Shown: positions 1 through 64,000 of the stretch, piece by piece | How positions within the stretch are numbered: the first letter of the stretch is position 1 | How the letters are laid out: each line of letters starts with the position of its first letter | Sequence record: NZ_LC532224.1 | Direction: 5' to 3' (one strand) | Length of the DNA: 64,000 bases | Source: a plasmid | The notes under the pieces: generated by a model | Databases searched by the model: none | What the model saw: the letters and a program-made list of their open reading frames with translations, nothing else | What the model was told of the DNA's origin: nothing | Translations under genes and position numbers: made by a program

Positions 1-268
1 CGTTTAATGACCAGCACAGTCGTGATGGCAAGGTCAGAATAGCGCTGAGGTCTGCCTCGTGAAGAAGGTGTTGCTGACTCATACCAGGCCTGAATAGCTT
101 CATCATCCAGCCAGAAAGTTATGGAGCCACGGTTGATGAGGGCTTTATTGTAGGTGGGCCAGTTGGTGATTTTGAACTTTTGCTTTGCCACGGAACGGTC
201 TGCGTTGTCGGGAAGATGCGTGATCTGATCCTTCAACTCAGCAAAAGTTCGATTTATTCAACAAAGCC
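1..268 (-). mobile_element. Partial IS903-like element (IS5 family, IS903 group). Only the transposase N-terminus (GTG start at 191) and the terminal IR GGCTTTGTTGAATAAATCGAAC lie in the window.
   Basis: Minus-strand translation gives MAKQKFKITNWPTYNKALINRGSITFWLDDEAIQAWYESATPSSRGRPQRYSDLAITTVLVIKR. The IS903 terminal inverted repeat ends at 268. Confidence 0.8.
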
Positions 269-689
269 GAGAAAAGACACAAAACGCACCATGCGCAAAA
301 AACTGCAAGTCCAGATGCAATAATCTCGCGTAAAAACATATTAAACGTTTCCGATAATGAATAAGTAATTACCATATCCTCTCCGTAAGTCTACATATAA
401 TTCAGACGTGACAAATAATTAAAGGCATTGCTATTCTATCATTATGCATTGCGTTTAAAATCATTTCTAATTCAGCAGAGTAGCGATACAGGCATTTCGC
501 TATCCTAAAATCTGGTAGCTTTCCATTTCCTTGCTGAGATAAATCAAAATAATTCTATTTATTGCCTATTCGGATGCTGCAAAACCTTATAAATCCGGAT
601 GTATATCACTTAACAGTGAACCATTCGGTGACTTGCTCTCCGTGAGGTCCACCGGGTTTATCCAGTAGGGAACATTCTGCTTTTACCGT

Positions 690-971
690 TTACTGCATAC
701 GCGAGCAGGAATTCTGTTGCAGTTCTGCATTTGCCTGCTTTTCCAGTGCTGTCATAACCCGGCGGAGCATCGCCAGAGCCTGAACAGGCGAGCTCCCAAA
801 CTGCACTTTCACTTCATCCGTATCATGATCCTGAATCAGGTCGAGGATGTTCACTTCGATCCCTGCCCCGTTTTCATCTTTTGCCGTGCACTGAATACTT
901 ACCCGGGTCACCGAATCCGTCAGGACTGGCAGTGGGTTAGTCTTGTCTACGTTGATAAAAGCCTTCTTCAT
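690..971 (-). CDS. Hypothetical 93-aa protein downstream of the parB-like gene.
   Basis: ORF with an AAGGGG RBS, co-oriented with and 66 bp after the ParB-like gene. Confidence 0.5.
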   Translation of the reverse strand: MKKAFINVDKTNPLPVLTDSVTRVSIQCTAKDENGAGIEVNILDLIQDHDTDEVKVQFGSSPVQALAMLRRVMTALEKQANAELQQNSCSRMQ

Positions 972-1036
972 TGCCCTGTTTCCCCTTGTCCTGAAAAAGT
1001 TACCGACCCGTCCGGATGGAGGGGTCGGTCAGAAAA

Positions 1037-2221
1037 TCATGCCTGTCCCTTATTCATCTTCTCAGCATGCTTACGCAGGTACTCTTTCAGGTCAGCATGA
1101 GCATTGATGATATCGTTCATTTCATCATTGGTCAGAACAAGCGTGTAAGTATCAGTGCTGACAGATTCACCTTCTTTAAGCTTGGCTTCTTCAGCAATAC
1201 GTTCAAAAATCGGGATCGCGGTGTCGGCAATGACGGTCACGGTCTTTTTGTTCAGAACGCTGGACATGGATGGTGCTTTACCTGCCGGGTTCTGTTTAGG
1301 AGCGCTGTCCTTTGGAGCCGGAGCTGGTTCCTGTACCGGTGGCGTAACCAGCGTCTCTGTATTGCTTTCATCATTCAGTTGATCCGGTACCGGGGTGTTA
1401 ACGGTAGCATTACCTGCCGGTTGCTCATCACCGGAGTTTTCCGGAGTCTGCGGATCTGCCATGCGCTCTTCTACCTTGGCAGCTTTGACGAATTTCAGCG
1501 TGTTTTTCGTCGCTTTACCATAGATGGAGATCGCCTTGTTGATGTTATCTACCGCATCCTCACCGCTGTACATATACTCGTCCAGCGCAACGTACATGCT
1601 CACCTGATCGCTCACAAGCATGGTCTGTAGTTCAGAAGGCAGGTCCAGTACGCGAACCATCTGGCGAAGATGCTGCTCTGATTTACCACGTTTTTTTGCC
1701 AGTTCCGCAAAGGTCTTAGGCTCTTCTTTATCTTCAACAAGACGCTTAATTGAAAGCGCTTCAGCTACGACAGACAGCGCCAGGTTGGAGTTGCCGGTCA
1801 GGGTGAAGAGTTCTGCTTTTGAAGCGCTACCGCGAAACTCTTCGCAGCGAATACGAGTAATGCGTTCACGCCCTTCTGCTTCCAGCTGGCGGTTTGCAAT
1901 AGCGATGGAACGGATACGGCAAGCCCCCTGACGCAGTACAGGTACGCCATTAACCATCTGAACAACGATAGGCGTCACGCTGAACGGGTCTTCCATGTAG
2001 GCATCGGCCAGGCTGTTCAGGTGTTCCACAACGTGAGGCATTGAATAGTAGAGCTCGCCCATACCGGCCGTGCGGGTGTTAAAGCCTTCCTGCTCTACAA
2101 CAACCGAAGGGTCAATGATAAGGCCGTTACCTTTACGGGCACCGTTACCAGTGCGTTCCAGGTAACCACGAAGGCTGATTTCGTTGCTGTTGTTTTTTAC
2201 TTCAGTTTCGATTGCGGACAT
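1037..2221 (-). CDS. ParB/KorB-like partition-family protein (ParB N-terminal domain). Orphan, with no adjacent parA.
   Basis: The motif DPFSVTPIVVQMVNGVPVLRQGACRIRSIAIA matches the ParB N-domain GERRxRA-type box. It has a long low-complexity P/E/A-rich linker and is 394 aa. Confidence 0.65.
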   Translation of the reverse strand: MSAIETEVKNNSNEISLRGYLERTGNGARKGNGLIIDPSVVVEQEGFNTRTAGMGELYYSMPHVVEHLNSLADAYMEDPFSVTPIVVQMVNGVPVLRQGACRIRSIAIANRQLEAEGRERITRIRCEEFRGSASKAELFTLTGNSNLALSVVAEALSIKRLVEDKEEPKTFAELAKKRGKSEQHLRQMVRVLDLPSELQTMLVSDQVSMYVALDEYMYSGEDAVDNINKAISIYGKATKNTLKFVKAAKVEERMADPQTPENSGDEQPAGNATVNTPVPDQLNDESNTETLVTPPVQEPAPAPKDSAPKQNPAGKAPSMSSVLNKKTVTVIADTAIPIFERIAEEAKLKEGESVSTDTYTLVLTNDEMNDIINAHADLKEYLRKHAEKMNKGQA

Positions 2222-2311
2222 TTTTGTTCTCTCTTTTGGTTGGTTGTTTAACTGCGCTACAACACAACAATACCAGGTTCGACATTTTTTCTAATAGGTT
2301 GCACAGAAGAA

Positions 2312-2322
2312 AAAGTAACTTT
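2312..2322. promoter_or_regulatory. Palindromic operator-like motif AAAGTAACTTT (site 1), about 95 bp upstream of the parB-like start.
   Basis: Exact 11-bp palindrome AAAGTWACTTT. It occurs six times in the window against about 0.03 expected by chance. Confidence 0.6.
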
Positions 2323-2438
2323 TCTTAAAAAAAATTCCTGAGACAATACTACTCGATCCGTCCGTTTTAAATCTTCACAACAGTGGGCCGTTTTTACGTT
2401 TAAGCAAAATAGCTGGTTCAGAAGGTGAGTCGGAGAGA

Positions 2439-2449
2439 AAAGTTACTTT
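2439..2449. promoter_or_regulatory. Palindromic operator-like motif AAAGTTACTTT (site 2), about 220 bp upstream of parB-like.
   Basis: Same 11-bp palindrome in the extended context GAAAAGTTACTTTTC. Confidence 0.6.
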
Positions 2450-3324
2450 TCCGGTTGTCTGGGCCAGTGATGAGAGAGTGGCAGGACAGGAATGGCTAAA
2501 CCGGTGCGGGTCTCTTGTAAGTCGCAGGGGATTGAGGAGATATAGAGGTAAACCGGTACGTTCAGTTTTTGGATTGAGCCGGGCTTTTGGCCCGGGCTTA
2601 AGGAAGCGGAAATTTGAACGAACTGGCAGGTAATGATTTATGCCGCCGACAGCTGGCCGTCAGTGCTTTGCTGTTCTGGTTTGACAGTTGGGGGATAACC
2701 GGCAGTTAGCCGCTGGCATTCCGCATCACAGAAAGCCCTGAGGTTGCTGAAGACGGACTCCATGAAATCAGCATGAGCATACGAGTCTACAGGACGTGTC
2801 TTGTTATCTTTCATCTTGTTCTCCTCAATCATTATTAAAACCAGCGGATTTAGTTCCTGGCGCTCCATCTGCTGACCGGCTTTCCCAGAGAGCAGCGATG
2901 TGTCGGGTTCTGTTTCTCATTTTATCGTTTTCATCGGGCCCATCCGGCCGTATAAGAGACCGATTTGGCATGTTTAAGAAACGTACTGGCGACATTAAAA
3001 GCTGAGGTTGGCTTTGGAATAAAAGGATACTTTTCCCGTTTGTCAGGTCTTTCGCTACCGCTGCACGATGATTCTGTCAGGCATTCTGCGCCCTCCTTGG
3101 CTGTACATCTTGAAACAAGCGGTGGGATGTTCCCTTCCCCCTGCTCACCGCAGAATAATTGGCAAGTCCCGACGGTCGTTCCGTACGAGCCGGGTCCAAA
3201 TAATGAATAAATACAACGCCACTTCAATTGTATTGACAATAGAAGTTAGGAGGATCATAGTGTCATTCATGGTGCGGCTTTCGCACCACCGCCCCGGCGG
3301 TACCGGGCAGAACTGGAGTACCTC

Positions 3325-4269
3325 ATGAAACTTTCCCGTCAGACGACTTCTGATACTTCTGTTGATGGCCGTTCACGCGCATATGCCTGGGGCCGTGTCC
3401 ATTATTTCATTATCGAACATGCACCAATGGCTGAGCTGGTCGCTATTGACGAGCTGCTGGAAAAAGCTGGCTGGAGCAATGACGGCTGTCCGAACTATGA
3501 GAAAGATGACGAGTTTGGTAATGCTGGTTACAGCTGTGGTTACTGGATCGATATTGACAGCGTGGGAAGCTTCAAGGCTGACTACAAACGTCTTAAGGGT
3601 GAGATTAGTGCGCATATCGCCTCAAAGGCGGCAGAGGTGGAGATCCGCGTACTGGACTCGATGTCCGACAAAGAATGTAAAGATGTTGCCTCGGTGGCAT
3701 GTACTGTTCGCCGTGACTTACGTACGCAGTCCGAATCGCTTCATTCACTGCGTACTATCGTAACGGTTGATCATTACAATCCCTATGTGATCACCAGCCG
3801 CCCGCTGAGCATTTCCGCCTGGACACTTATCCACGACTGTCTGAAAACCGGCACCATCAATGACGTCTGTTCACGGTTGAGTTCATTAATCCTGCACTCT
3901 GAAGCCGCGATTGCCCGTTGTAAGGGAAGCTCCGACTACTCTTCGGAACACGCTCAGCTATCGTTTTTTGCTGGTAACGACTATGTCACCAGACGCACCC
4001 TTGTTGATGCAGCTCACGAAGAGGCTCTGCGAATGAACCGCCGCTTTGATGAACGTATTGCAATGAACGCGGATTCTGATGCCAGAAGGCTCCAGTGCGA
4101 ATTCAACCTGAGCAACCATGTCGTACAGCGTCGGACCGTTGAATCTGCTCATATCCAGGCAATCAACGAAGACGTCACCCGTTCACAGGCGGAACCACGC
4201 TGCCCTGGAAAGCTTCTTCTGAAAATGACCAGTCATGAGGAAGTGCGGGACTCACTGAGCACCTGTTAG
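3325..4269 (+). CDS. Hypothetical protein (314 aa).
   Basis: Long ORF with a GGAG RBS 8 nt upstream. No recognisable domain. Confidence 0.55.
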   Translation: MKLSRQTTSDTSVDGRSRAYAWGRVHYFIIEHAPMAELVAIDELLEKAGWSNDGCPNYEKDDEFGNAGYSCGYWIDIDSVGSFKADYKRLKGEISAHIASKAAEVEIRVLDSMSDKECKDVASVACTVRRDLRTQSESLHSLRTIVTVDHYNPYVITSRPLSISAWTLIHDCLKTGTINDVCSRLSSLILHSEAAIARCKGSSDYSSEHAQLSFFAGNDYVTRRTLVDAAHEEALRMNRRFDERIAMNADSDARRLQCEFNLSNHVVQRRTVESAHIQAINEDVTRSQAEPRCPGKLLLKMTSHEEVRDSLSTC

Positions 4270-4364
4270 TCCAGCGACACCCCCTGCGGCTCTACTACCG
4301 GGCCGCAGTCTGCTCCGGCCAGATGGTGCCAGTGGCGTAATGAATTTGTTTAATAAGGCTGAGT

Positions 4365-4967
4365 ATGATGAATAAAGAACAACTAATCGACAAACTGGAA
4401 CGCGTGGTATGTGGTCAGTACTCCTACGAAATGCAGGAGCTTGCGTATTCGGCCCTCTGCTGCATTAAAGGCACCCCGGACGACTGCGCTAAGTTCCCTG
4501 TTACGCGTCCGCTGCCTGACACCTTAGTGGACGTATGGGACGAGATCGGGCAATACCTTGGCACAGGCAAAGCCATTGAAACTCGCAGTTGCGGCGTTTC
4601 GCTTCTGCTTCATGGACACTGCTACGATTCAAATCATGTGCTGTACTGGCGCAATGCTGGCGCACTTCCAGCAGCTTGCGATACGCCACTGGCTGGTGGG
4701 TCTCGCAAACTGTTCACCTGCTCAGCCTGTGGAGTGGACGGTCTGGATGAACCACCTGAAACCAGTTGCCACTGCTGCACAGAGGGGGCCCACTGGATTG
4801 AGAGCAGGCTCTTCACCTCCGGGCAGGCAGACCCTGAAGAATTTAGACCCGTGGCGGTCGTGAAAGAGTGTGCAGGCTCAACGCCGGATGATCGGCTCAT
4901 CTGGAGCGTGATTGAACAGCTCAACGGCGAACTGGCGGAAGGCGATAAACTATTTAAGCGACGCTGA
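4365..4967 (+). CDS. Hypothetical Cys-rich protein (200 aa).
   Basis: ORF with multiple CxxC/CxC pairs (CGVSLLLHGHC, CSACGVDG, CHCC). Possible metal-binding protein. Confidence 0.5.
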   Translation: MMNKEQLIDKLERVVCGQYSYEMQELAYSALCCIKGTPDDCAKFPVTRPLPDTLVDVWDEIGQYLGTGKAIETRSCGVSLLLHGHCYDSNHVLYWRNAGALPAACDTPLAGGSRKLFTCSACGVDGLDEPPETSCHCCTEGAHWIESRLFTSGQADPEEFRPVAVVKECAGSTPDDRLIWSVIEQLNGELAEGDKLFKRR

Positions 4968-5020
4968 CAGATCACGTCAGCATTTATATCAGACGAACTC
5001 CAGAATAATTTAAAGCAACC

Positions 5021-5377
5021 ATGAACATGAAAAAGCCCAAAGCTGCATTACAGAATGCCATGAAAGAAGATGTGCCAGCTGTGACACAGATTCAGATGCG
5101 ATCTACGGTTTCCAGAAAGGTTCGCTATGTAAAACAGGCAAATCGAGAGGGTCTGAAATTATCTGAGTGGATGTCGCGGCATCTCGACGCTGTCTGTGAT
5201 ACCGCAGATGAGATTCATAAAGGCAAACGCTCAACTCCGGTTGCGCCTGGGAAGATTCCCCCTGAGGTATACCAGGTGATATACGATCAGTGCGGCGGGT
5301 TCGTGGAGTGTGATGCTAATGCCCAGGTAATCTGGGAAGCCTGCCGTGATGCCATTCTTAACGGAGACAAAGGGTAA
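5021..5377 (+). CDS. Hypothetical protein (118 aa).
   Basis: ORF in a co-oriented cluster. Confidence 0.45.
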   Translation: MNMKKPKAALQNAMKEDVPAVTQIQMRSTVSRKVRYVKQANREGLKLSEWMSRHLDAVCDTADEIHKGKRSTPVAPGKIPPEVYQVIYDQCGGFVECDANAQVIWEACRDAILNGDKG

Positions 5378-5423
5378 ACGGCAGGTATCGCCTGTCATTT
5401 TTACCCTTGTGAGGAAAATCCTG

Positions 5424-5627
5424 ATGAACCATGAGAGCCGAACTGTATACCTGAACACGGCCATTGAGGCCCTGTTGAAAGCTGAGGCGGCTCTGAACGA
5501 GCTGGCATTAGCCTATGTACTCAAACCAGGTGAAAAGGCAAGCGCATGCCATCCCCGAACCGGTACGCTTTCCACAGCTTCCCAGGTAAGAAAACTTCGC
5601 CGTGTTCTAGAAAAAAACAAGTTATGA
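5424..5627 (+). CDS. Hypothetical small protein (67 aa). Internal start preferred over the 5346 start.
   Basis: Strong GAGGA RBS before the ATG at 5424. The longer ORF would overlap the preceding gene by 32 nt. Confidence 0.4.
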   Translation: MNHESRTVYLNTAIEALLKAEAALNELALAYVLKPGEKASACHPRTGTLSTASQVRKLRRVLEKNKL

Positions 5628-5908
5628 CGGCCCTTATACGCTGGCATAATGTACCGTGCTTCGCTCATCCCAGCAGTATGGGTTTTAAACTCTTCCATTT
5701 TTAAGAGTACGGGAAGAGCCTTATTATTGTCGCATACCCTACGGATGCATTGCAGTTCAAACCGCTGTTCGGTGCAATTATTGCTGTATCCGGCGGATTT
5801 GAAAATGACAGAAATAGTGATGTAAAGCTCCGCCATTAAAGAAATGCCCCGTAGTTTGGCGAATCAACTTTCTGAATTATCTCGATGAACACCATTTAAG
5901 GAAATCGA

Positions 5909-6229
5909 ATGTGTGATTTTTGCAGGGCTGACGAAAATTACTTTCATATGGCAGAATGCGTGTATGACCAACTGGTTAAAGAGTATCCCGTAATGTGGCT
6001 GCGGGATTCAACCCGGATCGGGGCCTGCTACCTCTGTCGAGAACTGCTGTCGCCGGAGGGGATGGTCCTGGCGATGCAGAGCGCTTTCCCTGCGAAGGGA
6101 TGGCGGCTGCGTATTTGGTACAATGAAACCATTGACGAAGAGATAGAACCGCAGCGTGGAGACTGTATTGAGCTGTCCTCCAGGGCGGACGCTCTGCTGT
6201 CCTTCATGTCGTTCCAGGAAAAGGTTTAG
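5909..6229 (+). CDS. Hypothetical protein (106 aa).
   Basis: ORF with an AAGGAAA RBS. Confidence 0.45.
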   Translation: MCDFCRADENYFHMAECVYDQLVKEYPVMWLRDSTRIGACYLCRELLSPEGMVLAMQSAFPAKGWRLRIWYNETIDEEIEPQRGDCIELSSRADALLSFMSFQEKV

Positions 6230-6825
6230 CGCTGCGGCCCCCCTCACAAAAAGGCGCTTTCCGCGACAAATCTGGTACGACCGGACAACGTTGAGTCAAT
6301 TCTTGCTTCCCCGCAGAAGAATCCCTATGAAGTAAAGTAGAGGTAGGCATTACGCCCACCAGCAAACCTGATAACTGTTCTTTGCGTAACATCCTCAAAC
6401 TTCTGGTGCCTTCGTAGACTGCGATGCGAATGCCCATGAGCTGAATTCACCGTATCATTTGACCGGATGCAGCGAGAACAGAAATGACAATGTTTGAACG
6501 ATTTGCCAGACGGCCATAAAACTCTACTGGGTACAGAATAAGGACTGACCGCAATGGCTACGTTCTATGAGCTACCGACCAGTGAGAAGTCCATTGTTTC
6601 CGGTACGTGCCCGGACGAGCACCGGTGAAATTTTTCCCGACTGGATTACGCTAAGGCTTTTGAACGGTTTGCGTGAAGTGGGACTCTTTGGGTCTGGTTC
6701 TTGATTTATACAAAAGGCTATATGCCACAAGACGGGAGGAAAAAAGGGTTTCCCCGACTGGAGAAACCCTTTCAAAAGGTGCCGATGGCATACTAATCCA
6801 CACCCCGAAAAGAGGGGGTTGCCCC

Positions 6826-8164
6826 CATAAGCGCTAACTTAAGGGTTGTGGTATTACGCCTGATATGATTTAACGTGCCGATGAATTACTCTCACGATAA
6901 CTGGTCAGCAATTCTGGCCCATATTGGTAAGCCCGAAGAACTGGATACTTCGGCACGTAATGCCGGGGCTCTAACCCGCCGCCGCGAAATTCGTGATGCT
7001 GCAACTCTGCTACGTCTGGGGCTGGCTTACGGCCCCGGGGGGATGTCATTACGTGAAGTCACTGCATGGGCTCAGCTCCATGACGTTGCAACATTATCTG
7101 ACGTGGCTCTCCTGAAGCGGCTGCGGAATGCCGCCGACTGGTTTGGCATACTTGCCGCACAAACACTTGCTGTACGCGCCGCAGTTACGGGTTGTACAAG
7201 CGGAAAGAGATTGCGTCTTGTCGATGGAACAGCAATCAGTGCGCCCGGGGGCGGCAGCGCTGAATGGCGACTACATATGGGATATGATCCTCATACCTGT
7301 CAGTTCACTGATTTTGAGCTAACCGACAGCAGAGACGCTGAACGGCTGGACCGATTTGCGCAAACGGCAGACGAGATACGCATTGCTGACCGGGGATTCG
7401 GTTCGCGTCCCGAATGTATCCGCTCACTTGCTTTTGGAGAAGCTGATTATATCGTCCGGGTTCACTGGCGAGGATTGCGCTGGTTAACTGCAGAAGGAAT
7501 GCGCTTTGACATGATGGGTTTTCTGCGCGGGCTGGATTGCGGTAAGAACGGTGAAACCACTGTAATGATAGGCAATTCAGGTAATAAAAAAGCCGGAGCT
7601 CCCTTTCCGGCACGTCTCATTGCCGTATCACTTCCTCCCGAAAAAGCATTAATCAGTAAAACCCGACTGCTCAGCGAGAATCGTCGAAAAGGACGAGTAG
7701 TTCAGGCGGAAACGCTGGAAGCAGCGGGCCATGTGCTATTGCTAACATCATTACCGGAAGATGAATATTCAGCAGAGCAAGTGGCTGATTGTTACCGTCT
7801 GCGATGGCAAATTGAACTGGCTTTTAAGCGGCTCAAAAGTTTGCTGCACCTGGATGCTTTGCGTGCAAAGGAACCTGAACTCGCGAAAGCGTGGATATTT
7901 GCTAATCTACTCGCCGCATTTTTAATTGACGACATAATCCAGCCATCGCTGGATTTCCCCCCCAGAAGTGCCGGATCCGAAAAGAAGAACTAACTCGTTG
8001 TGGAGAATAACAAAAATGGTCATCTGGAGCTTACAGGTGGCCATTCGTGGGACAGTATCCCTGACAGCCTACAAAACGCAATTGAAGAACGCGAGGCATC
8101 GTCTTAACGAGGCACCGAGGCGTCGCATTCTTCAGATGGTTCAACCCTTAAGTTAGCGCTTATG
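6826..8164 (+). mobile_element. IS186 (IS4 family), a complete copy with 23-bp terminal inverted repeats (CATAAGCGCTAACTTAAGGGTTG) and a 10-bp GGGTTGCCCC target duplication.
   Basis: Inverted repeats sit at 6826-6848 and 8142-8164. The flanking repeats are 6816-6825 and 8165-8174. The reconstructed empty site is a G/C-rich perfect palindrome, aaagaggggg-ttg-cccccctcttt. Confidence 0.9.
6875..7993 (+). CDS. IS186 transposase (DDE, IS4 family).
   Basis: 372-aa ORF (M)NYSHDNWSAILAHIGKPEELDTSARNAG...YRLRWQIELAFKRLKS, recognised as IS186 Tnp. Confidence 0.9.
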   Translation: MPMNYSHDNWSAILAHIGKPEELDTSARNAGALTRRREIRDAATLLRLGLAYGPGGMSLREVTAWAQLHDVATLSDVALLKRLRNAADWFGILAAQTLAVRAAVTGCTSGKRLRLVDGTAISAPGGGSAEWRLHMGYDPHTCQFTDFELTDSRDAERLDRFAQTADEIRIADRGFGSRPECIRSLAFGEADYIVRVHWRGLRWLTAEGMRFDMMGFLRGLDCGKNGETTVMIGNSGNKKAGAPFPARLIAVSLPPEKALISKTRLLSENRRKGRVVQAETLEAAGHVLLLTSLPEDEYSAEQVADCYRLRWQIELAFKRLKSLLHLDALRAKEPELAKAWIFANLLAAFLIDDIIQPSLDFPPRSAGSEKKN

Positions 8165-8186
8165 GGGTTGCCCCCCTCTTTGTCAG

Positions 8187-8345
8187 CTACTTACCGGATT
8201 CGTAGGCCAGGATAGCAGATACCTCCCTTGTTCCGTCTTTCATCCGCAACTCGCAAAGCGAGTTTCGTGTGAGCCAGGTGAATATCAACAGCGTTAAACA
8301 AACTATTAATATGCACAAAACAATGGGTTGGTTCGGCATTTTCAT
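8187..8345 (-). CDS. hok: Hok/Gef-family type I toxin (52 aa).
   Basis: [52 protein letters not shown] is near-identical in pattern to Hok ([52 protein letters not shown]). AAGGAG RBS present. The listed 99-aa ORF is an in-frame upstream extension. Confidence 0.85.
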
Positions 8346-8560
8346 GGCCTTCTTCTCCTTGCATTTAAGCAGGCAAGAGGCTACTCTGAATGTGACTAGC
8401 ATACAGGGGCCTCGGGTTAATTGAAAAATTACTCGGGGCTTTCTGCTTTTACCACAGTCAAACAGTGTTACCGCTGGCTGGGGCAAAAGCCTCCAGCACC
8501 AGCGTTATTATACCACCCTGCCCTGATCAGCCAAACACCCCGCCTACATAAATTACTGAT
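8346..8560 (-). promoter_or_regulatory. sok: hok mRNA leader region. By analogy with R1 hok/sok, it should hold the mok overlap, tac/ucb elements and the antisense Sok RNA on the opposite strand.
   Basis: Inferred from the architecture of hok/sok loci. No sok promoter or terminator was verified in the sequence. Confidence 0.3.
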
Positions 8561-8699
8561 TTTTCATTTATTTGACATGATTCACTTCCGGTTGTCGGCG
8601 AAAGTCATTTTATACTAAAGAAAAGGGTAACGGGCAGCTGCTGGGTCGGAACATACAGTGCAGTTCCTGCCCGTTTAATTTCCGGATGCAATGGTAGGA

Positions 8700-9305
8700 T
8701 CAGGAGGCACTGCTTCCGTTGATTAGGGAAATCTTATGTGCCTGAATACGGCTGTATTCGAGATGGGATGCAATATTACAGATGCGCTCCAGTCGATCAT
8801 GCAGCCTCGTGTAGGTCAGTCGATGAATACCGGACATTTCATCAAGTAGCCAGCGCTTGATGTAAGGGTTACAGGAAAGCCGGGCAAGATCGTCGTCATC
8901 CACTTCGTCAAAGAACCAGTACTGCTCCATCGGGACTACCTGAAATATCCACGGCCGGGGATAGTCCCCTGTGACAACCAAAAACCATGCAAGAAAGCAT
9001 AGACACAGCTCAACGACCATAAGCATCGAAAATTGCGAATAACTTAGACCGGGCACATAGGGTGAACTATCCGCAACATACCCCCTGAGCAATTCCGCCA
9101 CAAGGTAGCCCAATAGCGTCAAGGCCAGCATCAGGGTCAGGATTAATCCCCCATTAAACGCTACCGAAGCCTTTTGAACCCGATCAGGTGCTGTCCGGCT
9201 GCGATAGTTGGTCACTACTCTTTCTACAAGTGCCCTTATGGCAGCCTGTTCTTTACTGACATCAGCTCCGGAAAAACCGGACGGGCTTTTATTTAATTCA
9301 GTCAT
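8700..9305 (-). CDS. Hypothetical membrane protein (201 aa, 2-3 TM helices).
   Basis: ORF with hydrophobic segments LILTLMLALTLLGYLVAELL and LMVVELCLCFLAWFLVV. Confidence 0.5.
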   Translation of the reverse strand: MTELNKSPSGFSGADVSKEQAAIRALVERVVTNYRSRTAPDRVQKASVAFNGGLILTLMLALTLLGYLVAELLRGYVADSSPYVPGLSYSQFSMLMVVELCLCFLAWFLVVTGDYPRPWIFQVVPMEQYWFFDEVDDDDLARLSCNPYIKRWLLDEMSGIHRLTYTRLHDRLERICNIASHLEYSRIQAHKISLINGSSAS

Positions 9306-9521
9306 ACCCCACTCCTGTTATGTGCTCTACTTAACAAACACGTAGATCATACAGAGCTCACGGACGCACTCCTGCCAGATAAAGGAGGGAATTTGGCTGT
9401 AAGACGGTTAGCCAACAGTTCAGGTTATGCGTGGGATCCGCCCAGTCAGAAAGGATTCCGTTAATAACAGGCAAGGTTAAAGGCAGATGGACGGTGAAAT
9501 TGTGGGTGCTAAAAGGGGGTA

Positions 9522-9803
9522 TTACTCTTTTTCCTGCATAGCGGTTTTTTCAGCCCGGGTGGCCAGACGAACATTTCCGAAAGGCTCACGGACAAGCAGT
9601 GGCTTCTCCTTCTTCCAGCCCCTGATAGCCGTTTCTCCAAACCGACGTGGTGCATTGCCGTTCCAGCGAGCAATCACATGGTTATCATGAATTTCAATAA
9701 TGACAACGGGGTGGACAATGACCGTTGAAATGGTGGTATTTCCCATTTTGGTACGGGTTACAGACCAAACCTGCATCCCGGATTCCAGCTGGCTGATTTT
9801 CAT
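9522..9803 (-). CDS. Hypothetical protein (93 aa).
   Basis: ORF with an AAGGA RBS. Confidence 0.45.
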   Translation of the reverse strand: MKISQLESGMQVWSVTRTKMGNTTISTVIVHPVVIIEIHDNHVIARWNGNAPRRFGETAIRGWKKEKPLLVREPFGNVRLATRAEKTAMQEKE

Positions 9804-9948
9804 ATTATATCCTTAAGCCATCACGAACTGCGCCACAAACAATTAATGTGGCGCAATTTACCATAAACAATAAACATCAGATACCCGTGAAAAGATTTCC
9901 CTTTATTTTAAAATTCTTCTGGAGAAAAAATGATATTTCCAGAAGAGG

Positions 9949-10125
9949 TCAGCGAAATTCAGAAACGGCCATCACAATGGTGCTGCGCTGACGCTGGCGT
10001 TCTGCCTTGCGCTGCCTGCGGCGATAGATCTGTTTTGCGCTGACGTAAGGGCAGTCCTCACGGGTATACCAGCAGCAGCCGCAAGGTTCGGGCCGGGGTT
10101 TTCCGGCAAGTCCAAATGGTTTCAT
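9949..10125 (-). CDS. Small basic Cys-rich protein (58 aa), below the ORF-track cutoff.
   Basis: MKPFGLAGKPRPEPCGCCWYTREDCPYVSAKQIYRRRQRKAERQRQRSTIVMAVSEFR. Strong AAGGTG RBS. Confidence 0.4.
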   Translation of the reverse strand: MKPFGLAGKPRPEPCGCCWYTREDCPYVSAKQIYRRRQRKAERQRQRSTIVMAVSEFR

Positions 10126-10178
10126 CAAGTCACCTTTTTAATGTTTTTAATGGAAAGATACTTACCTAACCCATTGTT

Positions 10179-10490
10179 TTATAGGAAATAACGTTGTTGC
10201 ATAAACAGATACAGATAACCCTCAGGAGAAAACATGCAAAGGTTATCAGTGATAACCGCGTCCAGATACCGAGTGTCAGTCTGTAAACGTTTTATCACCA
10301 GAAAATGTGCTGCCGCAGCCTTAATGCCAGAACTACCGTTTACAACATTATGTATACCCGCTTTGAATAACGAACGAGCATGAATTACCTTTTCCCGGGC
10401 CGCTTCGATCTCAGCATTAATAACGCATTGCCGCGCCTGGATGACTGCCTCTCCGGTTAAATCGCGGAAATTCATTAGAGATGTGATCAT
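10179..10490 (-). CDS. Hypothetical protein (103 aa).
   Basis: ORF with a GGAGAG RBS. Confidence 0.45.
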   Translation of the reverse strand: MITSLMNFRDLTGEAVIQARQCVINAEIEAAREKVIHARSLFKAGIHNVVNGSSGIKAAAAHFLVIKRLQTDTRYLDAVITDNLCMFSPEGYLYLFMQQRYFL

Positions 10491-10712
10491 GATTGACTCT
10501 CCAGATTATGTGGAATCATTATAACAACTGGCACCACGCCACAAATAACCTGAGATAAATTCTTTGAAATATTCCTATATATAAGGAATTACAGTCGGAA
10601 AAGAAACAATGAAATAGCGCCGACCGCTTAAAATCGATAAATTAAAATGGACGGCACTGGAATGAAAAACTGAAAGTAGTAAGACCGTAATTATCCTTCA
10701 CGGATGTAAGCT

Positions 10713-10913
10713 TTAAAAGAGGAGTACTGGCAAAGCTTTGCCAAGTACTTCGGCGGTTGTGTCTACGATTTTACGGATGTCATCGATCTGCGAAGGCTTA
10801 TTCAACACCACCGTAAAAAGCTCTCCTTCGTTATCAGCCTGCTCGCAGTTTCCGTATCGGCTCCCGTCGTACAGCTGCACAATACGTGACATAGAAGACT
10901 TTGTTTGTTTCAT
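10713..10913 (-). CDS. Small protein (66 aa), a divergent member of a three-member paralogue family.
   Basis: Shares the block LFTVVLNKPSQIDDIRKIVDTTAEVLG with the 74-aa and 79-aa paralogues. Confidence 0.5.
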   Translation of the reverse strand: MKQTKSSMSRIVQLYDGSRYGNCEQADNEGELFTVVLNKPSQIDDIRKIVDTTAEVLGKALPVLLF

Positions 10914-10952
10914 GGCTTTGCACCTGCTTTTAGGCAGTTTGGTTACTGGTTA

Positions 10953-11177
10953 TCAGAAGCTGGTTTCATGCGCTTCCGGCTGGGACACGAACTGGTATTT
11001 GACGCCGCCAGGCACACCTACTGCTTCGGCAATAGAGTCGCAAAGCCGCGATAAATCATTTAGTGTCATCGGATATTCAATATCTACTGAATATAAAGCA
11101 CCTGCATTTTCAGCATCTTCGATGTTTTTATACTGGGCACTAAATATAGCAATGGTCTGAATTTCGTGGTTATGCAT
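10953..11177 (-). CDS. Small protein (74 aa), paralogue of 19460..19699.
   Basis: About 55% identity to the 79-aa ORF (DIEYPMTLNDLSRLCDSIAEAVGVPGGVKY versus DIEHPMTLNDLSLLCESVADAVGAPGGIKY). AAGGA RBS. Confidence 0.55.
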   Translation of the reverse strand: MHNHEIQTIAIFSAQYKNIEDAENAGALYSVDIEYPMTLNDLSRLCDSIAEAVGVPGGVKYQFVSQPEAHETSF

Positions 11178-11231
11178 GAACCGGTCCTTATTAAATTATA
11201 AAAGCCACCCGAGAGTGGCCTGAGTGGAAAC

Positions 11232-11435
11232 TTAAATCTGTGAAGTATATTTGAGAGATTTTTTGCGATCCAGATGCCGGGCAACAATGGTTCCGATAAC
11301 AAGTAGCGTGATGACCGCACTGAAGAAGGTGCTGTCAGGGACGCCCTGGAAAAAATCACTGAAACTGTAAACAATAAAAATCAATGCGCAAAAATAGAAA
11401 ACGATACGAACATAAGGGGTAAAAAACATTTTCAT
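11232..11435 (-). CDS. Small hydrophobic membrane protein (67 aa).
   Basis: Two predicted TM helices. An operator motif lies about 140 bp upstream. Confidence 0.45.
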   Translation of the reverse strand: MKMFFTPYVRIVFYFCALIFIVYSFSDFFQGVPDSTFFSAVITLLVIGTIVARHLDRKKSLKYTSQI

Positions 11436-11575
11436 CGGTTGCCTTCCATTCAGGGAGAATTCTCAGTAATTACATCACACCTGAAGAGAAACTATTTTCG
11501 TATAAATGAGCATTTTCGACATATCAGAGGGGGGTTTTACTCATAAATGAGGTAGTAAGGGTCACACTTGAGATG

Positions 11576-11586
11576 AAAGTTACTTT
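11576..11586. promoter_or_regulatory. Palindromic operator-like motif AAAGTTACTTT (site 3).
   Basis: Exact 11-bp palindrome in an intergenic position upstream of the 11232..11435 gene. Confidence 0.6.
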
Positions 11587-11614
11587 CCTGGCTGCGAACG
11601 AACTATCTCAAATG

Positions 11615-11908
11615 TTAGAGGTGTGCGTTCGCCTTAAGAGCTTCATGCCCTGAGGAGCTCAACTTGAGCCGATAGTATAAACCTGGCTCCAGATGCCTTA
11701 CTGGCTGGCATAACTCCACGAGGCCCAGCCGGAACAGGACCGGAGAGCTCCTGCACGTCACATCATCAGGATTCCCCATAAACGTACGCCGTTCTCTGGC
11801 CCGTCTGAAATTGCCAGAGATATCATAGATCGTGCCGGATGCCATCCGTCTTAACACGTAAATCTGCGCCCTTGTAAGCTTCTGGGCGGAACTGCTTAAA
11901 CCTGACAT
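11615..11908 (-). CDS. Hypothetical protein (97 aa).
   Basis: ORF. Confidence 0.4.
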   Translation of the reverse strand: MSGLSSSAQKLTRAQIYVLRRMASGTIYDISGNFRRARERRTFMGNPDDVTCRSSPVLFRLGLVELCQPVRHLEPGLYYRLKLSSSGHEALKANAHL

Positions 11909-11987
11909 ACCTTCCCGGCCTTATATAAAACAATCCGCCAGCAGCTCGACTGGCGGACAATGTTTGACTGGATACAGCAAGGACATA

Positions 11988-12479
11988 CTATTTGCTGACA
12001 AGTTTGATATTGGTTTCACTCATTCGAAGTCGAAACTCCTGAAAACCCTGCTCTACCGCTAACTCCAGCCACTCAACGGGAATGGTATAGCTACAATCAG
12101 ACCCACCCAAAGCGGCATCACAAGCGTAATCCCAGTCCTCATCCAGTTTTGGATTCATCCCCTGGGCGTAAGCCACAGTATCGCGGGATGCGGGAGAGCC
12201 CTCAAGCTCAGCATTAGTGATCAGGTATACACCATGACTGTGCGCGAGAAGCACTTTTGGCACCAGATGTGTGCTGGCAATTTTTGAGGATGAGGGAAAG
12301 AAAACCCTACCAGCTTTACGCGCCTCTTCTTCAGTCTGTCCCTCAGCGTTAAGGAGGGCTCCCCCCGGATAGCATGCCGGGTCATAGATCTGATCTGGGG
12401 TGACCGAAAACGTTTTTGCGGTGCGAATTTCTTCGATCAGTTTATTGATATCTGCCATTTCAAATACGAGAGTGGTCAC
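11988..12479 (-). CDS. Hypothetical protein (163 aa), second gene of a two-gene operon.
   Basis: ORF. Its start lies 5 bp after the stop of the upstream acidic-protein gene. Confidence 0.5.
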   Translation of the reverse strand: MTTLVFEMADINKLIEEIRTAKTFSVTPDQIYDPACYPGGALLNAEGQTEEEARKAGRVFFPSSSKIASTHLVPKVLLAHSHGVYLITNAELEGSPASRDTVAYAQGMNPKLDEDWDYACDAALGGSDCSYTIPVEWLELAVEQGFQEFRLRMSETNIKLVSK

Positions 12480-12483
12480 AGGC

Positions 12484-12831
12484 TTACTCTCCCTCTTCAG
12501 TGGACAACATCAGATACTTTGTTGCCAGCAGAAGCTCTCCCACATCCTTGAGGGACAATTCAGCTTTGCCTTCTACGGCAAGCTGCAAGCGCTGTCGAAT
12601 TGCATGAACAGAATCTGAAGATAAAGATGCCATTTTGCGCAAAACGGCATTAGCCTTTTCTACAGCAGGATACAGAATTTCTGAGTTGGTATTATCTTCG
12701 TCATTATCAAAGATAATTTCAGAATCCATATTGATGTTATCTTCAAGCCAGCTTGAAAGCACTTCAAGTAATGACATCACCTTTTCAATTTGCATATCGC
12801 CTCCTCTGTTAACATGAAACAAATATAACAA
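12484..12831 (-). CDS. Highly acidic small protein (115 aa), a DNA-mimic-like candidate.
   Basis: D/E-rich sequence (…EDNINMDSEIIFDNDEDNTNSEILYP…). It is preceded by a 51-bp dyad-symmetry element. Confidence 0.5.
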   Translation of the reverse strand: MLYLFHVNRGGDMQIEKVMSLLEVLSSWLEDNINMDSEIIFDNDEDNTNSEILYPAVEKANAVLRKMASLSSDSVHAIRQRLQLAVEGKAELSLKDVGELLLATKYLMLSTEEGE

Positions 12832-13311
12832 AGTGGCTTACCCGGCTAATAACCTGAGCAGAAAGTTTTCGAACTTAGTTTGAAAACAAGTTTTCTGCTC
12901 AGGTTAATGTTAAAGTCGCTGGGTAAAAGATAAAAGGCACTGAAGATGATTTAAGCATCAAACAGACTAAATAGGATTCCGTCTTTTATAACGCTTTTAA
13001 AATAGAATGAATGAAATATAAATTTTGCGTTTAAGAATGAACGCTGTAGAGGATGATTTATCCAGTGATATGCAGTTTGTGGCCTTTAAAAAGGCTTTAT
13101 TATGGACTTGAATTGCAAAGAGAGCACCGACATTTTTCTGGGGGCTCCCGCAGAGAAAAAGCTGTGAGGTTATGAAGACGTATAGGAGGTATTCGGCGAA
13201 ATACTGTATGGCCACAGGAGAGCTTCAGCACCCATATCCTGCCGCCTCGCTCGCCTGTGGTGATTTCAATATGTTCTACGTCATACCACGTAGTTGTATT
13301 TCTCACTTTGT

Positions 13312-13632
13312 TTATGCTTCCTGACACCGCGTGAACGCAATCTTCGTCTGGATGCGTTCATAGATGGAAAACTGCCTTTCAATGGAATCGGCATTAGACA
13401 GTAATTCATGAAGCTCAGCAGAATCTGTATCAGGAACGATAGCGACAGAAACTCCATATTTACGCCCAGTTCTGATCAGGTGCGCAAGTTTTTCCTTCTC
13501 TGATTCTGTGAGCATTGCCAGATCCCTTCCGGATACCTGCTCGATAAATGGACCAAGGTTTTTCGGAAAAAAGGGTTCGGCATCAGAATTATGTACCGGG
13601 AGCGTTTGCGGCTTATCGAAGCTATTGGACAT
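13312..13632 (-). CDS. Hypothetical protein (106 aa).
   Basis: ORF, with an operator motif about 150 bp upstream. Confidence 0.45.
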   Translation of the reverse strand: MSNSFDKPQTLPVHNSDAEPFFPKNLGPFIEQVSGRDLAMLTESEKEKLAHLIRTGRKYGVSVAIVPDTDSAELHELLSNADSIERQFSIYERIQTKIAFTRCQEA

Positions 13633-13782
13633 GAAAAGAACCTTTATAGTTAGAGAGGTGGAGACTGAATGCGTAGCCCATTAAAATTAGTAGTGCCACA
13701 CTCGAATGCTAATCATACTTTATGATGGCTATGGTAGGAATGGCCGTCAACTTAAACCGCCAGAAGCGAGCCATTCACCGTT

Positions 13783-13793
13783 AAAGTAACTTT
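13783..13793. promoter_or_regulatory. Palindromic operator-like motif AAAGTAACTTT (site 4).
   Basis: Exact 11-bp palindrome in an intergenic position. Confidence 0.6.
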
Positions 13794-13810
13794 CCCGTAT
13801 GATGTTCTTT

Positions 13811-14041
13811 TTATGGAATGAGTTGTTCACACTCCTCTTTAAGAGCCGCCCTGGAACGAGATCGACAGACTTTGCTTAATGAAGAGCGTAATTGATGTTC
13901 ATCAACCCCATCAGCGACAAACTGACCAATTTTCTTTTCAAGACGCTGCATTGCCTCATAAAGCTTGGCATCAGTATTATTTTTAAGAAACCTCAGTATA
14001 TAATCAGCAATAATTTGAACAGGAGTAAAGTTACACATCAT
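13811..14041 (-). CDS. Hypothetical protein (76 aa).
   Basis: ORF. A half-site AAAGTTAC lies about 130 bp upstream at 14173. Confidence 0.4.
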   Translation of the reverse strand: MMCNFTPVQIIADYILRFLKNNTDAKLYEAMQRLEKKIGQFVADGVDEHQLRSSLSKVCRSRSRAALKEECEQLIP

Positions 14042-14212
14042 GTATCCTTAATAAGTTGTGTAAAAATAAAACCATAAAAAACATAATCAGAAGTAGATTA
14101 TTATACTTGAGTAAGCTTTTCAGCTAACAAGCTGGAGAAGCAGATTCCGGTAAATTACTACATATTTGATAAAAGTTACTGAATAAAAAAGCCCAGCGTA
14201 CCGGGCTTTCAT

Positions 14213-15106
14213 TCAATTTGATTCTAAGAATCTGACTCGCCGCCTGATTTTTATACCAAGAAGAGCGAACAAAACGCCAACGAATGCGACGGGACTACCT
14301 ACTTTAAGACAATTAACCGACGCTTTTGAAAAGGTATGTGATTTAGACATACGTTTTTGCTCATAACGAATCGCAAGTGGTGAGACGGATTTATCTAAAG
14401 CTGTCTTTTCCAATGCATAACGAACTTTCACGGGAATATTTGACTGTAATACACCAGACATATACGCCCTAACAACATTCTGTGTTAACTTCACATCTGG
14501 CTTGCCGAGTTTTATATGTAGTTGCGCCTTTAAATAGTTTACAGATACCTCTTCGCCTGAGGGCCAATTACTATCATTTAAATATGCGACAAGTTTATCG
14601 TATTTTTCATGTTTTACATATTTCTTGATAACCTTTACAGTCGAAGCTGAAGTGGCATCAGTCTCTTCCGAACCTAAAGCAGATGTAAAAACTGACAAGC
14701 CGATAAGAAAAGCGCCAGCAATTAGAAGCATCGGGAATATCTCACCTATTTCCTCCCCCTTTAAAATTTTAAAGGCAGTTGAAGAAACTACTAATAGCCC
14801 CATAATCCCTAATAGCAACTTAGAATATGTAGTTAGGAAGCCTCCAAATGCATCGCCAAAATCCGAAACCACTAACTTATCTTCACCTTCAGATGAATTG
14901 AAGAATGACAAGGGCACATCAATATCAAAGTCCAGAACTGAAGGTGAGAGGTGTAATGACAGCAACCACAAGCAAAGACCAAAAATCATTATCAGCAGGC
15001 CCGCACCAAATATCGCGAAACCTGAATTTCTAATCTTTATAGACCGGTGAAAAAGAAATGACAGTTCACGGGAAAAATCGTCACTACTCTTAAGGTTACG
15101 CACCAT
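14213..15106 (-). CDS. klaC: KlaC/TelB-like integral membrane protein, third gene of a kilA-like operon.
   Basis: 297 aa with multiple TM segments. Translationally coupled to the upstream TelA-like gene. Confidence 0.55.
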   Translation of the reverse strand: MVRNLKSSDDFSRELSFLFHRSIKIRNSGFAIFGAGLLIMIFGLCLWLLSLHLSPSVLDFDIDVPLSFFNSSEGEDKLVVSDFGDAFGGFLTTYSKLLLGIMGLLVVSSTAFKILKGEEIGEIFPMLLIAGAFLIGLSVFTSALGSEETDATSASTVKVIKKYVKHEKYDKLVAYLNDSNWPSGEEVSVNYLKAQLHIKLGKPDVKLTQNVVRAYMSGVLQSNIPVKVRYALEKTALDKSVSPLAIRYEQKRMSKSHTFSKASVNCLKVGSPVAFVGVLFALLGIKIRRRVRFLESN

Positions 15107-16208
15107 GATCTACCCCTTTTTGTGTCAGTCGGGTGCGCAAATTCTCACGCATGGCAAGAACCTGTTTTTCTGTTTCCCTGAGCTTAATAGCCCCTTCTCT
15201 CTGGATTTTAACAACATCGCCAACCGTCTGGATAAGCGTATCCTGCACCTCTTTAAGGGTGCTTATATCAATAACCAGCCGTTGGTTTGCTTTCATAGTT
15301 TCTACTGCATTGCGATGCAGTAATTTTGCATTACTACGGAGTAACTCATTGTTGGCATTATCGATATCATTGGCAAGATTTACAGCGTTACGCTGTCCAT
15401 TTAGAGAAATGGCTAACAGAAACTGACGCTTGAAATTAGGGACAGTAACCTCTTTGACGCTATGAAACTTGTCGATAAGACTTTGGTTATTTGCCTGTAT
15501 AATCCGTACCATTGGCAATACTTGCATAGCAGACTGCTGAGAAACAACTAAATCGCCAATACGTTTTTCTAAATTAGCAATTAGCGTATCCAGATCAGAT
15601 ACTTCCTGGAACTTAGCAGGATTGTTACCAACATTAGCTCTGAGATTTTCTGCTTTTAATTGTAATTCTCCCAGCCTTAATTTACCGGCAGCAATATGTA
15701 CACCTGTTAAGTGGTGTTCTTTAACGACTTCATCAAACATTTGCTGGAGCGAAATATTATTAGAACCGAGGCTATTCTGTGTAACTGAAACCTCTGAAAC
15801 CAGAGCATCGATTTGTTCACGAGTTGATTCAAACTGTGCGGCGAAATTCTTCCCACGGGTGCGGATTTTATCCAACAAAGGGCCAATAACTGGCAGATTT
15901 GAACGACTTTCAGTTAAGTTCGAGATGTTTACATTTCTTGCAAGGTTGATAATTTCAGTTAATTTGCTCCCGGCTTCGTCTAAATCTTTATTGCGAATTT
16001 GCTCAAGCAGGCTATCCGCATAATTAGCAGTGTTTTCCCCCATTGCCCGGCCAAAACGATAAACTGTTCCTGGATCATCGGCATTAATGCATTCCGCGAC
16101 GGCTTTAATCTCTTGTTCATCTTGCTCATTCAGCCCGAACTTTTCCAGTTCAGCGGAAGTCAAAGTAAAAGCAACAACCTCAGTTTTGGTGGTCAAATTA
16201 TTAATCAT
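15096..16208 (-). CDS. klaB: TelA/KlaB-like toxic-anion-resistance family protein.
   Basis: 370-aa coiled-coil-rich protein typical of the TelA family. The ATGA overlap with klaA-like and the overlap with klaC-like reproduce the klaA-klaB-klaC order. Confidence 0.6.
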   Translation of the reverse strand: MINNLTTKTEVVAFTLTSAELEKFGLNEQDEQEIKAVAECINADDPGTVYRFGRAMGENTANYADSLLEQIRNKDLDEAGSKLTEIINLARNVNISNLTESRSNLPVIGPLLDKIRTRGKNFAAQFESTREQIDALVSEVSVTQNSLGSNNISLQQMFDEVVKEHHLTGVHIAAGKLRLGELQLKAENLRANVGNNPAKFQEVSDLDTLIANLEKRIGDLVVSQQSAMQVLPMVRIIQANNQSLIDKFHSVKEVTVPNFKRQFLLAISLNGQRNAVNLANDIDNANNELLRSNAKLLHRNAVETMKANQRLVIDISTLKEVQDTLIQTVGDVVKIQREGAIKLRETEKQVLAMRENLRTRLTQKGVDHGA

Positions 16209-17014
16209 TTTTGGAATCCCTCTAAATTTTGTCGCAGGCTTTTTAGAAGAGCCTCGTGGGCCTGATTAGCTTTTCTAACAATCGTAGGGTCAGTGTTATT
16301 TACTGATAACAGCGAAAGTGTGTGTTGCCGCCATACTGGAACCAGGACTTTTATAGTTTCGTTAAAGCGGTCAGCAATATCTATACAAGTCCCGCGAGTG
16401 ATTTCCATCTGCATGGCGGCCATTTCATGAGACGCAAGCAGTGTTGCCAGGTTAGCTAAACGTCTGGCAAATCTTTCCCTCGGTTTATCGAAGACAAGGC
16501 TTAGATCGTCACTATTTTTTTCTTCGGTAGAATCCCTAAGGAACTCATGGCCTGCCTGGATAAAAATTTTAAGGCGTTTGATTTCTGACACATATGTTTC
16601 AAGCAGCTCTTCTAAAGCCAGTAGCGTCTCATTCACATGTGTCAGATATCCGTTCCCCTCATTAATAAGATTTTCCACCTTCTCACGTGCGTGTTGGTAA
16701 CGAACGCGCTTTTCAAGGTGTTTGCCCGTAAAGCGGGAAAACCAGGATGGATTGCTACTGATAGAACGTGGATCTGCCTCCGCTAAGGCACTTACGATAC
16801 GGTTCAAGGCTCCTGATAAAGCGGTAACTGCGTCTTTCTCCAGAAGATTTGAATACTTATCCATAGCCTTCGAAGATAAAGCCGAGTCGCCGTAATGGCT
16901 TATTGCCCCAGCATTAAGCAGAAGACCGGGTATAAATTCTTCTTTGAGTTCTGCTATCGATATGTTGCTGCTGTCAGTTGAAACGTTCATTTTTGCCTCA
17001 AAATGGTTATCCAT
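16205..17014 (-). CDS. klaA: KlaA (KilA)-like protein, first gene of the operon.
   Basis: 269 aa. Position and coupling relative to the telA-like and telB-like genes. Confidence 0.5.
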   Translation of the reverse strand: MDNHFEAKMNVSTDSSNISIAELKEEFIPGLLLNAGAISHYGDSALSSKAMDKYSNLLEKDAVTALSGALNRIVSALAEADPRSISSNPSWFSRFTGKHLEKRVRYQHAREKVENLINEGNGYLTHVNETLLALEELLETYVSEIKRLKIFIQAGHEFLRDSTEEKNSDDLSLVFDKPRERFARRLANLATLLASHEMAAMQMEITRGTCIDIADRFNETIKVLVPVWRQHTLSLLSVNNTDPTIVRKANQAHEALLKSLRQNLEGFQK

Positions 17015-17584
17015 GACAGCCTATCATTTACCGTTCTGCTGATTTTTCGGTTAAAGCGCCAAAACCTGGGTTTATCCGTTTTCGAGGCAAAAAAATAGAA
17101 TCTGATCCTCACGTAACCCTTTGCCATTCTGATTAAAGGAGAAGTCCCCTACTGTCTGTGCACTGAATTCAGCACTGGATGAAGTTAGGACATGAAGTGC
17201 ACATAGATCCCCTGCTTGACCTACCAATCACCGCCTTCAATGTTTAGATCTGGTGACCTTACAGCGACCATTTCTCTAACCGGATGGTCATTGTTGTCGT
17301 GGCTGCTCCCCAACAGCAGGCTTACCGTTCCGCTGGCAGAGTAATACATCGCGTCAGGAAAGTGCTCCCTGACCTCCTAAAGCAATTTGTTCATGCTGTT
17401 AGTTAAACGATAAAAGCGTCGGGCTGCGTTCGGCATAGCTTCTTCCAGGAGGTCAGAAGCATCAATCTCACGGCCGTTTATAACGCGGAGAATATCTTGC
17501 TCATCCATAGGTTACTCCCAGGCAATAAATCAAAGTGGCCAGGCAAAAGGAGACTCGCCTGGCATCAAAAAGAATAAAAGGTCG

Positions 17585-18196
17585 TTACGAACTGATAATG
17601 ATGGCCTGGTCAGTTTGAGGAAGTCGGTTTCCTCTGATGAATGCTGGATGGCTTAAACGAGCAGATGACATGGTCATCGCCAGAAATGTCTCTTCACGCG
17701 AACGCAGCAATTCCCCCCATGAATAGGTTTCCCATACGTCGTGGGAAAGATCGGATTCCTTTATGTACCTTGACTGCATTGTTGGTTCAAAATCGACGGG
17801 AGCTAGACTGTCATAGGATGGATGTACACGGTACCCCAATTCTTCCTCCCTCTGATGGTATGCATGTGCCAAAAGGACATCATGGGAGACCAAGTCATAG
17901 TCTTTGTCCTGAACGAGCGTTTTTACGGTATGACTAATTTTTCCAAAGCCTTCAATTTCCCAGATTGTTATCATTGTGAACTCAGTTAAAGTCCGTGGGC
18001 TTTTTACCAGAAAGCCATTTAATGCACGTCGCCCCTTCAACATGACAACGTGGTAGGACTTGTTGGGATAAGGTTTCATTGCCACCAGCGAATCAGCTTT
18101 AAGCTCAAGTGACAATTCAGGTACAGAAACTGACACGAGAGTACACTTGTTTTTCATATGGTGAAGAATACGGGGCACAAGATGCAGATACATCAT
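17585..18196 (-). CDS. Hypothetical protein (203 aa). The internal MMYLH start is preferred.
   Basis: AAAGGAG RBS in front of the second Met pair. The upstream extension lacks an RBS. Confidence 0.45.
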   Translation of the reverse strand: MMYLHLVPRILHHMKNKCTLVSVSVPELSLELKADSLVAMKPYPNKSYHVVMLKGRRALNGFLVKSPRTLTEFTMITIWEIEGFGKISHTVKTLVQDKDYDLVSHDVLLAHAYHQREEELGYRVHPSYDSLAPVDFEPTMQSRYIKESDLSHDVWETYSWGELLRSREETFLAMTMSSARLSHPAFIRGNRLPQTDQAIIISS

Positions 18197-18306
18197 TTTC
18201 TCCTTTGAAGGATATACCAGGCAGCTCCTCAGCAGCATCAAAATATTTAAATCACTCTTTAATTAGTAAACCACTGCTGATTAACTTCTTTTATGTTTCA
18301 CAGAAA

Positions 18307-18840
18307 TTATTCGTTTTGTTTCTGTTCGTTATACTGCTCAAACCAGAAGACGACCGGTTTTTCTACAATATGAAGCAACCCAAAACGTTCTGCGGTACGG
18401 AAATACACGCTATATGCGCGAGCCCGTTCAACCTGTTTGGTAATTTCTTTTCTCATTCCTTCAACACTAAAAGCTCCTTTAAAAAGGTTGCAGGGGGCGC
18501 ATGATGGAAATAAGTTTTCTATAGCATGCAGTTCAGGGTGCATAACCTTACCCGTACTTCGGGCAACATGAGTTACGCCGCTGCCGACAGGGGCTCTCAC
18601 CAGTTCAAAGTCGCGTCGAACAGGCTCAACATGATCGGCATGCCACCCTTTTTCAGGAAGCTTGCAACCACAATAGGCACAACGCCCCCCAAATTTCATT
18701 CGCAGCTCAGCTCGCTGTATTTTAGAGATCTTATTTTTAGGTTTTGAGAACCTACCATCAGGTGATTCAGCTTTGGATAACTTTGCTGAGGGCTCAGGTA
18801 ATTCAACTAAATTCCCGTTGATATTTATCACCTTGACCAT
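18307..18840 (-). CDS. HNH endonuclease (177 aa).
   Basis: HNH / zinc-finger signature CAYCGCKL…WHADHVEP…NLFPSCAPCN. Confidence 0.75.
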   Translation of the reverse strand: MVKVININGNLVELPEPSAKLSKAESPDGRFSKPKNKISKIQRAELRMKFGGRCAYCGCKLPEKGWHADHVEPVRRDFELVRAPVGSGVTHVARSTGKVMHPELHAIENLFPSCAPCNLFKGAFSVEGMRKEITKQVERARAYSVYFRTAERFGLLHIVEKPVVFWFEQYNEQKQNE

Positions 18841-18894
18841 ATCATTTTCCGCCTTTACTAAGCTCACGGGCACAGGAACTGGCTTAAGTAACCG

Positions 18895-19089
18895 CTAAAG
18901 ATAACAGCCACTGACTGCATCTACCCAGACCTTCTGTTTATACTCAATAGGCCACCCCTCTTTATCTGCCCGGATGACGCAATCATTTACCGTGGTGCGT
19001 GACCGGATACGAACATCAAGCGGAAGCGAATCGTTATCCACACGAGCCTGTGCCTCATTTAAAATGCGTAAAAACATCTCTTTGGTCAT
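18895..19089 (-). CDS. Hypothetical small protein (64 aa).
   Basis: ORF overlapping the stop of the upstream gene by 4 nt. Confidence 0.4.
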   Translation of the reverse strand: MTKEMFLRILNEAQARVDNDSLPLDVRIRSRTTVNDCVIRADKEGWPIEYKQKVWVDAVSGCYL

Positions 19090-19397
19090 TCAGATACCCC
19101 CTCAACTTTGCGAATTTTGATCAGATGAGGGCGACTCAGTTTACAAAGTTGTTCTGTCGCTTCATCAATCGAATTGAACCGATGAGCCTCTTCGATATTT
19201 AAAGTCCAGTATTTCGCTTTCCCTTCTCCCAGATCGGACTCAAAATAATTTCGCTTTACATCCATTTTTTTAGGCCTGCCATTTATCTTGACGACATTAT
19301 GTCTGTCATCAAAAAGAAATTCGTCCCCCTCAAAAGTGATTAATACAAATGGCCCCTCAGGCTTGGAAGTCCGGGAACTTTCCATTTTCAAAGTCAT
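19086..19397 (-). CDS. Hypothetical protein (103 aa).
   Basis: ORF. Confidence 0.45.
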   Translation of the reverse strand: MTLKMESSRTSKPEGPFVLITFEGDEFLFDDRHNVVKINGRPKKMDVKRNYFESDLGEGKAKYWTLNIEEAHRFNSIDEATEQLCKLSRPHLIKIRKVEGVSE

Positions 19398-19459
19398 ACT
19401 TCAGCCTCTCGATAGAACTCATGAAACGTCAAATTAAAATGGACTCACACCACACTGAT

Positions 19460-19699
19460 TCAGTATTCCTCCTGAACCCCATTAGGCTCTGTTGTGATTT
19501 CATATTTAATTCCGCCAGGTGCTCCCACAGCGTCCGCGACCGACTCACACAGCAGCGAGAGATCGTTGAGGGTCATTGGGTGTTCAATGTCCAGCGTGAA
19601 GAGTTTCCCGGCTTGCTTGGCGGCTGTCTTGTCAGCATGTTCGGCATTAAAAAGGTATACGGTGTGTTTTTCCTGAGCGGGTGTATTTTGATTTTGCAT
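19460..19699 (-). CDS. Small protein (79 aa), paralogue of 10953..11177 and 10713..10913.
   Basis: Shares the conserved LDIEHPMTLNDLSLLCESVADAVGAPGG block. An operator motif lies about 135 bp upstream. Confidence 0.55.
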   Translation of the reverse strand: MQNQNTPAQEKHTVYLFNAEHADKTAAKQAGKLFTLDIEHPMTLNDLSLLCESVADAVGAPGGIKYEITTEPNGVQEEY

Positions 19700-19831
19700 T
19701 GATGATCCTTTTGTTTAGTTCCCCGATTCCGGGGGTGAGTGAATTAATTTAAATTTATATTCGTCTGGTTTAATTAGAACGTTTCCACGCTATGCGTAAA
19801 CAGGTAATGCAAGGGCTGTATCAACAGGATT

Positions 19832-19842
19832 AAAGTTACTTT
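19832..19842. promoter_or_regulatory. Palindromic operator-like motif AAAGTTACTTT (site 5).
   Basis: Exact 11-bp palindrome in an intergenic position. Confidence 0.6.
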
Positions 19843-19948
19843 TCTGGATGCAGCAACGCTTGGACATGATGTCCACATTACATCACGATCAAAGCTAAGT
19901 TTTTTTTGTATAACCCCTCCATTTTCGTGTGTTTCGCGTTTCAGACGC

Positions 19949-20920
19949 TTATACGACCTGCTTGACCATCCTCATCAGAAGGCGGTTTAACAGTCCTTTC
20001 GCTGTCGGGCGATTGCTATCGACATAGTAAAAACCTGTTTTGGTCGTACCGTGAGCACTGCTCAGCACCCTCAGTTCCCAGATAACGTCACGGATAACGC
20101 CGCCATTTTCTGGCTTAAGGCATTCAGATAAATGGCGCATGAAACGAGCTCTTACGGCACGGTAATAGCGGAACTCCTCTGGCTGGTTAGTATTTTCTTT
20201 CACCCGGAGTCGCTGGTTACACAGAGTTAGAACTGCATCCATCATTCCCGCCTTCAGCTTCGCCTGGATCGCACCTTGTTGCTGTTCCCTCTCACCTTCG
20301 AGTAACGTTAAAATTCTTTCTCCGAGTGCCGTCTTGTTGTGTACGTGCAACTGAACACAGGCAGCTACGCATGCCCAGAATCTGAACTTTTTTATCTGTC
20401 CACGCAATTTCCGGGCTACAACCTGACGGTATGCAGAATCACTGAGTATTTTAAAACGCCGACTGGCAACCAGCTCTGGAAGCGACACTCTGTCGCCTAT
20501 CCCCAGGCGGGAAAAGGTTTGTCCCCGTTGTGCGAGACGATGATAGACAGCGCCCTTGCCTTTTGAAATTCGGACCGCGCCATAACGAAGAAGATACTGA
20601 GCAGCAGTCGTTGGAGTAAACTCACCGTCAGCGATGCGCTGGCGTAACCCGTCGTATTCATGCCAGATAATCCAGGACGCCGTATCTTCTTCAACAGTCA
20701 GCTCATCCTCTTCCTCGAATGCCACGACGACAGAACTGCTCTCTCCGGTCTTTAGGCTACGTGAAGCCCTGGGGTCAGCCTGCCCGTCAAAATAGGTCAT
20801 CAGCGGCAACGTATCAGTCAGTCCATCATAAGCTGTACCGAACCGGCCTCCGGGCAGTTTCATCCAGAGTGGAGCTGGCATTGGTGTACGGGGCACAGGC
20901 TGCATGTCAGGCTCATCCAT
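19949..20920 (-). CDS. Hypothetical protein (about 324 aa, start MDEPDMQ), translationally coupled to the upstream 168-aa gene.
   Basis: Its ATG overlaps the upstream TGA (ATGGATGA). Arg-rich, possibly nucleic-acid-binding. Confidence 0.45.
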   Translation of the reverse strand: MDEPDMQPVPRTPMPAPLWMKLPGGRFGTAYDGLTDTLPLMTYFDGQADPRASRSLKTGESSSVVVAFEEEDELTVEEDTASWIIWHEYDGLRQRIADGEFTPTTAAQYLLRYGAVRISKGKGAVYHRLAQRGQTFSRLGIGDRVSLPELVASRRFKILSDSAYRQVVARKLRGQIKKFRFWACVAACVQLHVHNKTALGERILTLLEGEREQQQGAIQAKLKAGMMDAVLTLCNQRLRVKENTNQPEEFRYYRAVRARFMRHLSECLKPENGGVIRDVIWELRVLSSAHGTTKTGFYYVDSNRPTAKGLLNRLLMRMVKQVV

Positions 20921-21419
20921 CCTCAAGAAGGTCCAGATCGGCCTCTTCCCAGACCCTGCGATAGATCTCAATTGCCCGAAACGGGCGAGGGTTGAAACAG
21001 TGCAACGACCAGAGGAAATCAACGTGGATCACGTTTGCTTCCTGTACAAGCCGAAATTGTGGCTCAGCCATACGACGGTTATAAGCCGTATCGTCAACCT
21101 CGCCGGAAAGTAGCTTTCTGCGATGCTCTGCCGCACGTCTTGCTTCAACATAATCAAGGCTGCAACAGGCATGAAAAAGACGTTCAGTCAGGGACGAAGA
21201 AAAGATATTGGGTTGAAGACGCACATATCCGCCTTCGAACACTTTACGACCGATATAATCCCGCAGGCTCCAGTCGTACTGGATCTTAGAAAGAAATCGC
21301 TGAAGACGACTCAGGCCAGCCTGATAACCGTATTTCTCCGGGTCAGTTCGAAGGAGCGTTTCCATTGAATGGTCAACCCCTACTGCTGTGCAAAAGGAGC
21401 ACCCTATAATTCTGATCAT
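20913..21419 (-). CDS. Hypothetical protein (168 aa).
   Basis: ORF, first gene of a coupled pair. Confidence 0.45.
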   Translation of the reverse strand: MIRIIGCSFCTAVGVDHSMETLLRTDPEKYGYQAGLSRLQRFLSKIQYDWSLRDYIGRKVFEGGYVRLQPNIFSSSLTERLFHACCSLDYVEARRAAEHRRKLLSGEVDDTAYNRRMAEPQFRLVQEANVIHVDFLWSLHCFNPRPFRAIEIYRRVWEEADLDLLEDG

Positions 21420-21518
21420 TTAGAAATTTTTTTGCGTTTAAAATCAATGAATTGAAAGATTTCATTTTTCTAAGTCTGATAAAACAGATGAAAACCCAAC
21501 TGACTATACTCATAAAAC

Positions 21519-21848
21519 TCAATCTTTGCGCTGCTGTACGATACCAGTAATTACAGGCGCCGAGTTTAACATCATGAAAAGTAGCCCAATAATGAATGAC
21601 GCAACGCCAGCTGCGGTGCCTAACTTCTGACTGAACACCATTGAAACAAAGTACATATTTGGGATAAAAACGGACATAGCAATCACGAAAAGTAACTTAT
21701 TCAGATAATTATTTATTCGGGTCTTAACCTCAACTCTATCATAAAAAGCCATCGAAACGTAAGCAGTTATCAGTGAATAAAAAGACCATGTCATATAGTT
21801 AACCGATTCATTAAATGCCTCTCGCAAAAGCAAAGCACTTTCTGTCAT
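21519..21848 (-). CDS. Small membrane protein (109 aa).
   Basis: Three hydrophobic helices. Confidence 0.45.
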   Translation of the reverse strand: MTESALLLREAFNESVNYMTWSFYSLITAYVSMAFYDRVEVKTRINNYLNKLLFVIAMSVFIPNMYFVSMVFSQKLGTAAGVASFIIGLLFMMLNSAPVITGIVQQRKD

Positions 21849-22052
21849 TCCCTACCTCATTAAATCAATAGAAAATAAATCTGAATAATTTATTTTTAAA
21901 AGAAAAGAACACAACATAACTTCAGTAGTTATGATTAATCCCTGAATGATTATTTCTTAGCAAGATATAACATGCTTAATGTATATCAGGCAATAAAAAA
22001 ACTCCCAAAGACCACCGCTGTGGTCTTCAGGTATAGGATTTAAAGAACGAAC

Positions 22053-24861
22053 TCAGTCCGGAAACGTATCACTATCTTCTGTAACGTCCGCTTTCTCTGG
22101 TAACATTCTGTTTTTAATATACTGTGAATTCCTGCAGATGAGAGGAAAAATCTCCGAGTTATTCATTATACAACTCGTTGCCGTACGGGCGTCCTCCGGA
22201 GACCATGATGAAAATGAAAACGTCTGACGGTCAAGCCATTGAGACAATAATACATTATCAACAGAAGCGCTAAACAGCGCCGCAATAGCCCTGCGTTCAA
22301 CGGCCTTCTCAGGTTCAATAAACGACAACTCATTATGAAAACGGGTAATAATCGCAATACGGCTGTCAATACGAATATGTCTTTCAAGTAAGACATCGTG
22401 CAACTCATCAAGTACAGTCTCTCTCTGGGTATCGTCGAGGCAAGACCACAGGAAATGAATGTTCTCGGCATTTGTGACAACGTCTGGCTCTGCATCACGG
22501 AACCATGATGCAAAGATACCCACACTACCTTCCATCCGGATATGCTGCCCCTGAAGTTGCATTTGTTCAAGGATAAAGCGCATGTTCACAGGAAGAACCG
22601 TAAAACACTCAATAAGCCTTTCAGAAGAACTAAATACTCCACATGCCAGGGCGTTCAGCTTTTTCTTCAAAATATCAAACTGCTCACCTGACTGATATAC
22701 GTCATGGAGAAATACTGGACCCATAGCATTCACATCAGACTCAATTATTTTCTCTGACAGTGCTTTTTGACGCTCTCGCACAAATATTAAAAGAGAGGTT
22801 GCATTTGTAGCTTCTTTGATGACGTCATACTGACCTTTAACAAAGCTCAGGACAGGTATATTCACCAGAAGACCTAAATCAACAATCCTGCCAACAGCAT
22901 TTTTGATGTACGGCAGAACATTTTTATCCTTAAGTGCTATAAAGATACTCTCGGCAGTACGTAGATAACGAAGATATGCAGCCAAAGCCAGGTCAAACCG
23001 TTCCTCACCAATATGTTCACTGTACGACTCGATACCGGCATAGTTACCATGGAGCACCATGTGAGCAACAGCCTGTGCAGCAAATTCCGCAGGGAAGAGA
23101 TTCCTCGTCGCCGTATTATTAAGATAATATTGATTTAAAACATTATTATTCCAGTCCGGGCTCAGAACAATTTTTCTGAAATGGATAACGTCCTCAACAA
23201 CCTGACGATTTTTAAGCGTCATTATTGCAGAGCTAACCTGAGCCCCACCTGTACCATCATTCTTTCCAATTACGTTCTGTACCGCCTTCGATGCAATATT
23301 GATATGCCGGATAATTCCCGGATTAAAAAGGTCTATCTGAGGTTGCTCAGCTCCATAGCGTAACATCTCCTCCCGACCGTGATTTCCGATATCTAGTGTG
23401 CCAATTTTCAGGTTTGACAAGGTCTCTTCATTATTGACAAGGTATTCCACATAAAATACGCCATCTACAAAATTCTCCATTTTATTCAGTAGTGATTCAC
23501 CGGCCAGAACAGAGTATGAATCAGCTTCCTGCAGCAACGTCTGCGTGGATTCAGCCTCCAATTTTTCTGAATCCTGAATTTCATCAAGTTTACTCACAAT
23601 AAACGATATTTGCCTTTCGACGAAAGGCTCTAGGCTTATCCGCCCGTCAGCCATCAGTTTCTGCAGACTCAATACGAAACCTTCATCATTCTTTTCTCTG
23701 AGTGAAACAGCATAACTCTGATTCAGCATTTGCACTGCGACTTTGAGTTGCGGTTCGGCGAGAGCCTGACACTTCTCATCCATCCGGCTATAAGAAACCA
23801 GCCAGTCTCGCATCTGAATATGTGGTGCCACTCGCTGCCATGCTTCAGCGAAACCCCACAAGGCCGTCAGTTCTTCAAGCCGTGGGATATTTATAGCACC
23901 AATCGCGTCTTTAAGAGGCGTATCAAGCAACTCGCTCCTGGCAAGCTCCACCGTGGACTGATAGTGGATGCTCATCAGAAATTCGCTCCATCTTTCTGTA
24001 TCGTTATTAAAAATTCGGGATATTTGTTGATAAGTTAGCGAGAGCATCTCGTCAAAATCATCCGGAGCAATACCGGGTTCGGTCTGACTAGCTTTGGGAT
24101 CGCGAAGTAATACTTTAATATCTCGCTCCCCGTATCTGACCACCAGTAAGTAGAGAGCAATAAGAATATGGCGATGATCTTCTGTTGCAGGAACGGTAAG
24201 GTTCAGAATATGAATATCATTAACAAACTTCTTCATTAATCGCGGTGTGATACGAGGATACTCAGAGGGTTTCCAGCGCTCAAGCAACACCGTTGCTTCC
24301 CGGCACGCTATCCCTGCATCCTCATTTACTGTTTCTTTCCAGTACTGCCTTAACGCTTCCTGCCATCCTGCCGAAATAAGAGGAGGAACCTGAAAACTTA
24401 CAGGAATCCGCTTTGCAATAAACTCACGCCCGCTGAAACCCGCCACAGAAAGTGAGGCTGAAACCTGTCTTGCCGAATAGGGCACCACTATCCTGAAGTG
24501 TTCATGAGTGGCTCCGGCAATAAGCTCCATATCACTCCAGAGCTCTTTCACTTTGTCTGCACTGATTCGGTCCAGATTATCAATGATAAGGATGAAGCGA
24601 TCTCCATGGGAAATGACCTCTTTGGAGGTAAATCCCTGCAGAGCTTCAGCCAGCTCAATAGCTCCGACCTCCTTATTAACTAGCCAAGTCTCTTCAATCC
24701 TGTCAGTACTGTTGCGTTTGAACAAATCACCAATACTCGAATACCCTTTCTTTCTGTACCATTCCATGTTCTGCAGGCATGCCAGTCCTGCGACCATAAT
24801 GGCAGGAGAAAGAAACGCGGCCACCTCAACATAAAAAAGCCACCCTAATAATGACTCCTTG
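22053..24861 (-). pseudogene. KAP-family P-loop NTPase, C-terminal part (about 935 codons). Its reading frame is interrupted by IS3.
   Basis: The FILIIDNLDRISADKVKELW (DxxDR) box and the intra-NTPase TM insertion are KAP hallmarks. The frame continues in-frame across the IS into 26106..26575. Confidence 0.7.
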
Positions 24862-24891
24862 TGATCCTACCCACGTAATGTGGACACGGCC

Positions 24892-25746
24892 CTAAGCGAG
24901 GTTCTGGTTTTCAAATTGTTCGGGACTGAGTCCGCCACAGGCACTGTGTCGGCGCCACCGATTGTAATCACACTCGATATAATTAAACACCGTCATCCGC
25001 ATGATTTCCCGGCTGATAAGGCGTTCCCCGTGGATACATTCCACCTTCAGCGAGTGGAAGAAGCTTTCCGCGCAGGCATTGTCGTAACAACATCCTTTGG
25101 CACTCATGCTACCGTGCAGATTATGCCGCTTCAGTAACGCCAGATAGTCTGCCGAACAGTACTGCCCGCCTCTGTCCGTATGCACGATGACATTTTCCGG
25201 GCGCTTACGTCGCCAGAGTGCCATCTGTAGCGCATCGCAGGCCAGCTGCGCTGTCATCCGCGACGACATCGACCAGCCGATGACAGCACGGGACCACAGG
25301 TCAATGACCACCGCCAGGTACAACCAGCCTTCGTCCGTGCGCAAGTACGTGATGTCACCCGCCCACTTCTGATTCGGGCCACTCGCGTAAAAATCCTGTT
25401 TCAGCAGATTTTCAGACACCGGCAGGCCATGTTCGCGGTATCGGACCGGGCTGAACTTCCGGGCCGCTTTTGCGCGAAGCCCCTGACGCCGCAGGCTGGC
25501 GGCAATGGTTTTGACGTTGTACTCAGGCAGTTCGTCAGCGAGACGAGGCGCACCATAACGCTGTTTTGCCTCAGTGAATGCCTGACGGACAGCAGTATCA
25601 CAGACGAGCCGGAACTGCTGACGTGGTGTTATCTGCTGACGACGCAGACGCCACGCATACCAGCCGCTACGGGCGACCCGCAGTACCCGGCATATGGCTT
25701 TGACGCTGAACTCAGCCCGATGTTTTTCAATAAAGACATACTTCAT
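24892..25746 (-). CDS. insF: IS3 OrfB (DDE integrase domain), expressed by a -1 frameshift with OrfA.
   Basis: [33 protein letters not shown]… is the IS3-family catalytic core. Confidence 0.9.
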
Positions 25747-26042
25747 TTCAGGCGCTTCGCGAAGTATGTCGCGGCCTTTTGGAGAATGGCCAGCTCCTCT
25801 GCCTGTTCCGCCAGTTGGCGCTTAAGACGGGCAATTTCAACGGACATTTCCTGCTCACGTTCGGAAGAGCTGCGGGCATTGTTAATCTTACTGCGCCATG
25901 CGTAGAGCTGGGATTCGTACAGGCTGAGTTCCCGGGCAGCGGCAGCAACACCGATACGTTCCGCAAGCTTCAGGGCTTCGTTGCGGAATTCAGGCGTGTA
26001 CTGTTTGCGGGGCTTCTTACTGGTTGATGCTGGTTTTGTCAT
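25743..26042 (-). CDS. insE: IS3 OrfA (HTH).
   Basis: [52 protein letters not shown]… is near-identical to IS3 OrfA. Confidence 0.9.
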
Positions 26043-26105
26043 GAGTCACCTCTGGTTAAGAGTTTACTCACTTAGTCGTGTGTCCACTATTCGTGGGTAA
26101 GATCA

Positions 26106-26575
26106 TTGTTAGTAAAATATTGATTAAGGTCTGTTAGCACATAACGAAGCATCTGCACGGAAAGCAATGACAGTAAAATAAAAACGACGGTCAACCAGCT
26201 TAGCCTGCTGCTGACCCTCTTGTCGTATTCAACGATGTTACCCAGAGCCAGATTTTTATACTTATCCAACACATCCCGGGAGCCCGGACATTGTAGGCTG
26301 ACCCCGTGGTGGATGACATCGATAAGCGCTTTTTTAGTTGAGCCATGATGGTAACGTTCTGCATCAAAGTTAATGAACGTAAAATCATCTTTAAGCTTTT
26401 TCTGCAGGAACTTCAATATTGTTGACTTACCTGAACCCAGCTCACCTTCCAGACCAATAATATTGACATCAGGTGTCCTGATGATCTGAGCCACATTCTC
26501 TGCAACTTTTTCATGACTGCTGCCTCTAAACATATCCTGGTCAGCGGGTGATTCCGTCTGCAATCGTAGAGTCAT
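26106..26575 (-). pseudogene. KAP-family NTPase, N-terminal part with the Walker A motif.
   Basis: IGLEGELGSGKST matches the KAP P-loop consensus GxEGxWGxGKS. The codon phase matches the downstream part once IS3 and one TTG copy are removed. Confidence 0.7.
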
Positions 26576-27433
26576 TCAGCAATTTCCTTCGTTATAACGT
26601 AAGATTCTTTCACTATTAGACACAGTACAGAGCCCACAGCAACCAAATGACTGCAGCCGGGGCAGTTTAGTTTTAAGCATGCATAAGCCGATTTCGATGG
26701 AATCCCTTTCACACAATAATATTGAATTGAAGCAATGAAAACATTAATGTGTTTGTTGTGACTAGCTGCAGGGGCCTGGAAGAAATTCCAAAGCCTGACA
26801 AACCGGAACAGGGCTTGCTCTGCTCCGGTTTTATCCAGTTCATCTTGAAGCCCTTGTTTTTGTTACATATCCCTGCTCACTCTTTCAGCCATTGTTAAGC
26901 TTCTTGTGTGTAATCTGCGAATAATACGGATGCAAAATTGATGCAATGGATTATACATACCTACAGCGCACGTTACGCTGAGCTGAATCGAATTTCAGAG
27001 AACGTTCTTCGCTATTACCCTGCCCAGCCAGTTGAACACATTTTATCATCCGGCCCCGAGAGTGACATGTTCTCTGCCTGGTACAGCCTTCATCAGAGTC
27101 AAACTAGACGTTATTTACAGGCAAAAGAAGACAGCTACAGAGTTTAAGTCTGACATTATTCGTGGCTGTGTCTGCCTTCGGAGTTTTCAGCTTATCCCGA
27201 TAACAGCGGTTTTGAAAAATTGACGTTTTTTACACCGGTACATTGCCCGAACGCAATCTCCCCCGTAGCGAAATACCGCCCCGCAGAAAATCGTCCATGC
27301 TCGGCATGCCCCTGGAACATCAGCATCTTTTCAATAAAGGTTTTACAGCCTATAGTCTGTATAACACAAAATACACCTTACCTGCTGTATTACAGGGCGG
27401 TACTCCCTACTCAGTCTGCGAGGCAGGTCACTT

Positions 27434-27730
27434 ATGAATAATCAGTTCCCGATAAAAACGCTGAACCAGCTCAGACCTGTGCTAATCGGGTTTCGCAAAA
27501 TCAAGGGCTTCACGCAAAAAGATGTGTCTGAGAGGCTTGGCGTAACGCAGCAAACCTATGCCCGCCTGGAAGCAAACCCTGCTAGCGCCAGTATTGATCG
27601 TCTGTACAAGGTATTCAGTATTCTGGGCGTAGAAATAACGCTGTCATCTATTTCCCCTTCACCCTTCATTTCCCACACAGAGATGAGGGGGGCATTTGAC
27701 AGCACTCCCGCCAGACGGGAGAAATGGTGA
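27434..27730 (+). CDS. hipB: HipB-like XRE-family HTH antitoxin. It is orphaned: no hipA follows.
   Basis: 98-aa HTH protein with a HipB-like layout and a C-terminal Trp (…REKW). Confidence 0.55.
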   Translation: MNNQFPIKTLNQLRPVLIGFRKIKGFTQKDVSERLGVTQQTYARLEANPASASIDRLYKVFSILGVEITLSSISPSPFISHTEMRGAFDSTPARREKW

Positions 27731-28153
27731 CTATTAGAAGTTTGCTAGTTTTGTCGAATGACGCCAACTACATGTCCGCATCCATCGAGTAGTGGCTTCA
27801 AGCCACGATTGTCACTGCCTCCGCTGCCTTTTTCCAGTAACTCTCTCCTTTTAATTCTAATATTTAGGGGTGTCAACGCAAAGCAGAAACGGCACCTTCT
27901 TTGCGAGACAGAAATGACCTGTGATTGCCTGGCCGATTTATGGCAGCTAAGTGCGAGAAGCGGATATAGCGAATTCGCCATTGTACGGGATTAGCAGGTT
28001 TACTGAAGCAACCTGCGATGGCGTTATGGCAATAGTCAGTCCCCTGTCCAGTCGGCATAGGTGGCCACCTCGTCACCGCCGGGGATAAACTGATTGAAGC
28101 CTCCGCGCAAAATCACTTATTCTTTTCCGTTAATAAAATGCAGGAGCAAAGTC

Positions 28154-28810
28154 ATGACTGGCGAAATTCGTGGGCGAGGCAGGCCACGAAAAACAGAGAG
28201 TACCTATACAGATACCCGTAATGACCTGATCCGAAGCGGGCTTGAACTGCTCACGCAGAATGGTTTTCTTTCAACGGGAGTCGATGCCATTGTCAAAAAT
28301 GCCAGTGTTCCTAAAGGCTCATTTTATTACTATTTCAAGAGCAAAGAAGAGTATGCCCAGACTGTTCTGAGCGCCTATGACAGTTTCTTTGTGCATAAAC
28401 TCCAAAAACATCTGTATGAATCATCCTTCACACCAATGATGCGTCTGGAAAATTTCATCGACGATGCCTGCGACGGCATTAAAAAGTACAATTTCACCCG
28501 GGGCTGTCTGGTTGGCAATATGATGCAGGAGAGTCCGGGTCTTCCACTGTCCTTTATCAAACAGCTCCACGAAATACTTGAGCGCTGGCAGGCGCTTGTG
28601 GCGTGCTGTCTGTCCGACGCGTTATCTTCGGGCGAAATCCGTTCCGATATGAATAATACGCAACTGGCGGCCATTTTCTGGAGCAGTTGGGAGGGTGCCG
28701 TAATGCGTGCCAAACTTTATTGCTCAACCCAGCCTGTGTACGACTTCTGGAGCTATTTCAAAAAGTCAGTACGCTATCAGCCCTCTAAGGACACGGCTGT
28801 TGAAAAGTAA
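28154..28810 (+). CDS. TetR/AcrR-family transcriptional regulator.
   Basis: The N-terminal HTH (RNDLIRSGLELLTQNGFLSTGVDAIVKNASVPKGSFYYYFKSKEE) is the TetR signature. RBS before the internal ATG. Confidence 0.75.
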   Translation: MTGEIRGRGRPRKTESTYTDTRNDLIRSGLELLTQNGFLSTGVDAIVKNASVPKGSFYYYFKSKEEYAQTVLSAYDSFFVHKLQKHLYESSFTPMMRLENFIDDACDGIKKYNFTRGCLVGNMMQESPGLPLSFIKQLHEILERWQALVACCLSDALSSGEIRSDMNNTQLAAIFWSSWEGAVMRAKLYCSTQPVYDFWSYFKKSVRYQPSKDTAVEK

Positions 28811-28872
28811 AAAAGGGGCCGCAGCCCCTGATAATAATTATCAAACCCAGGCTGAGCCTGGCTTCCACTTCA

Positions 28873-29862
28873 TTAGCTACACTGAATTACTGCCCGGCCA
28901 CGAATTCCGCCACTCAGAAGTTTTTCGGCCACATTGATGGCATCACTCAGCGGATAAACGGTGGTCAGGCTATCCAGTCTGGACTCCGGTAAATACTGTA
29001 CCGCCTGCTGCCAGATCGCCGCTCTTTTTTCCTTCGCGAACATGACACTGTCAATCCCTTTCAGCGTGACGCCACGCAGGATAAACGGAGCCACATTCCC
29101 CATTAGTTCCATCCCCTGTGCCATGCCGCAGGCTGCAACAATACTGCCATAACGCACCCCGGCGCATACATTGCAGAGCGTATGGCTACCGACTGTATCA
29201 ATGGCGGCAGCCCAGCGTTCTTTCTGTAACGGTTTTCCGGGACAGGAGAGCTCGGAACGGTTAATAATCTCGTCCACACCGACCGTTTTATAGAGCCAGG
29301 CAGCCTCTTCCGGGCGTCCAGTAGACGCCGTAACGCGGTACCCCATTGATGCAAGGATCATGGCCGCAATGCTCCCGACGCCGCCGCTGGCACCGGTAAC
29401 AAGTACCGGACCATCTTCAGGCTTAATACCATGATTCAGAAGTGCGTCTACGCACAGCATCGCGGTAAACCCAGCTGTTCCGATTGCCATTACGTGTTTG
29501 CCGTTAGCGCCAGCCGGGAGCGGCGTCAGCCAGTCTCCATTTACCCGTGCTTTTTCGGATAGTCCGCCCCAGTGTTTTTCCCCAACACCCCAGCCGGTCA
29601 GGAGAACCTTATCTCCGGCCTGATATTCGGGATGTGAACTGGCGGACACTGTACCGGTAAAATCAATGCCGGGCACCATGGGAAAGCGTCGGACGATTGG
29701 GCCCCGGCCCGTAATGGCCAGTGCGTCTTTGTAGTTGATGGATGAATAGTCAACATTGACCTCCACATCCCCCTGCGGTAGTTCACTTTCAGCGATTTCA
29801 GCAAGTTGCGCACTATAGCGTCCATCTGTTTTGTTGATTAATAAAGATTTAAACACGTTCAC
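28873..29862 (-). CDS. acuI: YhdH/AcuI-family NADPH-dependent quinone oxidoreductase / acrylyl-CoA reductase (MDR superfamily).
   Basis: 329 aa with the VLVTGASGGVGS nucleotide-binding motif and MDR fold. Confidence 0.75.
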   Translation of the reverse strand: MNVFKSLLINKTDGRYSAQLAEIAESELPQGDVEVNVDYSSINYKDALAITGRGPIVRRFPMVPGIDFTGTVSASSHPEYQAGDKVLLTGWGVGEKHWGGLSEKARVNGDWLTPLPAGANGKHVMAIGTAGFTAMLCVDALLNHGIKPEDGPVLVTGASGGVGSIAAMILASMGYRVTASTGRPEEAAWLYKTVGVDEIINRSELSCPGKPLQKERWAAAIDTVGSHTLCNVCAGVRYGSIVAACGMAQGMELMGNVAPFILRGVTLKGIDSVMFAKEKRAAIWQQAVQYLPESRLDSLTTVYPLSDAINVAEKLLSGGIRGRAVIQCS

Positions 29863-30256
29863 CTCGTTTGTCCGGGCGTTTACCGTTCAGTCATTAAGTC
29901 GTCAATAAATAATATTGACCGATCGTCTAATAATCAACACTACTATCCCAGTGCTTTGCCAGCATTCAAGAAACATTATTCATTTCATGCACTTAAAGCT
30001 GTCTTTTTTGACCGACATCAAACTGTATTCTGGTTTATCTGGTGCAGAGGGAAAATCAGCATCCCTGAAGATACATAGCTAATGCTTCAGAACACGGCTG
30101 ATGATGCGATAAAACAACCAGGCTTTAATGAGTTAGTCTGAGCGGACCTTCGGCTCAGTAAATAGGTCCGCTCCGTGCCAAGAGCAGACGCTGGTAATTC
30201 GGGTAATGGTGCCAACTTACTGATTTAGTGTATGATGGTGTTTTTGAGGTGCTCCA

Positions 30257-30532
30257 GTGGCTTCTGTTTCTATCAGCTGTCCCTCCTGTTCAGCTACTGA
30301 AGGCGTGGTGCGTAACGGTAAAAGTACTGCCGGACATCAGCGCTATCTCTGCTCTCACTGCCGTAAAACATGGCAGCTACAGTTCACTTACACCGTCTCT
30401 CAGCCCGGTACACACCAGAAAATTATTGATATGGCCATGAATGGCGTCGGATGTCGCGCCAGTGCACGCATTATGGGCGTTGGCCTCAACACGATTTTAC
30501 GACACTTAAAAAACTCAGGCCGCAGTCGGTAA
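30257..30532 (+). CDS. insA: IS1 InsA.
   Basis: (M)[42 protein letters not shown]…. Confidence 0.9.
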
Positions 30533-30954
30533 ACTCACGCATACAACCGGGCAGTGACGTCATTGTTTGCGCGGAAATGGACGAACAGTGGGGTTACGTC
30601 GGCGCTAAATCACGCCAGCGCTGGTTGTTTTACGCGTATGACAGGATACGGAGGACGGTTGTGGCGCACGTATTCGGTGAACGCACGTTGGTCACGCTGG
30701 AGCGTCTTCTGGGCCTGCTGTCGGCCTTTGAGGTCGTGGTATGGATGACGGATGGCTGGCCGCTTTATGAATCACGCCTGAAGGGAGAACTGCACGTTAT
30801 CAGCAAGCGATATACGCAGCGCATTGAGCGGCATAACCTGAATCTGAGGCAGCATCTGGCAAGGCTGGGCAGGAAGTCACTGTCGTTCTCAAAATCGGTG
30901 GAGCTGCATGACAAAGTCATCGGGCATTATCTGAACATAAAACACTATCAGTAA
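30451..30954 (+). CDS. insB: IS1 InsB (InsAB' made by a -1 frameshift).
   Basis: …[36 protein letters not shown]…. Confidence 0.9.
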
Positions 30955-30990
30955 GTTGGAGTCATTACCGGTGCTCTGATATATTTATTA

Positions 30991-31039
30991 TACTATAGTG
31001 GGGTATGTGTTGATCTTAATGTAATACTCCCCTATAGTA
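30991..31039. promoter_or_regulatory. Probable frmR operator: two RcnR/FrmR-type sites (TACT-N-C4/G4-TATAGTA) at 30991..31005 and 31025..31039.
   Basis: tactatagtggggta and tactcccctatagta are AT inverted repeats flanking a G/C tract, as for the RcnR/FrmR family. They sit about 30-75 bp upstream of frmR. Confidence 0.5.
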
Positions 31040-31067
31040 TAAGAAATACAGAGCAGTGAGGTAAGCA

Positions 31068-31343
31068 ATGCCCAGTACTCCTGAAGAGAAAAAAAAGGTC
31101 CTAACCCGGGTTCGCCGTATCCGGGGTCAGATTGATGCTCTGGAAAGAGCACTTGAAAGTGGCGCTGAATGCCGTTCCGTTCTCCAGCAAATCGCCGCCG
31201 TCCGGGGCGCCGCTAACGGACTGATGGCAGAGGTGCTGGAGAGCCACATACGGGAAACCTTTGACCAGAATGACAGCTACAGTCATGAAGTCAGTAAATC
31301 AGTTGACGATACGATTGAGCTGGTTCGTGCCTATCTTAAATAG
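31068..31343 (+). CDS. frmR: FrmR formaldehyde-responsive repressor (RcnR/CsoR family).
   Basis: 91 aa. The conserved Cys in [20 protein letters not shown] is typical of the family. Confidence 0.85.
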
Positions 31344-31347
31344 GTGA

Positions 31348-32487
<1,140 letters not shown>

Positions 32488-32530
32488 TCCCATCAGAATT
32501 TTAATCAACTCAAACTGAAGGAAGTGGAAA

Positions 32531-32929
32531 ATGACAACTCCGGTAATTTCTGGTGACGGCATCTTTTCTCATGTGTTCATTGGCGCAGCCGATGTCGAGA
32601 AATCCTCCGCATTTTACGATGTCGTCCTGGGCACGCTTGGTATCAATAACCTCGGCCCGTTTGGCAACGGCTGGGTACTCTATGGCCGCGAAAAGCCGGC
32701 ATTTATCATTGCCCGTCCGGGCAACGGTGAAGCACCTTCCGCTAACGGGGTGACTGTCGGCTTCGCTGCTGCCACCCCGGAAGAGGTTGATGCTTTCCAT
32801 GCTGCCGGCCTTGCCGCCGGTGGAGCTGATGAAGGTCAACCTGGCCCGCGTGGTCACCTTCCCGGGGCCTATGCTGCCTACCTGCGGGATCCGGCGGGTA
32901 ACAAAATCACGGCGTATACGTTTATCTGA
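32531..32929 (+). CDS. VOC (glyoxalase / bleomycin-resistance fold) family protein inserted between frmA and frmB.
   Basis: 132 aa with VOC-like βαβββ repeats. Confidence 0.6.
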   Translation: MTTPVISGDGIFSHVFIGAADVEKSSAFYDVVLGTLGINNLGPFGNGWVLYGREKPAFIIARPGNGEAPSANGVTVGFAAATPEEVDAFHAAGLAAGGADEGQPGPRGHLPGAYAAYLRDPAGNKITAYTFI

Positions 32930-32993
32930 CGTCCGGATTTAAAGATACTTCCCCTGGCTTCGGTCAGGGGAAATAACCATGAGATAACGGCTG

Positions 32994-33830
32994 ATGGAAC
33001 TCATTGAGCAGCATGCCAGCTCTGGCGGCTGGCAAAACGTGTACCGGCATTATTCACAATCCCTTAATTGTGAAATGAATTTCGGTGTGTATCTTCCTCC
33101 CAAAGCAGTAACAGAAAAACTGCCGGTACTATACTGGTTGTCGGGCCTGACCTGTACTGAGCAGAATTTCATCACCAAATCAGGTATGCAGCATTATGCA
33201 GCCCGGCATAACGTCATCGTTGTTGTCCCGGATACCAGTCCCCGGGGTAATAATGTCCCGGATGCCGACAGTTACGATCTTGGCCAGGGGGCCGGTTTTT
33301 ATCTGAACGCGACGGAACAGCCGTGGAATGTTCATTACAGGATGTATGACTATATTCTCAGAGAGCTTCCGGATGTCGTCATGAATCATTTTCCTGCAAC
33401 GGCAAGAAAATCTATATCCGGTCATTCTATGGGAGGGCTGGGTGCTCTGGTGCTGGCTCTGCGAAATCCTGGTGAATATGTGAGCGTATCAGCATTTTCC
33501 CCGATAGTATCGCCTTCTCAGGTGCCATGGGGGCAACAGGCATTTAGCGCTTACCTGGGTGAAAACAGAAAAACGTGGGAAGCCTACGATCCAGTCAGCC
33601 TCATTTTACAGGGTGAAAAATTACCAGAAATCTTCATTGATCAGGGGCTGAGTGACGCCTTTTATGAAGAGCAACTGCGCACCAAAATCCTTGAGAGAGT
33701 ATGCAATGAGATGAACCTCAATGCGTCGTTCCGATATCATACTGGATACGACCACAGCTATTATTTCATTTCCAGCTTTATTGGTGAGCACATTGCTTAC
33801 CATGCCAACAGGCTCAGGCTGTCAGCATGA
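32994..33830 (+). CDS. frmB: S-formylglutathione hydrolase (esterase D family).
   Basis: 278 aa with the GHSMGG serine-hydrolase motif. FrmB/YeiG-like. Confidence 0.85.
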   Translation: MELIEQHASSGGWQNVYRHYSQSLNCEMNFGVYLPPKAVTEKLPVLYWLSGLTCTEQNFITKSGMQHYAARHNVIVVVPDTSPRGNNVPDADSYDLGQGAGFYLNATEQPWNVHYRMYDYILRELPDVVMNHFPATARKSISGHSMGGLGALVLALRNPGEYVSVSAFSPIVSPSQVPWGQQAFSAYLGENRKTWEAYDPVSLILQGEKLPEIFIDQGLSDAFYEEQLRTKILERVCNEMNLNASFRYHTGYDHSYYFISSFIGEHIAYHANRLRLSA

Positions 33831-33953
33831 GTTGATTTCCAGCCTCAGAAAATGTGCTTAATTTTCAGGCCTGAACAGGGCCTGAACCCTGCAGACCTGA
33901 GATGTACTGTAACTGAATCGCCACGGATAATCTAGACACTTCCGAGCCGTTGA

Positions 33954-33995
33954 TGGACTGACCCCGCCCCGGTAGACGATCCTGCCCTATAGTTT
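33954..33995. repeat. Solo 43-bp copy of the IRR terminus of the adjacent IS3-family element. It lies in direct orientation immediately before the element's IRL.
   Basis: 33954-33996 is identical to the reverse complement of 37449-37491 (tggactgaccccgccccggtagacgatcctgccctatagtttg). Confidence 0.7.
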
Positions 33996-34108
33996 GGACT
34001 GACCCCACGCCTGTAGACAAATCCTGTCCTCACGACGAGGCCTGTTCGAAGGCCTCCGGACTGACGTCGCCGAGGTGGCTGTGGCGCCGGGACCGGTTAT
34101 AGAAGACT

Positions 34109-34476
34109 TCAATGTAATCGAAGATCCGCCCGGGCCAGATCCCTGGTTTTATATATGCGTTTTCTGATCCGTTCTTTTTTCAGCGAACTGAAGAACGATT
34201 CGGCCACCGCATTATCCCAGCAGTTGCCACGCCGGCTCATGCTCGGCGCCAGGTTATTGGCCCGGTAGAAGCGCTGCCAGTCGTCACTGCCGTACTGGCT
34301 GCCCTGATCGCTATGTACGATAACCTCGCTGTCTGGTTTTCGGCGCCAGACCGCCATCATCAGCGCGTCGAGCGCCAGTTCGCGTGAGAGAGTGGGTTTC
34401 ATCGACCAGCCGACCACATTACGGGCGAAGAGATCGATAACCACCGCCAGATACAGCCAGCCCTGCCAGGTGCGGA
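34109..34476 (-). pseudogene. IS3-family orfB 3' exon (…[25 protein letters not shown]…).
   Basis: Joining at the predicted exon junction gives …[22 protein letters not shown]…, matching the conserved orfB core. Confidence 0.75.
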
Positions 34477-36736
34477 GTAGAGTAAGAGGCAGGGCGTAGT
34501 CGGACTATTTCCCTGCCTCTCCTCCCCGAACCGGACGTGCACCTTTCAGCGCATCCGGCTCTCCATTTAAATGCTGGCGAACGCCATTGCCACTTCTGTA
34601 AAGCGCGATGTATACGTGTTTCTGGTCTCCGTCCTCAGATAGGGATTACCTTCGGGTAGCCGCCAGCGGAACAGCTTCTTGCCTTGCCCCACCAACCGGT
34701 ACAGTATTTCGCCGCTGAGCTTGCCGTGATTGGTTTTACCAAATAAAACCCACGTTTTGCTCTGACCCGGTTTCGGTGATTTACACCACCACCTCATCAG
34801 GGAAGCGATACCTGTACGGTATTTGCGGGCCAGCCAGTGAGCCAGCTTCCAGAACACGACACGGTCGATATAACTGAAGACTTTGGCCTTAAAATCAACG
34901 AACTGATAGAACATGGCCCAGCCTTTCAGTTTTCGGTTGAGTTGTTCAGCCATATCGACTTTGCTTTCACTGTAGTTGCCTGATAACAGTGCTGTCAGCG
35001 ATGCGGCGAAGTTTCTGGCTTTCTCCTGCGGGATCGTTGAGACCACTCGCATCTCGCCATAACGACTGCGTTTGCGAATGATCCTGTGCCCCAGAAAGAT
35101 AAAGCCGTCATTAACATGGGTGATTTTAGTCTTATCCATGTTCAGCCTGAGTTTCAGACTGCCTTCGAGCACACCCCGACACTCCTCCCTGATGGCTTCC
35201 GCCTGTGCTTTGGTGCCTTTGACGATGAGGACAAAATCATCGGCATAGCGGCAGTACGCCACCGCGGGTTTCCACTGCCAGTTTTCTCTGACCGCCGTAC
35301 TTCGGCCCCGTTGGATACTGTTATTCCAGTACCACCGATCTTTTCTGGCTTTCCCGCTCAGGTAGCGCTCATGCAGGTATTGATCGAACTCATTCAGCAT
35401 GATGTTCGATAATAGCGGCGATATAACACCGCCCTGTGGTACACCTTCACTGGCCGCCCGAAAGAGACCGACATCGATATGTCCCGCCTTGATGGTTTTC
35501 CACAGCAGAGTCATGAAACGTGCGTCACTGATCCTGCGGCGTACAGCCTTCATCAGCAGTCGATGATGTACGGTGTCGAAGTAACTGGACAGGTCGCCTT
35601 CAATCACCCAGCGTCCCCGGGTTTCACCACAGTCTGTGAGCTGTAATTTCACCGTGCGGATCGCGTGGTGGACACTGCGCTCAGGCCGGAAGCCATATGA
35701 GAGCGTATGAAAATCACTCTCCCATATCGGCTCCATCGCCATCAGCATGGCCCGCTGAACAATACGATCCCGCAACGCGGGGATACCCAGTGGTCGCAGT
35801 TTGCCGTTGCTTTTAGGGATGTAAACCCGTCTGGCGGGCAAGGGCTGGTAGTGGCCTGAGAGTAATTCATCCCTGAGGATTTGCAGCTCAACAGCCAGTC
35901 TGGCCTGTAGCATTGTTTTGTTCACGCCATCAACGCCGGGGGTATGGGCCCCCTTTGATGAAAGCGTGATCCGCGCCGCTTCAGCCAGCCATTCTGGTTG
36001 TGTTATCAGACGCAGCAGCCGTTGAATCCGTAGGGACGGATCGGTGGCTGCCCATGTGGCAAGCTTGCGTTGCATTTCGCTGATTATCAAAGGTCTTCAC
36101 CTCGTTAGGTCAGTTAATTCACGTCGCAAACACATTCAAACTGCTTCCCTTCGCCATGTAATGGGCTTTCCCCATCGCGGACTACTACGGAAGCTCCGCC
36201 AGCCAGCGCGTCATCGGAGCCATGCCCCCTTAACATCCGTCGCTGACCTTCCCCGGTTTACCTGCCTGGACTCAGGCATACTGAGGAGGCTGCCCGTCGC
36301 ACTCTTTATCCTTGCTTGCCGCAAGTTGGCAGAAGTCAGCATCGCAAGCGTGATAGACGCTGCTGCCCCGGTGTTTCGCATACATGTCAAAACACCTTCG
36401 ACCGGCAGTGCTTACGTATCACTGCCAGTTCCTCCTGCACGGCCTGTCAGATCACGTAGGCCGTGGTGACGTTTTCAACCCACAGAGGCGGATTAACGGG
36501 TTCATGTTCTTCAGCCTTTCAGTACTTAACCTTGAGGATCATCTCGGCTTAGTGATCTCGCCTCAATCCCCGTTGTCAGCGGGTTACATCACCCTGCGGG
36601 CATGCCGCAGGTCACTGCCGCTCAGGTTCTCCACCGTCACACCCGGTGGGATTGTTGGGTTTCTCATCGTGAGTTACCGGTTCAATATTCCAGACAGACT
36701 CGCGGTTCATTTAAGCATCCATGCCCGCCCTGAACT
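34477..36736 (-). mobile_element. Group II intron (2260 nt) with an intron-encoded reverse transcriptase/maturase.
   Basis: The 5' end GUGUGC… (GUGYG) lies directly after orfB codon ITY. Domain V GAGCCGGATGCGCTGAAAGGTGCACGTCCGGTTC sits at 34528-34561. The domain VI / 3' end is …CTCTTACTCTAC. The IEP ORF is in the domain IV position. Confidence 0.85.
34567..36090 (-). CDS. Group II intron reverse transcriptase/maturase (IEP).
   Basis: 507 aa with the RT motifs (…LGIPALRDRIVQRAM…, FYADDFVLIVKG) and the maturase X domain. Confidence 0.9.
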   Translation of the reverse strand: MIISEMQRKLATWAATDPSLRIQRLLRLITQPEWLAEAARITLSSKGAHTPGVDGVNKTMLQARLAVELQILRDELLSGHYQPLPARRVYIPKSNGKLRPLGIPALRDRIVQRAMLMAMEPIWESDFHTLSYGFRPERSVHHAIRTVKLQLTDCGETRGRWVIEGDLSSYFDTVHHRLLMKAVRRRISDARFMTLLWKTIKAGHIDVGLFRAASEGVPQGGVISPLLSNIMLNEFDQYLHERYLSGKARKDRWYWNNSIQRGRSTAVRENWQWKPAVAYCRYADDFVLIVKGTKAQAEAIREECRGVLEGSLKLRLNMDKTKITHVNDGFIFLGHRIIRKRSRYGEMRVVSTIPQEKARNFAASLTALLSGNYSESKVDMAEQLNRKLKGWAMFYQFVDFKAKVFSYIDRVVFWKLAHWLARKYRTGIASLMRWWCKSPKPGQSKTWVLFGKTNHGKLSGEILYRLVGQGKKLFRWRLPEGNPYLRTETRNTYTSRFTEVAMAFASI

Positions 36737-37110
36737 CCGGGCACACTATAAGTAATATCGGTGACCCAGACCTGGGTGGCCCGGACAACGGTGAACTGCC
36801 GCTGCACGAGATTAGGAGCAACGACTGAAGGCCTGCCAGCGATACGACGTGGCGCTTTATAGCCGCGCACAGCTTTAATCCGGTCCAGTTGCATGATCCG
36901 ACCCACCCGGTTTCTACCACAGGTTTCCCCGATTTCGTTCAGATCGCCATGAACCCGCCGGTAACCGTATACGCCTCCGCTCAGGGAATATGAGTCGCGG
37001 ATAAGCATCAGCAGGCGCTGGTTATCTTTATCACGCGCCGAGACAGGGTTATGCAGCCACGCATAGAACCCGGCCCGGGCGACATTCAGTACCCGACACA
37101 TCGTCATCAC
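36737..37110 (-). pseudogene. IS3-family orfB 5' exon (…QVWVTDITY).
   Basis: An N-terminal orfB segment that reads into intron sequence in the genomic DNA. Confidence 0.75.
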
Positions 37111-37148
37111 ACCCCATACAGTTCGGTGCTCATTGATAAAGCGGTACT

Positions 37149-37433
37149 TCAGTCGGGCTCCTTTGCAAAGTACCGCGCGGCCTTTTTCAGGATATCCCGT
37201 TCTTCTTCGGTGCGTTTTAGCTGCGCCCGGAGTTTCAGGATCTCGCTTTTAGCTTCCAGTAAATCCCGGGCATGCTGCTCGCTGTTATCAGGTTTGATAG
37301 CCCGTAGCCACTTGTAGAGGCGGTGTGCAGAGACGCCCAGACGCTCAGATACTTAGGCGACGGAATAACCGCGTTCCGTTATCTGACGGACGGCTTCTTC
37401 CTTAAATTCAGGTGTAAATCGTGGTGTGCCCAT
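37149..37433 (-). pseudogene. IS3-family orfA (HTH) with a premature TAA at codon 27.
   Basis: MGTPRFTPEFKEEAVRQITERGYSVA*VSERLGVSAHRLYKWLRAIKPDNSEQHARDLLEAKSEILKLRAQLKRTEEERDILKKAARYFAKEPD. Confidence 0.7.
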
Positions 37434-37491
37434 ACGCTCCTCCTATACTCAAACTATAGGGCAGGATCGTCTACCGGGGCGGGGTCAGTCC

Positions 37492-37631
37492 AGGGAGCCG
37501 TTAACGACCTGATGGCGGTTGTTCTGGAAAGCTATCTTCGGGAGGAATTCCCCGATACGGGCAAACGAAATGAGTCGCAGAAGAGGTCAATCGACGACAC
37601 CATTTCGATAGTCCGCTCCTATCTCCGTTAA
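37492..37631 (+). pseudogene. 3' fragment of a second FrmR/RcnR-family regulator gene, truncated by the IS.
   Basis: It encodes …GAVNDLMAVVLESYLREEFPDTGKRNESQKRSIDDTISIVRSYLR, homologous to the FrmR C-terminus [19 protein letters not shown]…[13 protein letters not shown]. Confidence 0.65.
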
Positions 37632-38049
37632 CTCTGCCAGGCAGATGTCTGATGGGGTCTAAAACTGTAATGAAAGGAAATGACATATGAAATCACGTGC
37701 ATTATTCATCTGTATTTTTTAATTGGTACCCGAAACCGCCTGAGTGTCGCCATCAGCTGGGTCTGGAACCACAGCGTCGCGTACCGGGGAGCCCGCATTA
37801 TCACGGGAGCCAAATCTCCGGTCCCGGGTACGCCGCCAGCCAGTTCTCATACAGAAGGCGGATCCGCAGGGTACCGCTGAAACTTCAGCGGTGTCCCACA
37901 TGGTACCACCGGGCCCAGCTTCAGCAATCTGTTTCCAGTCACACAAACGCTTTTTTCGACGGGCTTTCTGATCGAGCGGTCCGGCACACCAGATACCGTC
38001 ACAAGAGGTGGCCTTATTAAGAGCGGACACACCTAGCACAGGAAATTCT

Positions 38050-40701
38050 ATGGCAAAGAAACTTTTCGGTTATCATCCCATCCTGACTGACGACAACAAT
38101 TCAGTTGTGATTCGCGGTGCTCGCGAGAACAACCTTAAAGAGGTGGATGTTTCCATTCCGCGCAACGCATTGGTTGTTTTTTCGGGTGTGTCAGGCTCGG
38201 GTAAGTCTTCACTGGCCTTTGGCACCATTTATGCTGAGGCGCAACGGCGCTACTTTGAATCGGTTGCCCCCTACGCTCGTCGCCTCATTGATCAGGTCGG
38301 GGTTCCGGATGTGGATGCCATTGACGGACTGCCGCCAGCCGTTGCGCTTCAGCAACAACGCGGTGCCAGTAACGCGCGCTCCTCTGTCGGCAGCGTGACC
38401 ACCTTATCCAGTCTGGTGCGAATGATGTACTCACGGGCGGGCGCTTATCCTGCCGGACAACCGATGCTGTATGCCGAGGATTTTTCTCCCAACACGCCGC
38501 AGGGGGCATGCCCTTCTTGCCATGGTCTGGGCCATATCTATGAGGTAACTGAAACACTGATGGTGCCCGATCCCTCACTTAGTATCCGTGAAAAGGCTAT
38601 TGCTTCCTGGCCCCCGGCCTGGCACGGACAGAATCTGCGGGATATTCTGGTGACGCTGGGGTATGACATCGACACTCCCTGGAAAAATCTGCCAGCGGAA
38701 GACCGTCAGTGGATCCTTTTTACCGAAGACACCCCCACTGTACCGGTTTTCCCGGGACTGAGTCCGGAAGATACGCGCGAAGCCGTCAGGAAAAAAATGA
38801 CGCCGGGTTATATGGGGACCTTCACCGGGGCACGTCGTTATGTGCTACATACCTTCGCCAGCACGCAAAGCGCGTTGATGAGAAAACGAGTCTCCCGTTT
38901 TATGGAAGGCAAGCTGTGTCCGGTCTGTCACGGGAAAAGACTGAAGTCAGAATCATTGTCCGTCACCTTTGCCGGTGTGGACATTGGTGAATTTATGCAG
39001 ATGCCCTTAGACCAGCTGGCGGAATTGCTCCTTCCAATCTCCCGGGGGGATTTCAGTGCCCACCACGCCGGCGCAGATGCCGACAGGGATATCACCCGTC
39101 GGGATCTGACAGAGCGTGCTGCATCCGGAAAAGCGGTCCATTCCGATAACGCCGATGTCTGCCGGACATCGGCGTTATCGGAAGAGAAACGACTGGCGGC
39201 ACAACGGCTGACCGGTGGTGTCATGGCCCGGTTGTATCAGTTGCAGAAGCTGGGGCTGGGTTATCTTACGCTGGACAGAGCAACCCCAACTCTATCTGCA
39301 GGAGAGCTTCAGCGACTGCGTCTTGCCACGCAACTCAGTTCGATGCTGTTTGGTGTGGTCTATGTTCTTGATGAACCGTCTGCGGGTCTGCACCCCTCAG
39401 ACAGTAAAGCGCTTTACGATGCGCTTGAGAACCTTCGTGATGCCGGCAACTCGGTGTTTGTCGTTGAACATGATCTTAACCTGATGCGACGGGCGCAATG
39501 GCTTGTTGATGTGGGACCGTCGGCTGGTGAACAGGGAGGACATGTTCTCTACAGTGGTATTCCTGAAGATCTGAAAGCCGTCACCCAATCTCGTACCGCG
39601 CGTTATTTATTTGATGAAGTCCGGCCACCACAATCTTTTGCCCGTATCCCATCCGGGTGGCTGAAACTGCAGGGGATCCATCGCCACAATCTTAAGTGGA
39701 TCGATGTTGATATTCCTCTGGGTGTGCTGACAGCCGTGACGGGAGTCTCTGGCTCCGGTAAATCCAGTCTGATTGCCCAGGCCTTACCGGAACTGGTGCT
39801 TTCTTCACTTGGCGGTGAGCCAGAAGACGTGCTTTCCGAAGCCAGCGACGCTGAGGGGCCATCCGTAACGGAGAAAACGTACGGTACCCTGACCGGTGAT
39901 ACCGGACTGGTAAAGCGTCTGGTTCAGGTTGACCAGAAACCGATAGGCAGGACCCCCCGTTCAAACCTGGCGACATATACCGGGTTGTTTGATCCTGTTC
40001 GTAAGCTCTTTGCCGGAACGACTGACGCCAAACTCCATCATTACGATGCGGGTCAATTCTCTTTCAATGTGGCAAAAGGCCGCTGTGCAACCTGTGAAGG
40101 TGAAGGATTCGTCAGCGTGGAGCTGTTGTTTATGCCGAGCGTGTATGCACCGTGCCCGACCTGCCATGGCGCGCGGTATAACCGGGATACTCTCAGGATC
40201 TGCTGGCAGGACAAAAATATCGCGGAGGTCCTGCATATGACGGTGGATGAAGCCAGTCAGTTCTTTGCGACTGAAGAACCAGTGGCTCGTCCCCTCCGTC
40301 TGCTGAGTGAAATTGGTCTGGGCTACCTGCGTCTGGGACAACCAGCAACCGAGTTATCCGGAGGGGAGGCGCAAAGGATCAAGCTGGCAACCGAACTACA
40401 ACGTAGCCAACGTGGCCACACGTTGTATATCCTAGATGAACCGACAACCGGCCTGCATGCTTCAGACGCCGACCGCCTCCTTGTGCAGCTGCAGCGGCTT
40501 GTTGATGCAGAAAATACGGTGATAATGATTGAACACGATATGCGGGCGGTTACTCAGGCAGACCAGGTTATCGACATCGGTCCTGGAGCGGGACATGAGG
40601 GAGGACGCCTGGTTGCCGCAGGAACTCCCGAACAGGTATCGCAGGTCAAAGAAAGCCGTACCGCACAGTATATTGCCAGGGAACTCTCACGGAACGGTTA
40701 A
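38050..40701 (+). CDS. UvrA paralogue (class II / UvrA2-like ABC ATPase, about 883 aa).
   Basis: Two ABC-ATPase modules ([12 protein letters not shown]…, …[14 protein letters not shown]) and zinc-finger CxxC pairs. It is shorter than canonical UvrA. Confidence 0.8.
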
Positions 40702-40715
40702 AAAGGGCTGTGTCG

Positions 40716-41039
40716 TCATTGCGTCAATGGCGGCACATTCCCGGCGTGTTCTGTATCAGTAATCTCCCGCAGGTATAATTTCAGCGCATCCCACTGGTTC
40801 AGCGCGTACGCGAACGCCTTCGACAGCTCCGAGTGCCGTGACAGCGTTTTCTGCTTTTCACGCAGCCAGCCCTCCAGCGCGGTCAGCAGCGGTACCGCTT
40901 TTTCCTGCCGAATGGCCAGCCGTTCCGCCGCGCTTTTGCCCCGGATGCCCGCCTCGATGCCATACAGCTCGCCGATACGGCACAGCGCTTCGGTCGTGGT
41001 GTCAGAGGGCGTCCGCACGTGCACGTCCGCCTGCAACAC
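40716..41039 (-). pseudogene. IS66-family transposase internal/C-terminal fragment.
   Basis: …KSAAERLAIRQEKAVPLLTALEGWLREKQKTLSRHSELSKAFAYALNQWDALKLYL… matches a conserved IS66 TnpC region. The fragment is truncated on both sides. Confidence 0.65.
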
Positions 41040-41641
41040 CCCGCTGAACCCCGCAAGATGCGACTGCGGATGTGTAACGCTGGCGTGATAGAAATTTTAA
41101 GTCAGTCATCAGGTGTCCACCTAATTAGGGGTCAGTTTGGATATCGAAAATTATTGTACGTCAAGGTTATTTTTTGACCTCTCTACTTTAGCGGGCCTCA
41201 GCCGACGAAACTTATCGGAAGCCGGTACCGGCCAGTCTGACTGAAGATGGAAGCAAAATTAATGCTGTGGGCTACCATACCTTCTTTAACAGGTGATTTG
41301 TGAACTGCAACTTCTCGGAACGGGAGTTTGCGCAAGGACCGGAAGTCCGCTTTTCGCTCATAGCGGACCGTTCCTGCGCACATGTCTGCTATGTGGTAGA
41401 GGCAGACAATACTTACAGCACAGGGCGTTAATAAATACGGAACAGATCAACCGCAGATGCCTCCTCCTGAATGTATTAATTTTGCTATCTCGTCGGCAAA
41501 ATCAGGGAACAAGTCTGGATATGGAAGCGCCTGGCAGCTGAAAGTATGAATAATAACGCCCTGACAGGATATTTTATTGCACCCTGTCAAAAGTCATACA
41601 TTCTTTCCCGGTTTTTGCTTTCTCATACCGGATAACTCTAT

Positions 41642-42775
41642 TTAAGGCTTAAGGATAACCTTCGTCCATCCTTCATCCCGCTCATCGAAGTGCTTATATC
41701 CGGCAGGAGCCTCTTCAAGCGAAAGACGATGAGAAATTATTTTGCCCGGACTGGCTTTATCGTGATGGATGAGGCGAGACAGCTGACGGTTATAGGCCTT
41801 AACGTTCGCCTGGCCGGTACGGATTGCCTGTCCTTTAAACCAGAAACTCCCAAAATCAAATGGCATCTTACCCTCTCTGGCAAGCTCCGATTCAGCCCCC
41901 GGATCCTGAGGAATAAAGACGCCAACCACACCAATTCCCCCGGTTGCTTTCGTCGACGCAACAAGACTGTTCATGGTAACAGAGTTATCTTCATGGCCAT
42001 GTTTGTTACAGCACTGATAGCCAACACATTCGCAGCCACAATCCGTACCGCGTCCATCCGTCAGGTCGAGAATTTTTTGTACAGCTTCATCGCCAGTAGC
42101 ATTGATGCCCGTCGCCCCCATTTTTTCAGCCAGAGCCAACCGGTCTGTGTGCGTATCAACCACAAACACCTGTGAAGCACCTTTAATGATCGCCGAATGA
42201 GCTGCCATCAAACCGACCGGCCCCGCGCCATAAATGGCCACGCTTTCACCAGGCTTCAATCCGGCAAGTTCTGTTGCATGCCAGCCGGTAGGAAAAATGT
42301 CAGAGAGCATCACATAATCATCTTCTTTTTCTGCCGCATCAGGGGGAAGAACAAGGCAGTTAAAGTCGGCAAATGGCACCCGAAGAAGTTCCGCCTGACC
42401 TCCCTCCCAGGGACCCATTTCAGCAAAACCATAAGCTGCGCCTGCCGTACCCGGATTGGTAGTGAGACAAAAGCCGGTCAGACCTTTTTCACAGTTTTCG
42501 CAAAAACCACATCCCACGTTAAACGGCAGACAAACATAGTCGCCCACCTTAATACGTTCAACGCCTGAGCCAATTTCGACCACTTCACCCAGGTTTTCGT
42601 GACCCAGAATCCGTCCCTGTTCAAAGCTGGTCCGGCCCTCATACATGTGCAAGTCCGACCCACAAATGTTGGTGGTGGTGATGCGGACGAGTACATCCGT
42701 GGGGCGGACAATTTTCGCATCCGGTACGTCTTTTACTTTTACATCATAAGGACCGTTGTAAATTACTGCTTTCAT
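41642..42775 (-). CDS. fdhA: Glutathione-independent formaldehyde dehydrogenase (Zn-dependent, FdhA-like).
   Basis: MKAVIYNGPYDVKVKDVPDAKIVRPTDVLVRITTTNICGSDLHMYEGRT… shows Zn-ADH motifs. AAGGAG RBS. Confidence 0.8.
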   Translation of the reverse strand: MKAVIYNGPYDVKVKDVPDAKIVRPTDVLVRITTTNICGSDLHMYEGRTSFEQGRILGHENLGEVVEIGSGVERIKVGDYVCLPFNVGCGFCENCEKGLTGFCLTTNPGTAGAAYGFAEMGPWEGGQAELLRVPFADFNCLVLPPDAAEKEDDYVMLSDIFPTGWHATELAGLKPGESVAIYGAGPVGLMAAHSAIIKGASQVFVVDTHTDRLALAEKMGATGINATGDEAVQKILDLTDGRGTDCGCECVGYQCCNKHGHEDNSVTMNSLVASTKATGGIGVVGVFIPQDPGAESELAREGKMPFDFGSFWFKGQAIRTGQANVKAYNRQLSRLIHHDKASPGKIISHRLSLEEAPAGYKHFDERDEGWTKVILKP

Positions 42776-43206
42776 GATCTTCTCCTTCTTGCGTGCGGAA
42801 AGGAAATGCTGCCCCGCGGATTGGGGTATCAATCGAGTTTAGCTGCCATAACAGATCTCGCGATCGGCGAAAGGACGATTAGGATGTTTCTTAACTAAGT
42901 GCATTGAAGTCTGTAAGACAGGTACTTACCGATGAAGGCTGCCTGGAAAACGTAAAAACATCACACGTTAATCCGGTTTTTTTAAGCAGGCAAGGGATTA
43001 CGGACAGCTTTGAGCGAGAAGCGGATAAAGTAAATCTATCTCATTTCTGCATTGTGCCAGAAGTAGACATAGGTGAATTAGGTAACCCTAGAGATGCACT
43101 TTGAATCAATGATATGAAATGCTGAAAAGGTAATTAACTAATTCAAAATTTGAATAATCAGTTATCTCTTCCATGCTTAATACGTAACCTTAGCTAAGGA
43201 GAAATT

Positions 43207-43533
43207 ATGTTAGACGAATACAAAAAATGCATCGAAGCCTGTTATCTATGTGCAACGGCATGTGATAACTGTGCGGCTTCGTGTCTCGACGAAGAGAATC
43301 TGGAGATGATGCGCGAGTGCATAAAACTGGATATGCAGTGTGCAAATATCTGCCGTCTTGCAGCTCAATTCATGACACTAAATAGCGGGTCTGCCCAGGA
43401 TCTTTGCCGTCTTTGCGCTGATGTTTGTCAGAAGTGCGGTGACGAGTGTGGAAAGCATGAACATGACCATTGTCAGGATTGCTCAAGCGCTTGTCATCAC
43501 TGCGCCGAACAATGCAGAAAGATGGCCGCCTGA
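43207..43533 (+). CDS. Cys-rich four-helix-bundle copper-binding protein (DUF326, Csp/YhjQ-like).
   Basis: 108 aa with many regularly spaced Cys (CxxxC) in predicted helices. Confidence 0.65.
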   Translation: MLDEYKKCIEACYLCATACDNCAASCLDEENLEMMRECIKLDMQCANICRLAAQFMTLNSGSAQDLCRLCADVCQKCGDECGKHEHDHCQDCSSACHHCAEQCRKMAA

Positions 43534-43550
43534 GAAAAACTCAAATTACC

Positions 43551-43574
43551 AAACCCGCTTCGGCGGGGTTTTAT
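43551..43574 (+). terminator. Rho-independent terminator after the csp-like gene.
   Basis: aacccgc-ttcg-gcggggtt followed by a T-tract. Confidence 0.6.
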
Positions 43575-43884
43575 ATTCCCGGTAATAAGTCGTAGAAGGA
43601 TGAGATAGATGAGTTTAAGAGTACGGGCGGGAAATAGATCTACTCGAAAGTACTAGCCTCAATGACAAATTCTGGCACAGATTATTTGATTGGCTCAATG
43701 TCCGTTTTCGCTGACAGCGGACTGCACCCCGCCGGGGTGACCGCTTCGTGCCAGAATTGGACGTTTCCAAAATCTGCATGCACTAATCGGTGGAGAGCAG
43801 ATCTCACTGCATAGCCATGCAGACGCGCAGAAATCATCAGGGGCGTTTGAAAGGTGCCGGAAACAGGCGGGAGGCCGCAGAAAC

Positions 43885-44578
43885 GTGCTGAGGGCGCCTG
43901 CGGCGGTGCGCCCAAGGGTTGTTATGTTTAATATGGCAGAACTTTCCTGTCGCTATCATTTTGACGCCCGCTATTCGCTCATAGATATGCCTGTCGCGTT
44001 TGCGGCTTTACTTGTTATACCCAACCTGCCTGATTTTTATCGCCAGCATCCCGGAATTGAAATTATCCTGAGCAGCTCAGACCGCCGACGGAATATGCTG
44101 CATGATGGCCTGGACTGCATACTGAGGGTGGGGGAGCTGGACGATGGCGACTATATCGCAAAGGAGGTGGGAACCGTTAAAATGACGACCTGCGCCAGTC
44201 CTGCGTATCTTGATCAACACGGCACCCCGGAAACAATGGACGAGTTGCAGCAGCATCAGGCCGTCAACTGGATTAACAGCAGCAACAGACAAGTTATGCC
44301 CTGGACATTCGGGACGTCAGAGGGCTCCACCGAAATTGAACTTCCAGGCAGGCTTGTCGTGGATAACTCAGAAGCCTACATTGCAGCAGGCCTGGCGGGG
44401 CTGGGAATACTACAGGGCATGAATATTTTTTTGCAGCCTTATCTCGATCGCGGGCTGTTGGTAGAGGTTCTGCCAGATAATACGTCCCCGAATCGCAAAC
44501 TGTAACTTCTGTATCCGCACCGCCATCTCTCCCGAAAAGTACGGGCGTTTACCGACTGGCTGGAAAGTTTATTGTAAA
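43885..44578 (+). pseudogene. LysR-family regulator remnant. Only the substrate-binding domain is present: the HTH is missing and there is a 3' frameshift.
   Basis: A LysR C-terminal domain without the N-terminal HTH. The conserved C-terminal tail (…RAFTDWLESLL) is in another frame. Confidence 0.6.
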
Positions 44579-44618
44579 CGCCTGGGGGCCTGCAGCCTGC
44601 TGGTACGTGCGCTGCCTT

Positions 44619-45278
44619 TTATCGGCCCGCCAGCTTCTGTATGGCTTCACGGACAGGAGCATCGCCAGACGTCAGCTCAATGATGACGCGGCTGACGGCA
44701 GGTTGCTCAATGAGTTCAGCCAGCGTAGCCGCCACGTCATCACGGGGCACGTTACCATACGGGATGGCCAGGCCGGCACGTACATAACCCGTACCAGTCT
44801 TATCCTGCAGCGCGCCGGGGCGCAGGATCACCCAGTCAAGCTCGCTTTGTGCTAGTTCCACATCGGCCATTTTTTTAACACGCATATAATTTTCGAATGA
44901 TTCAGAAGTGGTTTCTCCCCGTGCGGACTCCGGGAATGCAGAAACGAGCAGAAAGCGAGACACACCGGCACTGAGGGCGGCAGCTACCGACTTTTTCAGC
45001 CCTTCGCCGTCGACCGCATTGGTCATCTCCTGTCCCCCCTTACCGCCGGCACCGGCAGTAAACACCACTGTATCACTACCTGCAAAGTGCATCGCCAGCG
45101 CAGCTGCATCCAGCTCTGTCAGGCTCCCACTGACGGGCTCAGCACCCAGCTCGCCTAGCAATGCCTGCTGCTCTGGCTTACGGTAGAGGGCACGAACAGC
45201 ATGCCCCCTACCTGAAAGGATCCTGCACAGACGCTGGCCGATTTTGCCTGCACCACCGATAATGAAAACATGAACCAC
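44619..45278 (-). CDS. NAD(P)-binding atypical SDR / NmrA-like protein.
   Basis: MVHVFIIGGAGKIGQRL Rossmann motif. Confidence 0.7.
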   Translation of the reverse strand: MVHVFIIGGAGKIGQRLCRILSGRGHAVRALYRKPEQQALLGELGAEPVSGSLTELDAAALAMHFAGSDTVVFTAGAGGKGGQEMTNAVDGEGLKKSVAAALSAGVSRFLLVSAFPESARGETTSESFENYMRVKKMADVELAQSELDWVILRPGALQDKTGTGYVRAGLAIPYGNVPRDDVAATLAELIEQPAVSRVIIELTSGDAPVREAIQKLAGR

Positions 45279-45572
45279 AGTTGTCTCCTTCTGGGGTTAT
45301 GATGTGTCCGAAATTATAACCTGACATCAGGTCAGTTCCTTTGAGCCTGACCGATTGCACTGCATGCTGCTGCCAGCACCAGACAGCTGGTCAGATACTC
45401 AGTTGTTCTTATAGCTGAGAACAACAGCCGTACCGATTTAGCTCTCCCGTCACGATGAGAACTCCTGAACCGGTTACACGCAATGCCGGCCAATATCTTC
45501 CGTTATATTCGAAAGATCCACGCAAGTTACTGAAGTGCGAGGGACGCAATGTGTACCTTGAACGAACTGAAG

Positions 45573-46415
45573 TCAGCGGAACCCTGAAGGTTCGATTCCA
45601 TAGCGTTCAGAAAACTGCTTGCTGAAGCTCGATAGTGAATTGTAACCCACCCGCCCCGCGACCGTTTTTACCGGCAGCGTCGATGTCATCAGCAGGCGGA
45701 GAGCCTCCGCGATACGTGCATCGGCGATAACTGAGCGTAAGCTGGTTGACTCACTGGCCAGGTGGCGCCGAAGCGTGGGGCCACTGAGTCCCGTCAGATC
45801 TTCAATTTCAGCAGCACTCCAGGGATGAGCCGGTTTGTCCGCTACCATCTGACGGATTTTCATGGCCAGACTTGGCTGCCGGGCTCGCAGCAAAGCATGG
45901 TATCCCATGCCATAAAGCCAGAGCACCACTTCAACCATGGCGTGCAGGGAAAGCGGACGCTTCCCTTCCCGCATTGCGGCTGTCCAGCGGTTAAGGGGTG
46001 AAAGAAGAGCTGATACGGAAATGGCTGCGATGCTGCCGGTGTCCTGTGGTGGTGGTGCGGCAAGTAACAGCCTGGCTGCTTCAAGCTGTTCCTCCGCGAG
46101 CACCACGCTCAGGGCAACAAACTCACCACTTTGTTCTGAAGGGGCATATTCTATATCGATGCTACGGGCATTCGGGACGACCATAATCTCGCCCGGGATC
46201 ACCCGGTGCCATTTCTCATTTTCACGATACCGGAATTCTCCTTCCAGCGGGAAGGAAAGGGTCGCACCTTCCACCTCGAACTTCTTTACCTGATGCGTCT
46301 GTTCTGCGCGAAGGCAATCGCAGGGAAGTGGAAAACGGGAGCGTGCCAGGGTAAGAAGCTCAGCGAGGAGATCATCAACGGGAGAATCGGAAAAGCTGAC
46401 TGTTTGCATATTCAT
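45573..46415 (-). CDS. AraC/XylS-family transcriptional regulator.
   Basis: C-terminal double HTH (…LTGLSGPTLRRHLASESTSLRSVIADARIAEALRLLMTS…GYNSLSSFSKQFSERYGIEP). Confidence 0.75.
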   Translation of the reverse strand: MNMQTVSFSDSPVDDLLAELLTLARSRFPLPCDCLRAEQTHQVKKFEVEGATLSFPLEGEFRYRENEKWHRVIPGEIMVVPNARSIDIEYAPSEQSGEFVALSVVLAEEQLEAARLLLAAPPPQDTGSIAAISVSALLSPLNRWTAAMREGKRPLSLHAMVEVVLWLYGMGYHALLRARQPSLAMKIRQMVADKPAHPWSAAEIEDLTGLSGPTLRRHLASESTSLRSVIADARIAEALRLLMTSTLPVKTVAGRVGYNSLSSFSKQFSERYGIEPSGFR

Positions 46416-46484
46416 CCGGAATTTGACTTTGACCGCTATTATACGTCGCCATATACAAAAGCATACAGCGACGCGTGCGGTTGT

Positions 46485-47336
46485 CTATTCCCGGATGACA
46501 AAAATCAGGCCGATTATAGTTATTGCCATACCCACAAGCATGGGCAATGTAATGGCCTCTCCAAACAGCAACCACGCTTCAGCTGCCGTGAGAATGGGAA
46601 CCAGGTAAAAGTAAGTAGCGACTTTGGTTGCTTCACCGCTTCGTATCATAAAAATCAGCAACATAATCGCCAGAACCGATACGCCAATAACCAGCCAGCC
46701 CAGACCCAGCGCAAATGATAAGCTCCACTGCGTCGGAGCAGATTCGAACATCAGGCTAATTGCACCCATCGATATTGTCAAAGTGACGTACTGTAAAAAC
46801 GTGTTCGCAAAGATATGTCCATCTCCCTGAGCACGGCGCTGATAAAGCGCTCCGATCGTTACGCCAAATAACCCCAGCATGACCGACCCAAAAGCCACAG
46901 GATCCAGTGCAAAACTATGCTGGCCTGGCGAGAGCACCAGGAAAACGCCCGCAAAGCCAATCGCAATACCCAGCCATTTCCGGGGATGCAGGGACTGACG
47001 GTGCATGAGTGAAACCAGTATTGCAGTCAGTACCGGCTGCAGGCCGGTGATGAGCGCCACAATGCCTGACGGCATGCCACGATGGATGGCATAAAAGCAT
47101 CCGCCCAGAAAGAAGCTCTGCAGGAAAAGTCCGACAATCAGGTTGCGAACCATTCCTCTGCCGGACGGAAAACGGGCCCTGAACCCCAGTGTAAGCAGCA
47201 GAAGGACCAGACAGGAAAATGCGCCACGCAGGAATAAAAGATGAAACGGCGCGCTGTACTGCACGGTAAATTTGGCTGCGACAAACCCTGACTCCAGAGG
47301 AATACAAAAAGCCAGGGCGCAAGAGTAATGAGCCAT
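46485..47336 (-). CDS. DMT-superfamily (EamA-like) transporter.
   Basis: 283 aa with 10 TM helices. Confidence 0.7.
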   Translation of the reverse strand: MAHYSCALAFCIPLESGFVAAKFTVQYSAPFHLLFLRGAFSCLVLLLLTLGFRARFPSGRGMVRNLIVGLFLQSFFLGGCFYAIHRGMPSGIVALITGLQPVLTAILVSLMHRQSLHPRKWLGIAIGFAGVFLVLSPGQHSFALDPVAFGSVMLGLFGVTIGALYQRRAQGDGHIFANTFLQYVTLTISMGAISLMFESAPTQWSLSFALGLGWLVIGVSVLAIMLLIFMIRSGEATKVATYFYLVPILTAAEAWLLFGEAITLPMLVGMAITIIGLIFVIRE

Positions 47337-47442
47337 TTTTTTGTGAGGCAGTGATATTCATAGTATTGCAGGTGGGTTCTTGTCGGGCGATATGAAAGGG
47401 GATCTTCCCGGTCACTATTGTGTGCACCGGGAAGGAAGGTGA

Positions 47443-48318
47443 TCAGACTGCGGGTGACCACAGGTCGTAATTCAGTGCGAAGCTGTTACCTTCACGGATA
47501 ACCTTACCGGTAGTAGGCAGGTTGAAGTGCATACCACTGACAGCCAGGTTATCGCTCGCTGCGCGGTCAAGCACTTTGCTACGGATGGCCGCCGCCGCCG
47601 CAGGATCGCTGTCGAACGCGATAGTAACGTCAGGCTGAGCAACCTGAATGTGCGGGAAGTGAACAATATTACCCCAGATGAGCAGCGACTCTTTTTCATC
47701 ACCCAGCAGATAACCGGTATGTCCTGGTGTATGGCCGAACAGCGGTACAGTCTGAATACCTGGTAAAATCGCTTCCTCGCGGAATGGCACCAGTTTGTCG
47801 TCATAAGCGCTGAAGGCGTTCCTTGCTACTTCAAAGAACGGCTTGAATGCGTCAGGCGCGCCAGCGGAAATGGTTTCATCACGCCAGAAAGCGAGTTCTT
47901 TCTCATGCACAAACAACTGCTGAACATTGCGGAAAACGGGAGTCTGCAGGGGGCCTGCAAGCCCGCCGATATGGTCAGGATGCGCGTGAGTCAGGAGAAG
48001 GGTATCAATCTGAAGCGGGTCAATGCCTGCCGCGGCCAGGGCTACCTGAAGCCGACCGCCCCAGCCATTGATACCTCCGGCACCACTGTCAATCAGGATG
48101 GTTCGCTCAGGCGTCTGGATAACGTAGACGTTGATATTAATACGGGGTACTGCTGGCACACCGCGCTTCTGCAGTAAATCCTCGGCACGTGAGCCGTCAA
48201 TACCAGACAGCAGCTCAAAAGATACGTCCAGATAGCCATCACTCAGCATGGTCACAGTCATGTCACCTACTTTTTTGCGATTGATAGCCGGGGCCTGCCA
48301 GTTCAGTTGTGAAGTCAT
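47443..48318 (-). CDS. MBL-fold metallo-hydrolase.
   Basis: HAHPDHIGG metal-binding motif. Confidence 0.7.
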   Translation of the reverse strand: MTSQLNWQAPAINRKKVGDMTVTMLSDGYLDVSFELLSGIDGSRAEDLLQKRGVPAVPRININVYVIQTPERTILIDSGAGGINGWGGRLQVALAAAGIDPLQIDTLLLTHAHPDHIGGLAGPLQTPVFRNVQQLFVHEKELAFWRDETISAGAPDAFKPFFEVARNAFSAYDDKLVPFREEAILPGIQTVPLFGHTPGHTGYLLGDEKESLLIWGNIVHFPHIQVAQPDVTIAFDSDPAAAAAIRSKVLDRAASDNLAVSGMHFNLPTTGKVIREGNSFALNYDLWSPAV

Positions 48319-48400
48319 ATTGGTCTCCGTTACGATTAGAGGTCATCAGGTTTTACTTTAGCAATAGTAACGAAATTTCTGGTTCGAACTGCTCATCCTG

Positions 48401-49333
48401 CTACGTAAACCGCTCATTCTTAAAATCCGGAGCACAGCAGGTTATATTGCTTTTGCCTTTCTCATGTAAGGTGTCGGTATTATCTTTACCGGAGCCTGTA
48501 ATGGACATTATTGGAATTATCATGTCGGCGGGAAAAGCCTCTGACCAGTCCTCAAGCACCCGACAATAGTGTCCCGCCTCAATCCCCGCCAGGGCAGAAG
48601 ACTCCGGCAGGTAGGCCAGGCCGTAGCCATCTTTTACTGCCTGAAGCATTGGATAAATGCTTGAAAAAGTAAGCTGCCCGTCCACTTTTTTCACAATCTC
48701 CCCCTGCCTGACAAATTCCCAGCCATACAGCGGGCCTGTGGGTGACAGACGTATATTGATGCAGTCATGTTTTTCCAGCTGAGAGGGATGTAGCGGCAGA
48801 CCTCTTTCTGCAAGATAGGTGGACGATCCAATGACGACAAACCGTATGTCCGGTGCGATTCGGACGGCCACCATATCCTTTAATATGTCATCACCAATTC
48901 GGACTCCGGCATCAAAATTGCCCTCAACAATGTCGACAAAACCGTTCTGCTGCGACATTTCCACCTTGATATCCGAATATTTTTTTAGTAACGGTGACAA
49001 TCGTGGCCAGAGACATTCATGAATCATGTGATCTGATACCGTAAGTCTGACCAGCCCAGCCGGTGTATGGCGCAGTCTCTGAAGAGCTGTCACGCCCGCT
49101 TCAATGCGCGCAAGACCGGGTTCAAGCGTCAGTAATAATTGTTTACCGGCTTCGGTGACAGCCACCCGCCTGGTTGTACGCATAAGTAACGGCATGCCAA
49201 CGCGCTCCTCGAGACGACGTATCGTGTGTGAAAGCGTGGATGCCGAGATCCCGAGGCGGACAGCAGCCCGTGAAAAACTGCACTCCTGTGCTACTGCCAT
49301 GAATGCAACATAGTCATTAAAATCGTGACGCAT
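48401..49333 (-). CDS. LysR-family transcriptional regulator.
   Basis: N-terminal HTH (FMAVAQECSFSRAAVRLGISASTLSHTIRRLE) plus the substrate-binding domain. Confidence 0.75.
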   Translation of the reverse strand: MRHDFNDYVAFMAVAQECSFSRAAVRLGISASTLSHTIRRLEERVGMPLLMRTTRRVAVTEAGKQLLLTLEPGLARIEAGVTALQRLRHTPAGLVRLTVSDHMIHECLWPRLSPLLKKYSDIKVEMSQQNGFVDIVEGNFDAGVRIGDDILKDMVAVRIAPDIRFVVIGSSTYLAERGLPLHPSQLEKHDCINIRLSPTGPLYGWEFVRQGEIVKKVDGQLTFSSIYPMLQAVKDGYGLAYLPESSALAGIEAGHYCRVLEDWSEAFPADMIIPIMSITGSGKDNTDTLHEKGKSNITCCAPDFKNERFT

Positions 49334-49593
49334 ACCGTTCCCGTTCAGGATCTCCGATAACATTATCAGAACCATTTAGGTTCATGATGCCGATTCTGTG
49401 AGCCATCAGGCAACCCCCCCGTTCCGCTCATCCGATCATAATTTTTATAAATCTAGATATTGGTAAATCTCAATATGTGGAATAAAGTGTCGTGGTTCTG
49501 CGGCTACATCGGCCGAACGACGACATGCCAGGTCGTAAATGCTGAGACATGGCGTTTCAGTGATATTGAAAATTCGCTATATCAGGATATGTA

Positions 49594-50718
49594 ATGAAGA
49601 CGAAAAACCTGTTCTCTCCCACCAGACTAGGTCCCTACACCCTGAAGAATCGTGTTGTACTTCCGCCTTTAACCCGCTCACGGAGCTCACAACCGGGTGA
49701 TATTCCGAACGAACTGATGGCTGAATATTACGCACAGCGCAGCAGTGCCGGGTTTATGGTGACCGAAGGAACACAAATCGAACCTCGTGGGCAGGGTTAT
49801 GCGTGGACCCCGGGGATCTACAGCTCACGGCAAGTGGAAGGCTGGAAGAAAGTGACGCGGGCAGTGCATGAAAAAGAAGGCATCATTTTTGCCCAGCTCT
49901 GGCATGTCGGAAGAGTATCCCATAACTCCCTGCAGCCATGTAACGCCTCGCCTGTCGCTCCGTCGGCGATACCGGCAGGGGAAAACGTTAAGGTATTCAT
50001 CGAAACCGGGCCGGGAGAGGGTGCGCTGGCTACCGCTTCCTGCCCCCGCGCACTGGAAAAAGAGGAAATTAGTGAGATTGTCAGGATGTACGCCGGGGCA
50101 GCTCAGAACGCCCTTGATGCCGGTTTTGACGGTGTGGAAATTCACTGTGCAAATGGATACCTGGTTAACCAGTTCATGTCATCCCATAGCAACAAAAGAG
50201 AGGATGAATATGGTGGCTCATTACATAACCGGCTGCGGTTTCTGCGCGAAGTGACGCAGGCTGTCGCTGATGTGGTCGGTAAAGACCGTGTGGGAGTCCG
50301 TTTTGCTCCGCTCTTTCAGACCACGGATGAAGTAAGGGTCTATCTTGGCCTGGTGGAAGATGATCCCCATGAAACCTATACCGAAGCCGTTAAAATTCTT
50401 GAAGAAATCGGAATAGCCTATATTTCTCTTGCTGAAGCCGACTGGGATGATGCTCCCGAATTGCCTGAAGCATTCAGAGCTGAAGTCCGTAAGTTATTCA
50501 GCGGTGTAATTATGTATGCCGGGCGATATACGCAAGAAAAAGCCGAACGGATTATCGGTGCTGGCTGGGGAGACATTATCGGATTTGGCCGCCCGTTCAT
50601 AGCTAATCCGGATTTACCGCAGCGCCTTTATCATGAATGGCCACTGAATCCGGTCGATCCAACAACCATGTATGGTGGAACGGCAAAAGGCTACACAGAT
50701 TATCCCGCCTTTGGCTAA
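49594..50718 (+). CDS. Old-yellow-enzyme family NADH:flavin oxidoreductase (NemA-like alkene reductase).
   Basis: Global similarity to N-ethylmaleimide reductase (…HCANGYLVNQFMS…). Confidence 0.8.
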   Translation: MKTKNLFSPTRLGPYTLKNRVVLPPLTRSRSSQPGDIPNELMAEYYAQRSSAGFMVTEGTQIEPRGQGYAWTPGIYSSRQVEGWKKVTRAVHEKEGIIFAQLWHVGRVSHNSLQPCNASPVAPSAIPAGENVKVFIETGPGEGALATASCPRALEKEEISEIVRMYAGAAQNALDAGFDGVEIHCANGYLVNQFMSSHSNKREDEYGGSLHNRLRFLREVTQAVADVVGKDRVGVRFAPLFQTTDEVRVYLGLVEDDPHETYTEAVKILEEIGIAYISLAEADWDDAPELPEAFRAEVRKLFSGVIMYAGRYTQEKAERIIGAGWGDIIGFGRPFIANPDLPQRLYHEWPLNPVDPTTMYGGTAKGYTDYPAFG

Positions 50719-50792
50719 CCATTCTTATGAGCATCAGCTTTTCAAAAGCTGATGCTTAACGTAGAGAAGTATCGTAACATTGCAATTCCTCA

Positions 50793-51122
50793 ATGCGACA
50801 AGTGACAGAGTTTATGCCTGATATTGATTTGAATGACGTGATTAAGGCGCTGGGAAACCCTGTTAGAAGAAAAATTCTGCATATGCTCAAGGAACCGAAA
50901 ATACACTTCCATCAGCCTTATGCTGATGCGGACGAGTTCGGTGTGTGTGTCAGTATCATTCAGGAAAAGGTCGGGCTCTCACAGTCTACCGTTTCTCTTT
51001 ACCTCTCAGCTCTTCAACGGGCACAACTTGTTACTTCTCAGCGCATCGGTCCCTGGACGTACTACAAACGTGACAATGATAAAATAAGGGTTGTTCTTGA
51101 GTTGCTGAAAAATACAATCTGA
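50793..51122 (+). CDS. ArsR/SmtB-family HTH regulator.
   Basis: ALGNPVRRKILHML…LSQSTVSLYLSALQRAQLV. Confidence 0.65.
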   Translation: MRQVTEFMPDIDLNDVIKALGNPVRRKILHMLKEPKIHFHQPYADADEFGVCVSIIQEKVGLSQSTVSLYLSALQRAQLVTSQRIGPWTYYKRDNDKIRVVLELLKNTI

Positions 51123-51653
51123 TACAGGACTGAGCACATTCAGTGTAACAGTACCGGGGGTTCGTACTTGCGATCCCGGCAGGCATTCCATGAAAGCGCA
51201 CTAATTCCTCAATATCAGGCTGCAGACCGGTCATAAGAGGCTAATAGTTTTGCAAAATATCCACCAGTTTGGGTCAAATCACTCTGTCGGTTGGTGTGCA
51301 TACTCGGTGCAAGGACCTGCAGATATTTAAGATGGCGGATAGCTTGTTACAGTGCCGCTGATGACATTCCGACCCTGTTGCCGTCCGGGTAAGATAATAC
51401 CTCTGACAGCGGTCATAAAAGCCCAACATAATTGTCTTTCGAGCCATATATTAATCGCTCATCGCGCTCTCTTTTTCGAAGAGGTGTCACTTAATCATGA
51501 TCGGTCAGTACAAAAAGACAGTGCTTTTCCAAATTCCGGACGGTTGTATGCGAAAACGGTGAAGCTCAACAAATGGTGTCATCGCTGTGCAATGCTCTGC
51601 GGGCTCATTCTTTCAGTTAACTGTTTGGTTACAGCTTCAATGAAGTATTTCAG

Positions 51654-52439
51654 TTAATTCACAGCGAGGGTTTGAGGAAACCACGCTGTGATTACCCAAC
51701 GCTCATCCGGAGCATCCGGATTGAACTGTCGCTGGAGCTTGTTGGGCGACACGATACTGGCCTCGCCTTTACATGCCCTCGGGCTCCGGTATCCGACCTG
51801 AGCCTTTATCCCGACACGTTTCATCAGTCGCCAGACTCTGTTCACTCCGCACTGTTGCCCGCTGTCCCGCAGATCCAGATGGATTTTGCGATAACCATAG
51901 ACGCATCCCGATTCCAGCCAGAACTGTTTAATCTGTCCTGTCAGTCTCAGGTCTGCCTGATGGCGTTGTGAATGCGGCTGCTGAAGCCAGGCGTAAAAAC
52001 CACTGGGATGTTCATCCAGCACCCGACAGAGCAGGCGAACAGGCCAGCAATAGGTGTTGTCACGAATAAAGGCGTACCTCAGTCGGACAGCTTTGCGAAG
52101 TACGCCGCGGCTTTTTTTAATATGTCCCGTTCGTCGGTAACCCGCTTCAGCTCTTTCTGAAGACGGCGGATCTCGGCCTGAGCATCTGACTGTTCTTTAT
52201 TAGTGGAAGAATCCGGACCGTAGTTCTTTATCCAGGCGTAAAGGCTGTGGGTGGTGATATCGAGACGCGTTGCAACGCTGGCAACAGAATAACCGCGATC
52301 AACAACCTGTTTGACTGCTTCAATTTTAAACTCTTCAGGATAACGCTTACCGCTCATGGGCACCTCTCTTTAAGTCATCTTAAATGACTCTGAGGTGTCT
52401 GTTAAACCTGTGGCGATTCACCTCGCGTCCTTCCGTTCA
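51654..52439 (-). mobile_element. Truncated IS3-family element. orfA is intact and orfB is cut after about 110 codons. Only the orfA-side inverted repeat is present.
   Basis: orfA MPMSGKRYPEEFKIEAVKQVVDRGYSVASVATRLDITTHSLYAWIKNYG…. orfB ends …DERWVITAWFPQTLAVN* instead of WVTDITY…. Inverted repeat at 52364-52439. Confidence 0.8.
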
Positions 52440-52447
52440 GTATAGCC

Positions 52448-52876
52448 TCAGTCCCTGACACCACCCGAGAACGGAATGACGTCCCCTTTCTCCCTCCCGG
52501 TGTTGCGTTCAAGCTCCCTGACATACTGCTGTAAAAGTATAAGGTTATGTAACAGCTCTACATTTTCAGCCATCATCTTTTTGATTTCTTCCCTCAGCTC
52601 ATTTCTCTGACGGCGATACTTTTCTTTCAGCTTGATCTGCTGCTCAATGCCCTGCTCATCAACCGGCGCGGTGCCCTGGCACGTTTTTTTCAGACTGCGG
52701 ATAGCCTCCCTGACCTGCCTGTACTCAGGACAGTTATAATTCAGGGTGCCGTTTGCCAGCCCCGCTCGTTTTTCCACAGCATACTGGCTGATACGCTCCC
52801 CTGATAACATCAGTTCCCTCAGGGCCTGCTCTGCTCTTGCCTGTGTTTTTTTAACCCCCGACTGTTCGTTCGTCAT
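52448..52876 (-). CDS. Small coiled-coil protein (142 aa), TnpC-like accessory gene of the recombinase module.
   Basis: Terminal gene after three recombinases. Its start lies 4 bp after the upstream stop. Confidence 0.5.
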   Translation of the reverse strand: MTNEQSGVKKTQARAEQALRELMLSGERISQYAVEKRAGLANGTLNYNCPEYRQVREAIRSLKKTCQGTAPVDEQGIEQQIKLKEKYRRQRNELREEIKKMMAENVELLHNLILLQQYVRELERNTGREKGDVIPFSGGVRD

Positions 52877-52879
52877 GCT

Positions 52880-54997
52880 CTATTCATCCTTTTCAAAAAA
52901 ACGGACAGCATCTGCATAAAAATCTCTCTCAAGCATCAGAAAATCCCTGTCAGCCTGAGGAGCATTATTTCGCACGGCAATCTCCAGAAGGTTGTCATAA
53001 TGAGCCATCCTGCGTTTCCACACGGGAACAGAATCAGCTCCGGCCAGCATGTTCTCACATCCCGGATTGCAGGACGCTGACTGAACAACCGCCTTAAACT
53101 CGCAGTCATGGCCATTCATGCAATAAAAACCGTTTCCAAGAGATACCAGTTTTTGCCCGCCTCGTTTAGCCATGCTCATCGCTTTTTTCAGTGTAGGAAA
53201 CGTCATCTGATGTAAGTGCCCACCTCTCTGGGACATCAGTAACTTCCCGCCTTCGCCATAAAGCAGGCCTTCATGCTGATAAGAAACAGCCCTGGAAGCT
53301 GAGAGTTCGGTATCAACCCTCTCAATCTCGGCAGCGAATGCCTGAGGGATCGCCCGGCTAAAATGCGAAGCGTTGAGTGCACCGGACATATACCACTCCG
53401 TCATGCCTCTGATTAAGTGCTTAAACTGCCGGATAAGATCATTAGTAGAAATCAGATCAAGACGCCTGAGGTGTACAGCAAGTGAACGGCGAAACTGATG
53501 GGTTCGCAATGGCCAGAAAGCCCCCTCCCGAATCTCCATCGCAACGCGTTCATCATCACGTATGTTTGGATTTAAAAGCCTGAACTCATCAATATGGTCA
53601 CGTCGGATGAACAGATGGTGTCTTTTCACAAATTTCTTTGCCCACTCAGTCTGGCGCTGCGTCCCCATAAAAGAGAGTTTTTGCTCCGAGAACCACGACC
53701 TGATATTTAAAGACAATGGAACATTGTCCAGCGTCTTCCCGTCCAGGCCTGTCATGATTTGATTAATTCTGCGTAAATGCTGAAAAGGCTTTTCCACATA
53801 GCGACAAACAACCCAGTCTTCGTGACTTCCACCTTCCGGGGCGAACTTATGCAACACCGAACGAAGTCCCAGGATATCACCATCATAAATCAGTGAACCG
53901 TGCATCACGCCAAGCACTTCGCTGTGTCTCATCCCCGACATGGCCTGTATCACATTCATGACTTTTAACGTCAGCTCAAAATGCCAGGTGTTCAGCTTTA
54001 TGTGATCAACGCCAATAAAATCAGATCTCCAGCGCTTATTTTTATGTACCGAGAACCAGCCCTGCATCCCGGGGCCAAGTGTCGCGAAAAGCGCCCGAAT
54101 TTCCCCGGCAACAATATTGTAGTAATACGCGGCCCGGTAATCCGGTATGCTTTTTGCTGTCCCTCTTTTACGGGCTTCCAGCATCGACGTATAGTAAGGC
54201 GAATCATAAAAACCGTTTATGATAGCGCACAGCCGGGAAAACCCGTCAAAATCGAAATCACTGATTTCAGCATCCAGTTCAGTAATCAGCCCTTCCCAGA
54301 CAGACATCATAAGACTGAAAGGCATACAATATGTCTGGTTTGAATCATCCACACTGTTGTAACTGTCGAAGCTAATATCAGGAAAGTAACCGTATTTTCG
54401 AAGACGGGTATGACCTGTCAGCGAGATATCCGCCAGGTCCATAAAGTAATTACGTAATGTTCTTTCAGAACGCTTCCTGCCGTGCTCATCCTCCTCCTTC
54501 ATCTTTACAATGAAAGCATTCCGGACAAGCGGAAAACGAAGCTGAAACAGACTGCGATACCCCATAGACTCAATAATACGGGCTCCCGCCACAATGTTTG
54601 CACATTTCCGGATCAGGGACTGCGTCTTCGCGGTCCTGCCGACAATCCAGAGCAGGCTGGCTGAGATGATTTTGGCTTCAAGACGCAGTTCAGGATCCCG
54701 TATGCCTGAAAAATTAACGGTTCTTAACGTTTCACCAATATGGGTTCTGACATAGCGATTGGTCCAGACATCATCCCTGAAATAAATATTCAGCGTCTCC
54801 TCATTGATAAAACGCATATCATGTTCATCTGAGCTGGCGATAACCAGGCAGTTATTCAGACGTTCAAAGCTTTTGTTTTCTAGTGCCTCACAGATGATAT
54901 CCTCAGTCGGAAACTCATCCCCTGAACGAAGCGGCGTTCCGGCAGGAAACTCCGCCATTCGACTACGGCTTACCTCTTTTTTCTTCAAATCTGCCAT
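52880..54997 (-). CDS. Large tyrosine recombinase (705 aa).
   Basis: Box I SGMRHSEVLGV. Box II HQFRRSLAVHL … KHLIRGMTEWY (catalytic Tyr). Confidence 0.7.
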   Translation of the reverse strand: MADLKKKEVSRSRMAEFPAGTPLRSGDEFPTEDIICEALENKSFERLNNCLVIASSDEHDMRFINEETLNIYFRDDVWTNRYVRTHIGETLRTVNFSGIRDPELRLEAKIISASLLWIVGRTAKTQSLIRKCANIVAGARIIESMGYRSLFQLRFPLVRNAFIVKMKEEDEHGRKRSERTLRNYFMDLADISLTGHTRLRKYGYFPDISFDSYNSVDDSNQTYCMPFSLMMSVWEGLITELDAEISDFDFDGFSRLCAIINGFYDSPYYTSMLEARKRGTAKSIPDYRAAYYYNIVAGEIRALFATLGPGMQGWFSVHKNKRWRSDFIGVDHIKLNTWHFELTLKVMNVIQAMSGMRHSEVLGVMHGSLIYDGDILGLRSVLHKFAPEGGSHEDWVVCRYVEKPFQHLRRINQIMTGLDGKTLDNVPLSLNIRSWFSEQKLSFMGTQRQTEWAKKFVKRHHLFIRRDHIDEFRLLNPNIRDDERVAMEIREGAFWPLRTHQFRRSLAVHLRRLDLISTNDLIRQFKHLIRGMTEWYMSGALNASHFSRAIPQAFAAEIERVDTELSASRAVSYQHEGLLYGEGGKLLMSQRGGHLHQMTFPTLKKAMSMAKRGGQKLVSLGNGFYCMNGHDCEFKAVVQSASCNPGCENMLAGADSVPVWKRRMAHYDNLLEIAVRNNAPQADRDFLMLERDFYADAVRFFEKDE

Positions 54998-56784
54998 ACC
55001 GGAGCCACACCTTCTCGCTGAAGTTTAACGCGCGCTTTTTTCAGGATCGCCTCATCTACCAGCCCAAGCCGTAAATCAATCTTCAGGAGTAACGTTTCAT
55101 AACGCTCCACAGCATTGACCGAACCGATGTACAACGGTTTTCCATACTCGATAGCATGCCTGAATGACAGCAGGAGCCATACAGACTCCAGCGTTTCCAC
55201 AACGCAACTTTTTGAACATTCGACACAATGAGAAAAATCCGCACAAGCCTTTGGTGTCCGGCCAAATCGTTTTTGCTTTTTTATAAAGCGCAATTCAATA
55301 TCTGTAGGCGGCTCCTGCGATCGACATCCCAGGCCATTCAATAAAAGATCCACACCCTCATCGCTTCCACGCAGATCGATCCCCAGCTCATCAGCAACTT
55401 TTACCCGCTCGGATAACGCACGTGTCGCAATCCCCTGATTCATAAGCGTATCAAGTGCAGCACTGAAGTTTTCCTTCGCCCCCTGTGGGTTACCTGCAGC
55501 ATAATTCCGCCTGTAAGTGCCCCAGTTATGCTGTGCTTTTTCCGCCGTAATCAGACCATTCTTTAATGTTCTGTCCGTATACTGCTCAGACGTTTTGCGC
55601 AAGCCAGAAACGGTAATTGATGGAAGCGAGGGATTAAGCTGCCGCATCGTGGCCCACGCCCCCTCAGAGTTAGAAAATTTAGTCAGATGACTGGGATTAA
55701 GAGAATAAAGCTTATGGAATTTCACCTGCGGCTCACTCAGAAACAGCGCCTGTACCGGAGGGAAGTTATCTGCGGAAACCAGATAGTTAACGATGTCGTC
55801 CCTGAGCCTGATAAAAGACAGAAACCAGTAATAGCCCGCACGTTTGGTCACATACTCCGATTTACCTATCGTCAGACGTATATACTTATTCGCTCTCCCC
55901 TTATAAACATAATCAGTGCTGATACCCTTTTCATCCAGATGTATATCATCCCGCGTCAGACCCAGAACCTGAGAGGTGTTTCCCCATGTGTGGTAACAGA
56001 ACAGAAAAAAAGAAGTAAGAAAGTAATTTTCCAGAACGTCCCTGATGATGATCTCTGCCCTGCTGACCCCGTTCTCTCCCGGATACCGGAAATACGCTTC
56101 ATAAACAGGTGCCAGCAAAGACGGTGAGAAATGCCGCACCCCTTTTTCCGATTTAGCGATATGCTCCCGGATACATCCCGCAAGGAACTCATTCATGGAT
56201 GACAACTGCCTCAGGATCTCGGAAAGTTCATTCCTGGTATAGCTATCCCTTCCCTGCTGCTGATACGTTCCTTTCGGTAAGAATTCATATTCATACCGCC
56301 TCTGAATCTGCCCGCCCGTAAGCAAAAACCGGTTGACCACGGACAAGTAGTGTCTTGCCATCCTGACTGAAATTTTTCGCCGACGAATATCGTTCATGAG
56401 ATGTTTAATATACATTTCAACGCCTTCAGCCGTGCCATAGTCATACTGATTGACTGACTGCCATATAAAAAACATATTGAGATAACGGAAAATGGTTAAC
56501 CTTCCGGCGGGACGGTAAGACAGAAGAAATCGTTTCAGAGAGGCAATAAAATCGCGTTTTTCAGGGCGGGCAAGATGCGAATGTTCACTAAACCATCCGG
56601 GGAGCAACACATAATCTGAAAAATGAGCCTGAAGATAAACGTCAAGTAAATAATATCGGTTCAGATCCCGCTGAGTGATGTGTCCGCTGACCGTCTCCCA
56701 TGACAGCACATTTTCGGCCATCCACGTTATCTGCGTTTCACTCCGGCTCATATATGGCTCCATCGCGACCTGCAGCACCGTCAA
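54985..56784 (-). CDS. Tyrosine recombinase (599 aa, TnpB-like).
   Basis: Box I LGLTRDDIHL. …SGLRKTS… AQHNWGTYRRNY. Confidence 0.65.
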   Translation of the reverse strand: MTVLQVAMEPYMSRSETQITWMAENVLSWETVSGHITQRDLNRYYLLDVYLQAHFSDYVLLPGWFSEHSHLARPEKRDFIASLKRFLLSYRPAGRLTIFRYLNMFFIWQSVNQYDYGTAEGVEMYIKHLMNDIRRRKISVRMARHYLSVVNRFLLTGGQIQRRYEYEFLPKGTYQQQGRDSYTRNELSEILRQLSSMNEFLAGCIREHIAKSEKGVRHFSPSLLAPVYEAYFRYPGENGVSRAEIIIRDVLENYFLTSFFLFCYHTWGNTSQVLGLTRDDIHLDEKGISTDYVYKGRANKYIRLTIGKSEYVTKRAGYYWFLSFIRLRDDIVNYLVSADNFPPVQALFLSEPQVKFHKLYSLNPSHLTKFSNSEGAWATMRQLNPSLPSITVSGLRKTSEQYTDRTLKNGLITAEKAQHNWGTYRRNYAAGNPQGAKENFSAALDTLMNQGIATRALSERVKVADELGIDLRGSDEGVDLLLNGLGCRSQEPPTDIELRFIKKQKRFGRTPKACADFSHCVECSKSCVVETLESVWLLLSFRHAIEYGKPLYIGSVNAVERYETLLLKIDLRLGLVDEAILKKARVKLQREGVAPVWQI

Positions 56785-57985
56785 TCAATGCGTCCATGAC
56801 CCCGGCGACTGCATCAGAAATCTGGTTTTGCTGAAGAAAGACGATGTATTTCATCGTCGTATTTTCGCTTTTATGGCCCATCCAGTATTTTACTGTACCC
56901 AGCGCATTTGCGGCCTGATCGGGATAGCAACTCAGTGCCGAGCGTAAAAAATGGGTCGCAAACGTTGCCCGCAAATCATGGGGTTTATGTCTGAACACAT
57001 TTCCCGGAGCAGACCGGGCCAGGCGATGGCGAAAACTGTACCAGCGGGAGTAAAAGGCTTTTTCAGACATCCGTTTCCCGTTTGCCATTAAAAATAAAGG
57101 CTCGTGCCGCCCTTCCCCACCCTGTCGTGCACGCCATTTTTGGATCTTCTTTTCATACTCCTCATCCGCCAGATAATCCAGAACCTGCTCGTACAATCGT
57201 CTGGTGATGAAGAGTTCTCGCGTCATCCCAAACTTCGTATGAACTCCGCATCTCGGACCAATATGAAGCCCCCTGATGGTCAACTCAGATACAGGGACAC
57301 TGGCAAGGTACTCTTCAGTAAAGAGTGACGACGGCAGGGTCAGCATTTCATCCAGCCGTAACCCACAATTTTTCATCAGCACAATCATTAAACTGAACAA
57401 CCCGGACTCAGATTTCAGTGCCTCATCCAGGATATGAACCTCTGCATCATTCAGTGGGTTGATTGTCCTTTTTGTTGTGCTGGTTATCCTGATGGCAAGA
57501 TCCGAACTTATCACCTTGCGTCGCCCGTCAACGACTTTTTCGACCAACGTAAAAAATGAGCTGGCAGCCAGCTCACCACACTTGCCCAGAAATACGTAAA
57601 ACCGTCGGATAACGCTGATGTACACCGCCGCGGTGGATGAGGCGATGCGCCCCTGCCTTACGGCCCCCAGAAGATACTCCCTGAAGCCATATGTAGGGCT
57701 TTGGTATTTCAACGTTCCCGGGGTGAAAGGGTCAAGTCCGTTATCCTCCAGCCACCTTATCCAGCGTAAAAATGCCCGGGCTAAAGGCTTTAAATCCCTG
57801 GCCTGCAGGATAGCTTTATCCATAAGATAAAAGTGTACATATCGGCTCAGTTTTCGATTCTGGATGCCGCTAATATAAGGTATTTCAGCATACAGAAATC
57901 CGGGTTCAAATTTCAGTTTCGGCTCTGTTGCATCCAGTTTGCTGACACGCCCATAACGCGCATGAATGTTAGTGATTATCCTCAC
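56738..57985 (-). CDS. Tyrosine recombinase (415 aa, TnpA-like / XerD-like).
   Basis: GLRLDEMLTL, HDLRATFATHFL and MGHKSENTTMKYI give a complete R-H-R-Y set. Confidence 0.8.
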   Translation of the reverse strand: MRIITNIHARYGRVSKLDATEPKLKFEPGFLYAEIPYISGIQNRKLSRYVHFYLMDKAILQARDLKPLARAFLRWIRWLEDNGLDPFTPGTLKYQSPTYGFREYLLGAVRQGRIASSTAAVYISVIRRFYVFLGKCGELAASSFFTLVEKVVDGRRKVISSDLAIRITSTTKRTINPLNDAEVHILDEALKSESGLFSLMIVLMKNCGLRLDEMLTLPSSLFTEEYLASVPVSELTIRGLHIGPRCGVHTKFGMTRELFITRRLYEQVLDYLADEEYEKKIQKWRARQGGEGRHEPLFLMANGKRMSEKAFYSRWYSFRHRLARSAPGNVFRHKPHDLRATFATHFLRSALSCYPDQAANALGTVKYWMGHKSENTTMKYIVFLQQNQISDAVAGVMDALIDGAAGRDGAIYEPE

Positions 57986-58598
57986 AGTCTGTCGCCCTGA
58001 AACGCCACCTCATGCCTACACTATAAATCCGGAAGAAGAAAAAACAAACAACCAGGTTGCCGGGAGTGAATATGCAAATCAGGAGGAAAGTAAAAGATGT
58101 AACGACACCATCACGATGCAATACATTGACCTCAACACGTTACCCGGACCATACGTGATAAACATCACAAATCCTTTGAGTGAAGAACTTAAGATGTGAT
58201 TTTCATTTCCCGGCACAAACCGTGCCCTTAAAAAACAGGCAACGGATACATCTTAATGCCAGAAGTAAACCTTAATTGATTGAATACAGCCTGAGTCCAT
58301 TGCAAAAATAACACACAGGGTAAATTCGCATATACAGAACCCAACGAAAAGCAAAAGAAACCTGTAACACATTTCGTTTACCTGTCACTTTCAATTGTAA
58401 AAGCCAGCAGAAAAAGCGCATATAACTATATTTATCCCTGCGGGGACTTTTGTTTGTGCTATATATTTTTTACAGAGAACCGCAACGCGTCCAAACACAA
58501 GAATATATTTACCTCTGGAAAATGGTCTGACTCCCTTTCACGTGGTTGTAGTGACCTGTTCTGTGATTCATGTAATGTCTTTTCTGGATGAGGAAAAT

Positions 58599-59234
58599 AT
58601 GTCATCACTGATATTTTATACAGACGAAGCACAAGCACTGATTGTAACAGATACCCTTGCCGTCACCGATAATGGGGAGCCGTTATCTTTTGTTTCCAAA
58701 GCAGGTTACATCCCCCAGCTAAGAACCATCATAGCAGGTACGGGGGCAGGTGGATTTTCTAACACCTGGTTGCTTGAAGCATCAACCAGAATGGTCGTAT
58801 CAGGTATACAAAATCTCAATTATCATACATCGGCCTGTCTAAGGAGGCTGTGGAAACAATACAAGCATGACCATGCAATTCCCTCTTCTTCAACGGTGAC
58901 AACCAGTGTTTATCAGTTCGCAATTTGCGAGGAAACAGGAAATATCGTTTCGTTCGCCTATCGCTCAGTCCATGATTTCGAATCAGAGCAATTACAATAC
59001 GGAACAGGAGTAAAACCTGAGTGCCAAATCCTGGATGGGGATTTGTTGCAGACAATTCCTGTAATGATGAATGAACAAAGGGCTATACAGGCGACATACT
59101 CACACCCGGAACGGATCCATATTGGCGGTGAGATGATTGCGCATTATCTGACATCATCTATGTATCAATGCTTTAAGATTGGGGAATTTGAGGATTTCAG
59201 AACTCAGGGAGAGTATATATTGAGCAGGATTTAG
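58599..59234 (+). CDS. Hypothetical protein (212 aa).
   Basis: ORF (MSSLIFYTDEAQALIVTD…). The internal start is chosen. No recognisable domain. Confidence 0.45.
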   Translation: MSSLIFYTDEAQALIVTDTLAVTDNGEPLSFVSKAGYIPQLRTIIAGTGAGGFSNTWLLEASTRMVVSGIQNLNYHTSACLRRLWKQYKHDHAIPSSSTVTTSVYQFAICEETGNIVSFAYRSVHDFESEQLQYGTGVKPECQILDGDLLQTIPVMMNEQRAIQATYSHPERIHIGGEMIAHYLTSSMYQCFKIGEFEDFRTQGEYILSRI

Positions 59235-59261
59235 GCAAAACGCGGTTCAGATAAAGTGCTT

Positions 59262-60314
59262 TTAACAGGCTTGCTGAACATTAAAAGGATATCTCTCAAT
59301 TACGATGAATAGCTTGAATTCTAAAAATAGAAAAGTAGAGTTTAACTCTAAATACATAAAAACAAGAGTAAGCGAGCACCCATATCGAGCCCCACAAGCT
59401 GATGTTCGAGTGGGTTTCTCCGGCGACCAGATACACTCCCCGGTGGCGTCTTTATAAAGCGTTGCCAGGCTGAAGTTATCCGGCATAAAGCTTGGTAAAG
59501 GGAAGCGTGATTCGGAACCACAGGCCATCAGAAAAGACCAGATGTCCTGAGTGCGCCACTCCTTTACCGGATAGAGTTCACCACCGTGCTCAGTCAGGGT
59601 TACTTTCCTCGCCTGCCCTCCCATTTTGAGGATATTTCCTGCCCTTCGGGCACTTTCATCATCCCTGGAGCCCAGCATCAGGCATACCCTGCTTCGAACG
59701 GATGCCGGGGCGTTTTTCAGGTAACGAGCTTTGGCCTGGCGCAGGGGCGCGATTTTGTAGTCGGTTGAGCACTGTCGGGTAGAAGAATTAGTCCAGGTCG
59801 GAAGTCCGCGCCCAGTCAGAATGCGGCCGACCCAGCTCTGCGTAAGAGACGGTCGGGCGACAAGGACTGTGACCGGTAGCTGGTGTTCAGCAATGAACAT
59901 TCTGAGCTGGTTGAGAACCTGTGAAGCCTGATAGTGCATCTCAGGGTTTTCGATCAGCGTATCGGACATCTGAATGAAATGATGTTCGCTGATATTTGTG
60001 CCGTTACGTACTGCCCTGATCAATGCCATCAGAAACAGGTGCAGAAGAGAATGGGAGTCTTTGCCGCCACTGTATCCCACGCACATTGTCCAGCCGTCCG
60101 TAATAGCCTGATAAATAGCAGATGTGGCTGACATGACCAGAGAAGAAAGACTCACAGTCTCCTTTTCATCGGTATAGTTCAGATCGGCATCGGTTGTCAG
60201 GGTCTCCCAAACATCCGCCCATTTATCATGTTTCAAAATGGCAGCATTAGCCGCCTCAGGAAAAATAACTTCTGAGGATAATTCAAGGAATGAGTCGCTT
60301 TTTTCAATAAACAT
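59262..60314 (-). CDS. PAPS-reductase/DndC-like PP-loop ATP pyrophosphatase family protein (350 aa).
   Basis: CVGYSGGKDSHSLL PP-loop (SGGxDS) motif. CGARYGC sits near the C-terminus. Confidence 0.6.
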   Translation of the reverse strand: MFIEKSDSFLELSSEVIFPEAANAAILKHDKWADVWETLTTDADLNYTDEKETVSLSSLVMSATSAIYQAITDGWTMCVGYSGGKDSHSLLHLFLMALIRAVRNGTNISEHHFIQMSDTLIENPEMHYQASQVLNQLRMFIAEHQLPVTVLVARPSLTQSWVGRILTGRGLPTWTNSSTRQCSTDYKIAPLRQAKARYLKNAPASVRSRVCLMLGSRDDESARRAGNILKMGGQARKVTLTEHGGELYPVKEWRTQDIWSFLMACGSESRFPLPSFMPDNFSLATLYKDATGECIWSPEKPTRTSACGARYGCSLTLVFMYLELNSTFLFLEFKLFIVIERYPFNVQQAC

Positions 60315-60479
60315 ATATTTTCCTGAACCACGGTATATGCTGCATCACTGATATTATTAGAACTTTAAAATAACTACAGCGCAACCATTTAGCGAAATTA
60401 TATTAAATCAAAATCACGCGGATTTAATGTCAATATATATAAAAATAATCCATTGTAATTTAATCACCCGGCACAGCTA

Positions 60480-60929
60480 TTAGTTATAGGTTGGCGGCGT
60501 AATAAATGCCGTATTATTTGTTTTCAACTCAGACAGCGGAATAAAAGGAGTGTTAAGAGTCATGTCATCACCACAATGGCGTGGTAGAGCTGAAAGCTGA
60601 AATGAATCTTTCATCACCCTAATAACCGGGCATTCCGTACGTGCTGATGGCATTACTTCCCGCAGCATCGCTTCCTGCTTTATGCTGTCGCTATGCTTAT
60701 ATTCATCCATGTCTTTTATTTCTTGAATTTCATCTTCACCACAAAATGACCAGTTAGCGTCATAGAAGTAAAACTCAGTTAAATGAAGATCGTTTTCTTT
60801 CACGTATGCCGCCAATTTGCGGATACGCTGTTCAAGCATTGTATCTATCCGTAAGGAAACACTCTGCGGAACGTCACTTGCAAATTCATTGATACAATCA
60901 ACGGTAGAAACTATGAATTTATTGGTCAT
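60480..60929 (-). CDS. Hypothetical protein (150 aa).
   Basis: ORF, second gene of a two-gene operon. Confidence 0.4.
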   Translation of the reverse strand: MTNKFIVSTVDCINEFASDVPQSVSLRIDTMLEQRIRKLAAYVKENDLHLTEFYFYDANWSFCGEDEIQEIKDMDEYKHSDSIKQEAMLREVMPSARTECPVIRVMKDSFQLSALPRHCGDDMTLNTPFIPLSELKTNNTAFITPPTYN

Positions 60930-60979
60930 GGCAGGCTCCAGGCCACCGGGGAAACCGGTGGCTACGGTAATTGGCAGGC

Positions 60980-61771
60980 TTAAGCGCCGCAAAGGGTGTC
61001 AAGGGAAGGGAGAAGCTTGCTCAGCTTGTCGTAATCGAGCGGAGACAGTTCTGTAACGAGTTCGACCGAAAGACTAGTGTTGTCTTCTTCACACAGAATA
61101 TAGATTCCGTCTTCTGGCTCTTTTCCGGCACATGCCTTCAGTCGTTTGTTAACGACCTCCTGGGCTGAATCCGCTACGTCGCAGCTCAGGACATAGCTTG
61201 CCACATAGCTGCTCTCACCGTGGTAATGCGTCACTTTACACAGAGCATACTGGATACCGGCTTTGTGAGCCTCATTCATGAGACGAGAAAACTGACAGCC
61301 ATCCTGGTAATAGTGGGTATCCTTTGTGACCAGAATAGTCATACCCCCAAATTCATCTGTCCGGCTTTTACTGCATGTAAATGCAGCAGTAATTGTTACC
61401 ATTTCCGAGAGGTCGAATACCGACAGCACGGCAGTTGTGAGGCAAATTGCATGGTCAAGATCAATGGTCTCTCCATGAAAAACTGCCAGCCCACTGCTGG
61501 TAACTTCTGTTGCGAACAACAGTTCATAATTGCAGTCTGGGCAGGATGGTTGCCCAAAGCTCGGCTCAGAAGGGTCATACTCAGGGTGGTTCTCGATAAT
61601 ACTGAGGATCAGCTTCTCAGTCAGAGAACAATCTGTCAGTGGCTTATCAAGCAAACGCTCACCTTCTGCAATTTCTGCTTCGGTAACGAATGTGATTGCT
61701 TCTTGTGCCATTTTTGCCTGCTCCTGAGTGCAGGGAATAATAAACGACGCCTGAGTATAATTATCTGCCAC
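60980..61771 (-). CDS. Hypothetical protein (263 aa), Cys/His-rich.
   Basis: ORF with no recognisable domain. Confidence 0.45.
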   Translation of the reverse strand: MADNYTQASFIIPCTQEQAKMAQEAITFVTEAEIAEGERLLDKPLTDCSLTEKLILSIIENHPEYDPSEPSFGQPSCPDCNYELLFATEVTSSGLAVFHGETIDLDHAICLTTAVLSVFDLSEMVTITAAFTCSKSRTDEFGGMTILVTKDTHYYQDGCQFSRLMNEAHKAGIQYALCKVTHYHGESSYVASYVLSCDVADSAQEVVNKRLKACAGKEPEDGIYILCEEDNTSLSVELVTELSPLDYDKLSKLLPSLDTLCGA

Positions 61772-61945
61772 AGTTGACTCCTTGATTATTTAATTAATGT
61801 ATTTGATGAGAAGATCATAACAAATACACTAATACCAACTAATAACCTGAAGGCGTTTTTTTAGAAAAAATATTAAGAAGAAGAATATGAACACTACCTC
61901 ATCTTAAATTAATATCATTCAGGATTAATATTCATTTTTGCAAAT

Positions 61946-61969
61946 AAAAACCGCCAGACGGCGGCTTTT
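61946..61969 (-). terminator. Rho-independent terminator for the 63213..62001 minus-strand operon (possibly bidirectional).
   Basis: aaaaaccgcc-agac-ggcggctttta. Confidence 0.6.
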
Positions 61970-62000
61970 ATAAAGAGGGAAATATCATTGGAAGTTGAAA

Positions 62001-62258
62001 TTACTTCACGGCAGGCCGACAAATTACGCGACTGCTGTGAGCTGAAGCGAAACTTGTAGAGGAAACTATAATCACCTTTTCTAAGTCGTCGGCACTGTCA
62101 GCAATATGATGCCGGAAAGCCTCCTCTGCATCACCAGGGGAGTCGGCTTCGACCAGGTAGGCCTGATCATCATCATCAAACATAATGCGCCCGGAAATGA
62201 GATAAAGTCGGCTCAAATCTGGCGTTGCTGCGCTCGTGCTTCGTTCGTTCAGATTCAT
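62001..62258 (-). CDS. Hypothetical acidic protein (85 aa).
   Basis: ORF. Confidence 0.4.
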   Translation of the reverse strand: MNLNERSTSAATPDLSRLYLISGRIMFDDDDQAYLVEADSPGDAEEAFRHHIADSADDLEKVIIVSSTSFASAHSSRVICRPAVK

Positions 62259-62323
62259 TTTTTCTCCGTCTGTTGCTCGTAAAAAGAATGACGCCGGTTT
62301 AAAAGGCGTCGCCAGGGTTCGGG

Positions 62324-62650
62324 CTAAAACGCAGGGTTGCCATCGAGGAAGCTCATTGGCTGGCCAATAGCGGATGCCACCCTGAGAATTTCACCTGGTG
62401 TGGCATAACGCAGCATTTCAGAGCGTCCAAATTTCTGATACTCATCTACTGACATCTTTCTCCACTCTGGGTGAGGATCTTTTCCGCACAGTGACCAGTT
62501 GCTTTCAGAGGAATCACGACGGAGAACGTACACATCAAGCGAGGCTGTAAGCCCACTTCCATATCCCCGCTGCGCTACAATACGAACCTGAGAACCATCG
62601 TCGCGTTGCAACGTCTGGGTTAATTTCGTGATAGGATCCTGAGAATGCAT
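62324..62650 (-). CDS. Hypothetical protein (108 aa).
   Basis: ORF, with an operator motif about 210 bp upstream. Confidence 0.45.
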   Translation of the reverse strand: MHSQDPITKLTQTLQRDDGSQVRIVAQRGYGSGLTASLDVYVLRRDSSESNWSLCGKDPHPEWRKMSVDEYQKFGRSEMLRYATPGEILRVASAIGQPMSFLDGNPAF

Positions 62651-62857
62651 GCCATTTACCTCGTTTTCAAAAGATTTACCGTAAGTAAATGATACCGAAT
62701 CGAGAATTCTGGCTAATAGGTCAGAAGAAAAAATAATGAATATTTTTGAAGTGTAGGATAATGATTAGAATAAAATGGCCTGAATAAATCGCTAGCGGTT
62801 AAATCCGCTTATTTCAGAGAAGCTCTGATTTAGTAGTTAGGGAAAACGATGCGGTGA

Positions 62858-62868
62858 AAAGTAACTTT
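62858..62868. promoter_or_regulatory. Palindromic operator-like motif AAAGTAACTTT (site 6), on the far side of the accessory mosaic.
   Basis: Exact 11-bp palindrome in the context GTGAAAAGTAACTTTTACACC. Confidence 0.6.
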
Positions 62869-62892
62869 TACACCGCAATTCAGAAAAAAGTT

Positions 62893-63213
62893 TCAATTAG
62901 TCACATTACGAATAACCCGGCTTACTTTCGCATGTGCGTTCCCCTGGATGTTAAAGTAAAGCCCCTCAGGCAGACTCGTCGCCCACTTAACTCCTCGCTC
63001 AGCCATACGCTTCGGTGTTTCCAGCCAACCACGAGGAATATTGCCCGTAACGTCACCGATAACCCGTGAAATGCATGCTGCTACCCGGATGCCGCCGGGA
63101 ATATCGCATTCGGATTCAACAATATGCATAACCTCAAATAAAGCACCATGCCGCTGGACATGATCGCCAATGTGCAACTCGATAGGAGAAACCATTTCTG
63201 TATCTGACTTCAT
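62893..63213 (-). CDS. Hypothetical protein (106 aa).
   Basis: ORF. Confidence 0.4.
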   Translation of the reverse strand: MKSDTEMVSPIELHIGDHVQRHGALFEVMHIVESECDIPGGIRVAACISRVIGDVTGNIPRGWLETPKRMAERGVKWATSLPEGLYFNIQGNAHAKVSRVIRNVTN

Positions 63214-63507
63214 ATCTGTCCACCTTTAATTTAGAAACCGTCTAAATTACCAATATAGTTAATGTACCGGATGTTAATTCAACAAGTTCTGTATCACAAC
63301 CATCAGTTTTTTTTGTTGGGTCTATATCGGAGAAACAAGTGAATATTGAATACACTCGTTAATACAGACAACCGGAAATGAATGGCACCCTAATTATCTC
63401 TGCGGCGTATGCTAAGCCGTTAATATTGTCATTTTATGGTAGAAACAATGCAAAATGAATAAACCGCTTGTCGCTTCAAACCACTTTATCAAAACCGTTA
63501 ACTTGCA

Positions 63508-64000
63508 TTAAGCCCGATACAGTTCGGCGAGCTCGTCCAGCATGGGGTTACTCTTATATCCCGGTGCGGCCGTAAAAAGGTTTCGGGAAATCGCCAGCCA
63601 TTCCATGATTTTGTCCGTCGCCAGCCAACGTCTGCCAAGTCGCTCGGCTGCGATGGGAACTTTATGCAGGCCAGCGAAGGGATCTACAACAAGATCTCCC
63701 GGCTCTGTCAAAAACTCAATCAGAAACGCTGCAAGCCTGGTAGGAGACGTTGCACCATGCAGCGGAAAACCTAGCTCGCGGGCAATGGAATGGCAAAATC
63801 TCGTATCAGCGCAGCTATTGCCGTAAAACAAAGTATTTTTGGGGATCGTTCCTTCTGTTTTATTTCCAAAGGATCCGCTTTTAAGCTGGTACGCCCCATC
63901 ACCATAAAAGGTCGTGCGATTTTCACCGCCTGCTGCCTGCAATTTAAGATGCTGCTCTGAATGCGGTTGCAGTACACGTAAGTTGTTTGAACGAACCTTA
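63508..64000 (-). CDS. C-terminal half of a beta-class (N6/N4) DNA methyltransferase-like protein with a degenerate motif I. The gene continues beyond the window edge.
   Basis: …HGATSPTRLAAFLIEFLTEPGDLVVDPFAGLHKVPIAAERLGRRW… The consensus would be …HPTQKP…GDxVLDPFxGSGTT…AA..LGR…, so GSGTT is replaced by GLHKV. Confidence 0.5.
   Translation of the reverse strand, partial: KVRSNNLRVLQPHSEQHLKLQAAGGENRTTFYGDGAYQLKSGSFGNKTEGTIPKNTLFYGNSCADTRFCHSIARELGFPLHGATSPTRLAAFLIEFLTEPGDLVVDPFAGLHKVPIAAERLGRRWLATDKIMEWLAISRNLFTAAPGYKSNPMLDELAELYRA

Follow-up and report, generated by a model that had tools for sequence, protein, structure and literature searches.

A palindrome dispersed and conserved over IncHI plasmid backbones, with an orphan ParB/KorB-like protein as candidate binder

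Plasmid RK2 carries 12 OB sites for the protein KorB, which fall into promoter-proximal, distal and remote classes. Noc of Bacillus subtilis binds ~70 palindromic 14-bp sites across coding and non-coding DNA. The core of OB, TTTAGC-G-GCTAAA in the oligonucleotide used, is a 13-bp palindrome with a 6-1-6 geometry (PMC11790492). Here, the palindrome AAAGTWACTTT was analyzed in a plasmid stretch of 64,000 nucleotides (the window), in the complete plasmids R478 and R27 and in related lineages.

The palindrome in the window and in complete IncHI plasmids

The window is R478-like IncHI2 backbone with one 38-kb accessory insertion. Positions 269-21407 correspond to R478 215245-237826, minus an IS150 found only in R478, and positions 59370-64000 to R478 237811-242441. 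The insertion occupies 21408-59369 (37.96 kb), and an exact search found zero copies of AAAGTWACTTT inside it. The collinearity with R478 on both sides of it confirmed that, as the initial annotation had proposed, the same backbone flanks the mosaic.

All six exact matches previously listed for the window were recovered (Table 1), where shuffled sequences give a mean of 0.05 copies (maximum 1) and Markov models of order 1-4 an expectation of 0.04-0.06. They lie 90-217 bp upstream of a start codon, close to the 95-220 bp given before. The centre of the 2312 site is at about -57 relative to the predicted promoter of the ParB/KorB-like gene, the site precedes the promoter by 17 nt, and this promoter coincides with a conserved block in the upstream alignment of R478, R27, Pseudocitrobacter and Buttiauxella. 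The preceding gene ends 17 bp before the 13783 site, and a promoter-like TTGACG-17-CATCAT is located at 13750..13722 (minus strand). The 19832 site follows a PAPS-reductase-family gene by 106 bp, and R27 site 72184 lies in the analogous gap, after the R27 PAPS-reductase gene. Two details of the initial annotation call for correction. The half-site at 14173 is AAAGTTACTGA at 14172, with two mismatches, and has no evidential value because two-mismatch matches are weakly above chance in the window (28, the six exact sites counted in, versus 16.4 expected). For the 79-aa gene, described there as a paralogue, similarity of the product to the 106-aa product was looked for and not found, and the same holds for the 108-aa product.

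Table 1. Features of the window. Distances run to the next minus-strand start codon (R478 annotation).
Feature	Position	Strand	Remarks
Predicted 394-aa orphan ParB/KorB-like protein	1037..2221	-	R27 homologue R0104; leading candidate binder
Predicted sigma-70 promoter of ParB-like gene	2267..2294	-	-35 TTAGAA 2294..2289; 16-nt spacer; TG-extended -10 TGGTATTGT 2275..2267
Proximal motif copy AAAGTAACTTT	2312..2322		90 bp upstream of ATG of ParB/KorB-like gene; orthologous R27 site
Distal motif copy AAAGTTACTTT	2439..2449		217 bp upstream of ParB/KorB-like gene
Motif copy	11576..11586		146 bp upstream of small minus-strand gene ending ~11429/11435; R478 227998
Motif copy	13783..13793		150 bp upstream of 106-aa gene (13312..13632, minus); R478 230205
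Motif copy	19832..19842		132 bp upstream of 79-aa gene (19460..19699, minus); R478 236254
Motif copy	62858..62868		207 bp upstream of 108-aa gene (62324..62650, minus), beyond 38-kb insertion; R478 241299

A motif search over complete replicons identified 47 copies of AAAGTWACTTT in R478 (54 with any centre base) and 42 in R27 (IncHI1; 46 with any centre base), where 0.15-0.52 are expected. The six window copies are a local promoter-region subset of these ~45 conserved copies carried by IncHI resistance plasmids. The ~90- to 300-fold enrichment holds under Markov orders 1-4, and the motif is the commonest 11-mer of both plasmids. It is also the only palindrome over-represented in both; a search for a second one (half-site 5-6, gap 0-12) enriched in R27 and R478 found none. 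The 13-mer AAAAGT-N-ACTTTT occurs 25 times in R478 and 26 times in R27, at least 779-fold over expectation. Information content is limited to ~13-15 symmetric bp, and beyond ~2 bp on each side the flanking sequence is random, which argues for a protein-binding site rather than a repeat element. From its sequence properties, the motif forms the core of a putative protein-binding site, the 13-15-bp palindrome (G)AAAAGT-W-ACTTTT(C). No description of this motif was found in the searchable literature.

Two other classes of element could be ruled out. For a REP/MITE-like mobile repeat, the conserved sequence ends too early (~2 bp past the core), and 23 of 26 R478 sites have an orthologue in R27. 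Ter sites are asymmetric, ~23 bp long, with a GTTGTAAC core, and occur in few copies in polar arrangement, whereas this symmetric 13-15-mer has ~45 copies; IncHI plasmids encode a Tus homologue, but the overlap of the motif with the E. coli Ter core is GTAACT only.

Position in genes, conservation and distribution

The initial annotation described every copy as intergenic, which holds within the window (6/6) but not across the replicon, where 22 of the 54 R478 sites and 23 of the 46 R27 sites are located in coding sequences (~40-50% overall). The proposed regulon of six or more operons with intergenic operators only is therefore contradicted by the 54 and 46 sites, about half of them intragenic. 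The motif is nevertheless not equally frequent in coding DNA, which by the initial annotation's own criterion would have spoken against it: per kb, 0.63 copies are intergenic versus 0.10 coding in R478, and 0.62 versus 0.16 in R27, so that intergenic DNA is 4-6 times denser. The majority of intergenic copies precede a start codon by 75-300 bp. Relative to the best predicted promoters, site centres range from -40 to -204 with no peak and no fixed spacing, which, as far as promoter predictions go, fits a position-flexible mechanism. A short perfect palindrome in many backbone copies, near and far from promoters, is a property shared with KorB-OB-type dispersed operator networks.

Conservation was assessed for the 26 R478 sites that could be aligned to R27, in DNA of ~73% nucleotide identity. 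The motif is retained in 23 of them, compared with 6.1% of control 11-mers from the same alignments (P ~2e-25), and intragenic copies too are conserved at this level of divergence. The DNA sequence of the sites is under purifying selection, also within genes.

The sites are confined to the backbone. Only 3 of the 54 R478 sites fall in its accessory DNA (~105 kb, delimited by our own judgement), and the motif is absent from an IncC outgroup (40.6 kb). It was present in all IncHI-like lineages examined, namely Pseudocitrobacter, Buttiauxella, Yersinia, a metagenome contig (whose ParB-like protein is named as Leclercia by a source), Photorhabdus and pNDM-MAR.

Candidate binding proteins

The leading candidate is the 394-aa product of the gene at 1037..2221. 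It contains a ParB-type HTH (Pfam HTH_ParB PF17762, E 7e-6, above the gathering score), and phmmer against the PDB matched the Caulobacter ParB DNA-binding domain (E 1.5e-4); a profile search gave the same matches. Foldseek with the AF2 model gave KorB 8qa9 as best match (E 5.7e-8, TM 0.66), and the N-terminal ParB/Srx (CTPase) fold aligned over 220-236 columns to KorB 8qa9/8qa8, ParB 6t1f and Spo0J 1vz0 (E 6e-8 to 1e-6). In the model, residues 17-255 have pLDDT mostly >80, and the C-terminal region is predicted to be helical with low confidence. ParBc, KorB and KorB_C domains were undetected in the Pfam search of the protein. Judged by this model, it has a ParB/KorB fold. Its HTH, KorB as closest fold and the motif copies upstream of its gene in all lineages examined support that part of the initial annotation which names it as the natural candidate binder.

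In seven lineages, 1-6 perfect copies lie 100-870 bp upstream of this gene (R478 2, R27 2, Pseudocitrobacter 3, Buttiauxella 2, Yersinia 2, Leclercia-type contig 1, pNDM-MAR 6), as for an operator at a regulator's own promoter. In five of the six to seven lineages, the ATG follows the proximal site at a distance that places the site at -101 to -109, and a second upstream site is found at -210 to -300 in other lineages. R0104 (identity taken from the PMC4853401 supplement) is well expressed at 25 and 37 °C (PMC7366339 supplement).

By analogy with RK2, the most likely binder would be a dimer of the 394-aa protein, acting plasmid-wide through a KorB/OB-like dispersed network of putative sites, a reading to which we give an even chance. 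The R0104-type dimer would nucleate at the motif as KorB does at OB, would control its own promoter via the group of sites preceding its gene, and would influence many backbone promoters over distances of tens to hundreds of bp, perhaps through sliding or spreading. Where intergenic DNA is missing, intragenic copies would be loading sites. The binder, CTP-dependent sliding and the outcome are what we infer, and this outcome may be silencing (KorB-like), H-NS anti-silencing (VirB-like) or DNA organisation (Noc-like).

Residue comparisons bear on this proposal in different ways. LRQGACRxR and the recognition helix SEQH.RQ are invariant in homologues of 44-100% identity, and among these both the motif and the residues of the recognition helix are unchanged. 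In pNDM-MAR, however, the helix reads VSVTHVRK instead of KSEQHLRQ while the motif is identical, and covariation therefore gives no support for the 394-aa protein as binder. At the position of the ParB arginine patch GERRxR, placed by reading of the sequence rather than by residue-level structural alignment, the IncHI clade has G(A/H)CRxR, with cysteine instead of the first arginine and the two further arginines retained; pNDM-MAR has GHCRHR and the IncC homologue GHRRRR. This divergence, together with the ParBc and KorB domains undetected by Pfam, makes CTP clamping uncertain.

A KorB/IncC-type or ParABS partition module was rejected, since the ParA neighbour is absent, the sites are dispersed and the R27 deletions are tolerated. 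An adjacent ParA gene was absent in every lineage examined. The regions upstream of Par1 parA contain zero motif copies, and in R27 this region carries 22 direct repeats of ~53 bp. R27 Del7, which removes R0104, and Del1, which removes R0042, were viable, and stability was reduced by deletion 16 only (PMC4853401). The 394-aa protein is thus neither an essential partition factor nor a lethal-gene repressor, unlike KorB.

R0042 and its R478 counterpart (268858..270021) represent a second orphan ParB-like paralogue, the main rival binder. That this protein binds the site network, alone or with the 394-aa protein, is a credible though unlikely reading, under which the 394-aa protein would be only one member of the regulon. 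R0042-type proteins have a ParB HTH and share 32% identity with the 394-aa protein across the N-terminal and HTH domains, R0042 is among the most expressed R27 genes and induced under conjugation-promoting conditions (PMC7366339), and the motif also occurs at the Photorhabdus loci found via this paralogue. Ahead of the R0042-type ATG, R27, R478 and Photorhabdus tasmaniensis share a conserved one-mismatch site (AAAGTACCTTT in the orientation of the gene) at a distance of ~80-95 bp, and P. heterorhabditis has a perfect site at -13. This single imperfect site stands against the 1-6 perfect sites of the 394-aa gene in every lineage examined. Moreover, the recognition helix of the paralogue differs between R27 (NKSPTTISS) and R478 (GKSNTTIAA) with the same motif, and no second palindrome that could be a separate target of the 394-aa protein was enriched in R27 and R478. 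Both genes co-occur in R478 and R27, and phyletic patterns cannot separate the two candidates.

It is improbable that a host protein or another plasmid protein binds the sites for a function outside transcription, for example compaction of the plasmid, its positioning or its tethering to the membrane, in the manner of Noc-NBS, MatP-matS and SlmA-SBS. The conserved intragenic half of the sites, the lack of fixed spacing to predicted promoters, the absence of a stability phenotype upon deletion of either ParB-like gene (PMC4853401) and the presence of Noc, a ParB paralogue, among the fold matches of the 394-aa model are consistent with such a role, but the concentration of sites between genes, mostly 75-300 bp upstream of start codons, suggests a connection to transcription. 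Binding by a host factor is unlikely because neither accessory DNA nor an IncC plasmid with the same hosts contains the motif, and because the motif is invariant across plasmids of different genera.

In an htdA mutant at 25 °C, 139 of the 181 expressed genes of R27 are derepressed (PMC7366339), which indicates that a plasmid-wide regulatory layer exists, and the sites might be targets of this known IncHI transfer-control circuit, with its activators TrhR/TrhY and antagonist HtdA. The trhR-mobI/oriT intergenic region contains two conserved sites, and the R0009-trhP spacer, a region with promoter activity, contains one. The F-operon promoter region, the standard TrhRY-activated and HtdA-repressed reporter, nevertheless contains zero copies in R27 110222-110834 (best match two mismatches) and R478 188496-189088, as do the htdA promoter regions. 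TrhR, TrhY and HtdA match no Pfam family, DNA-binding ones included, and HtdA action was placed at the protein level, on TrhR/TrhY (PMC7366339), which leaves this reading very little probability. Finally, an artefact of base composition, of a shared peptide or of mobile-element remnants can be regarded as refuted: intragenic copies prefer frame 0 (K-V-T-F/L; 24/45) but occupy all three frames, copies also lie in non-coding DNA, the enrichment survives Markov orders 1-4, the flanks lack information and conservation is well above that of neighbouring 11-mers.

Comparison with known systems

On the related MOBH/MPF_F backbone of the IncC plasmid pPM57-NDM_142k, a dispersed 16-bp palindrome of different sequence, CTTTCACATGTGAAAG, is present in six copies in 40.6 kb. 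It lies near a ParA gene and a gene for a 'KorB domain-containing protein', which suggests a possible partition role; GHRRRR is retained in the IncC orphan homologue of the 394-aa protein.

The similarity to KorB operators noted initially extends to the site itself, as AAAAGT-W-ACTTTT has the 13 bp and the 6-1-6 geometry of OB. In both systems, a ParB-family protein with N-terminal ParB fold and HTH (with KorB 8qa9 as top fold match of the modelled IncHI protein) is accompanied by copies dispersed on the backbone near and far from promoters and at the regulator's own promoter. Unlike in RK2, the 394-aa gene is an orphan without adjacent ParA (IncC) gene, its deletion from R27 is tolerated, the IncHI palindrome search yielded no KorA-like partner or second operator, and ~45 sites, 40-50% of them intragenic, contrast with 12. 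The protein also differs from KorB by its arginine patch GACRIR, the lack of KorB/KorB_C matches in Pfam and its helical, low-confidence C-terminal region.

VirB (virS) of the Shigella virulence plasmid and BisD (bisS) of ICEclc, CTP-dependent transcription regulators, are likewise orphan ParB-like proteins on mobile elements that load at parS-like inverted repeats and act on distant promoters. BisD accumulates at only two bisS sites, compared with ~45 sites here, and also has an additional activator domain and BisC as its partner. As IncHI plasmids are strongly H-NS-regulated (PMC7366339), anti-silencing is a plausible regulatory direction for the IncHI sites by this analogy. Noc is a non-partition ParB paralogue and a fold match (7ol9, 7nfu); it differs in being chromosomal and acting in nucleoid occlusion via membrane binding, whereas the IncHI sites are enriched in promoter regions of a conjugative plasmid. 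For the conserved intragenic copies, Noc-NBS is nevertheless the closest precedent.

Distribution and architecture of the palindrome

Six exact copies of the palindrome AAAGTWACTTT (intact site, GAAAAGTWACTTTTC) had been located in the window by the initial annotation, and all six were found at the positions claimed, each intergenic and 90-217 bp 5' of the next minus-strand start codon. Dinucleotide shuffles predict 0.05 copies and Markov models of orders 1-4 predict 0.04-0.06. An additional 'half-site' (AAAGTTACTGA) could not be retained, as it carries two mismatches and the two-mismatch class barely exceeds chance. It adjoins a terminator-like hairpin (AAAGCCCAGCGTACCGGGCTTT), which lies just past the stop of a 297-aa gene. 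The 79-aa product had been described as a paralogue; neither it nor the 108-aa product shows similarity to the 106-aa product.

For replicon-wide counts, complete R478 (IncHI2, NC_005211.1) and complete R27 (IncHI1) were assembled. R478 (274,762 bp) holds 47 copies with A or T at the centre and 54 with any centre base (0.25-0.52 expected), and R27 (180,461 bp) holds 42 and 46, respectively (0.15-0.30 expected). The motif is the commonest 11-mer in both plasmids, and a systematic scan with half-sites of 5-6 and gaps of 0-12 identified no other palindrome family over-represented in the two. R478 and R27 contain 25 and 26 copies of the 13-mer AAAAGT-N-ACTTTT, at least 779-fold above expectation. 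In the position matrix, information is limited to (G)(A)AAAGT-W-ACTTT(T)(C) and the flanks are random, which rules out a mobile repeat element and suggests a DNA-binding protein acting as a dimer. Repeat elements, Tus/Ter sites, methyltransferase or restriction targets, nuclease targets and uptake-type sequences were all rejected on the basis of symmetry, the length of ~20 bits, copy number and random flanks.

In R478, 22 of the 54 copies lie in annotated coding sequences and 32 are intergenic or at gene edges (0.63 per kb intergenic versus 0.10 coding), and in R27 the 46 copies are divided into 23 and 23 (0.62 versus 0.16), the intergenic class being possibly slightly inflated because ~19-20% of each plasmid is unannotated and the PLSDB gene tables are incomplete. 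The majority of the intergenic copies is situated 75-300 bp 5' of a start codon, and several follow immediately 3' of the stop of the preceding gene. Relative to the best predicted promoters 3' of intergenic sites, the site lies anywhere between -40 and -204, and no distance is favoured. For promoters predicted from sequence, this variable spacing argues against a classical operator or activator acting at a fixed position and fits a position-flexible action. The 45 intragenic copies of the two plasmids occur in all three frames, 24 of them in frame 0, where they encode K-V-T-F/L, and 21 in the other two; this bias may reflect codon contexts that tolerate the site. Genes carrying intragenic copies include htdO, rsp, trhU, trhN, trhI, trhH, traD (two copies) and a tus homologue, among others.

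Acquired DNA is nearly free of the motif. Three of the 54 R478 sites fall within the ~105 kb of accessory DNA (ter, IS26/cat/aph/mer, Tn7-like sil/pco, ars and Tn10) as delimited by the analyst's judgement from the annotation, and none was found in the 38-kb insertion of the window. This insertion separates two backbone blocks and splits a PAPS-reductase-family gene. Both blocks belong to a larger R478 region of mainly small genes without known function, which is encoded on one strand throughout, except for five plus-strand genes (218-221 kb) and the genes of inserted elements. The array points at the relaxase operon and oriT region and includes methyltransferase, ParB-like, PAPS-reductase-like, HNH, Hok and RelE/ParE genes. 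Its layout resembles that of a conjugative leading region.

Coordinates of the features discussed in the text
Replicon	Position	Feature	Remark
Window	1037..2221 (-)	394-aa ParB/KorB-like gene	R27 homologue R0104
Window	14172-14209	'half-site' and hairpin	hairpin at 14188-14209
Window	269-21407	backbone block	R478 215245-237826, 99.9% identity (megablast); sole difference IS150, in R478 only
Window	21408-59369	37.96-kb accessory insertion	IS3-family transposase, group II intron RT/maturase, UvrA paralogue; glutathione-dependent and glutathione-independent formaldehyde dehydrogenase homologues (formaldehyde detoxification); acrylyl-CoA reductase, AidB-like lactonase
Window	59370-64000	backbone block	R478 237811-242441 (megablast)
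R478	236371-238755	PAPS-reductase-family gene	split by the insertion
R478	237811-237826	16 bp shared by both flanking alignments	may be a duplicated junction
R478	201591-252751	one-strand gene array, ~50 kb	contains window 1-21407 and 59370-64000
R478	268858..270021 (-)	second orphan ParB-HTH gene	R27 45191..46348 (R0042)
R27	25648-27771	22 direct repeats CTGGCGATTAA	upstream of Par1 parA
R27	90,001-96,150	Del7	removes R0104
pNDM-MAR	13981-14739	six perfect copies in ~750 bp	5' of the ParB-like gene; densest cluster found
pPM57-NDM_142k	7949-48524	IncC segment, 40.6 kb	six copies of CTTTCACATGTGAAAG

Conservation within the IncHI family

Orthology was assessed for the 26 R478 sites whose flanking 300 bp could be aligned to R27 (mean identity 73%). 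For 23 of them, R27 has an unbroken motif at the orthologous position, whereas 6.1% of the remaining 11-column windows of these alignments are equally conserved (binomial P ~2e-25), which indicates that the DNA word itself is under purifying selection, protein-coding genes included. In the diverged gene array sampled by the window, the flanks cannot be aligned to R27, yet R27 sites occupy analogous gaps, such as the one that follows its PAPS-reductase gene.

The motif ranks first or within the top two 5-N-5 palindromes in every IncHI-like lineage fetched; a scan of genome contigs yielded three loci. Seven copies each were counted in 21 kb of Pseudocitrobacter, Buttiauxella and Yersinia intermedia, five in 21 kb of a metagenome contig that encodes a ParB-like protein of Leclercia type, six in 21 kb of Photorhabdus heterorhabditis, two in 17 kb of P. 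tasmaniensis and 11 in 36 kb of pNDM-MAR (PLSDB replicon types IncFIB and IncHI1B). An IncC plasmid, which shares relaxase type, pilus type and hosts with IncHI, has none in 40.6 kb. It carries a 16-bp palindrome of its own (CTTTCACATGTGAAAG), with copies in the neighbourhood of a gene for ParA and of another whose annotation is 'KorB domain-containing protein'. The motif is a compact sequence signature that separates the IncHI backbone from acquired DNA. Very probably it represents a strongly selected, family-wide network of protein-binding sites with ~45 copies, and the earlier interpretation as dispersed operators was right in kind and far too local.

Candidate binding proteins

The chance of the 394-aa ParB/KorB-like protein being the binder and a plasmid-wide regulator is about even. 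The protein matches Pfam HTH_ParB and, in the PDB, the DNA-binding domain of Caulobacter ParB. An AlphaFold2 model based on a 12-sequence alignment is confident over most of residues 17-255, and its top Foldseek match in the PDB is RK2 KorB (8qa9, E 5.7e-8, TM 0.66), followed by ParB, Spo0J and Noc, with alignments spanning the HTH as well as the ParB fold at the N-terminus. Full-length homologues (35-100% identity) are found in Enterobacterales, on IncHI-type plasmids where a replicon type is given, and the IncC plasmid shows a partial 32% match only. The family has an invariant LRQGACRxR at the place of the canonical ParB GERRxR, and its recognition helix SEQH.RQ is invariant down to 44% identity. 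The pNDM-MAR protein (35% identical) has GHCRHR and VSVTHVRK with an unchanged motif. Since the motif is invariant down to this identity, covariation of helix and motif speaks neither for nor against this binder. The diverged arginine patch makes CTP binding by the family uncertain; the orphan IncC homologue retains a canonical GHRRRR patch.

Circumstantially, the candidate is tied to the motif most strongly by position, as copies lie 5' of the ParB-like gene itself in every lineage: two in R478, R27, Buttiauxella and Yersinia, three in Pseudocitrobacter, one in the Leclercia-type contig and six in pNDM-MAR. Five lineages have the proximal copy at -101 to -109 relative to the ATG. A predicted promoter conserved in the upstream alignment (TTAGGA/TTAGAA, a 16-17-nt spacer and TGGTATTGT) begins 17 nt past this site, which places the site centre near -57. 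R0104, identified as the ParB-like ORF (PMC4853401 supplement), showed good expression on R27 microarrays at 25 as well as at 37 °C (~2,200 units; PMC7366339 supplement). R27 deletions Del7, lacking R0104, and Del1, lacking R0042, were both obtained, and stability was lowered only by deletion 16 (PMC4853401); R0104 and R0042 are therefore neither essential partition factors nor repressors of lethal genes.

R0042 belongs to a paralogue, a second orphan ParB-HTH protein 32% identical to the 394-aa protein, which is the main, though unlikely, rival as binder. A conserved one-mismatch site (AAAGTACCTTT) lies ~80-95 bp 5' of its ATG, and R0042 ranks with the most strongly expressed genes of R27 and is induced under transfer-promoting conditions. 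Its recognition helix differs from that of the 394-aa protein. Both paralogues are present in R478 and R27, so that there is no phyletic split of the candidates; a second tblastn match suggests both in pNDM-MAR too, and the Photorhabdus loci entered this comparison with ~20 kb each. Computationally, the two proteins cannot be told apart as binders.

A host factor is unlikely, because the motif is missing from accessory DNA and from the 40.6 kb of IncC. Most genes of R27 are under the control of the TrhR/TrhY-HtdA circuit (PMC7366339), but its standard target, the F-operon promoter region, has no copy of the motif in R478 or R27, nor has the htdA promoter region, and TrhR, TrhY and HtdA matched no Pfam family; as binder the circuit is largely rejected. 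The Par1 ParB, a P1-type protein, was dismissed because parAB has no motif nearby and parA is preceded by a repeat array of its own. In R27 the direct repeats of this array are mostly ~52-54 bp apart and lack AAAGTNACTTT; they may serve as the Par1 centromere or for incompatibility.

Implications and comparison with known systems

Searches with the motif sequence, alone or with IncHI, R27 or conjugation, returned nothing relevant from the searchable literature, outside of which subscription-only papers lie, and the IncHI literature found there on KorB, ParB-like proteins or ChIP-seq contained nothing about it. An IncHI comparative-genomics preprint mentions neither palindrome, motif, ParB nor operator, and a preprint on R27 Xer/KOPS deals with other motifs. 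The R27 verification primer Del8_DOWN (ACCCGCCGGAAAAGTAACTT; PMC4853401 supplement) ends within a motif copy, and the site is thus already in the literature, without comment.

A speculative and rather doubtful reading is that of an undescribed plasmid-wide 'marking' system, in which an orphan ParB-like clamp would coat the 180-275-kb IncHI backbone, spare acquired DNA and set global expression or positioning. The ~45 conserved copies would be loading sites, one per 4-6 kb, retained even in essential transfer genes, and the clamp might consist of two paralogues with opposing roles. Global expression could be a matter, for instance, of silencing as opposed to H-NS anti-silencing, of thermoregulated transfer, or of becoming established in a new host. 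If true, the system would go far beyond KorB in scale and in the upkeep of intragenic sites.

In typhoid Salmonella, multidrug resistance is disseminated by IncHI plasmids, which in Enterobacterales also carry mcr-1, blaNDM and tet(X4); to our knowledge, no function is known for most of their genes. A single 13-bp site that strong purifying selection maintains in ~45 copies offers a concrete and testable handle on a global regulatory layer. The network names two candidate proteins and predicts a binding map base by base, and the class of ParB-like regulators (KorB, VirB, BisD and Noc) would thereby reach a major family of resistance plasmids.

Among known systems, the network is most like KorB and its operator OB on RK2. 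Both combine a ParB-family protein with dispersed copies of a 6-1-6 palindrome, the OB core being TTTAGC-G-GCTAAA (PMC11790492), and sites at the regulator's own promoter and variable-distance action are common to the two, as proposed on the IncHI side. Unlike the KorB/IncC module, the 394-aa gene has no ParA partner and is dispensable; Pfam detects no KorB-specific domains in its product, the arginine patch has diverged, and no KorA-like second operator was found in the palindrome scan of R478 and R27. By analogy with VirB and BisD, two other orphan ParB-like regulators, regulation could take the form of activation or anti-silencing instead of silencing. BisD has two bisS sites and slides over ~50 kb (PMC12409273). 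The best precedent for numerous intragenic sites is Noc with its NBS sites.

Follow-up and report, generated by a model that had tools for sequence, protein, structure and literature searches.

IS186 in the GC-rich hairpin 3' of a hok toxin gene on an IncHI2 resistance plasmid

hok loci of R1/R100, K-12 and R478

The reference type I toxin-antitoxin system is the hok/sok (parB) locus of plasmids R1 and R100. Its 52-aa Hok, RF01794 leader and 5' tac element are shared by the locus described here, which is carried by an IncHI2 resistance plasmid (sequence record NZ_LC532224.1) and lies in a window of 64,000 nucleotides, the whole stretch of DNA that was analysed. Also shared is the layout of the 3' end, with a GC stem-loop after the stop (+339..359 in R1/R100), fbi about 30 nt on and then a terminator hairpin. 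The R1 stem, GGGC...GCCC, is not an IS186 target, whereas the stem in the window is, and while R1 has a separate mok in the +1 frame, the AUG proximal to the Shine-Dalgarno sequence in the window is in frame with hok. Furthermore, the 3' module in the window, unlike that of R1, is severed by IS186.

Chromosomal hok loci of K-12 are reportedly disrupted by IS186, a description attributed to Pedersen & Gerdes 1999. When the three junctions are set side by side, K-12 hokC (gef), with IS186A, and hokE, with IS186B, resemble the window in that IS186 resides in a GGGG(N6)CCCC stem-loop a few nucleotides past the hok stop and upstream of fbi, flanked by a 10-bp duplication; hokE, in which a search for the tac motif gave no match, was used for the junction comparison only. 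The orientation of the element relative to hok is the same in hokC as in the window and opposite in hokE. IS186 in the homologous hairpin of K-12 hokC/gef has been documented in the literature (PMC3562002; PMC12214031), and the preliminary description of this DNA missed that the arrangement is a known pattern, present at both hokC/gef and hokE. The K-12 loci are chromosomal, whereas the locus in the window is on a conjugative plasmid, where a role in plasmid maintenance is expected, and its Hok belongs to the R1-like branch, not with HokC or HokE. Unlike the K-12 loci, moreover, the plasmid site displays both orientations of the element and two duplication lengths across hundreds of records.

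R478 (NC_005211), a Serratia marcescens plasmid that serves as the prototype of IncHI2, has the same IS186 insertion, orientation, duplication and hok allele as the window, and its copy has already been recorded in print as "IS186B between orf321 and ldrB" (PMC5955447). The IS186 of R478 differs at 2 positions, and, unlike the window with IS186 alone, R478 contains an additional IS150 in the Sok/leader region.

The interrupted locus and its target site

In the window, IS186 occupies a GC-rich hairpin directly 3' of the hok toxin gene (Table 1). The preliminary description had recognized a 52-aa Hok/Gef homologue in a hok/sok-type locus, and profile comparisons bear this out: the hok ORF matches the Pfam family PF01848 (HOK_GEF) with an E-value of 8.8e-19 (67 bits, cutoff 22), and the leader aligns with the full Rfam model RF01794 (positions 1-157) at 84.4 bits (gathering score 59; E-value 1.4e-18). 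Judged by its sequence, the locus is a hok/sok type I toxin-antitoxin locus of the Hok/Gef family. The hok product has the length of R100 Hok, and over the 536 bp around the gene the identity to IS-free plasmids is 100%. As neither the hok ORF nor its promoter nor the Sok region has suffered any damage, a toxic product could still be made, a counterpoint to the interpretation of the locus as disabled that is discussed below. In a consensus scan of positions 6600-8650, the hok promoter, which ends 6 nt before the inferred +1 (G8500), was the sole promoter-like site. The putative sok gene is placed only by its position, homologous to that of the Sok promoter and RNA in R1/R100; the same scan gave no call at its promoter, and the predicted RNA would end in a hairpin and U run, at about 8450.

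Table 1. Features of the hok/sok locus and of the inserted element, with positions in the window
Feature	Position	Strand	Description
hok toxin CDS, 52 aa, intact	8187..8345	-	MKMPNQ...YESGK; Pfam HOK_GEF PF01848
hok promoter	8507..8534	-	TTGGCT-16-TATAAT, extended -10 TG; 10/12 consensus matches
tac element, hok mRNA 5' end	8489..8500	-	GGUGCUGGAGGC; aligns with RF01794 positions 1-12 and R100 GGCGCUUGAGGC
hok mRNA leader	8343..8501	-	holds Sok target region and mok Shine-Dalgarno; Rfam RF01794 (sok)
sok gene (inferred)	8359..8450	+	promoter TTGCAT-17-TACTCT at 8359-8387; antisense RNA of about 56 nt, about 8395-8450
71-aa ORF in frame with hok	8187..8402	-	starts at AUG after mok Shine-Dalgarno
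Separate Mok-frame ORF	8364..8191 only	-	without evident Shine-Dalgarno
IS186 (IS421 isoform)	6826-8164	+	1339 bp; inverted repeats 6826-6848 and 8142-8164
IS186 transposase	6881-7993	+	GTG-extended ORF from 6875; convergent with hok; DDE type
hok-proximal stem-loop remnant	8165..8181	-	5' arm, loop and four C; includes right duplication copy 8165-8174
Distal stem-loop remnant	6809..6825	-	3' arm; includes left duplication copy 6816-6825
fbi element	6778-6789	-	GCCAUCGGCACC; stop+50..61; distance to hok increased by 1349 bp relative to the empty site
Terminator-like hairpin and U run, end of hok module	6740-6772	-	stop+67..99; AAAGGGUUUCUCC-AGUC-GGGGAAACCCUUUUUU

The overlapping mok in a different frame that couples hok translation in the family was not recognized at this locus, the AUG proximal to the Shine-Dalgarno sequence being in frame instead. 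The distance from this AUG to the hok AUG is 57 nt (frame 0) in the window and in an IncHI1A homologue; five plasmid loci used for comparison, R100 among them, have 58 or 61 nt (frame +1).

The inserted element shows 0 differences from K-12 IS186A and has the full set of features of IS186, classed in the IS4 family as an IS421 isoform (approximately 1.34 kb, 23-bp ends, one DDE ORF); PGAP labels the same element as an IS421-family transposase. Its 23-bp inverted repeats (CATAAGCGCTAACTTAAGGGTTG) are perfect, the transposase matches PF01609 with an E-value of 1.6e-26, and the edge of the element lies 22 nt past the stop of the intact 52-aa hok. The target duplication, GGGTTGCCCC, is 10 bp long if the IS ends are taken as CATAAG..CTTATG and is reduced to a 6-bp core if they are taken as CCCATAAG..CTTATGGG. 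Deleting the IS and one copy of the repeat in silico yields a 1052-bp string that is an exact match to the IS-free IncHI2 plasmid pCRENT-193_1, and about 802 PLSDB records have the site intact. The preliminary description had proposed a comparison with IS-free relatives as a means of recovering the empty site, and its placement of IS186 inside a GC palindrome right after hok, with a 10-bp duplication, is upheld by both the junctions and this exact empty site.

That the palindrome is perfect, as had also been stated, holds in part. A GC palindrome is present, split in the window by the element; once restored, it reads AAAGAGGGGG-TTGC-CCCCCTCTTT, with 10-bp arms, and a perfect 11-bp/3-nt palindrome exists only in the sister allele with six G, the allele of the window having one extra C. 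The insertion shortens the stem-loop from 10 bp to 4 bp, and the residual stem has a predicted energy of -8.2 kcal/mol and no U run, versus -18.0 kcal/mol for the intact hairpin. Transcripts of hok would enter IS186 antisense to the transposase gene.

The published target of IS186 is GGGG(N6/N7)CCCC, which is used in both orientations and occurs just 54 times in the genome of E. coli (PMC5009759). The empty site, GGGG-GTTGCC-CCCC, fits the N6 form, in agreement with the earlier claim that this is a preferred target. Two more GGGG(N6/7)CCCC sites in the window, at 28815 and 35938, have no insertion. Among plasmids in PLSDB, the hairpin is occupied in orientation A in 124 records, all with a junction identical to that of the window and R478 among them, and in orientation B in 120, for approximately 244 occupied sites against some 802 empty ones; PLSDB is redundant and the queries differ in their requirements, so that all of these counts are rough. 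The duplications at the site are 10 or 11 bp long, on two backbone alleles. The presence of both orientations at the site led to rejection of the idea that the IncHI2 copies go back to one ancestral IS186 insertion. The insertion is real but ordinary, given that the hairpin fits the IS186 target perfectly and that two K-12 hok genes are known to have the same insertion: the target specificity of IS186 coincides here with a structural element that hok mRNAs conserve, and such events have happened many times over. A second element, IS150, occupies the Sok/leader region in most IncHI2 plasmids, with 1245 junctions, more than the IS186-empty and occupied sites together.

The 3' tail of the hok mRNA

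The GC stem-loop begins 6 nt past the hok stop, and the interrupted palindrome aligns with positions +339..+359 of the R1/R100 hok mRNA, which form the terminal stem of the processed (truncated) mRNA. In R100, this hairpin contains G345 and C358, and fbi, the last position of which is +398, pairs with nt 1-7. In the IS-free mRNA of the window, the stop falls at +314/315, the hairpin at about +321..344 and fbi at about +364..375, paired with nt 2-9 in the minimum-free-energy fold. The uninterrupted hok mRNA is accordingly predicted to run from about 8500 through hok, the stem-loop and fbi to the terminator hairpin, close to which, at about 6739, homology to a second IncHI2 lineage ends. The preliminary description had taken the palindrome for the terminator and the extreme 3' end of the mRNA; this was mistaken, given that fbi and the terminator hairpin are located further downstream. 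The insertion thus disrupts the stem-loop by which the active mRNA is protected and, in addition, cuts off fbi and the terminator; as far as these elements can be recognized from homology and folding, it severs hok from its 3' control elements.

Several observations support the assignment of fbi. No other sequence downstream of hok pairs better with tac (-19.2 kcal/mol), and 10 further hok loci have the same order of stop, GC hairpin, fbi at stop+48..67, UUU and terminator hairpin. The tac-fbi pairing amounts to 84.7%, as opposed to 32-42% in slid controls, and two of the pairs change on both sides between clades, one from C-G to U-A and the other from U-A to G-C or G-U; since the fbi segments were picked by best duplex and represent six distinct sequences only, this covariation is supportive rather than decisive. 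In the window, tac and fbi are now separated by IS186, and the pairing described holds for the IS-free form. The conservation of fbi and of a terminator hairpin downstream of the insertion point indicates that the hairpin is part of the hok transcript, as had been supposed; it also speaks against termination upstream of the insertion and against a hairpin outside the transcript, either of which the preliminary description had named as grounds for abandoning its view.

A search of IS186 for a substitute fbi, based on pairing with tac, returned several 16-mers with energies of -17.5 to -17.9 kcal/mol, only slightly weaker than the -19.2 of the real fbi. Since they lie dispersed and distant from the stop, and are no more than chance would give, these were rejected as designed fbi elements; an accidental substitute fold of tac with such an internal site may nevertheless arise, which counts against the interpretation of the locus as disabled. 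Minimum-free-energy folds of the IS-bearing transcripts were judged uninformative, as the 5' end pairs with any arbitrary 3' end. A simple terminator scan detected only one strong minus-strand terminator inside IS186, at 7611..7592. A weaker hairpin with a U run, approximately 140-180 nt beyond the hok stop (about 8046..8007), is a candidate terminator, and its position agrees with the published end of the gef mRNA at "about 200 bp".

Consequences for the addiction module

The most likely interpretation, in which we place considerable confidence, is that of an IncHI2 hok/sok locus with IS186 transposed into its mRNA tail and disabled as an addiction module. Transcripts from the intact hok promoter would run into IS186 and end there; they would be unable to form the closed, stable and translationally inert tac-fbi conformation, nor could trimming yield an active form protected by a 3' stem-loop. 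Post-segregational killing depends on a long-lived pool of hok mRNA; this pool would be lost while Sok would still be made, and it is for this reason that a disabled module appears most likely and that post-segregational killing by the locus has most likely been lost. Loss of function is argued from R1 mutagenesis and from the precedents of K-12 hokC and hokE. In R1, 19 of the 22 loss-of-function substitutions in the 3'UTR break a C-G pair of the homologous stem, and G345A and C358A abolish the truncated mRNA (PMC9841398). For K-12, a passage in PMC12214031, citing Pedersen & Gerdes 1999, regards hokA, hokC and hokE as inactivated by insertion elements.

It is conceivable, though in our estimate improbable, that IS186 de-represses hok instead. 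According to the R1 model, tac-fbi pairing keeps the full-length mRNA closed (PMC9841398), and an mRNA made without fbi would be born open, translatable and accessible to Sok, resulting in a constitutively Sok-controlled toxin that kills or arrests the cell when Sok falls, upon plasmid loss or stress, with faster kinetics. The hok ORF, Shine-Dalgarno region, promoter and Sok region, intact and identical to those of IS-free alleles, are compatible with such a scheme, as is the finding that transcription of K-12 gef and its control by an antisense RNA persist under the same IS186 arrangement (PMC3562002). However, the protective 3' stem-loop is destroyed as well, and single substitutions that weaken this stem in R1 abolish both active mRNA and toxicity; an mRNA that binds Sok at once would be degraded by RNase III, leaving no stable reservoir after plasmid loss (PMC9841398). 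The K-12 loci of the same arrangement are, moreover, regarded as inactivated (PMC12214031).

We give very little credence to the proposal that IS186 is neutral for hok/sok, whether the first hairpin already terminates most transcripts or the locus was non-functional beforehand. The hairpin does resemble an intrinsic terminator, with a 10-bp GC stem followed by UCUUUUC, but that of R1 is just as terminator-like, and yet full-length R1 mRNA reaches fbi (PMC9841398). The tac-fbi complementarity has been kept by compensatory changes in the IncHI clade, which would be unexpected if transcripts stopped earlier, and the insertion breaks the hairpin itself, so that termination there would be lost too. 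On the side of prior non-function, the fusion of the Shine-Dalgarno-proximal AUG in frame to hok, with no separate mok frame, marks a departure of this clade from the R1 design, and IS150 in the Sok/leader region of most IncHI2 plasmids suggests a dispensable locus. As to an assembly artefact or a chance resemblance, to which practically no probability attaches, nothing was found in its favour, and it is excluded by the perfect inverted repeats and duplication, the exact empty site, the occurrence of the junction in independently sequenced plasmids and the opposite-orientation junction in the additional records.

Beyond disablement, the GGGG(N6)CCCC stem-loop, which many hok mRNAs require at the 3' end of their processed form, could be viewed as a built-in landing pad for IS186, its repeated capture being a selected off-switch and not mere mutational accident; we hold this to be rather unlikely. 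If it were true, the toxin half would be silenced with Sok still expressed, large IncHI2 plasmids would thus be rid of a costly killer, and protection of the host against killing by related hok plasmids may follow. That hundreds of plasmids have retained the insertion fits neutrality equally well.

The locus in the window leaves the understanding of hok/sok or IS186 mechanisms unchanged. Its significance resides in the combination of IS186 specificity with a conserved RNA structure, which yields, within one gene family, a lesion that is predictable and recurs on chromosomes and plasmids alike. Annotators should not equate "hok/sok present" on an IncHI2 resistance plasmid with a working addiction system: by the rough PLSDB counts, about a quarter of the IncHI2 sites counted (244 occupied versus 802 empty) carry IS186 in the mRNA tail.

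A hok gene interrupted past its stop codon

The window carries a complete hok-type gene on the minus strand (8187-8534), with a promoter-like site that is the only one in 6600-8650 by consensus scan. The 52-aa form of the protein equals R100 Hok in length. The hok ORF and the 350 bp upstream of it are 100% identical to those of IS-free plasmids, and within this stretch the comparison gave no sign of decay of the locus other than the insertion. IS186 follows the gene, without a single mismatch to the E. coli K-12 copy IS186A; its right end is reached 22 bases past the hok stop codon.

Features of the hok locus and IS186 target motifs in the window
Feature	Coordinates	Strand	Description
hok promoter-like site (sigma-70)	8534..8507	minus	TTGGCT-16-TATAAT; consensus score 10/12
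hok leader		minus	157 nt; Rfam RF01794 sok/hok-leader model, whole length, 84.4 bits vs gathering score 59
hok ORF	8345..8187	minus	52 aa; Pfam HOK_GEF, E 8.8e-19
IS186	6826-8164		1339 bp; transposase ORF (DDE) on plus strand; perfect 23-bp inverted repeats CATAAGCGCTAACTTAAGGGTTG
Target duplication	6816-6825 and 8165-8174		GGGTTGCCCC; direct repeat flanking IS186
fbi	6778-6789		12 nt, GCCAUCGGCACC; ~+364..375; fold pairs with nt 2-9 of 5' end
Second hairpin and U run	6740-6772		3' of fbi
Empty IS186 target motif	28815-28828		GGGGCCGCAGCCCC; N6
Empty IS186 target motif	35938-35953		GGGGGTATGGGCCCC; N7

Removal of the IS together with one copy of the repeat yields a 1052-bp string with zero differences to the IS-free IncHI2A plasmid pCRENT-193_1, so that the comparison with IS-free relatives proposed in the preliminary description recovers the empty site exactly. 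In the hok sense, the restored sequence after the stop reads CUGAC-AAAGAGGGGGG-CAA-CCCCCUCUUU-UCGGGG and folds into a hairpin with a 10-bp GC-rich stem (-18.0 kcal/mol; -22.8 with flanks). On the basis of the reconstructed site and this hairpin, the original observation of a hok homologue with IS186 in the palindrome that follows it, flanked by a 10-bp duplication, was right in all material respects, as borne out by the HOK_GEF match, the inverted repeats and the duplication itself. The palindrome, described as perfect, is so in a sister allele with six G (11 bp with a 3-nt loop), whereas the window allele has one extra C. The hexamer GGGTTG is common to the duplicated target (8165-8170) and the inner ends of the inverted repeats (6843-6848 and 8142-8147), so the flank CAACCC would be able to pair with the inverted-repeat GGGUUG in a chimeric transcript; the sharing is probably a coincidence.

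In near-identical plasmids, RefSeq/PGAP annotates hok as 39 aa from an internal start (window-equivalent 8187-8306, minus) and labels mok a pseudogene (DUF5431, partial). In the hok loci of IncHI2 plasmids and of an IncHI1A plasmid (L012), an AUG after the mok Shine-Dalgarno lies 57 nt upstream of hok and in frame with it, giving a single 71-aa ORF (a 19-residue extension plus Hok; window 8187-8402, minus), unlike R100 and four other plasmid loci, which have the usual overlapping mok in the +1 frame (58 or 61 nt). Judging from these reading frames, an N-extended Hok may be translated in the IncHI2/IncHI1A clade in place of mok-hok coupling.

The interrupted hairpin within the hok mRNA

The mRNA was numbered by reference to the R100 hok/sok locus, counted from the known +1 (GGCGCUUGAGGC), the R100 hok coding sequence being identical to that of R1. 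In R100 the last base of the stop codon is +332, +339..+359 form a GC hairpin that includes G345 and C358, and fbi, the 3' element complementary to the 5'-end element tac, extends to +398; in the minimum-free-energy fold, nt 1-7 are base-paired to 392-398. The IS-free mRNA of the window matches this plan, with the stop ending at about +315 and the hairpin at about +321..344. Ten more hok loci (nine from plasmids, and K-12 hokC) show the same order of elements past the stop: the GC hairpin after 3-7 nt, the best tac partner at stop+48..67, UUU and a terminator-like hairpin. Homology between two IncHI2 backbone lineages stops at about 6739, directly past the second hairpin, and the end of the hok module is therefore placed there. 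Variation of tac between clades is matched by compensating change in fbi (R1 type GGCGCUU, IncHI type GGUGCUG), pair 3 being C-G or U-A and pair 7 U-A, G-C or G-U. Pairing holds in 84.7% of cells and falls to 32-42% if the partner segment is shifted by 1-3 columns, a count that supports the tac-fbi duplex short of being conclusive, since it covers six distinct sequences only and the segments were chosen by best duplex; the positional conservation of fbi is independent of that choice.

The palindrome had been taken for the terminator at the extreme 3' end of the mRNA. It aligns instead with R100 +339..+359, with fbi and the second hairpin lying beyond, and by this alignment it corresponds to the terminal stem of the hok mRNA in its truncated form, the one that can be translated. 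In the R1 3'UTR, 19 of the 22 loss-of-function substitutions disrupt a C-G pair of that stem (Le Rhun et al. 2022, PMC9841398), and G345A and C358A eliminate the truncated mRNA, probably via 3'-5' exonucleases (PMC9841398). According to the classical model, tac-fbi pairing keeps the full-length mRNA stable, in a closed state that cannot be translated, and slow 3' trimming converts it to an open form that is either bound by Sok and cleaved by RNase III or, once Sok has decayed, translated (PMC9841398).

What remains of the stem in the window is 4 bp of GGGG/CCCC (-8.2 kcal/mol) without a U run. IS186 also adds 1349 bp to the distance from hok to fbi and the terminator, and transcripts of hok enter it antisense to its transposase gene. 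No downstream site pairs better with tac than fbi does (-19.2 kcal/mol), chance sites within the IS reaching -17.9; a candidate internal 3' end, a weak hairpin followed by UUUUUGUUAUU, lies about 140-180 nt past the stop. We infer that hok mRNA could no longer build up as a stable, inert reservoir or give rise from there to the protected active species, and that post-segregational killing would be lost while Sok production continues.

Precedents, target choice and recurrence

In K-12 MG1655, the distance from stop codon to IS is 19 bp at hokC (gef; IS186A) and 18 bp at hokE (IS186B), and the junctions show that each copy splits the homologous hairpin and is flanked by a 10-bp duplication. Relative to hok, the IS orientation at hokC (GGCGGGG-AGTGAT-CCCCGCC) is the same as in the window and that at hokE (GCGGGG-AGTAAT-CCCCGC) is opposite. 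The K-12 gef mRNA terminates within the IS about 200 bp beyond the stop (PMC3562002), and insertion elements are regarded as the cause of inactivation of hokA, hokC and hokE, according to a passage in PMC12214031 citing Pedersen & Gerdes 1999; in a survey of mobile-element insertions, hok/sok homologues turned up close to hotspots of insertion in E. coli and K. pneumoniae (bioRxiv 10.1101/527788). The insertion in the window is a further case of a known kind, in which IS186 occupies the first 3' stem-loop of a hok locus and, probably here as well, disables it. The preliminary interpretation was right in spirit; it misassigned the hairpin and overlooked the K-12 precedent.

The insertion is explained by the specificity of IS186 for GGGG(N6/N7)CCCC, used in either orientation and present at only 54 sites in the E. 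coli genome (Lee et al. 2016, PMC5009759): the restored hok hairpin, GGGG-GTTGCC-CCCC, is a perfect N6 site, and the 64-kb window has only two others, both unoccupied. The R1 hairpin (GGGC...GCCC) lacks the motif, whereas several other plasmid hok hairpins have GGGG...CCCC.

In PLSDB, 124 records have the window junction, with R478, the prototype of IncHI2, heading them; 120 additional ones match a synthetic junction in which the IS is inverted, and 802 have the empty site, all rough counts from a redundant database and from queries with different requirements. Three fetched loci confirmed the inverted orientation, with the transposase on the hok strand. Each orientation is found on the five-G as well as the six-G backbone allele, with duplications of 10 or 11 bp, so the site has been hit repeatedly and independently. 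The scale and recurrence of IS186 at hok on IncHI2 resistance plasmids are possibly new: no description of them was found in the searchable literature, and the R478 copy is listed as 'IS186B between orf321 and ldrB', with the hok mRNA unmentioned (PMC5955447).

Another element, IS150, interrupts the Sok stem of this hok locus in many IncHI2 plasmids, though not in the window; it is flanked by a GGT duplication (window-equivalent 8415-8417) and lies just upstream of the mok Shine-Dalgarno (fetched loci L003, L008, which is R478, L009, L010, L022 and L023). This junction occurs in about 1245 PLSDB records, 68 of which have IS186 as well; K-12 hokA likewise has IS150, in mokA/sokA.

The window has an IncHI2 backbone with 99.9% identity to E. 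coli plasmid pMRGN207 (2.4 kb tested), whose annotation places a RelE/ParE toxin and genes for tellurite resistance no more than about 30 kb from hok; hok/sok is thus not the sole maintenance function. In some IncHI2 plasmids (L021, NZ_CP050163.1), relE/relB lie directly upstream of hok; at that position the window and pCRENT-193_1 have, without IS150, a 201-aa ORF (8700-9305) with no Pfam match. Loss of relE-orf612 from R478 has been ascribed to IS150 (PMC5955447), which leaves unexplained the IS150-free plasmids that likewise lack it. Elsewhere in the window, 34477-34563 (minus) matches the Rfam group II catalytic intron model RF00029 (64.9 bits vs gathering score 40).

Follow-up and report, generated by a model that had tools for sequence, protein, structure and literature searches.

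We examined a 64,000-nt stretch (the window) of sequence record NZ_LC532224.1, a large IncHI-type plasmid of a kind found in Enterobacter, Leclercia, Citrobacter and Klebsiella. At the locus described here an insertion sequence (IS) of the IS3 family is split by a group II intron that encodes a reverse transcriptase (RT)/maturase, and two IS-end fragments lie beside it. The features, with coordinates in the window, are:

36747..37492, minus strand: 5′ part of the IS, comprising the left inverted repeat (IRL), orfA, the frameshift window and the orfB N-terminal portion as far as ...VWVTDITY plus one A (Pfam HTH_21; alignment)
37433..37149, minus strand: orfA, with TAA at codon 27 (37353..37355)
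about 37181..37190, minus strand: AAAAAG frameshift window
34477..36746, minus strand: group II intron E.c.I4 (bacterial class A), 2270 nt, from 5′ GUGUG to 3′ ...CUCUAC
36401..36429, minus strand: domain I hairpin with the proposed EBS1 (compensatory changes at two stem pairs among intron variants)
34567..36075, minus strand: RT/maturase in domain IV, with a YADD motif and no endonuclease domain (Pfam; TIGR04416)
34528..34561, minus strand: domain V, the catalytic hairpin (RF00029 alignment; folds in the minimum-free-energy structure)
34479..34525, minus strand: domain VI, with a single bulged branch-point A at 34483 (RF00029 alignment and fold)
33995..34476, minus strand: 3′ part of the IS, comprising the orfB catalytic core, a 2-bp deletion and the right inverted repeat (IRR) (Pfam rve; alignment to an intact copy)
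33954..33994, plus strand: solo, exact 41-nt copy of IRL, inverted and abutting IRR (pattern search)
33911..33953, minus strand: right-end remnant, about 40 nt, of a different IS3-family IS, ending ...GGCGATTCA (sequence identity)

The intron starts GUGUGCCC and ends CUCUUACUCUAC, and its GUGUG...AC ends satisfy the group II boundary consensus (5′ GUGYG...AY 3′). A naturally occurring empty allele proves where it begins and ends: when 34477..36746 was deleted in silico, the joined sequence matched the intron-free allele of the sister plasmid pEh25_1 (NZ_CP126747.1) with 0 mismatches over 7228 nt. The insertion is exact, without target duplication, and in sense orientation relative to orfB; it lies after the first base of an Ile codon (A/TC, the slash here and below marking the insertion point) within ...DITY/IRT.... 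A preliminary description had placed the intron at 34477..36736 (2260 nt), directly after the codon for the Y of ...DITY. Its 34477 end and GUGUG start stand, but the 5′ splice site had slipped by 10 nt and belongs at 36746, and the intron begins one base past the TAT codon, splitting the codon that follows. The broader identification, a group II intron with RT/maturase homed into an IS3-family orfB, agrees with Rfam, NCBIfam and the empty allele.

By nucleotide identity, the intron is already known: it is the mobile enterobacterial group II intron E.c.I4. Between the copy here and NC_011750 489783-492052 of E. coli IAI39, the interval that Table S3 of PMC3522654 gives as E.c.I4-10, 4 of the 2270 nt differ. 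The nesting had been called uncommon, yet it involves a known intron in its usual target: of 5426 complete E. coli genomes, 1874 contain copies of E.c.I4 with 80% or more of the intron covered. Among the 3208 E. coli records with a match, 2722 have a best match of 99% identity or higher, and 1671 plasmids cover at least 80% of the first 660 nt of the intron. The nested unit is real, and is an ordinary feature, not a new one.

Domains V and VI gave an Rfam RF00029 match at 34477..34563 on the minus strand (score 64.9 bits, gathering threshold 40, E-value 1.7e-10; full model, 1-77). This alignment confirms the domain V that had been reported as a textbook hairpin at the same coordinates, and in the predicted fold the bulged A of domain VI is the seventh nucleotide from the 3′ splice site. 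A permissive Rfam scan of 34400..36800 returned domain V/VI models only, with no domain I-IV family match, and the fold of domains I-III is for that reason without support from a curated model. The check by folding and EBS/IBS pairing that had been suggested thus came out positive for domains V/VI and for EBS1 pairing (below), but not for a domain I-IV Rfam match.

The RT/maturase ORF ends 5 nt before domain V. Its product counts 502 aa from the ATG at 36075, as in RefSeq, or 507 aa from a TTG at 36090; the latter (ORF 34567..36090) is the 507-aa protein recognized earlier in the domain IV position. Pfam assigns RVT_1 to residues 91-337 and GIIM to 361-426; neither an HNH nor an endonuclease domain turned up in the same scan, and the protein continues for only about 76 aa beyond GIIM. 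Class A proteins are without the D/En region (PMC3552965), and E.c.I4 has been placed among the classes lacking En (PMC3552965, PMC4244168). The accession WP_001189111.1 is annotated both at the locus of an identical plasmid and at the E.c.I4-10 locus in IAI39.

An RT from a retron or DGR had been named beforehand as the outcome that would speak against a group II intron. That the RT comes from a retron, a DGR or a defence system, its intron-like RNA elements being coincidental, has in our estimate next to no chance of being right. Weak partial matches to retron and Drt RT models do occur, as expected of any RT domain, but these models fall below their cut-offs, at 18-54 bits against 200-600 (best retron model, 54 against 235; Drt models, 48-52 against 200-390), whereas the group II RT/maturase model TIGR04416 scores 341 against 300. 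Among the matches that the NCBIfam scan returned, none was to a DGR family. The GIIM maturase domain in the RT protein, the placement of domains V and VI directly downstream of its ORF, and the exact GUGUG...AC boundaries of the 2270-nt insertion also count against such an origin; with sub-cut-off scores and group II features together, a retron or DGR identity was rejected.

The host IS spans 33995..37492 and measures 1228 bp without the intron; its left end, TGGACTG..., is at 37492, one position beyond the 37491 first given. IS3-family traits are present: orfA and orfB in frames 0 and -1, HTH_21 and rve domains, and terminal inverted repeats that start TGGACTGACCCC. An intact 1230-bp IS that bears the annotation "IS3 family transposase, programmed frameshift" shares 96.3% identity with this element, and a copy with a transposase fragment labelled "ISEc14 family" shares about 93%. 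Codon 27 of orfA is TAA here and GAA in the intact relative, confirming the in-frame stop that had been taken as a sign of decay. That decay is further borne out by a lesion missed at the time, a 2-bp (AT) deletion in orfB relative to the intact copy (within 34114..34129, at about 34125; IS position about 1097). The deletion shifts the reading frame, so that orfB terminates early at a TGA (34109..34111) ahead of its natural stop (34030..34032), and a conserved stretch of the orfB C-terminus, which in the intact copy reads ...ADIFDYIEVFYNRARRHSHLGGVSPEAFEQASS, is lost. Both lesions are already found in the intron-free allele. Judged by them, this IS copy is non-functional and was so before the intron inserted.

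The preliminary description had further proposed a working IS whose transposase expression is gated by intron splicing. The intron is indeed in sense orientation, and splicing in silico joins the orfB exons as ...ACTTATA/TCCGCACC..., restoring, as had been stated, DITY-IRT of the catalytic core and with it the frame through the first catalytic Asp motif; such gating is plausible for intact IS copies elsewhere. For this copy we hold it to be very improbable, and rejected it on its lesions: orfA is stopped at codon 27, the 2-bp deletion strips the conserved orfB C-terminus, and splicing would yield no transposase here because both defects are already present in the empty allele. In the E. coli chromosomal copy examined, orfB is likewise broken by an internal stop.

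We also examined the flanks of the IS. No 3-5 bp target-site duplication was found there (...CCC on the left, AAC... on the right); since the right flank is an IS-end remnant, the original duplication was probably lost through rearrangement. A search with the IRL pattern hit exactly (0 mismatches) at 2 sites, against 0 expected by chance. The neighboring right-end remnant matches, at 100% identity, the terminus of an IS3-family element annotated in NZ_AP022127.1, and a 40-mer from it recurs in many plasmids. A joined-flank query for an uninterrupted junction empty of the IS found no plasmid, and thus gave no basis for reconstructing where the IS first inserted or which bases were duplicated there.

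The intron target was compared among IS copies, a search that had been suggested from the outset. The intron, or a close variant of it, occupies one and the same codon position in about 12 different IS3-family elements, and in every copy examined the insertion follows the first base of the codon 3′ of D-x-T-Y. The target is ...GATATTACTTATA/TCCGC... in the host IS here and GATTTTACTTACG/TCAGC in IS3, while the site in an intron-free IS at about 25 kb of the window reads ACGTACT/TG; the consensus across the elements examined is GAYNTNACNTAY R/TC. A fixed position in IS3-family transposase genes (those of IS629, IS911, ISEc16 and ISEc31) has been described as the E.c.I4 target (PMC3522654, citing Han 2004).

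The loop of the domain I hairpin, AUACGUAAG, occupies intron positions 328-336, and our proposed EBS1 within it is CGUAAG (intron 331-336; window 36411..36416). This hexamer pairs at all six positions with the IS3 target CUUACG; with CUUAUA, the target in the host IS here, five of six pair, with G.U at -2 and a C-A mismatch at -1. Exon position -1 covaries with EBS1 position 331, being G-C in IS3 and C-G in the Y. pestis variant. Two EBS2 candidates were rejected for inconsistent support across targets and variants: intron 58-64 (AAUAUUG), pairing with -14 to -8, and intron 219-224 (UAAGUA), pairing with -8 to -3 or with -10 to -7.

We are confident, short of certainty, that E.c.I4, a class A intron with an endonuclease-less RT/maturase, retrohomed into its usual D-x-T-Y/(I or V) target in an IS3-family orfB. 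By what is established of group II introns, the intron RNA and its bound protein would recognize the target mainly by EBS1 pairing with exon positions -6 to -1, and the RNA would then reverse-splice into the DNA. Because the E.c.I4 protein is without an endonuclease, we propose that cDNA copying is probably primed by the nascent strand at a replication fork, as in RmInt1. The IS would serve merely as a harmless, horizontally spreading landing pad for the intron. The intron-free allele could in principle reflect precise intron loss and not the ancestral state.

The imperfect 5′ exon pairing at -1, together with the report that some E.c.I4 copies on mobile elements are inactivated (PMC3522654), could instead point to an immobile fossil, a passive plasmid passenger that has lost splicing and homing. 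We think this unlikely. The intron here keeps an intact ORF, whose protein accession recurs at the E.c.I4-10 locus, and its domains V and VI are intact, the latter with the bulged A. The flanks of the filled and empty alleles are 100% identical, which points to very recent insertion, and the near-identity among E. coli matches given above (2722 of 3208 records) likewise speaks against a fossil. Recent retrohoming into the IS remains our preferred reading.

The same dead IS occurs in public plasmids in at least four states at this locus: empty, with E.c.I4, with E.c.I4 plus an IS110-family element, and with a sister intron. The sister, a class A intron that is 91% identical, is at the same nucleotide in related plasmids and has a different EBS1 loop. 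It was found in about 31 plasmids at 99% identity or more with its ORF intact, on which grounds sequencing error was rejected as the origin of the 91% variant. For the neighborhood we used the annotation of pLEC-1cb1, and for that only; collinearity of the window with pLEC-1cb1 over 50 kb was rejected, there being 8747 mismatches.

We lean, by a little, toward independent arrivals of the two introns, which would make the locus a natural series in which the motif suffices, the IS shuttles and class A is diverse. If this is true, a DNA motif of about 15 nt is all that class A introns need, with no requirement for a live IS; plasmid-borne IS copies that are defunct shuttle introns between enterobacterial genera; and the diversity of class A goes beyond the "three nearly identical members" recorded in 2013-2014. 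The allele series (empty, E.c.I4, sister intron, with or without IS110) could mark IncHI and IncN plasmid lineages, and could supply material on class A target recognition, which is poorly characterized.

Beyond correct annotation the importance of the locus is low, although it makes a clean textbook example of an intron hidden in another mobile element, and one in which homing works without a functional IS. Annotators should treat ltrA together with the two "IS3 family transposase" fragments as a single nested unit.

Among known systems the closest is E.c.I4 itself (also S.f.I1; Escherichia, Shigella), with the same 2270 nt, the same accession for the intron-encoded protein and the same type of target; it is known from Escherichia and Shigella, whereas the copy here is on an IncHI-type plasmid. 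In two further E. coli chromosomes the intron 5′ end lies downstream of GTGTGGTGCGGTGATGTGACCTAYA, which we take to be IS911 orfB. The host IS here is none of the four hosts named for E.c.I4 in PMC3522654 (IS629, IS911, ISEc16, ISEc31); it shares 96% identity with an IS3-family IS of E. coli ATCC 8739 that has no name. The ykfC fragment of K-12-type laboratory strains is 99.7% identical to intron nt 1-1764, but that copy is truncated and dead, whereas the one here has its full length and an intact ORF; for MG1655, a fragment of E.c.I4 is listed in PMC3522654. RmInt1 of Sinorhizobium meliloti, in ISRm2011-2, is likewise endonuclease-less and homes specifically into an IS transposase gene, and it is thought to prime from replication-fork DNA (PMC8914252, PMC1802570). 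It differs as a class D intron with another RNA structure, IS family and host, and the mechanism that we propose for E.c.I4 by analogy has been demonstrated in RmInt1.

The intron is a precise insertion of 2270 nt that left no target duplication; an empty allele exists for the same plasmid locus, which has a uvrA paralogue on one side and the frmRA-fghA formaldehyde operon on the other. This follows from comparison with pEh25_1 of Enterobacter hormaechei (NZ_CP126747.1) over the IS and 3 kb of flank per side: with 34477..36746 deleted from the window, all 7228 positions are identical. The sequence places the 5′ splice site at 36746, hence the length of 2270 nt, and not at 36736 as in the preliminary description, which had also put the left end of the IS one base away from its position at 37492. 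The intron begins GUGUGCCC, one base past a TAT codon, and splits an Ile codon (A|TC). With the exons joined in silico the IS measures 1228 bp, and in this form it occurs uninterrupted at 100% identity in at least 18 plasmids. The features are:

33995..37492, host IS3-family element, terminal inverted repeats beginning TGGACTGACCCC
37433..37149, orfA of the host element, in which an AAAAAG frameshift window is present
orfB of the host element, with HTH_21 and rve (DDE) domains, interrupted by the intron
34477..36746, minus strand, group II intron
36401..36429 (intron 318-346), hairpin bearing the candidate EBS1, loop AUACGUAAG
34567..36090, minus strand, intron ORF upstream of domain V, 507 aa from TTG

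All the features that define a mobile group II intron and can be tested in sequence are present. Rfam RF00029 (group II, domains V and VI) has a minus-strand match of 64.9 bits (gathering score 40) at 34477..34563, with domain V at 34528..34561, exactly as first described, and domain VI folds with one bulged A (34483), 7 nt from the intron 3′ end. The RefSeq start of the ORF is an ATG, giving a protein of 502 aa; a Pfam scan finds RVT_1 and GIIM (maturase) and no endonuclease domain. The original group II call is thereby borne out, and assignment of the RT to a retron or DGR is not: the protein passes the NCBIfam equivalog for group II RT/maturase (341 bits, cut-off 300), scores of 18-54 bits leave it below the cut-offs (200-600) of the retron and defence-RT (Drt) models, and the NCBIfam scan returned no DGR family.

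An intact relative of the host IS is a 1230-bp element of E. coli ATCC 8739 (96.3% identity), annotated "IS3 family transposase, programmed frameshift"; another copy, with a transposase fragment that annotation assigns to the ISEc14 family, is about 93% identical. Against the intact copy, orfA codon 27 has changed from GAA to TAA, the nonsense codon already noticed, and orfB has a previously missed 2-bp deletion at IS position ~1097, near window 34125, that shifts the frame and loses the conserved C-terminal ...IFDYIEVFYNRxRRHSHLG.... Both lesions are also in the intron-free allele, so the host IS was dead before the intron inserted, unless precise intron loss produced the empty allele. Transposase from the window copy is impossible with or without splicing, and the splicing-conditional transposase once proposed finds no support.

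In species-representative genomes and fetched records, the intron or its close variants occupy one fixed position in about a dozen IS3-family elements, always one base into the codon that follows D-[I/V/F]-T-Y, with target DNA consensus GAYNTNACNTAY R|TC. We propose that the hairpin loop at intron 318-346 is EBS1. Across four intron variants, two pairs of the hairpin stem have compensatory changes, and the loop segment CGUAAG makes 6/6 pairs with the IS3-type target CUUACG, versus 5/6 with the window IS target CUUAUA (G.U at -2, C/A mismatch at -1). A Yersinia pestis pMT variant has the loop GAUAUG and a target ending ...CCUAUC, in which loop position 331 (G) again pairs with -1 (C), an intron-target covariation. 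No loop could be assigned as EBS2, and among the Rfam models none for domains I-IV matches the intron. By analogy with what is described for endonuclease-less introns such as RmInt1, the intron RNA would reverse-splice into the DNA target, and cDNA may be primed by the nascent strand at the replication fork.

The window holds a second, apparently intact and intron-free IS3-family element (~24892..26042, minus strand), splitting a KAP-type P-loop NTPase gene (22053..24824 and 26087..26575). Its equivalent site, ACGTACT|TG (GACATCACGTACT|TG), makes just 4/6 pairs with the proposed EBS1. Elsewhere, 8343..8501 (minus strand) matches sok antisense RNA of the hok/sok type I toxin-antitoxin locus (RF01794, 84.4 bits), consistent with a large conjugative plasmid.

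The surroundings of the host IS are themselves composite. At 33954..33994 (plus strand) an exact 41-nt inverted copy of its own left inverted repeat directly abuts the right inverted repeat, so that perfect inverted repeats of 41 bp enclose the composite; the IS has no flanking target-site duplication. Next to this, 33911..33953 holds the terminal ~40 nt (...TCTAGATTATCCGTGGCGATTCA) of another IS3-family IS; the stretch matches the right end of an IS annotated in NZ_AP022127.1 at 100% identity. A joined-flank query matched 1684 plasmid records, with the remnant 40-mer behind many of them. IS ends have piled up at this locus, probably because IS3-family elements inserted into IS termini and deletions followed. 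Both sides carry the 8-mer AACGGCTC (37495..37502 and 33944..33951), in each case 2 nt beyond the outer IRL end; the pair is too long and symmetric for an obvious chance match and does not amount to a canonical IS3 target duplication.

In IncN plasmids of K. pneumoniae, the same dead IS copy is interrupted at the identical nucleotide by a different class A intron, also of 2270 nt (2501..4770 of the fetched NZ_CP150001.1 record, equivalent to window 34477..36746) and present in ~31 plasmids at ≥99% identity. This sister intron is 90.7% identical to the window intron along its whole length, encodes an intact protein (92.8% aa identity), and has the EBS1 loop GAUAUG instead of CGUAAG. The 2500 nt upstream of it have a single mismatch to the window locus; this difference agrees with the ancestral base, which suggests that homing took place independently in a separate lineage. 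Some sister plasmids (NZ_CP026242.1) have a 1374-bp IS110-family element, absent from the window, in the orfB 3′ exon between 34307 and 34306 (codons HSD|QGSQY).

On the E. coli AR_0137 chromosome (3001..6505 of the fetched record) the same IS type also contains the intron, 1 nt different. This IS lies between yecA and an hhe defence gene, beside a TGACCTGCCCCC-type IS end. Its lesions differ from those of the window copy (orfB has a TAG, orfA is intact), which shows that the two ISs were invaded independently. The IS-plus-intron composite is found at ~97% identity in ~105 E. coli records, counted irrespective of locus.

The nested arrangement was thought uncommon, which the genomes do not support: copies of the intron of ≥80% length are in 1874 of the 5426 complete E. 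coli genomes, the best match being ≥99% identical in 2722 of 3208 matching records, and by annotation the copies almost always fall within "IS3 family transposase" fragments; ykfC of K-12-type laboratory strains is a truncated copy (nt 1-1764, 99.7% identity). E.c.I4-10 of E. coli IAI39, with coordinates in Table S3 of PMC3522654, is likewise 2270 nt and differs from the window intron at 4 positions; its protein has the accession WP_001189111.1, as does the one annotated at the identical plasmid locus. The same paper gives IS3-like transposases as the target of E.c.I4. This near-identity identifies the window intron as the published E.c.I4, of bacterial class A, among the classes with proteins lacking the D/En region (PMC3552965, PMC4244168). 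Transposase genes are a recognised general residence of group II introns (PMC7306698; PMC3522654). The nested intron is thus correctly described and already known, to which this copy adds only a host IS outside the four named in 2012 (IS629, IS911, ISEc16 and ISEc31) and a setting on plasmids of Enterobacterales other than E. coli.

Follow-up and report, generated by a model that had tools for sequence, protein, structure and literature searches.

A 38-kb element that is very probably an SE interrupts a backbone gene of an IncHI2 plasmid and carries a four-gene recombinase module at one end

We analyzed a 64,000-nucleotide stretch of the plasmid in record NZ_LC532224.1, here called the window. 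A preliminary description, made from the sequence alone, placed three tyrosine-recombinase genes and a small gene at 52448–57985. Our ORF check agrees, finding four packed minus-strand ORFs of 415, 599, 705, and 142 aa there. They are co-oriented at one end of an integrated element, in the order intA-tfp-intB-srap. See Table 1 for all coordinates. The 599-aa ORF is a mechanical call from a TTG codon; the more likely start of tfp is ATG 56751, the codon at which the RefSeq 588-aa protein also begins, with a GGAG 6 nt upstream. With the mechanical start, intA and tfp overlap by 47 nt, and with ATG 56751 by 14 nt. The tfp/intB overlap is 13 nt. The overlaps given previously (13 nt for the first gene pair and 47 nt for the second) had therefore been swapped, and the spacing between the intB stop codon and the srap ATG is 3 nt, not 4 bp.

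Table 1. Features of the element and its target gene (window coordinates)
Feature	Position	Strand	Description
intA	56738..57985	-	415 aa, GTG start; ordinary-size tyrosine recombinase, catalytic set complete by residues
tfp	54985..56751	-	588 aa from ATG 56751 (more likely start); tyrosine-recombinase-fold protein without Arg-I and His-II
tfp, mechanical ORF	54985..56784	-	599 aa from TTG 56784
intB	52880..54997	-	705 aa; large tyrosine recombinase by its motifs, catalytic set complete by residues, C-terminal Cys cluster
srap	52448..52876	-	142 aa; HTH-like N-terminus, coiled-coil-like C-terminal region; TnpC-like
ORF without family	58542..59234	+	230 aa mechanical, 211 aa RefSeq; within the element, separating intA from the C end
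Cargo	21431..52447	.	From annotation of collinear plasmids, ORF list, and Pfam
intA-proximal terminus (motif C end)	59346..59370	-	Element orientation: TACTCTTGTTTTTATGTATTTAGAG
Target DNA beside C in attL (6 bp)	59371..59376	-	CTCGCT (element orientation)
srap-distal terminus (motif C' end)	21400..21430	-	Element orientation: ...AATGATCAGAATTATAGGGTG
Footprint beside C' in attR (6 bp)	21394..21399	-	CTCCTT (element orientation)
Disrupted target gene, 5' part	59371..60314	-	Collinear with pEclC2185CTXM15 (L002) 8001-12631
Disrupted target gene, 3' part	19949..21393	-	Collinear with pEclC2185CTXM15 (L002) 1-8012

About 130 large plasmids carry the module at 100% identity, and the four-gene unit is syntenic in distant relatives whose Tfp identity is 23–40%. 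Therefore, the arrangement is not due to chance. The tfp gene lies between the two catalytic recombinase genes in all relatives examined. The preliminary description had also considered that the genes could be unrelated phage integrase pseudogenes; this is not the case, because the module is conserved as a unit in other genomes.

Each of the four proteins matches the position-equivalent protein in pAQU1 and pBT2436, which carry SEs (integrative elements that circularize in a strand-biased manner; Nonaka 2018/2022; Idola 2023). IntA alone among the three large proteins reaches the Pfam Phage_integrase family (E 8.5e-9), and it shares 28% identity with IntA of SE-PaeBT2436 (E 4e-16). Residues R210/K251/H336/R339/H371/Y380 are invariant in an alignment of seven modules. 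The corresponding set in IntB is R357/K384/H500/R503/H527/Y536, with C626/C643/C647 also invariant across the seven. By blastp, IntB matches IntB of SE-PaeBT2436 (E 5e-11) and IntB of pAQU1 (E 1e-7). Neither the 588-aa and 705-aa proteins nor their 39 and 7 homologues matched a recombinase family in Pfam or NCBIfam, and a comparison with PDB sequences by phmmer and profile HMMs returned nothing significant for either protein. An AlphaFold model of IntB from the 7-sequence alignment reached a pLDDT of 40.6 and was unusable. A profile search with IntB found two PF00589-bearing relatives (P0095 and P0096, both with empty cluster names). On the basis of invariant motifs, published work, and these relatives, IntB is a large tyrosine recombinase, and both IntA and IntB are catalytically complete as judged by their residues.

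The middle protein is different. Box I and box II signatures had been reported in all three large proteins, which holds for the 415-aa and 705-aa proteins; the middle one is degenerate. Its fold matches tyrosine recombinases, and it matches the Tfp of pAQU1 at E 8e-8. A word-indexed search returned only 8–9 relatives, and an exhaustive search 81 Tfp representatives. The Arg-I position is Asn in 34 of 39 homologues and the His-II position is variable. Lys284 in the beta-hairpin is kept, as are Arg385 (35/39) and Tyr417 at the nucleophile position (39/39), the latter with the canonical H-x8-Y spacing.

Srap shares 48% and 42% identity with the fourth genes of two relatives (L011 and L013) and matches Srap of tested SEs only at E 0.06–0.13 in a tiny database. 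It also matches DUF6262, the TnpC family of Tn6188/Tn554-type elements (PMC11947258), at E 2.4e-5; its 24.9 bits are below the 29-bit Pfam cut-off. Three other SE Sraps match DUF6262 at E 1e-4 to 1e-3, likewise sub-threshold.

Comparison with related replicons lacking the segment, as the preliminary description had proposed, gave exact ends. Using an empty IncHI2 backbone plasmid together with E. coli chromosomal copies and the empty ygiQ site, we delimited the element to 21400–59370 (37,971 bp), next to which lies a 6-bp footprint (21394–21399). It is a discrete block within a PAPS-reductase-family gene (Pfam PAPS_reduct) of the IncHI2 backbone, inserted without target duplication. The intact gene encodes 794 aa and is cut in codon 315, inside CGARYGCS-L|C. 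In pFJMB80066_1, the annotation gives the 3' part as a hypothetical protein of 470 aa. As anticipated, the module sits at the edge of the element, 1.4 kb from the backbone junction, and the cargo runs leftwards for about 31 kb, to window position 21400.

The motif C end adjoins four different flanks: the IncHI2 gene, its diverged homologue in pCFR-eb27, E. coli ygiQ, and E. asburiae ygiQ. The C' end is identical in the IncHI2 and E. coli ygiQ copies. At the IncHI2 site, attB reads GGGTG-CTCGCT-TTGCAC, attL GGGTG-CTCGCT-TACTC, and attR TAGGGTG-CTCCTT-TTGCAC. At the ygiQ site, attB reads GGCTG-TTCTTT-CTGTTC, attL ...TTCTTT-TACTC, and attR ...CTCCTT-CTGTTC. The CTCGCT at attL is identical to the empty-site sequence in pEclC2185CTXM15. 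The CTCCTT at attR does not derive from the target: it differs from both empty sites (CTCGCT and TTCTTT), and the E. asburiae ygiQ copy has the same 6 bp as its attL flank. In SEs, the central 6 bp of the target come to lie beside C in attL and 6 bp from the left flank of the previous donor beside C' in attR, with no duplication, and the junctions at both sites are consistent with this rule. Alternatively, CTCCTT may simply be the fixed end of the element. The sole discriminator between the two readings is the E. asburiae flank match, which has a chance probability of ~1 in 4 to 1 in 6 given codon constraints. A footprint variant, CTCATT, is seen in pFJMB80066_1.

The terminal inverted repeats are weak, with 12 of 25 positions matching and one common ATTTAGA block between the ends TACTCTTGTTTTTATGTATTTAGAG and ...ATCAGAATTATAGGGTG. 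A subterminal repeat (16/20 matches), 55–90 bp from each end, is near chance level. An imperfect direct repeat of 11 bp (AAGGAGCACCC / AGCGAGCACCC) at first suggested that the target had been duplicated. This reading was dropped because the E. coli copies show that AAGGAGCACCC belongs to the element and moves with it. A scan of genome contigs with the 25-nt C end found one further genome only.

The cargo contains a 109-aa ORF and a KAP P-loop NTPase gene (Pfam KAP_NTPase) interrupted by an IS3-family IS (24892–26042). It further includes HTH and TetR regulators, an oxidoreductase, IS1, the genes frmR-frmA-VOC-fghA (31068–33830), a group II intron (ltrA 34567–36090), a UvrA paralogue, a glutathione-independent formaldehyde dehydrogenase, an SDR/AraC/DMT/MBL/LysR/alkene-reductase/ArsR-like cluster, and an IS3 remnant (51654–52363). 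No conjugation or mobilisation genes are among the annotated cargo genes of the collinear records. The element lacks transfer genes of its own and spreads by residence on a conjugative IncHI2 plasmid. The ORF between intA and the C end has no Pfam match and is found in all copies of the element; no comparable ORF occupies that position in the pAQU1, pBT2436, or L011 elements, whose intA begins about 80–200 bp from the end.

In E. coli and Enterobacter, chromosomal ygiQ is interrupted by copies of this element whose cargo has other lengths. At ygiQ and the plasmid gene alike, the element is inserted in the same codon of a common motif; the two targets share the DNA consensus GGSTGYTCKYT^YTGY, which codes for G-C-S-(L/F)-C at the insertion point. 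In PLSDB, 669 plasmids have the uninterrupted site (R478 among them) and 316 the attR junction. About a third of the PLSDB plasmids with the backbone gene carry the element or its left junction. In the papers searched, neither ygiQ nor a PAPS-reductase-family gene was found as a target, and searches on ygiQ with integrase and on IncHI2 with formaldehyde and integrase found no description of this element.

The element very probably belongs to the SE class, an assignment in which circle formation and strand bias are extrapolated from other SEs. Identical module genes on NZ_CP026242, NZ_CP026391, NZ_CP026171, and NZ_CP043223 are already catalogued as tfp/srap orthologues (for example, NZ_CP026242 131014-131442 and 133551-135317, with Srap as WP_017384060; PMC10214605 Additional file 3). 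The earlier proposal, that the module serves a large site-specific mobile element as its recombination machinery, is supported. The suggestion of a novel recombinase-trio element does not survive, as the element falls in a known class with tfp and srap in a published list (PMC10214605). Nor are such elements poorly described in Enterobacteriaceae, since SEs have been reported in Enterobacter, Leclercia, Salmonella, and Kosakonia.

The 38-kb segment might instead be a mosaic built by IS activity or homologous recombination, in which case the recombinase genes would play no part in moving it and would be passengers or phage integrases in decay. The cargo is indeed rich in mobile sequences (IS1, IS3 family, a group II intron, and IS110 in relatives) and varies from 17.7 to 63.9 kb across copies. 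Its junctions are also eroded: the left junction is found on about 316 plasmids, versus about 110–130 with the right junction or core module, an imbalance that points to later IS or deletion erosion. However, the four genes are intact and identical over about 130 plasmids and several chromosomes, and the module stays syntenic in relatives down to 23% identity. Furthermore, both ends are base-identical at unrelated targets, in the same codon of a shared motif, with no IS at either end and no target duplication. We regard a mosaic origin as highly improbable. A GInt, a genomic island with three integrases (ginABCD), is built on a similar plan: three recombinase-like genes and a small one occupy one end, the cargo follows them, the borders show imperfect direct repeats, and insertion is site-specific (PMC5385486); GInts are reportedly more frequent than SEs in Escherichia and Klebsiella. 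But the degenerate protein of GInts is the third (GinC), whereas here it is the second and the third has a full catalytic set, and the E. coli IAI1 GInt proteins measure 400/434/624/128 aa against 415/588/705/142 aa here. By blastp, nothing matched GinA-D of E. coli IAI1 below E 0.5, whereas each protein matched its SE counterpart. The module genes stand in the published tfp/srap list (PMC10214605 Additional file 3), and none of six plasmid accessions looked up is among the ginC/ginD entries in the part of that listing consulted. A GInt is thus a very unlikely identity for this element.

Membership in the Tn554 family (tnpA-tnpB-tnpC), with one recombinase gene gained, is improbable, though the comparison is a reasonable one. 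Tn554 likewise combines an ordinary recombinase, a large RHRY recombinase, and a small protein, and it inserts site-specifically with a 6-bp carry-over. The sub-threshold DUF6262 matches of Srap and three other SE Sraps point the same way, as does a metagenomic module (L020) in which PF00589-positive large recombinases and a DUF6262 protein keep the same four-gene order. The likeness to Tn554 noted in the preliminary description is also drawn in the SE literature; family membership is another matter, as tfp is an extra gene. It is this 588-aa Tfp, not the 705-aa recombinase as first proposed, that is additional, and IntB is TnpB-like. Tn554 has three genes only and no Tfp counterpart, it is known only from Staphylococcus and Enterococcus, the Srap score falls short of the DUF6262 threshold, and a published SE study saw no similarity by BLAST of SE proteins to those of Tn554.

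If the element behaves as an SE, the four proteins of the translationally coupled operon would recombine attL with attR by exchanging one strand only. The product would be a nicked double-stranded circle (attS) carrying 6 bp from the intA-proximal flank, and this copy-out step would leave no empty donor site. The circle would then integrate site-specifically, placing the central 6 bp of the target beside C (attL) and the carried 6 bp beside C' (attR). We extrapolate circle formation, strand bias, and the lack of an empty site from experiments on SE-6283, SE-6945, and three other SEs. We also put forward, as a rather doubtful proposal, that Tfp is a half-active-site subunit, not a dead scaffold, and that this SE subfamily selects targets by the DNA of a Cys motif. 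The idea about Tfp comes from its conservation pattern, in which Tyr417 and Lys284 are kept in 39/39 and Arg385 in 35/39 homologues while Arg-I has become Asn and His-II is lost. Tfp may supply its Tyr in trans, in the manner of Flp with its shared active site, or it may fill the positions from which the bottom strand would be cleaved. If true, each of these roles would make Tfp the component imposing the one-strand-only exchange that defines SEs. Target choice through DNA encoding G-C-S-x-C would let the element hop between unrelated genes, from chromosomal ygiQ to the PAPS-reductase-family gene of the plasmid, and thereby gain a place on conjugative IncHI2 plasmids.

Last-line resistance genes, mcr-9 and blaIMP-4 among them, have major carriers in the IncHI2 plasmids. 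Identification as an SE with base-precise ends would explain the origin of the plasmid-borne frmRA-fghA genes, and chromosomal ygiQ is identified as a target of the element in E. coli and Enterobacter. SE biology would gain a large, plasmid-borne enterobacterial member with a defined target motif and two sites fitting the 6-bp footprint rule, and the exact junction sequences are supplied for mobility testing. What is new is the base-precise boundaries and the ygiQ and PAPS-reductase-family targets. The kind of element is already known; we found no paper delimiting this block as an SE in the literature searched.

Among known systems, RIT elements share three adjacent, overlapping tyrosine-recombinase-family genes. 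As the preliminary description held, the module does not fit them: RIT proteins are 315–410 aa, all with the catalytic Tyr set, whereas here they are 415, 588, and 705 aa, the middle one without Arg-I and His-II, and RITs have no counterpart of the conserved small fourth gene. The terminal inverted repeats of RITs measure 34 bp, and most RITs lack cargo. GInts (Bardaji et al. 2017) share the four-gene operon followed by cargo and require all four proteins for recombination, and some leave no empty site, but published clustering keeps the GinC/GinD families apart from Tfp/Srap. The Tn554 family, including Tn6188 and Tn558, shares strong target specificity and a 6-bp flank carried to the next site; by published descriptions, it is set apart by its Firmicutes hosts, small size (about 6–7 kb), and resistance cargo. 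Compared with SEs, the element differs in its protein identity of only 20–28% to experimentally tested members, its 38-kb length against a 15.7-kb median, and the distance of intA from the end (1385 bp with an extra ORF, against about 80–200 bp in pAQU1 and pBT2436). The terminal inverted repeats of SEs (motifs C and C') are imperfect and 13–19 bp long, whereas the repeat here is weak, and the element lies outside the 37 SEs with published termini. It resembles SEs in the intA-tfp-intB-srap order of genes that overlap or abut at one end, IntA and IntB with R-H-R-Y residues, a Tfp of recombinase fold without the full catalytic set, a small Srap with a coiled-coil-like C-terminus, the lack of transfer genes, and a gammaproteobacterial host. 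Its protein sizes (415/588/705/142 aa) compare with 545/614/671/161 aa in pAQU1 and 429/576/679/154 aa in pBT2436, and, as in SEs, insertion is site-specific and without duplication, with junctions fitting the 6-bp fingerprint/footprint rule.

We compared the window with pEclC2185CTXM15, an IncHI2A plasmid that lacks the recombinase module. The two are collinear over window positions 13389-21404 and 59370-64000; thus, the window holds a ~38-kb insertion in a backbone gene encoding a 794-aa PAPS-reductase-family protein. As described below, this insertion is an SE (strand-biased circularizing integrative element), with C as its intA-proximal end and C' as its srap-distal end. The 6-bp block CTCCTT at 21394-21399 does not come from the target. 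Uninterrupted E. coli ygiQ provided a second empty site (attB), and the junctions beside C (attL) and C' (attR) were read at both targets. No target duplication was found at the IncHI2 or the E. coli ygiQ junctions, and the terminal inverted repeats are weak. The insertion is a discrete element, positioned with base precision at unrelated targets with a common motif.

Features of the element and its core module in the window
Feature	Position	Strand	Remarks
Element	C end at 59370, C' end at 21400	-	37,971 bp
intA	56738..57985	-	415 aa
tfp	54985..56751	-	588 aa from ATG (RefSeq start); mechanical ORF to TTG 56784, 599 aa
intB	52880..54997	-	705 aa
srap	52448..52876	-	142 aa
ORF between intA and C end	58542-59234	+	mechanical length 230 aa; RefSeq length 211 aa
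IS3-family remnant	51654-52363		orfA + truncated orfB
Group II intron	34567-36090	-	ltrA reverse transcriptase/maturase
KAP-family P-loop NTPase	22053-26575		split by an IS3-family insertion with ORFs 24892-25746 and 25743-26042

Empty sites and junctions, in element orientation (window minus strand)
Site	Left	6 bp	Right
IncHI2 gene attB	GATATGGGTG	CTCGCT	TTGCACAG
IncHI2 gene attL	GATATGGGTG	CTCGCT	TACTCTTGTTTTTATG
IncHI2 gene attR	AATTATAGGGTG	CTCCTT	TTGCACAG
E. coli ygiQ attB	GGCGGCTG	TTCTTT	CTGTTCTA
E. coli ygiQ attL	GGCGGCTG	TTCTTT	TACTCTTG
E. coli ygiQ attR	AATTATAGGGTG	CTCCTT	CTGTTCTA

The right end of the element occurs in 8 of 5,426 E. coli genomes, on the chromosome in six and on a plasmid in two. 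The same two ends are present on all six chromosomes, with 99.6-99.9% identity in most copies and 93-97% in one chromosomal variant. On the five chromosomes where both ends were mapped, the element spans 17.7, 17.7, 25.8, 38.7, and 63.9 kb, and ygiQ is split in both chromosomal copies inspected (n = 2). The plasmid gene is interrupted at codon 315, C-G-A-R-Y-G-C-S-L|C, and YgiQ at the same position of the Cys motif, C-F-G-G-C-S-F|C (bars mark the insertion point). The DNA consensus common to both targets is GGSTGYTCKYT^YTGY; on the attL side, the half-site of the target is similar to the C'-side end of the element itself (GGGTGCTCCTT). L011, a distant relative (Tfp identity 40%), interrupts ygiQ at the same codon, so ygiQ targeting extends to at least one distant relative. 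The PAPS-reductase-family plasmid gene looks like a secondary target with the same motif.

In L011 (3517-12406; ENA ERZ25073814 ctg9804, a 4.09-Mb contig), the host ygiQ fragment ends ...GCFGGCTF|TL*, and directly after srap comes a complete YgiQ paralogue of 694 aa that shares only 68% identity with the interrupted host version. It seems that this relative carries in a substitute for the gene that it inactivates; the window's element has no YgiQ paralogue. In the IncHI1A/IncP plasmid pCFR-eb27, the same SE interrupts a diverged copy of the PAPS-reductase-family gene at the corresponding codon, where the 6 bp are again CTCGCT (L001 27047-27120). Its backbone farther out is 65-75% identical to the window, where alignable. 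This copy could have arisen by a separate insertion at the shared motif or by recombination that moved the element with short flanks.

An ORF listing placed the four core genes exactly where the preliminary description had them, all on the minus strand; its two overlap lengths were interchanged. The intA/tfp overlap is 47 nt with the TTG start, and that of tfp and intB is 13 nt. If tfp starts at ATG 56751, which is preceded by GGAG, the first overlap is 14 nt. A 3-nt gap separates the intB stop codon from the srap ATG. IntA alone among the window's four proteins has a Pfam Phage_integrase match (E 8.5e-9). Neither Tfp nor IntB has a recombinase-family match in Pfam or a PDB signal by sequence, and the DUF6262 match of Srap is sub-threshold. 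On ~130 Enterobacterales plasmids, all of them large (200-450 kb), the 6.2-kb module sequence occurs with 100% identity.

An alignment of seven modules showed that IntA keeps R210, K251, H336, R339, H371, and Y380, and that IntB keeps R357, K384, H500, R503, H527, and Y536, together with a cluster of Cys residues at its C-terminus. In Tfp, the Arg-I position is Asn in 34 of 39 homologues and the His-II position has no conserved residue; K284 and Y417 do not vary, and 35 of the 39 have R385. Using hhalign, this Asn aligned with Arg-I of IntB, and the N-terminal domain of Tfp matched that of IntA. The module, an intact, tightly packed four-gene operon at one end of the element, includes two catalytically complete recombinases and one fold-only paralogue. 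Conserved C-terminal Cys residues are found in Tfp (C476, C503, C509, and C512, within residues 473-512) and IntB (C626, C643, and C647, within residues 626-647). These clusters may be a metal-binding domain; the parts of the SE literature consulted do not mention them.

The class of this element is already known. SEs carry at one end, in order, intA (an ordinary tyrosine recombinase), tfp (recombinase fold, no catalytic motif), intB (a large tyrosine recombinase), and srap (a small auxiliary gene) (PMC10214605). Idola et al. (PMC10214605), in Additional file 3, list genes of plasmids 100% identical to the window, for example NZ_CP026242 131014-131442 as srap (WP_017384060) and 133551-135317 as tfp (WP_040113334), so the module is already catalogued as an SE core. 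The window's element is absent from the 37 SEs with termini defined in that paper. We compared its proteins with those of SE-PaeBT2436 and of SE-Pda04Ya311 on pAQU1, for which strand-biased circularization was shown by experiment. Each matched solely its own positional counterpart: IntA at 28% identity (E 4e-16), Tfp at 20% (E 8e-8), IntB at 23% (E 5e-11), and Srap at E 0.06. The distance from intA to the terminus is 1385 bp in the window's element versus ~80-200 bp in pAQU1, pBT2436, and L011. The ORF in this interval is present in all copies of the SE and has no Pfam match. We also considered GInt genomic islands, in which ginA and ginB are followed by ginC, whose product is degenerate, and then by ginD (PMC10214605). 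No window protein was similar at E < 0.5 to GinA-D of E. coli IAI1 (400/434/624/128 aa).

According to the SE literature, the target's central 6 bp remain beside C, and the left-flank 6 bp of the previous donor are placed beside C'. The window and ygiQ junctions match this pattern; the agreement is suggestive, not proof. One further copy, in Enterobacter asburiae ygiQ, emerged when each species was represented by one genome in a scan; its attL flank ends ...GGCTG-CTCCTT. CTCCTT could instead be merely a fixed end of the element, and given codon constraints it would match a ygiQ allele by chance about 1 in 4 to 1 in 6 times. Among IncHI2 plasmids, the C'-adjacent 6 bp vary by one base, being CTCATT in pFJMB80066_1 (L003 8475-8489) and CTCCTT in the window. 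This difference is either a point mutation or the result of separate insertions from different donors.

By analogy with experiments on other SEs, recombination would need all four core genes, and attL and attR would be exchanged on the top strand only. The intermediate would be a nicked double-stranded circle with the 6 bp adjoining C. Its predicted circle junction (attS) is ...CAGAATTATAGGGTG-CTCGCT-TACTCTTGTTTTT, with the spacer from the attL flank. No empty donor site, i.e., no restored attB ...ATATGGGTGCTCGCTTTGCACAGC, would form, and integration would put the circle-borne 6-mer beside C'. Spread from cell to cell would rely on the host plasmid; no transfer genes were found in the cargo by annotation, ORF list, or Pfam.

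The cargo includes frmR-frmA-VOC-fghA and a second formaldehyde dehydrogenase, a UvrA paralogue, several transcriptional regulators, an oxidoreductase/transporter cluster, and IS1 and IS3 remnants. Formaldehyde genes are mentioned in the IncHI2 literature, where we found no link to a mobile element. The KAP-family NTPase is intact (1091 aa) in pFJMB80066_1 and the E. coli copies and is split by an IS3-family insertion in the window. The group II intron adjoins the UvrA paralogue, and pCFR-eb27 has two additional IS110 copies in the same cargo. Directly downstream of srap lies the IS3-family remnant; at this position, the E. coli chromosomal copy of 17.7 kb has an IS3-family element that is intact (L016 7658-8793).

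In PLSDB, the intact site is found in 669 plasmids with the backbone gene, the prototype R478 among them. The left (attR) junction, compared over window 21250-21550, is present in 316 plasmids, and the right (attL) side, compared over window 57986-61500, or the complete core module in only ~110-130. Numerous IncHI2 plasmids thus seem to carry what is left of an SE whose recombination genes have been lost. In some plasmids, the match to the window picks up again only at 60756.

An exhaustive HMMER search of 1.84 billion proteins yielded 81 Tfp representatives. Four relatives, with Tfp identities of 23-40%, all have the same four-gene unit (411/589/701/148, 409/593/715/141, 411/577/658/146, and 440/576/698/152 aa). 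The recombinase genes are thus kept together elsewhere, which argues against the unrelated integrase pseudogenes that the preliminary description had weighed against its own proposal of a Tn554-like or novel recombinase-trio element. The feature is real, and that proposal was perceptive. Its likeness to Tn554 has been drawn in the SE literature as well; membership in that family does not hold, as Tn554 has no Tfp. To the SE literature we add the termini of this element, two targets with their common motif, junctions consistent with the footprint, its frequency among IncHI2 plasmids, and the invariant Tyr, invariant Lys, and nearly invariant Arg retained in Tfp. Sub-threshold matches to DUF6262, the TnpC family of the Tn554-type Tn6188 (PMC11947258), occur in four of seven Srap proteins. 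In the JGI metagenome module L020 (1200-6326; 375/554/639/140 aa), all three large proteins match PF00589 (Phage_integrase), and the small protein of a matching JGI module, L019 (742-4791), weakly matches DUF6262. Together, these matches suggest a broader superfamily of IntA-Tfp-IntB-Srap modules, with a bridge to the Tn554-type TnpC.
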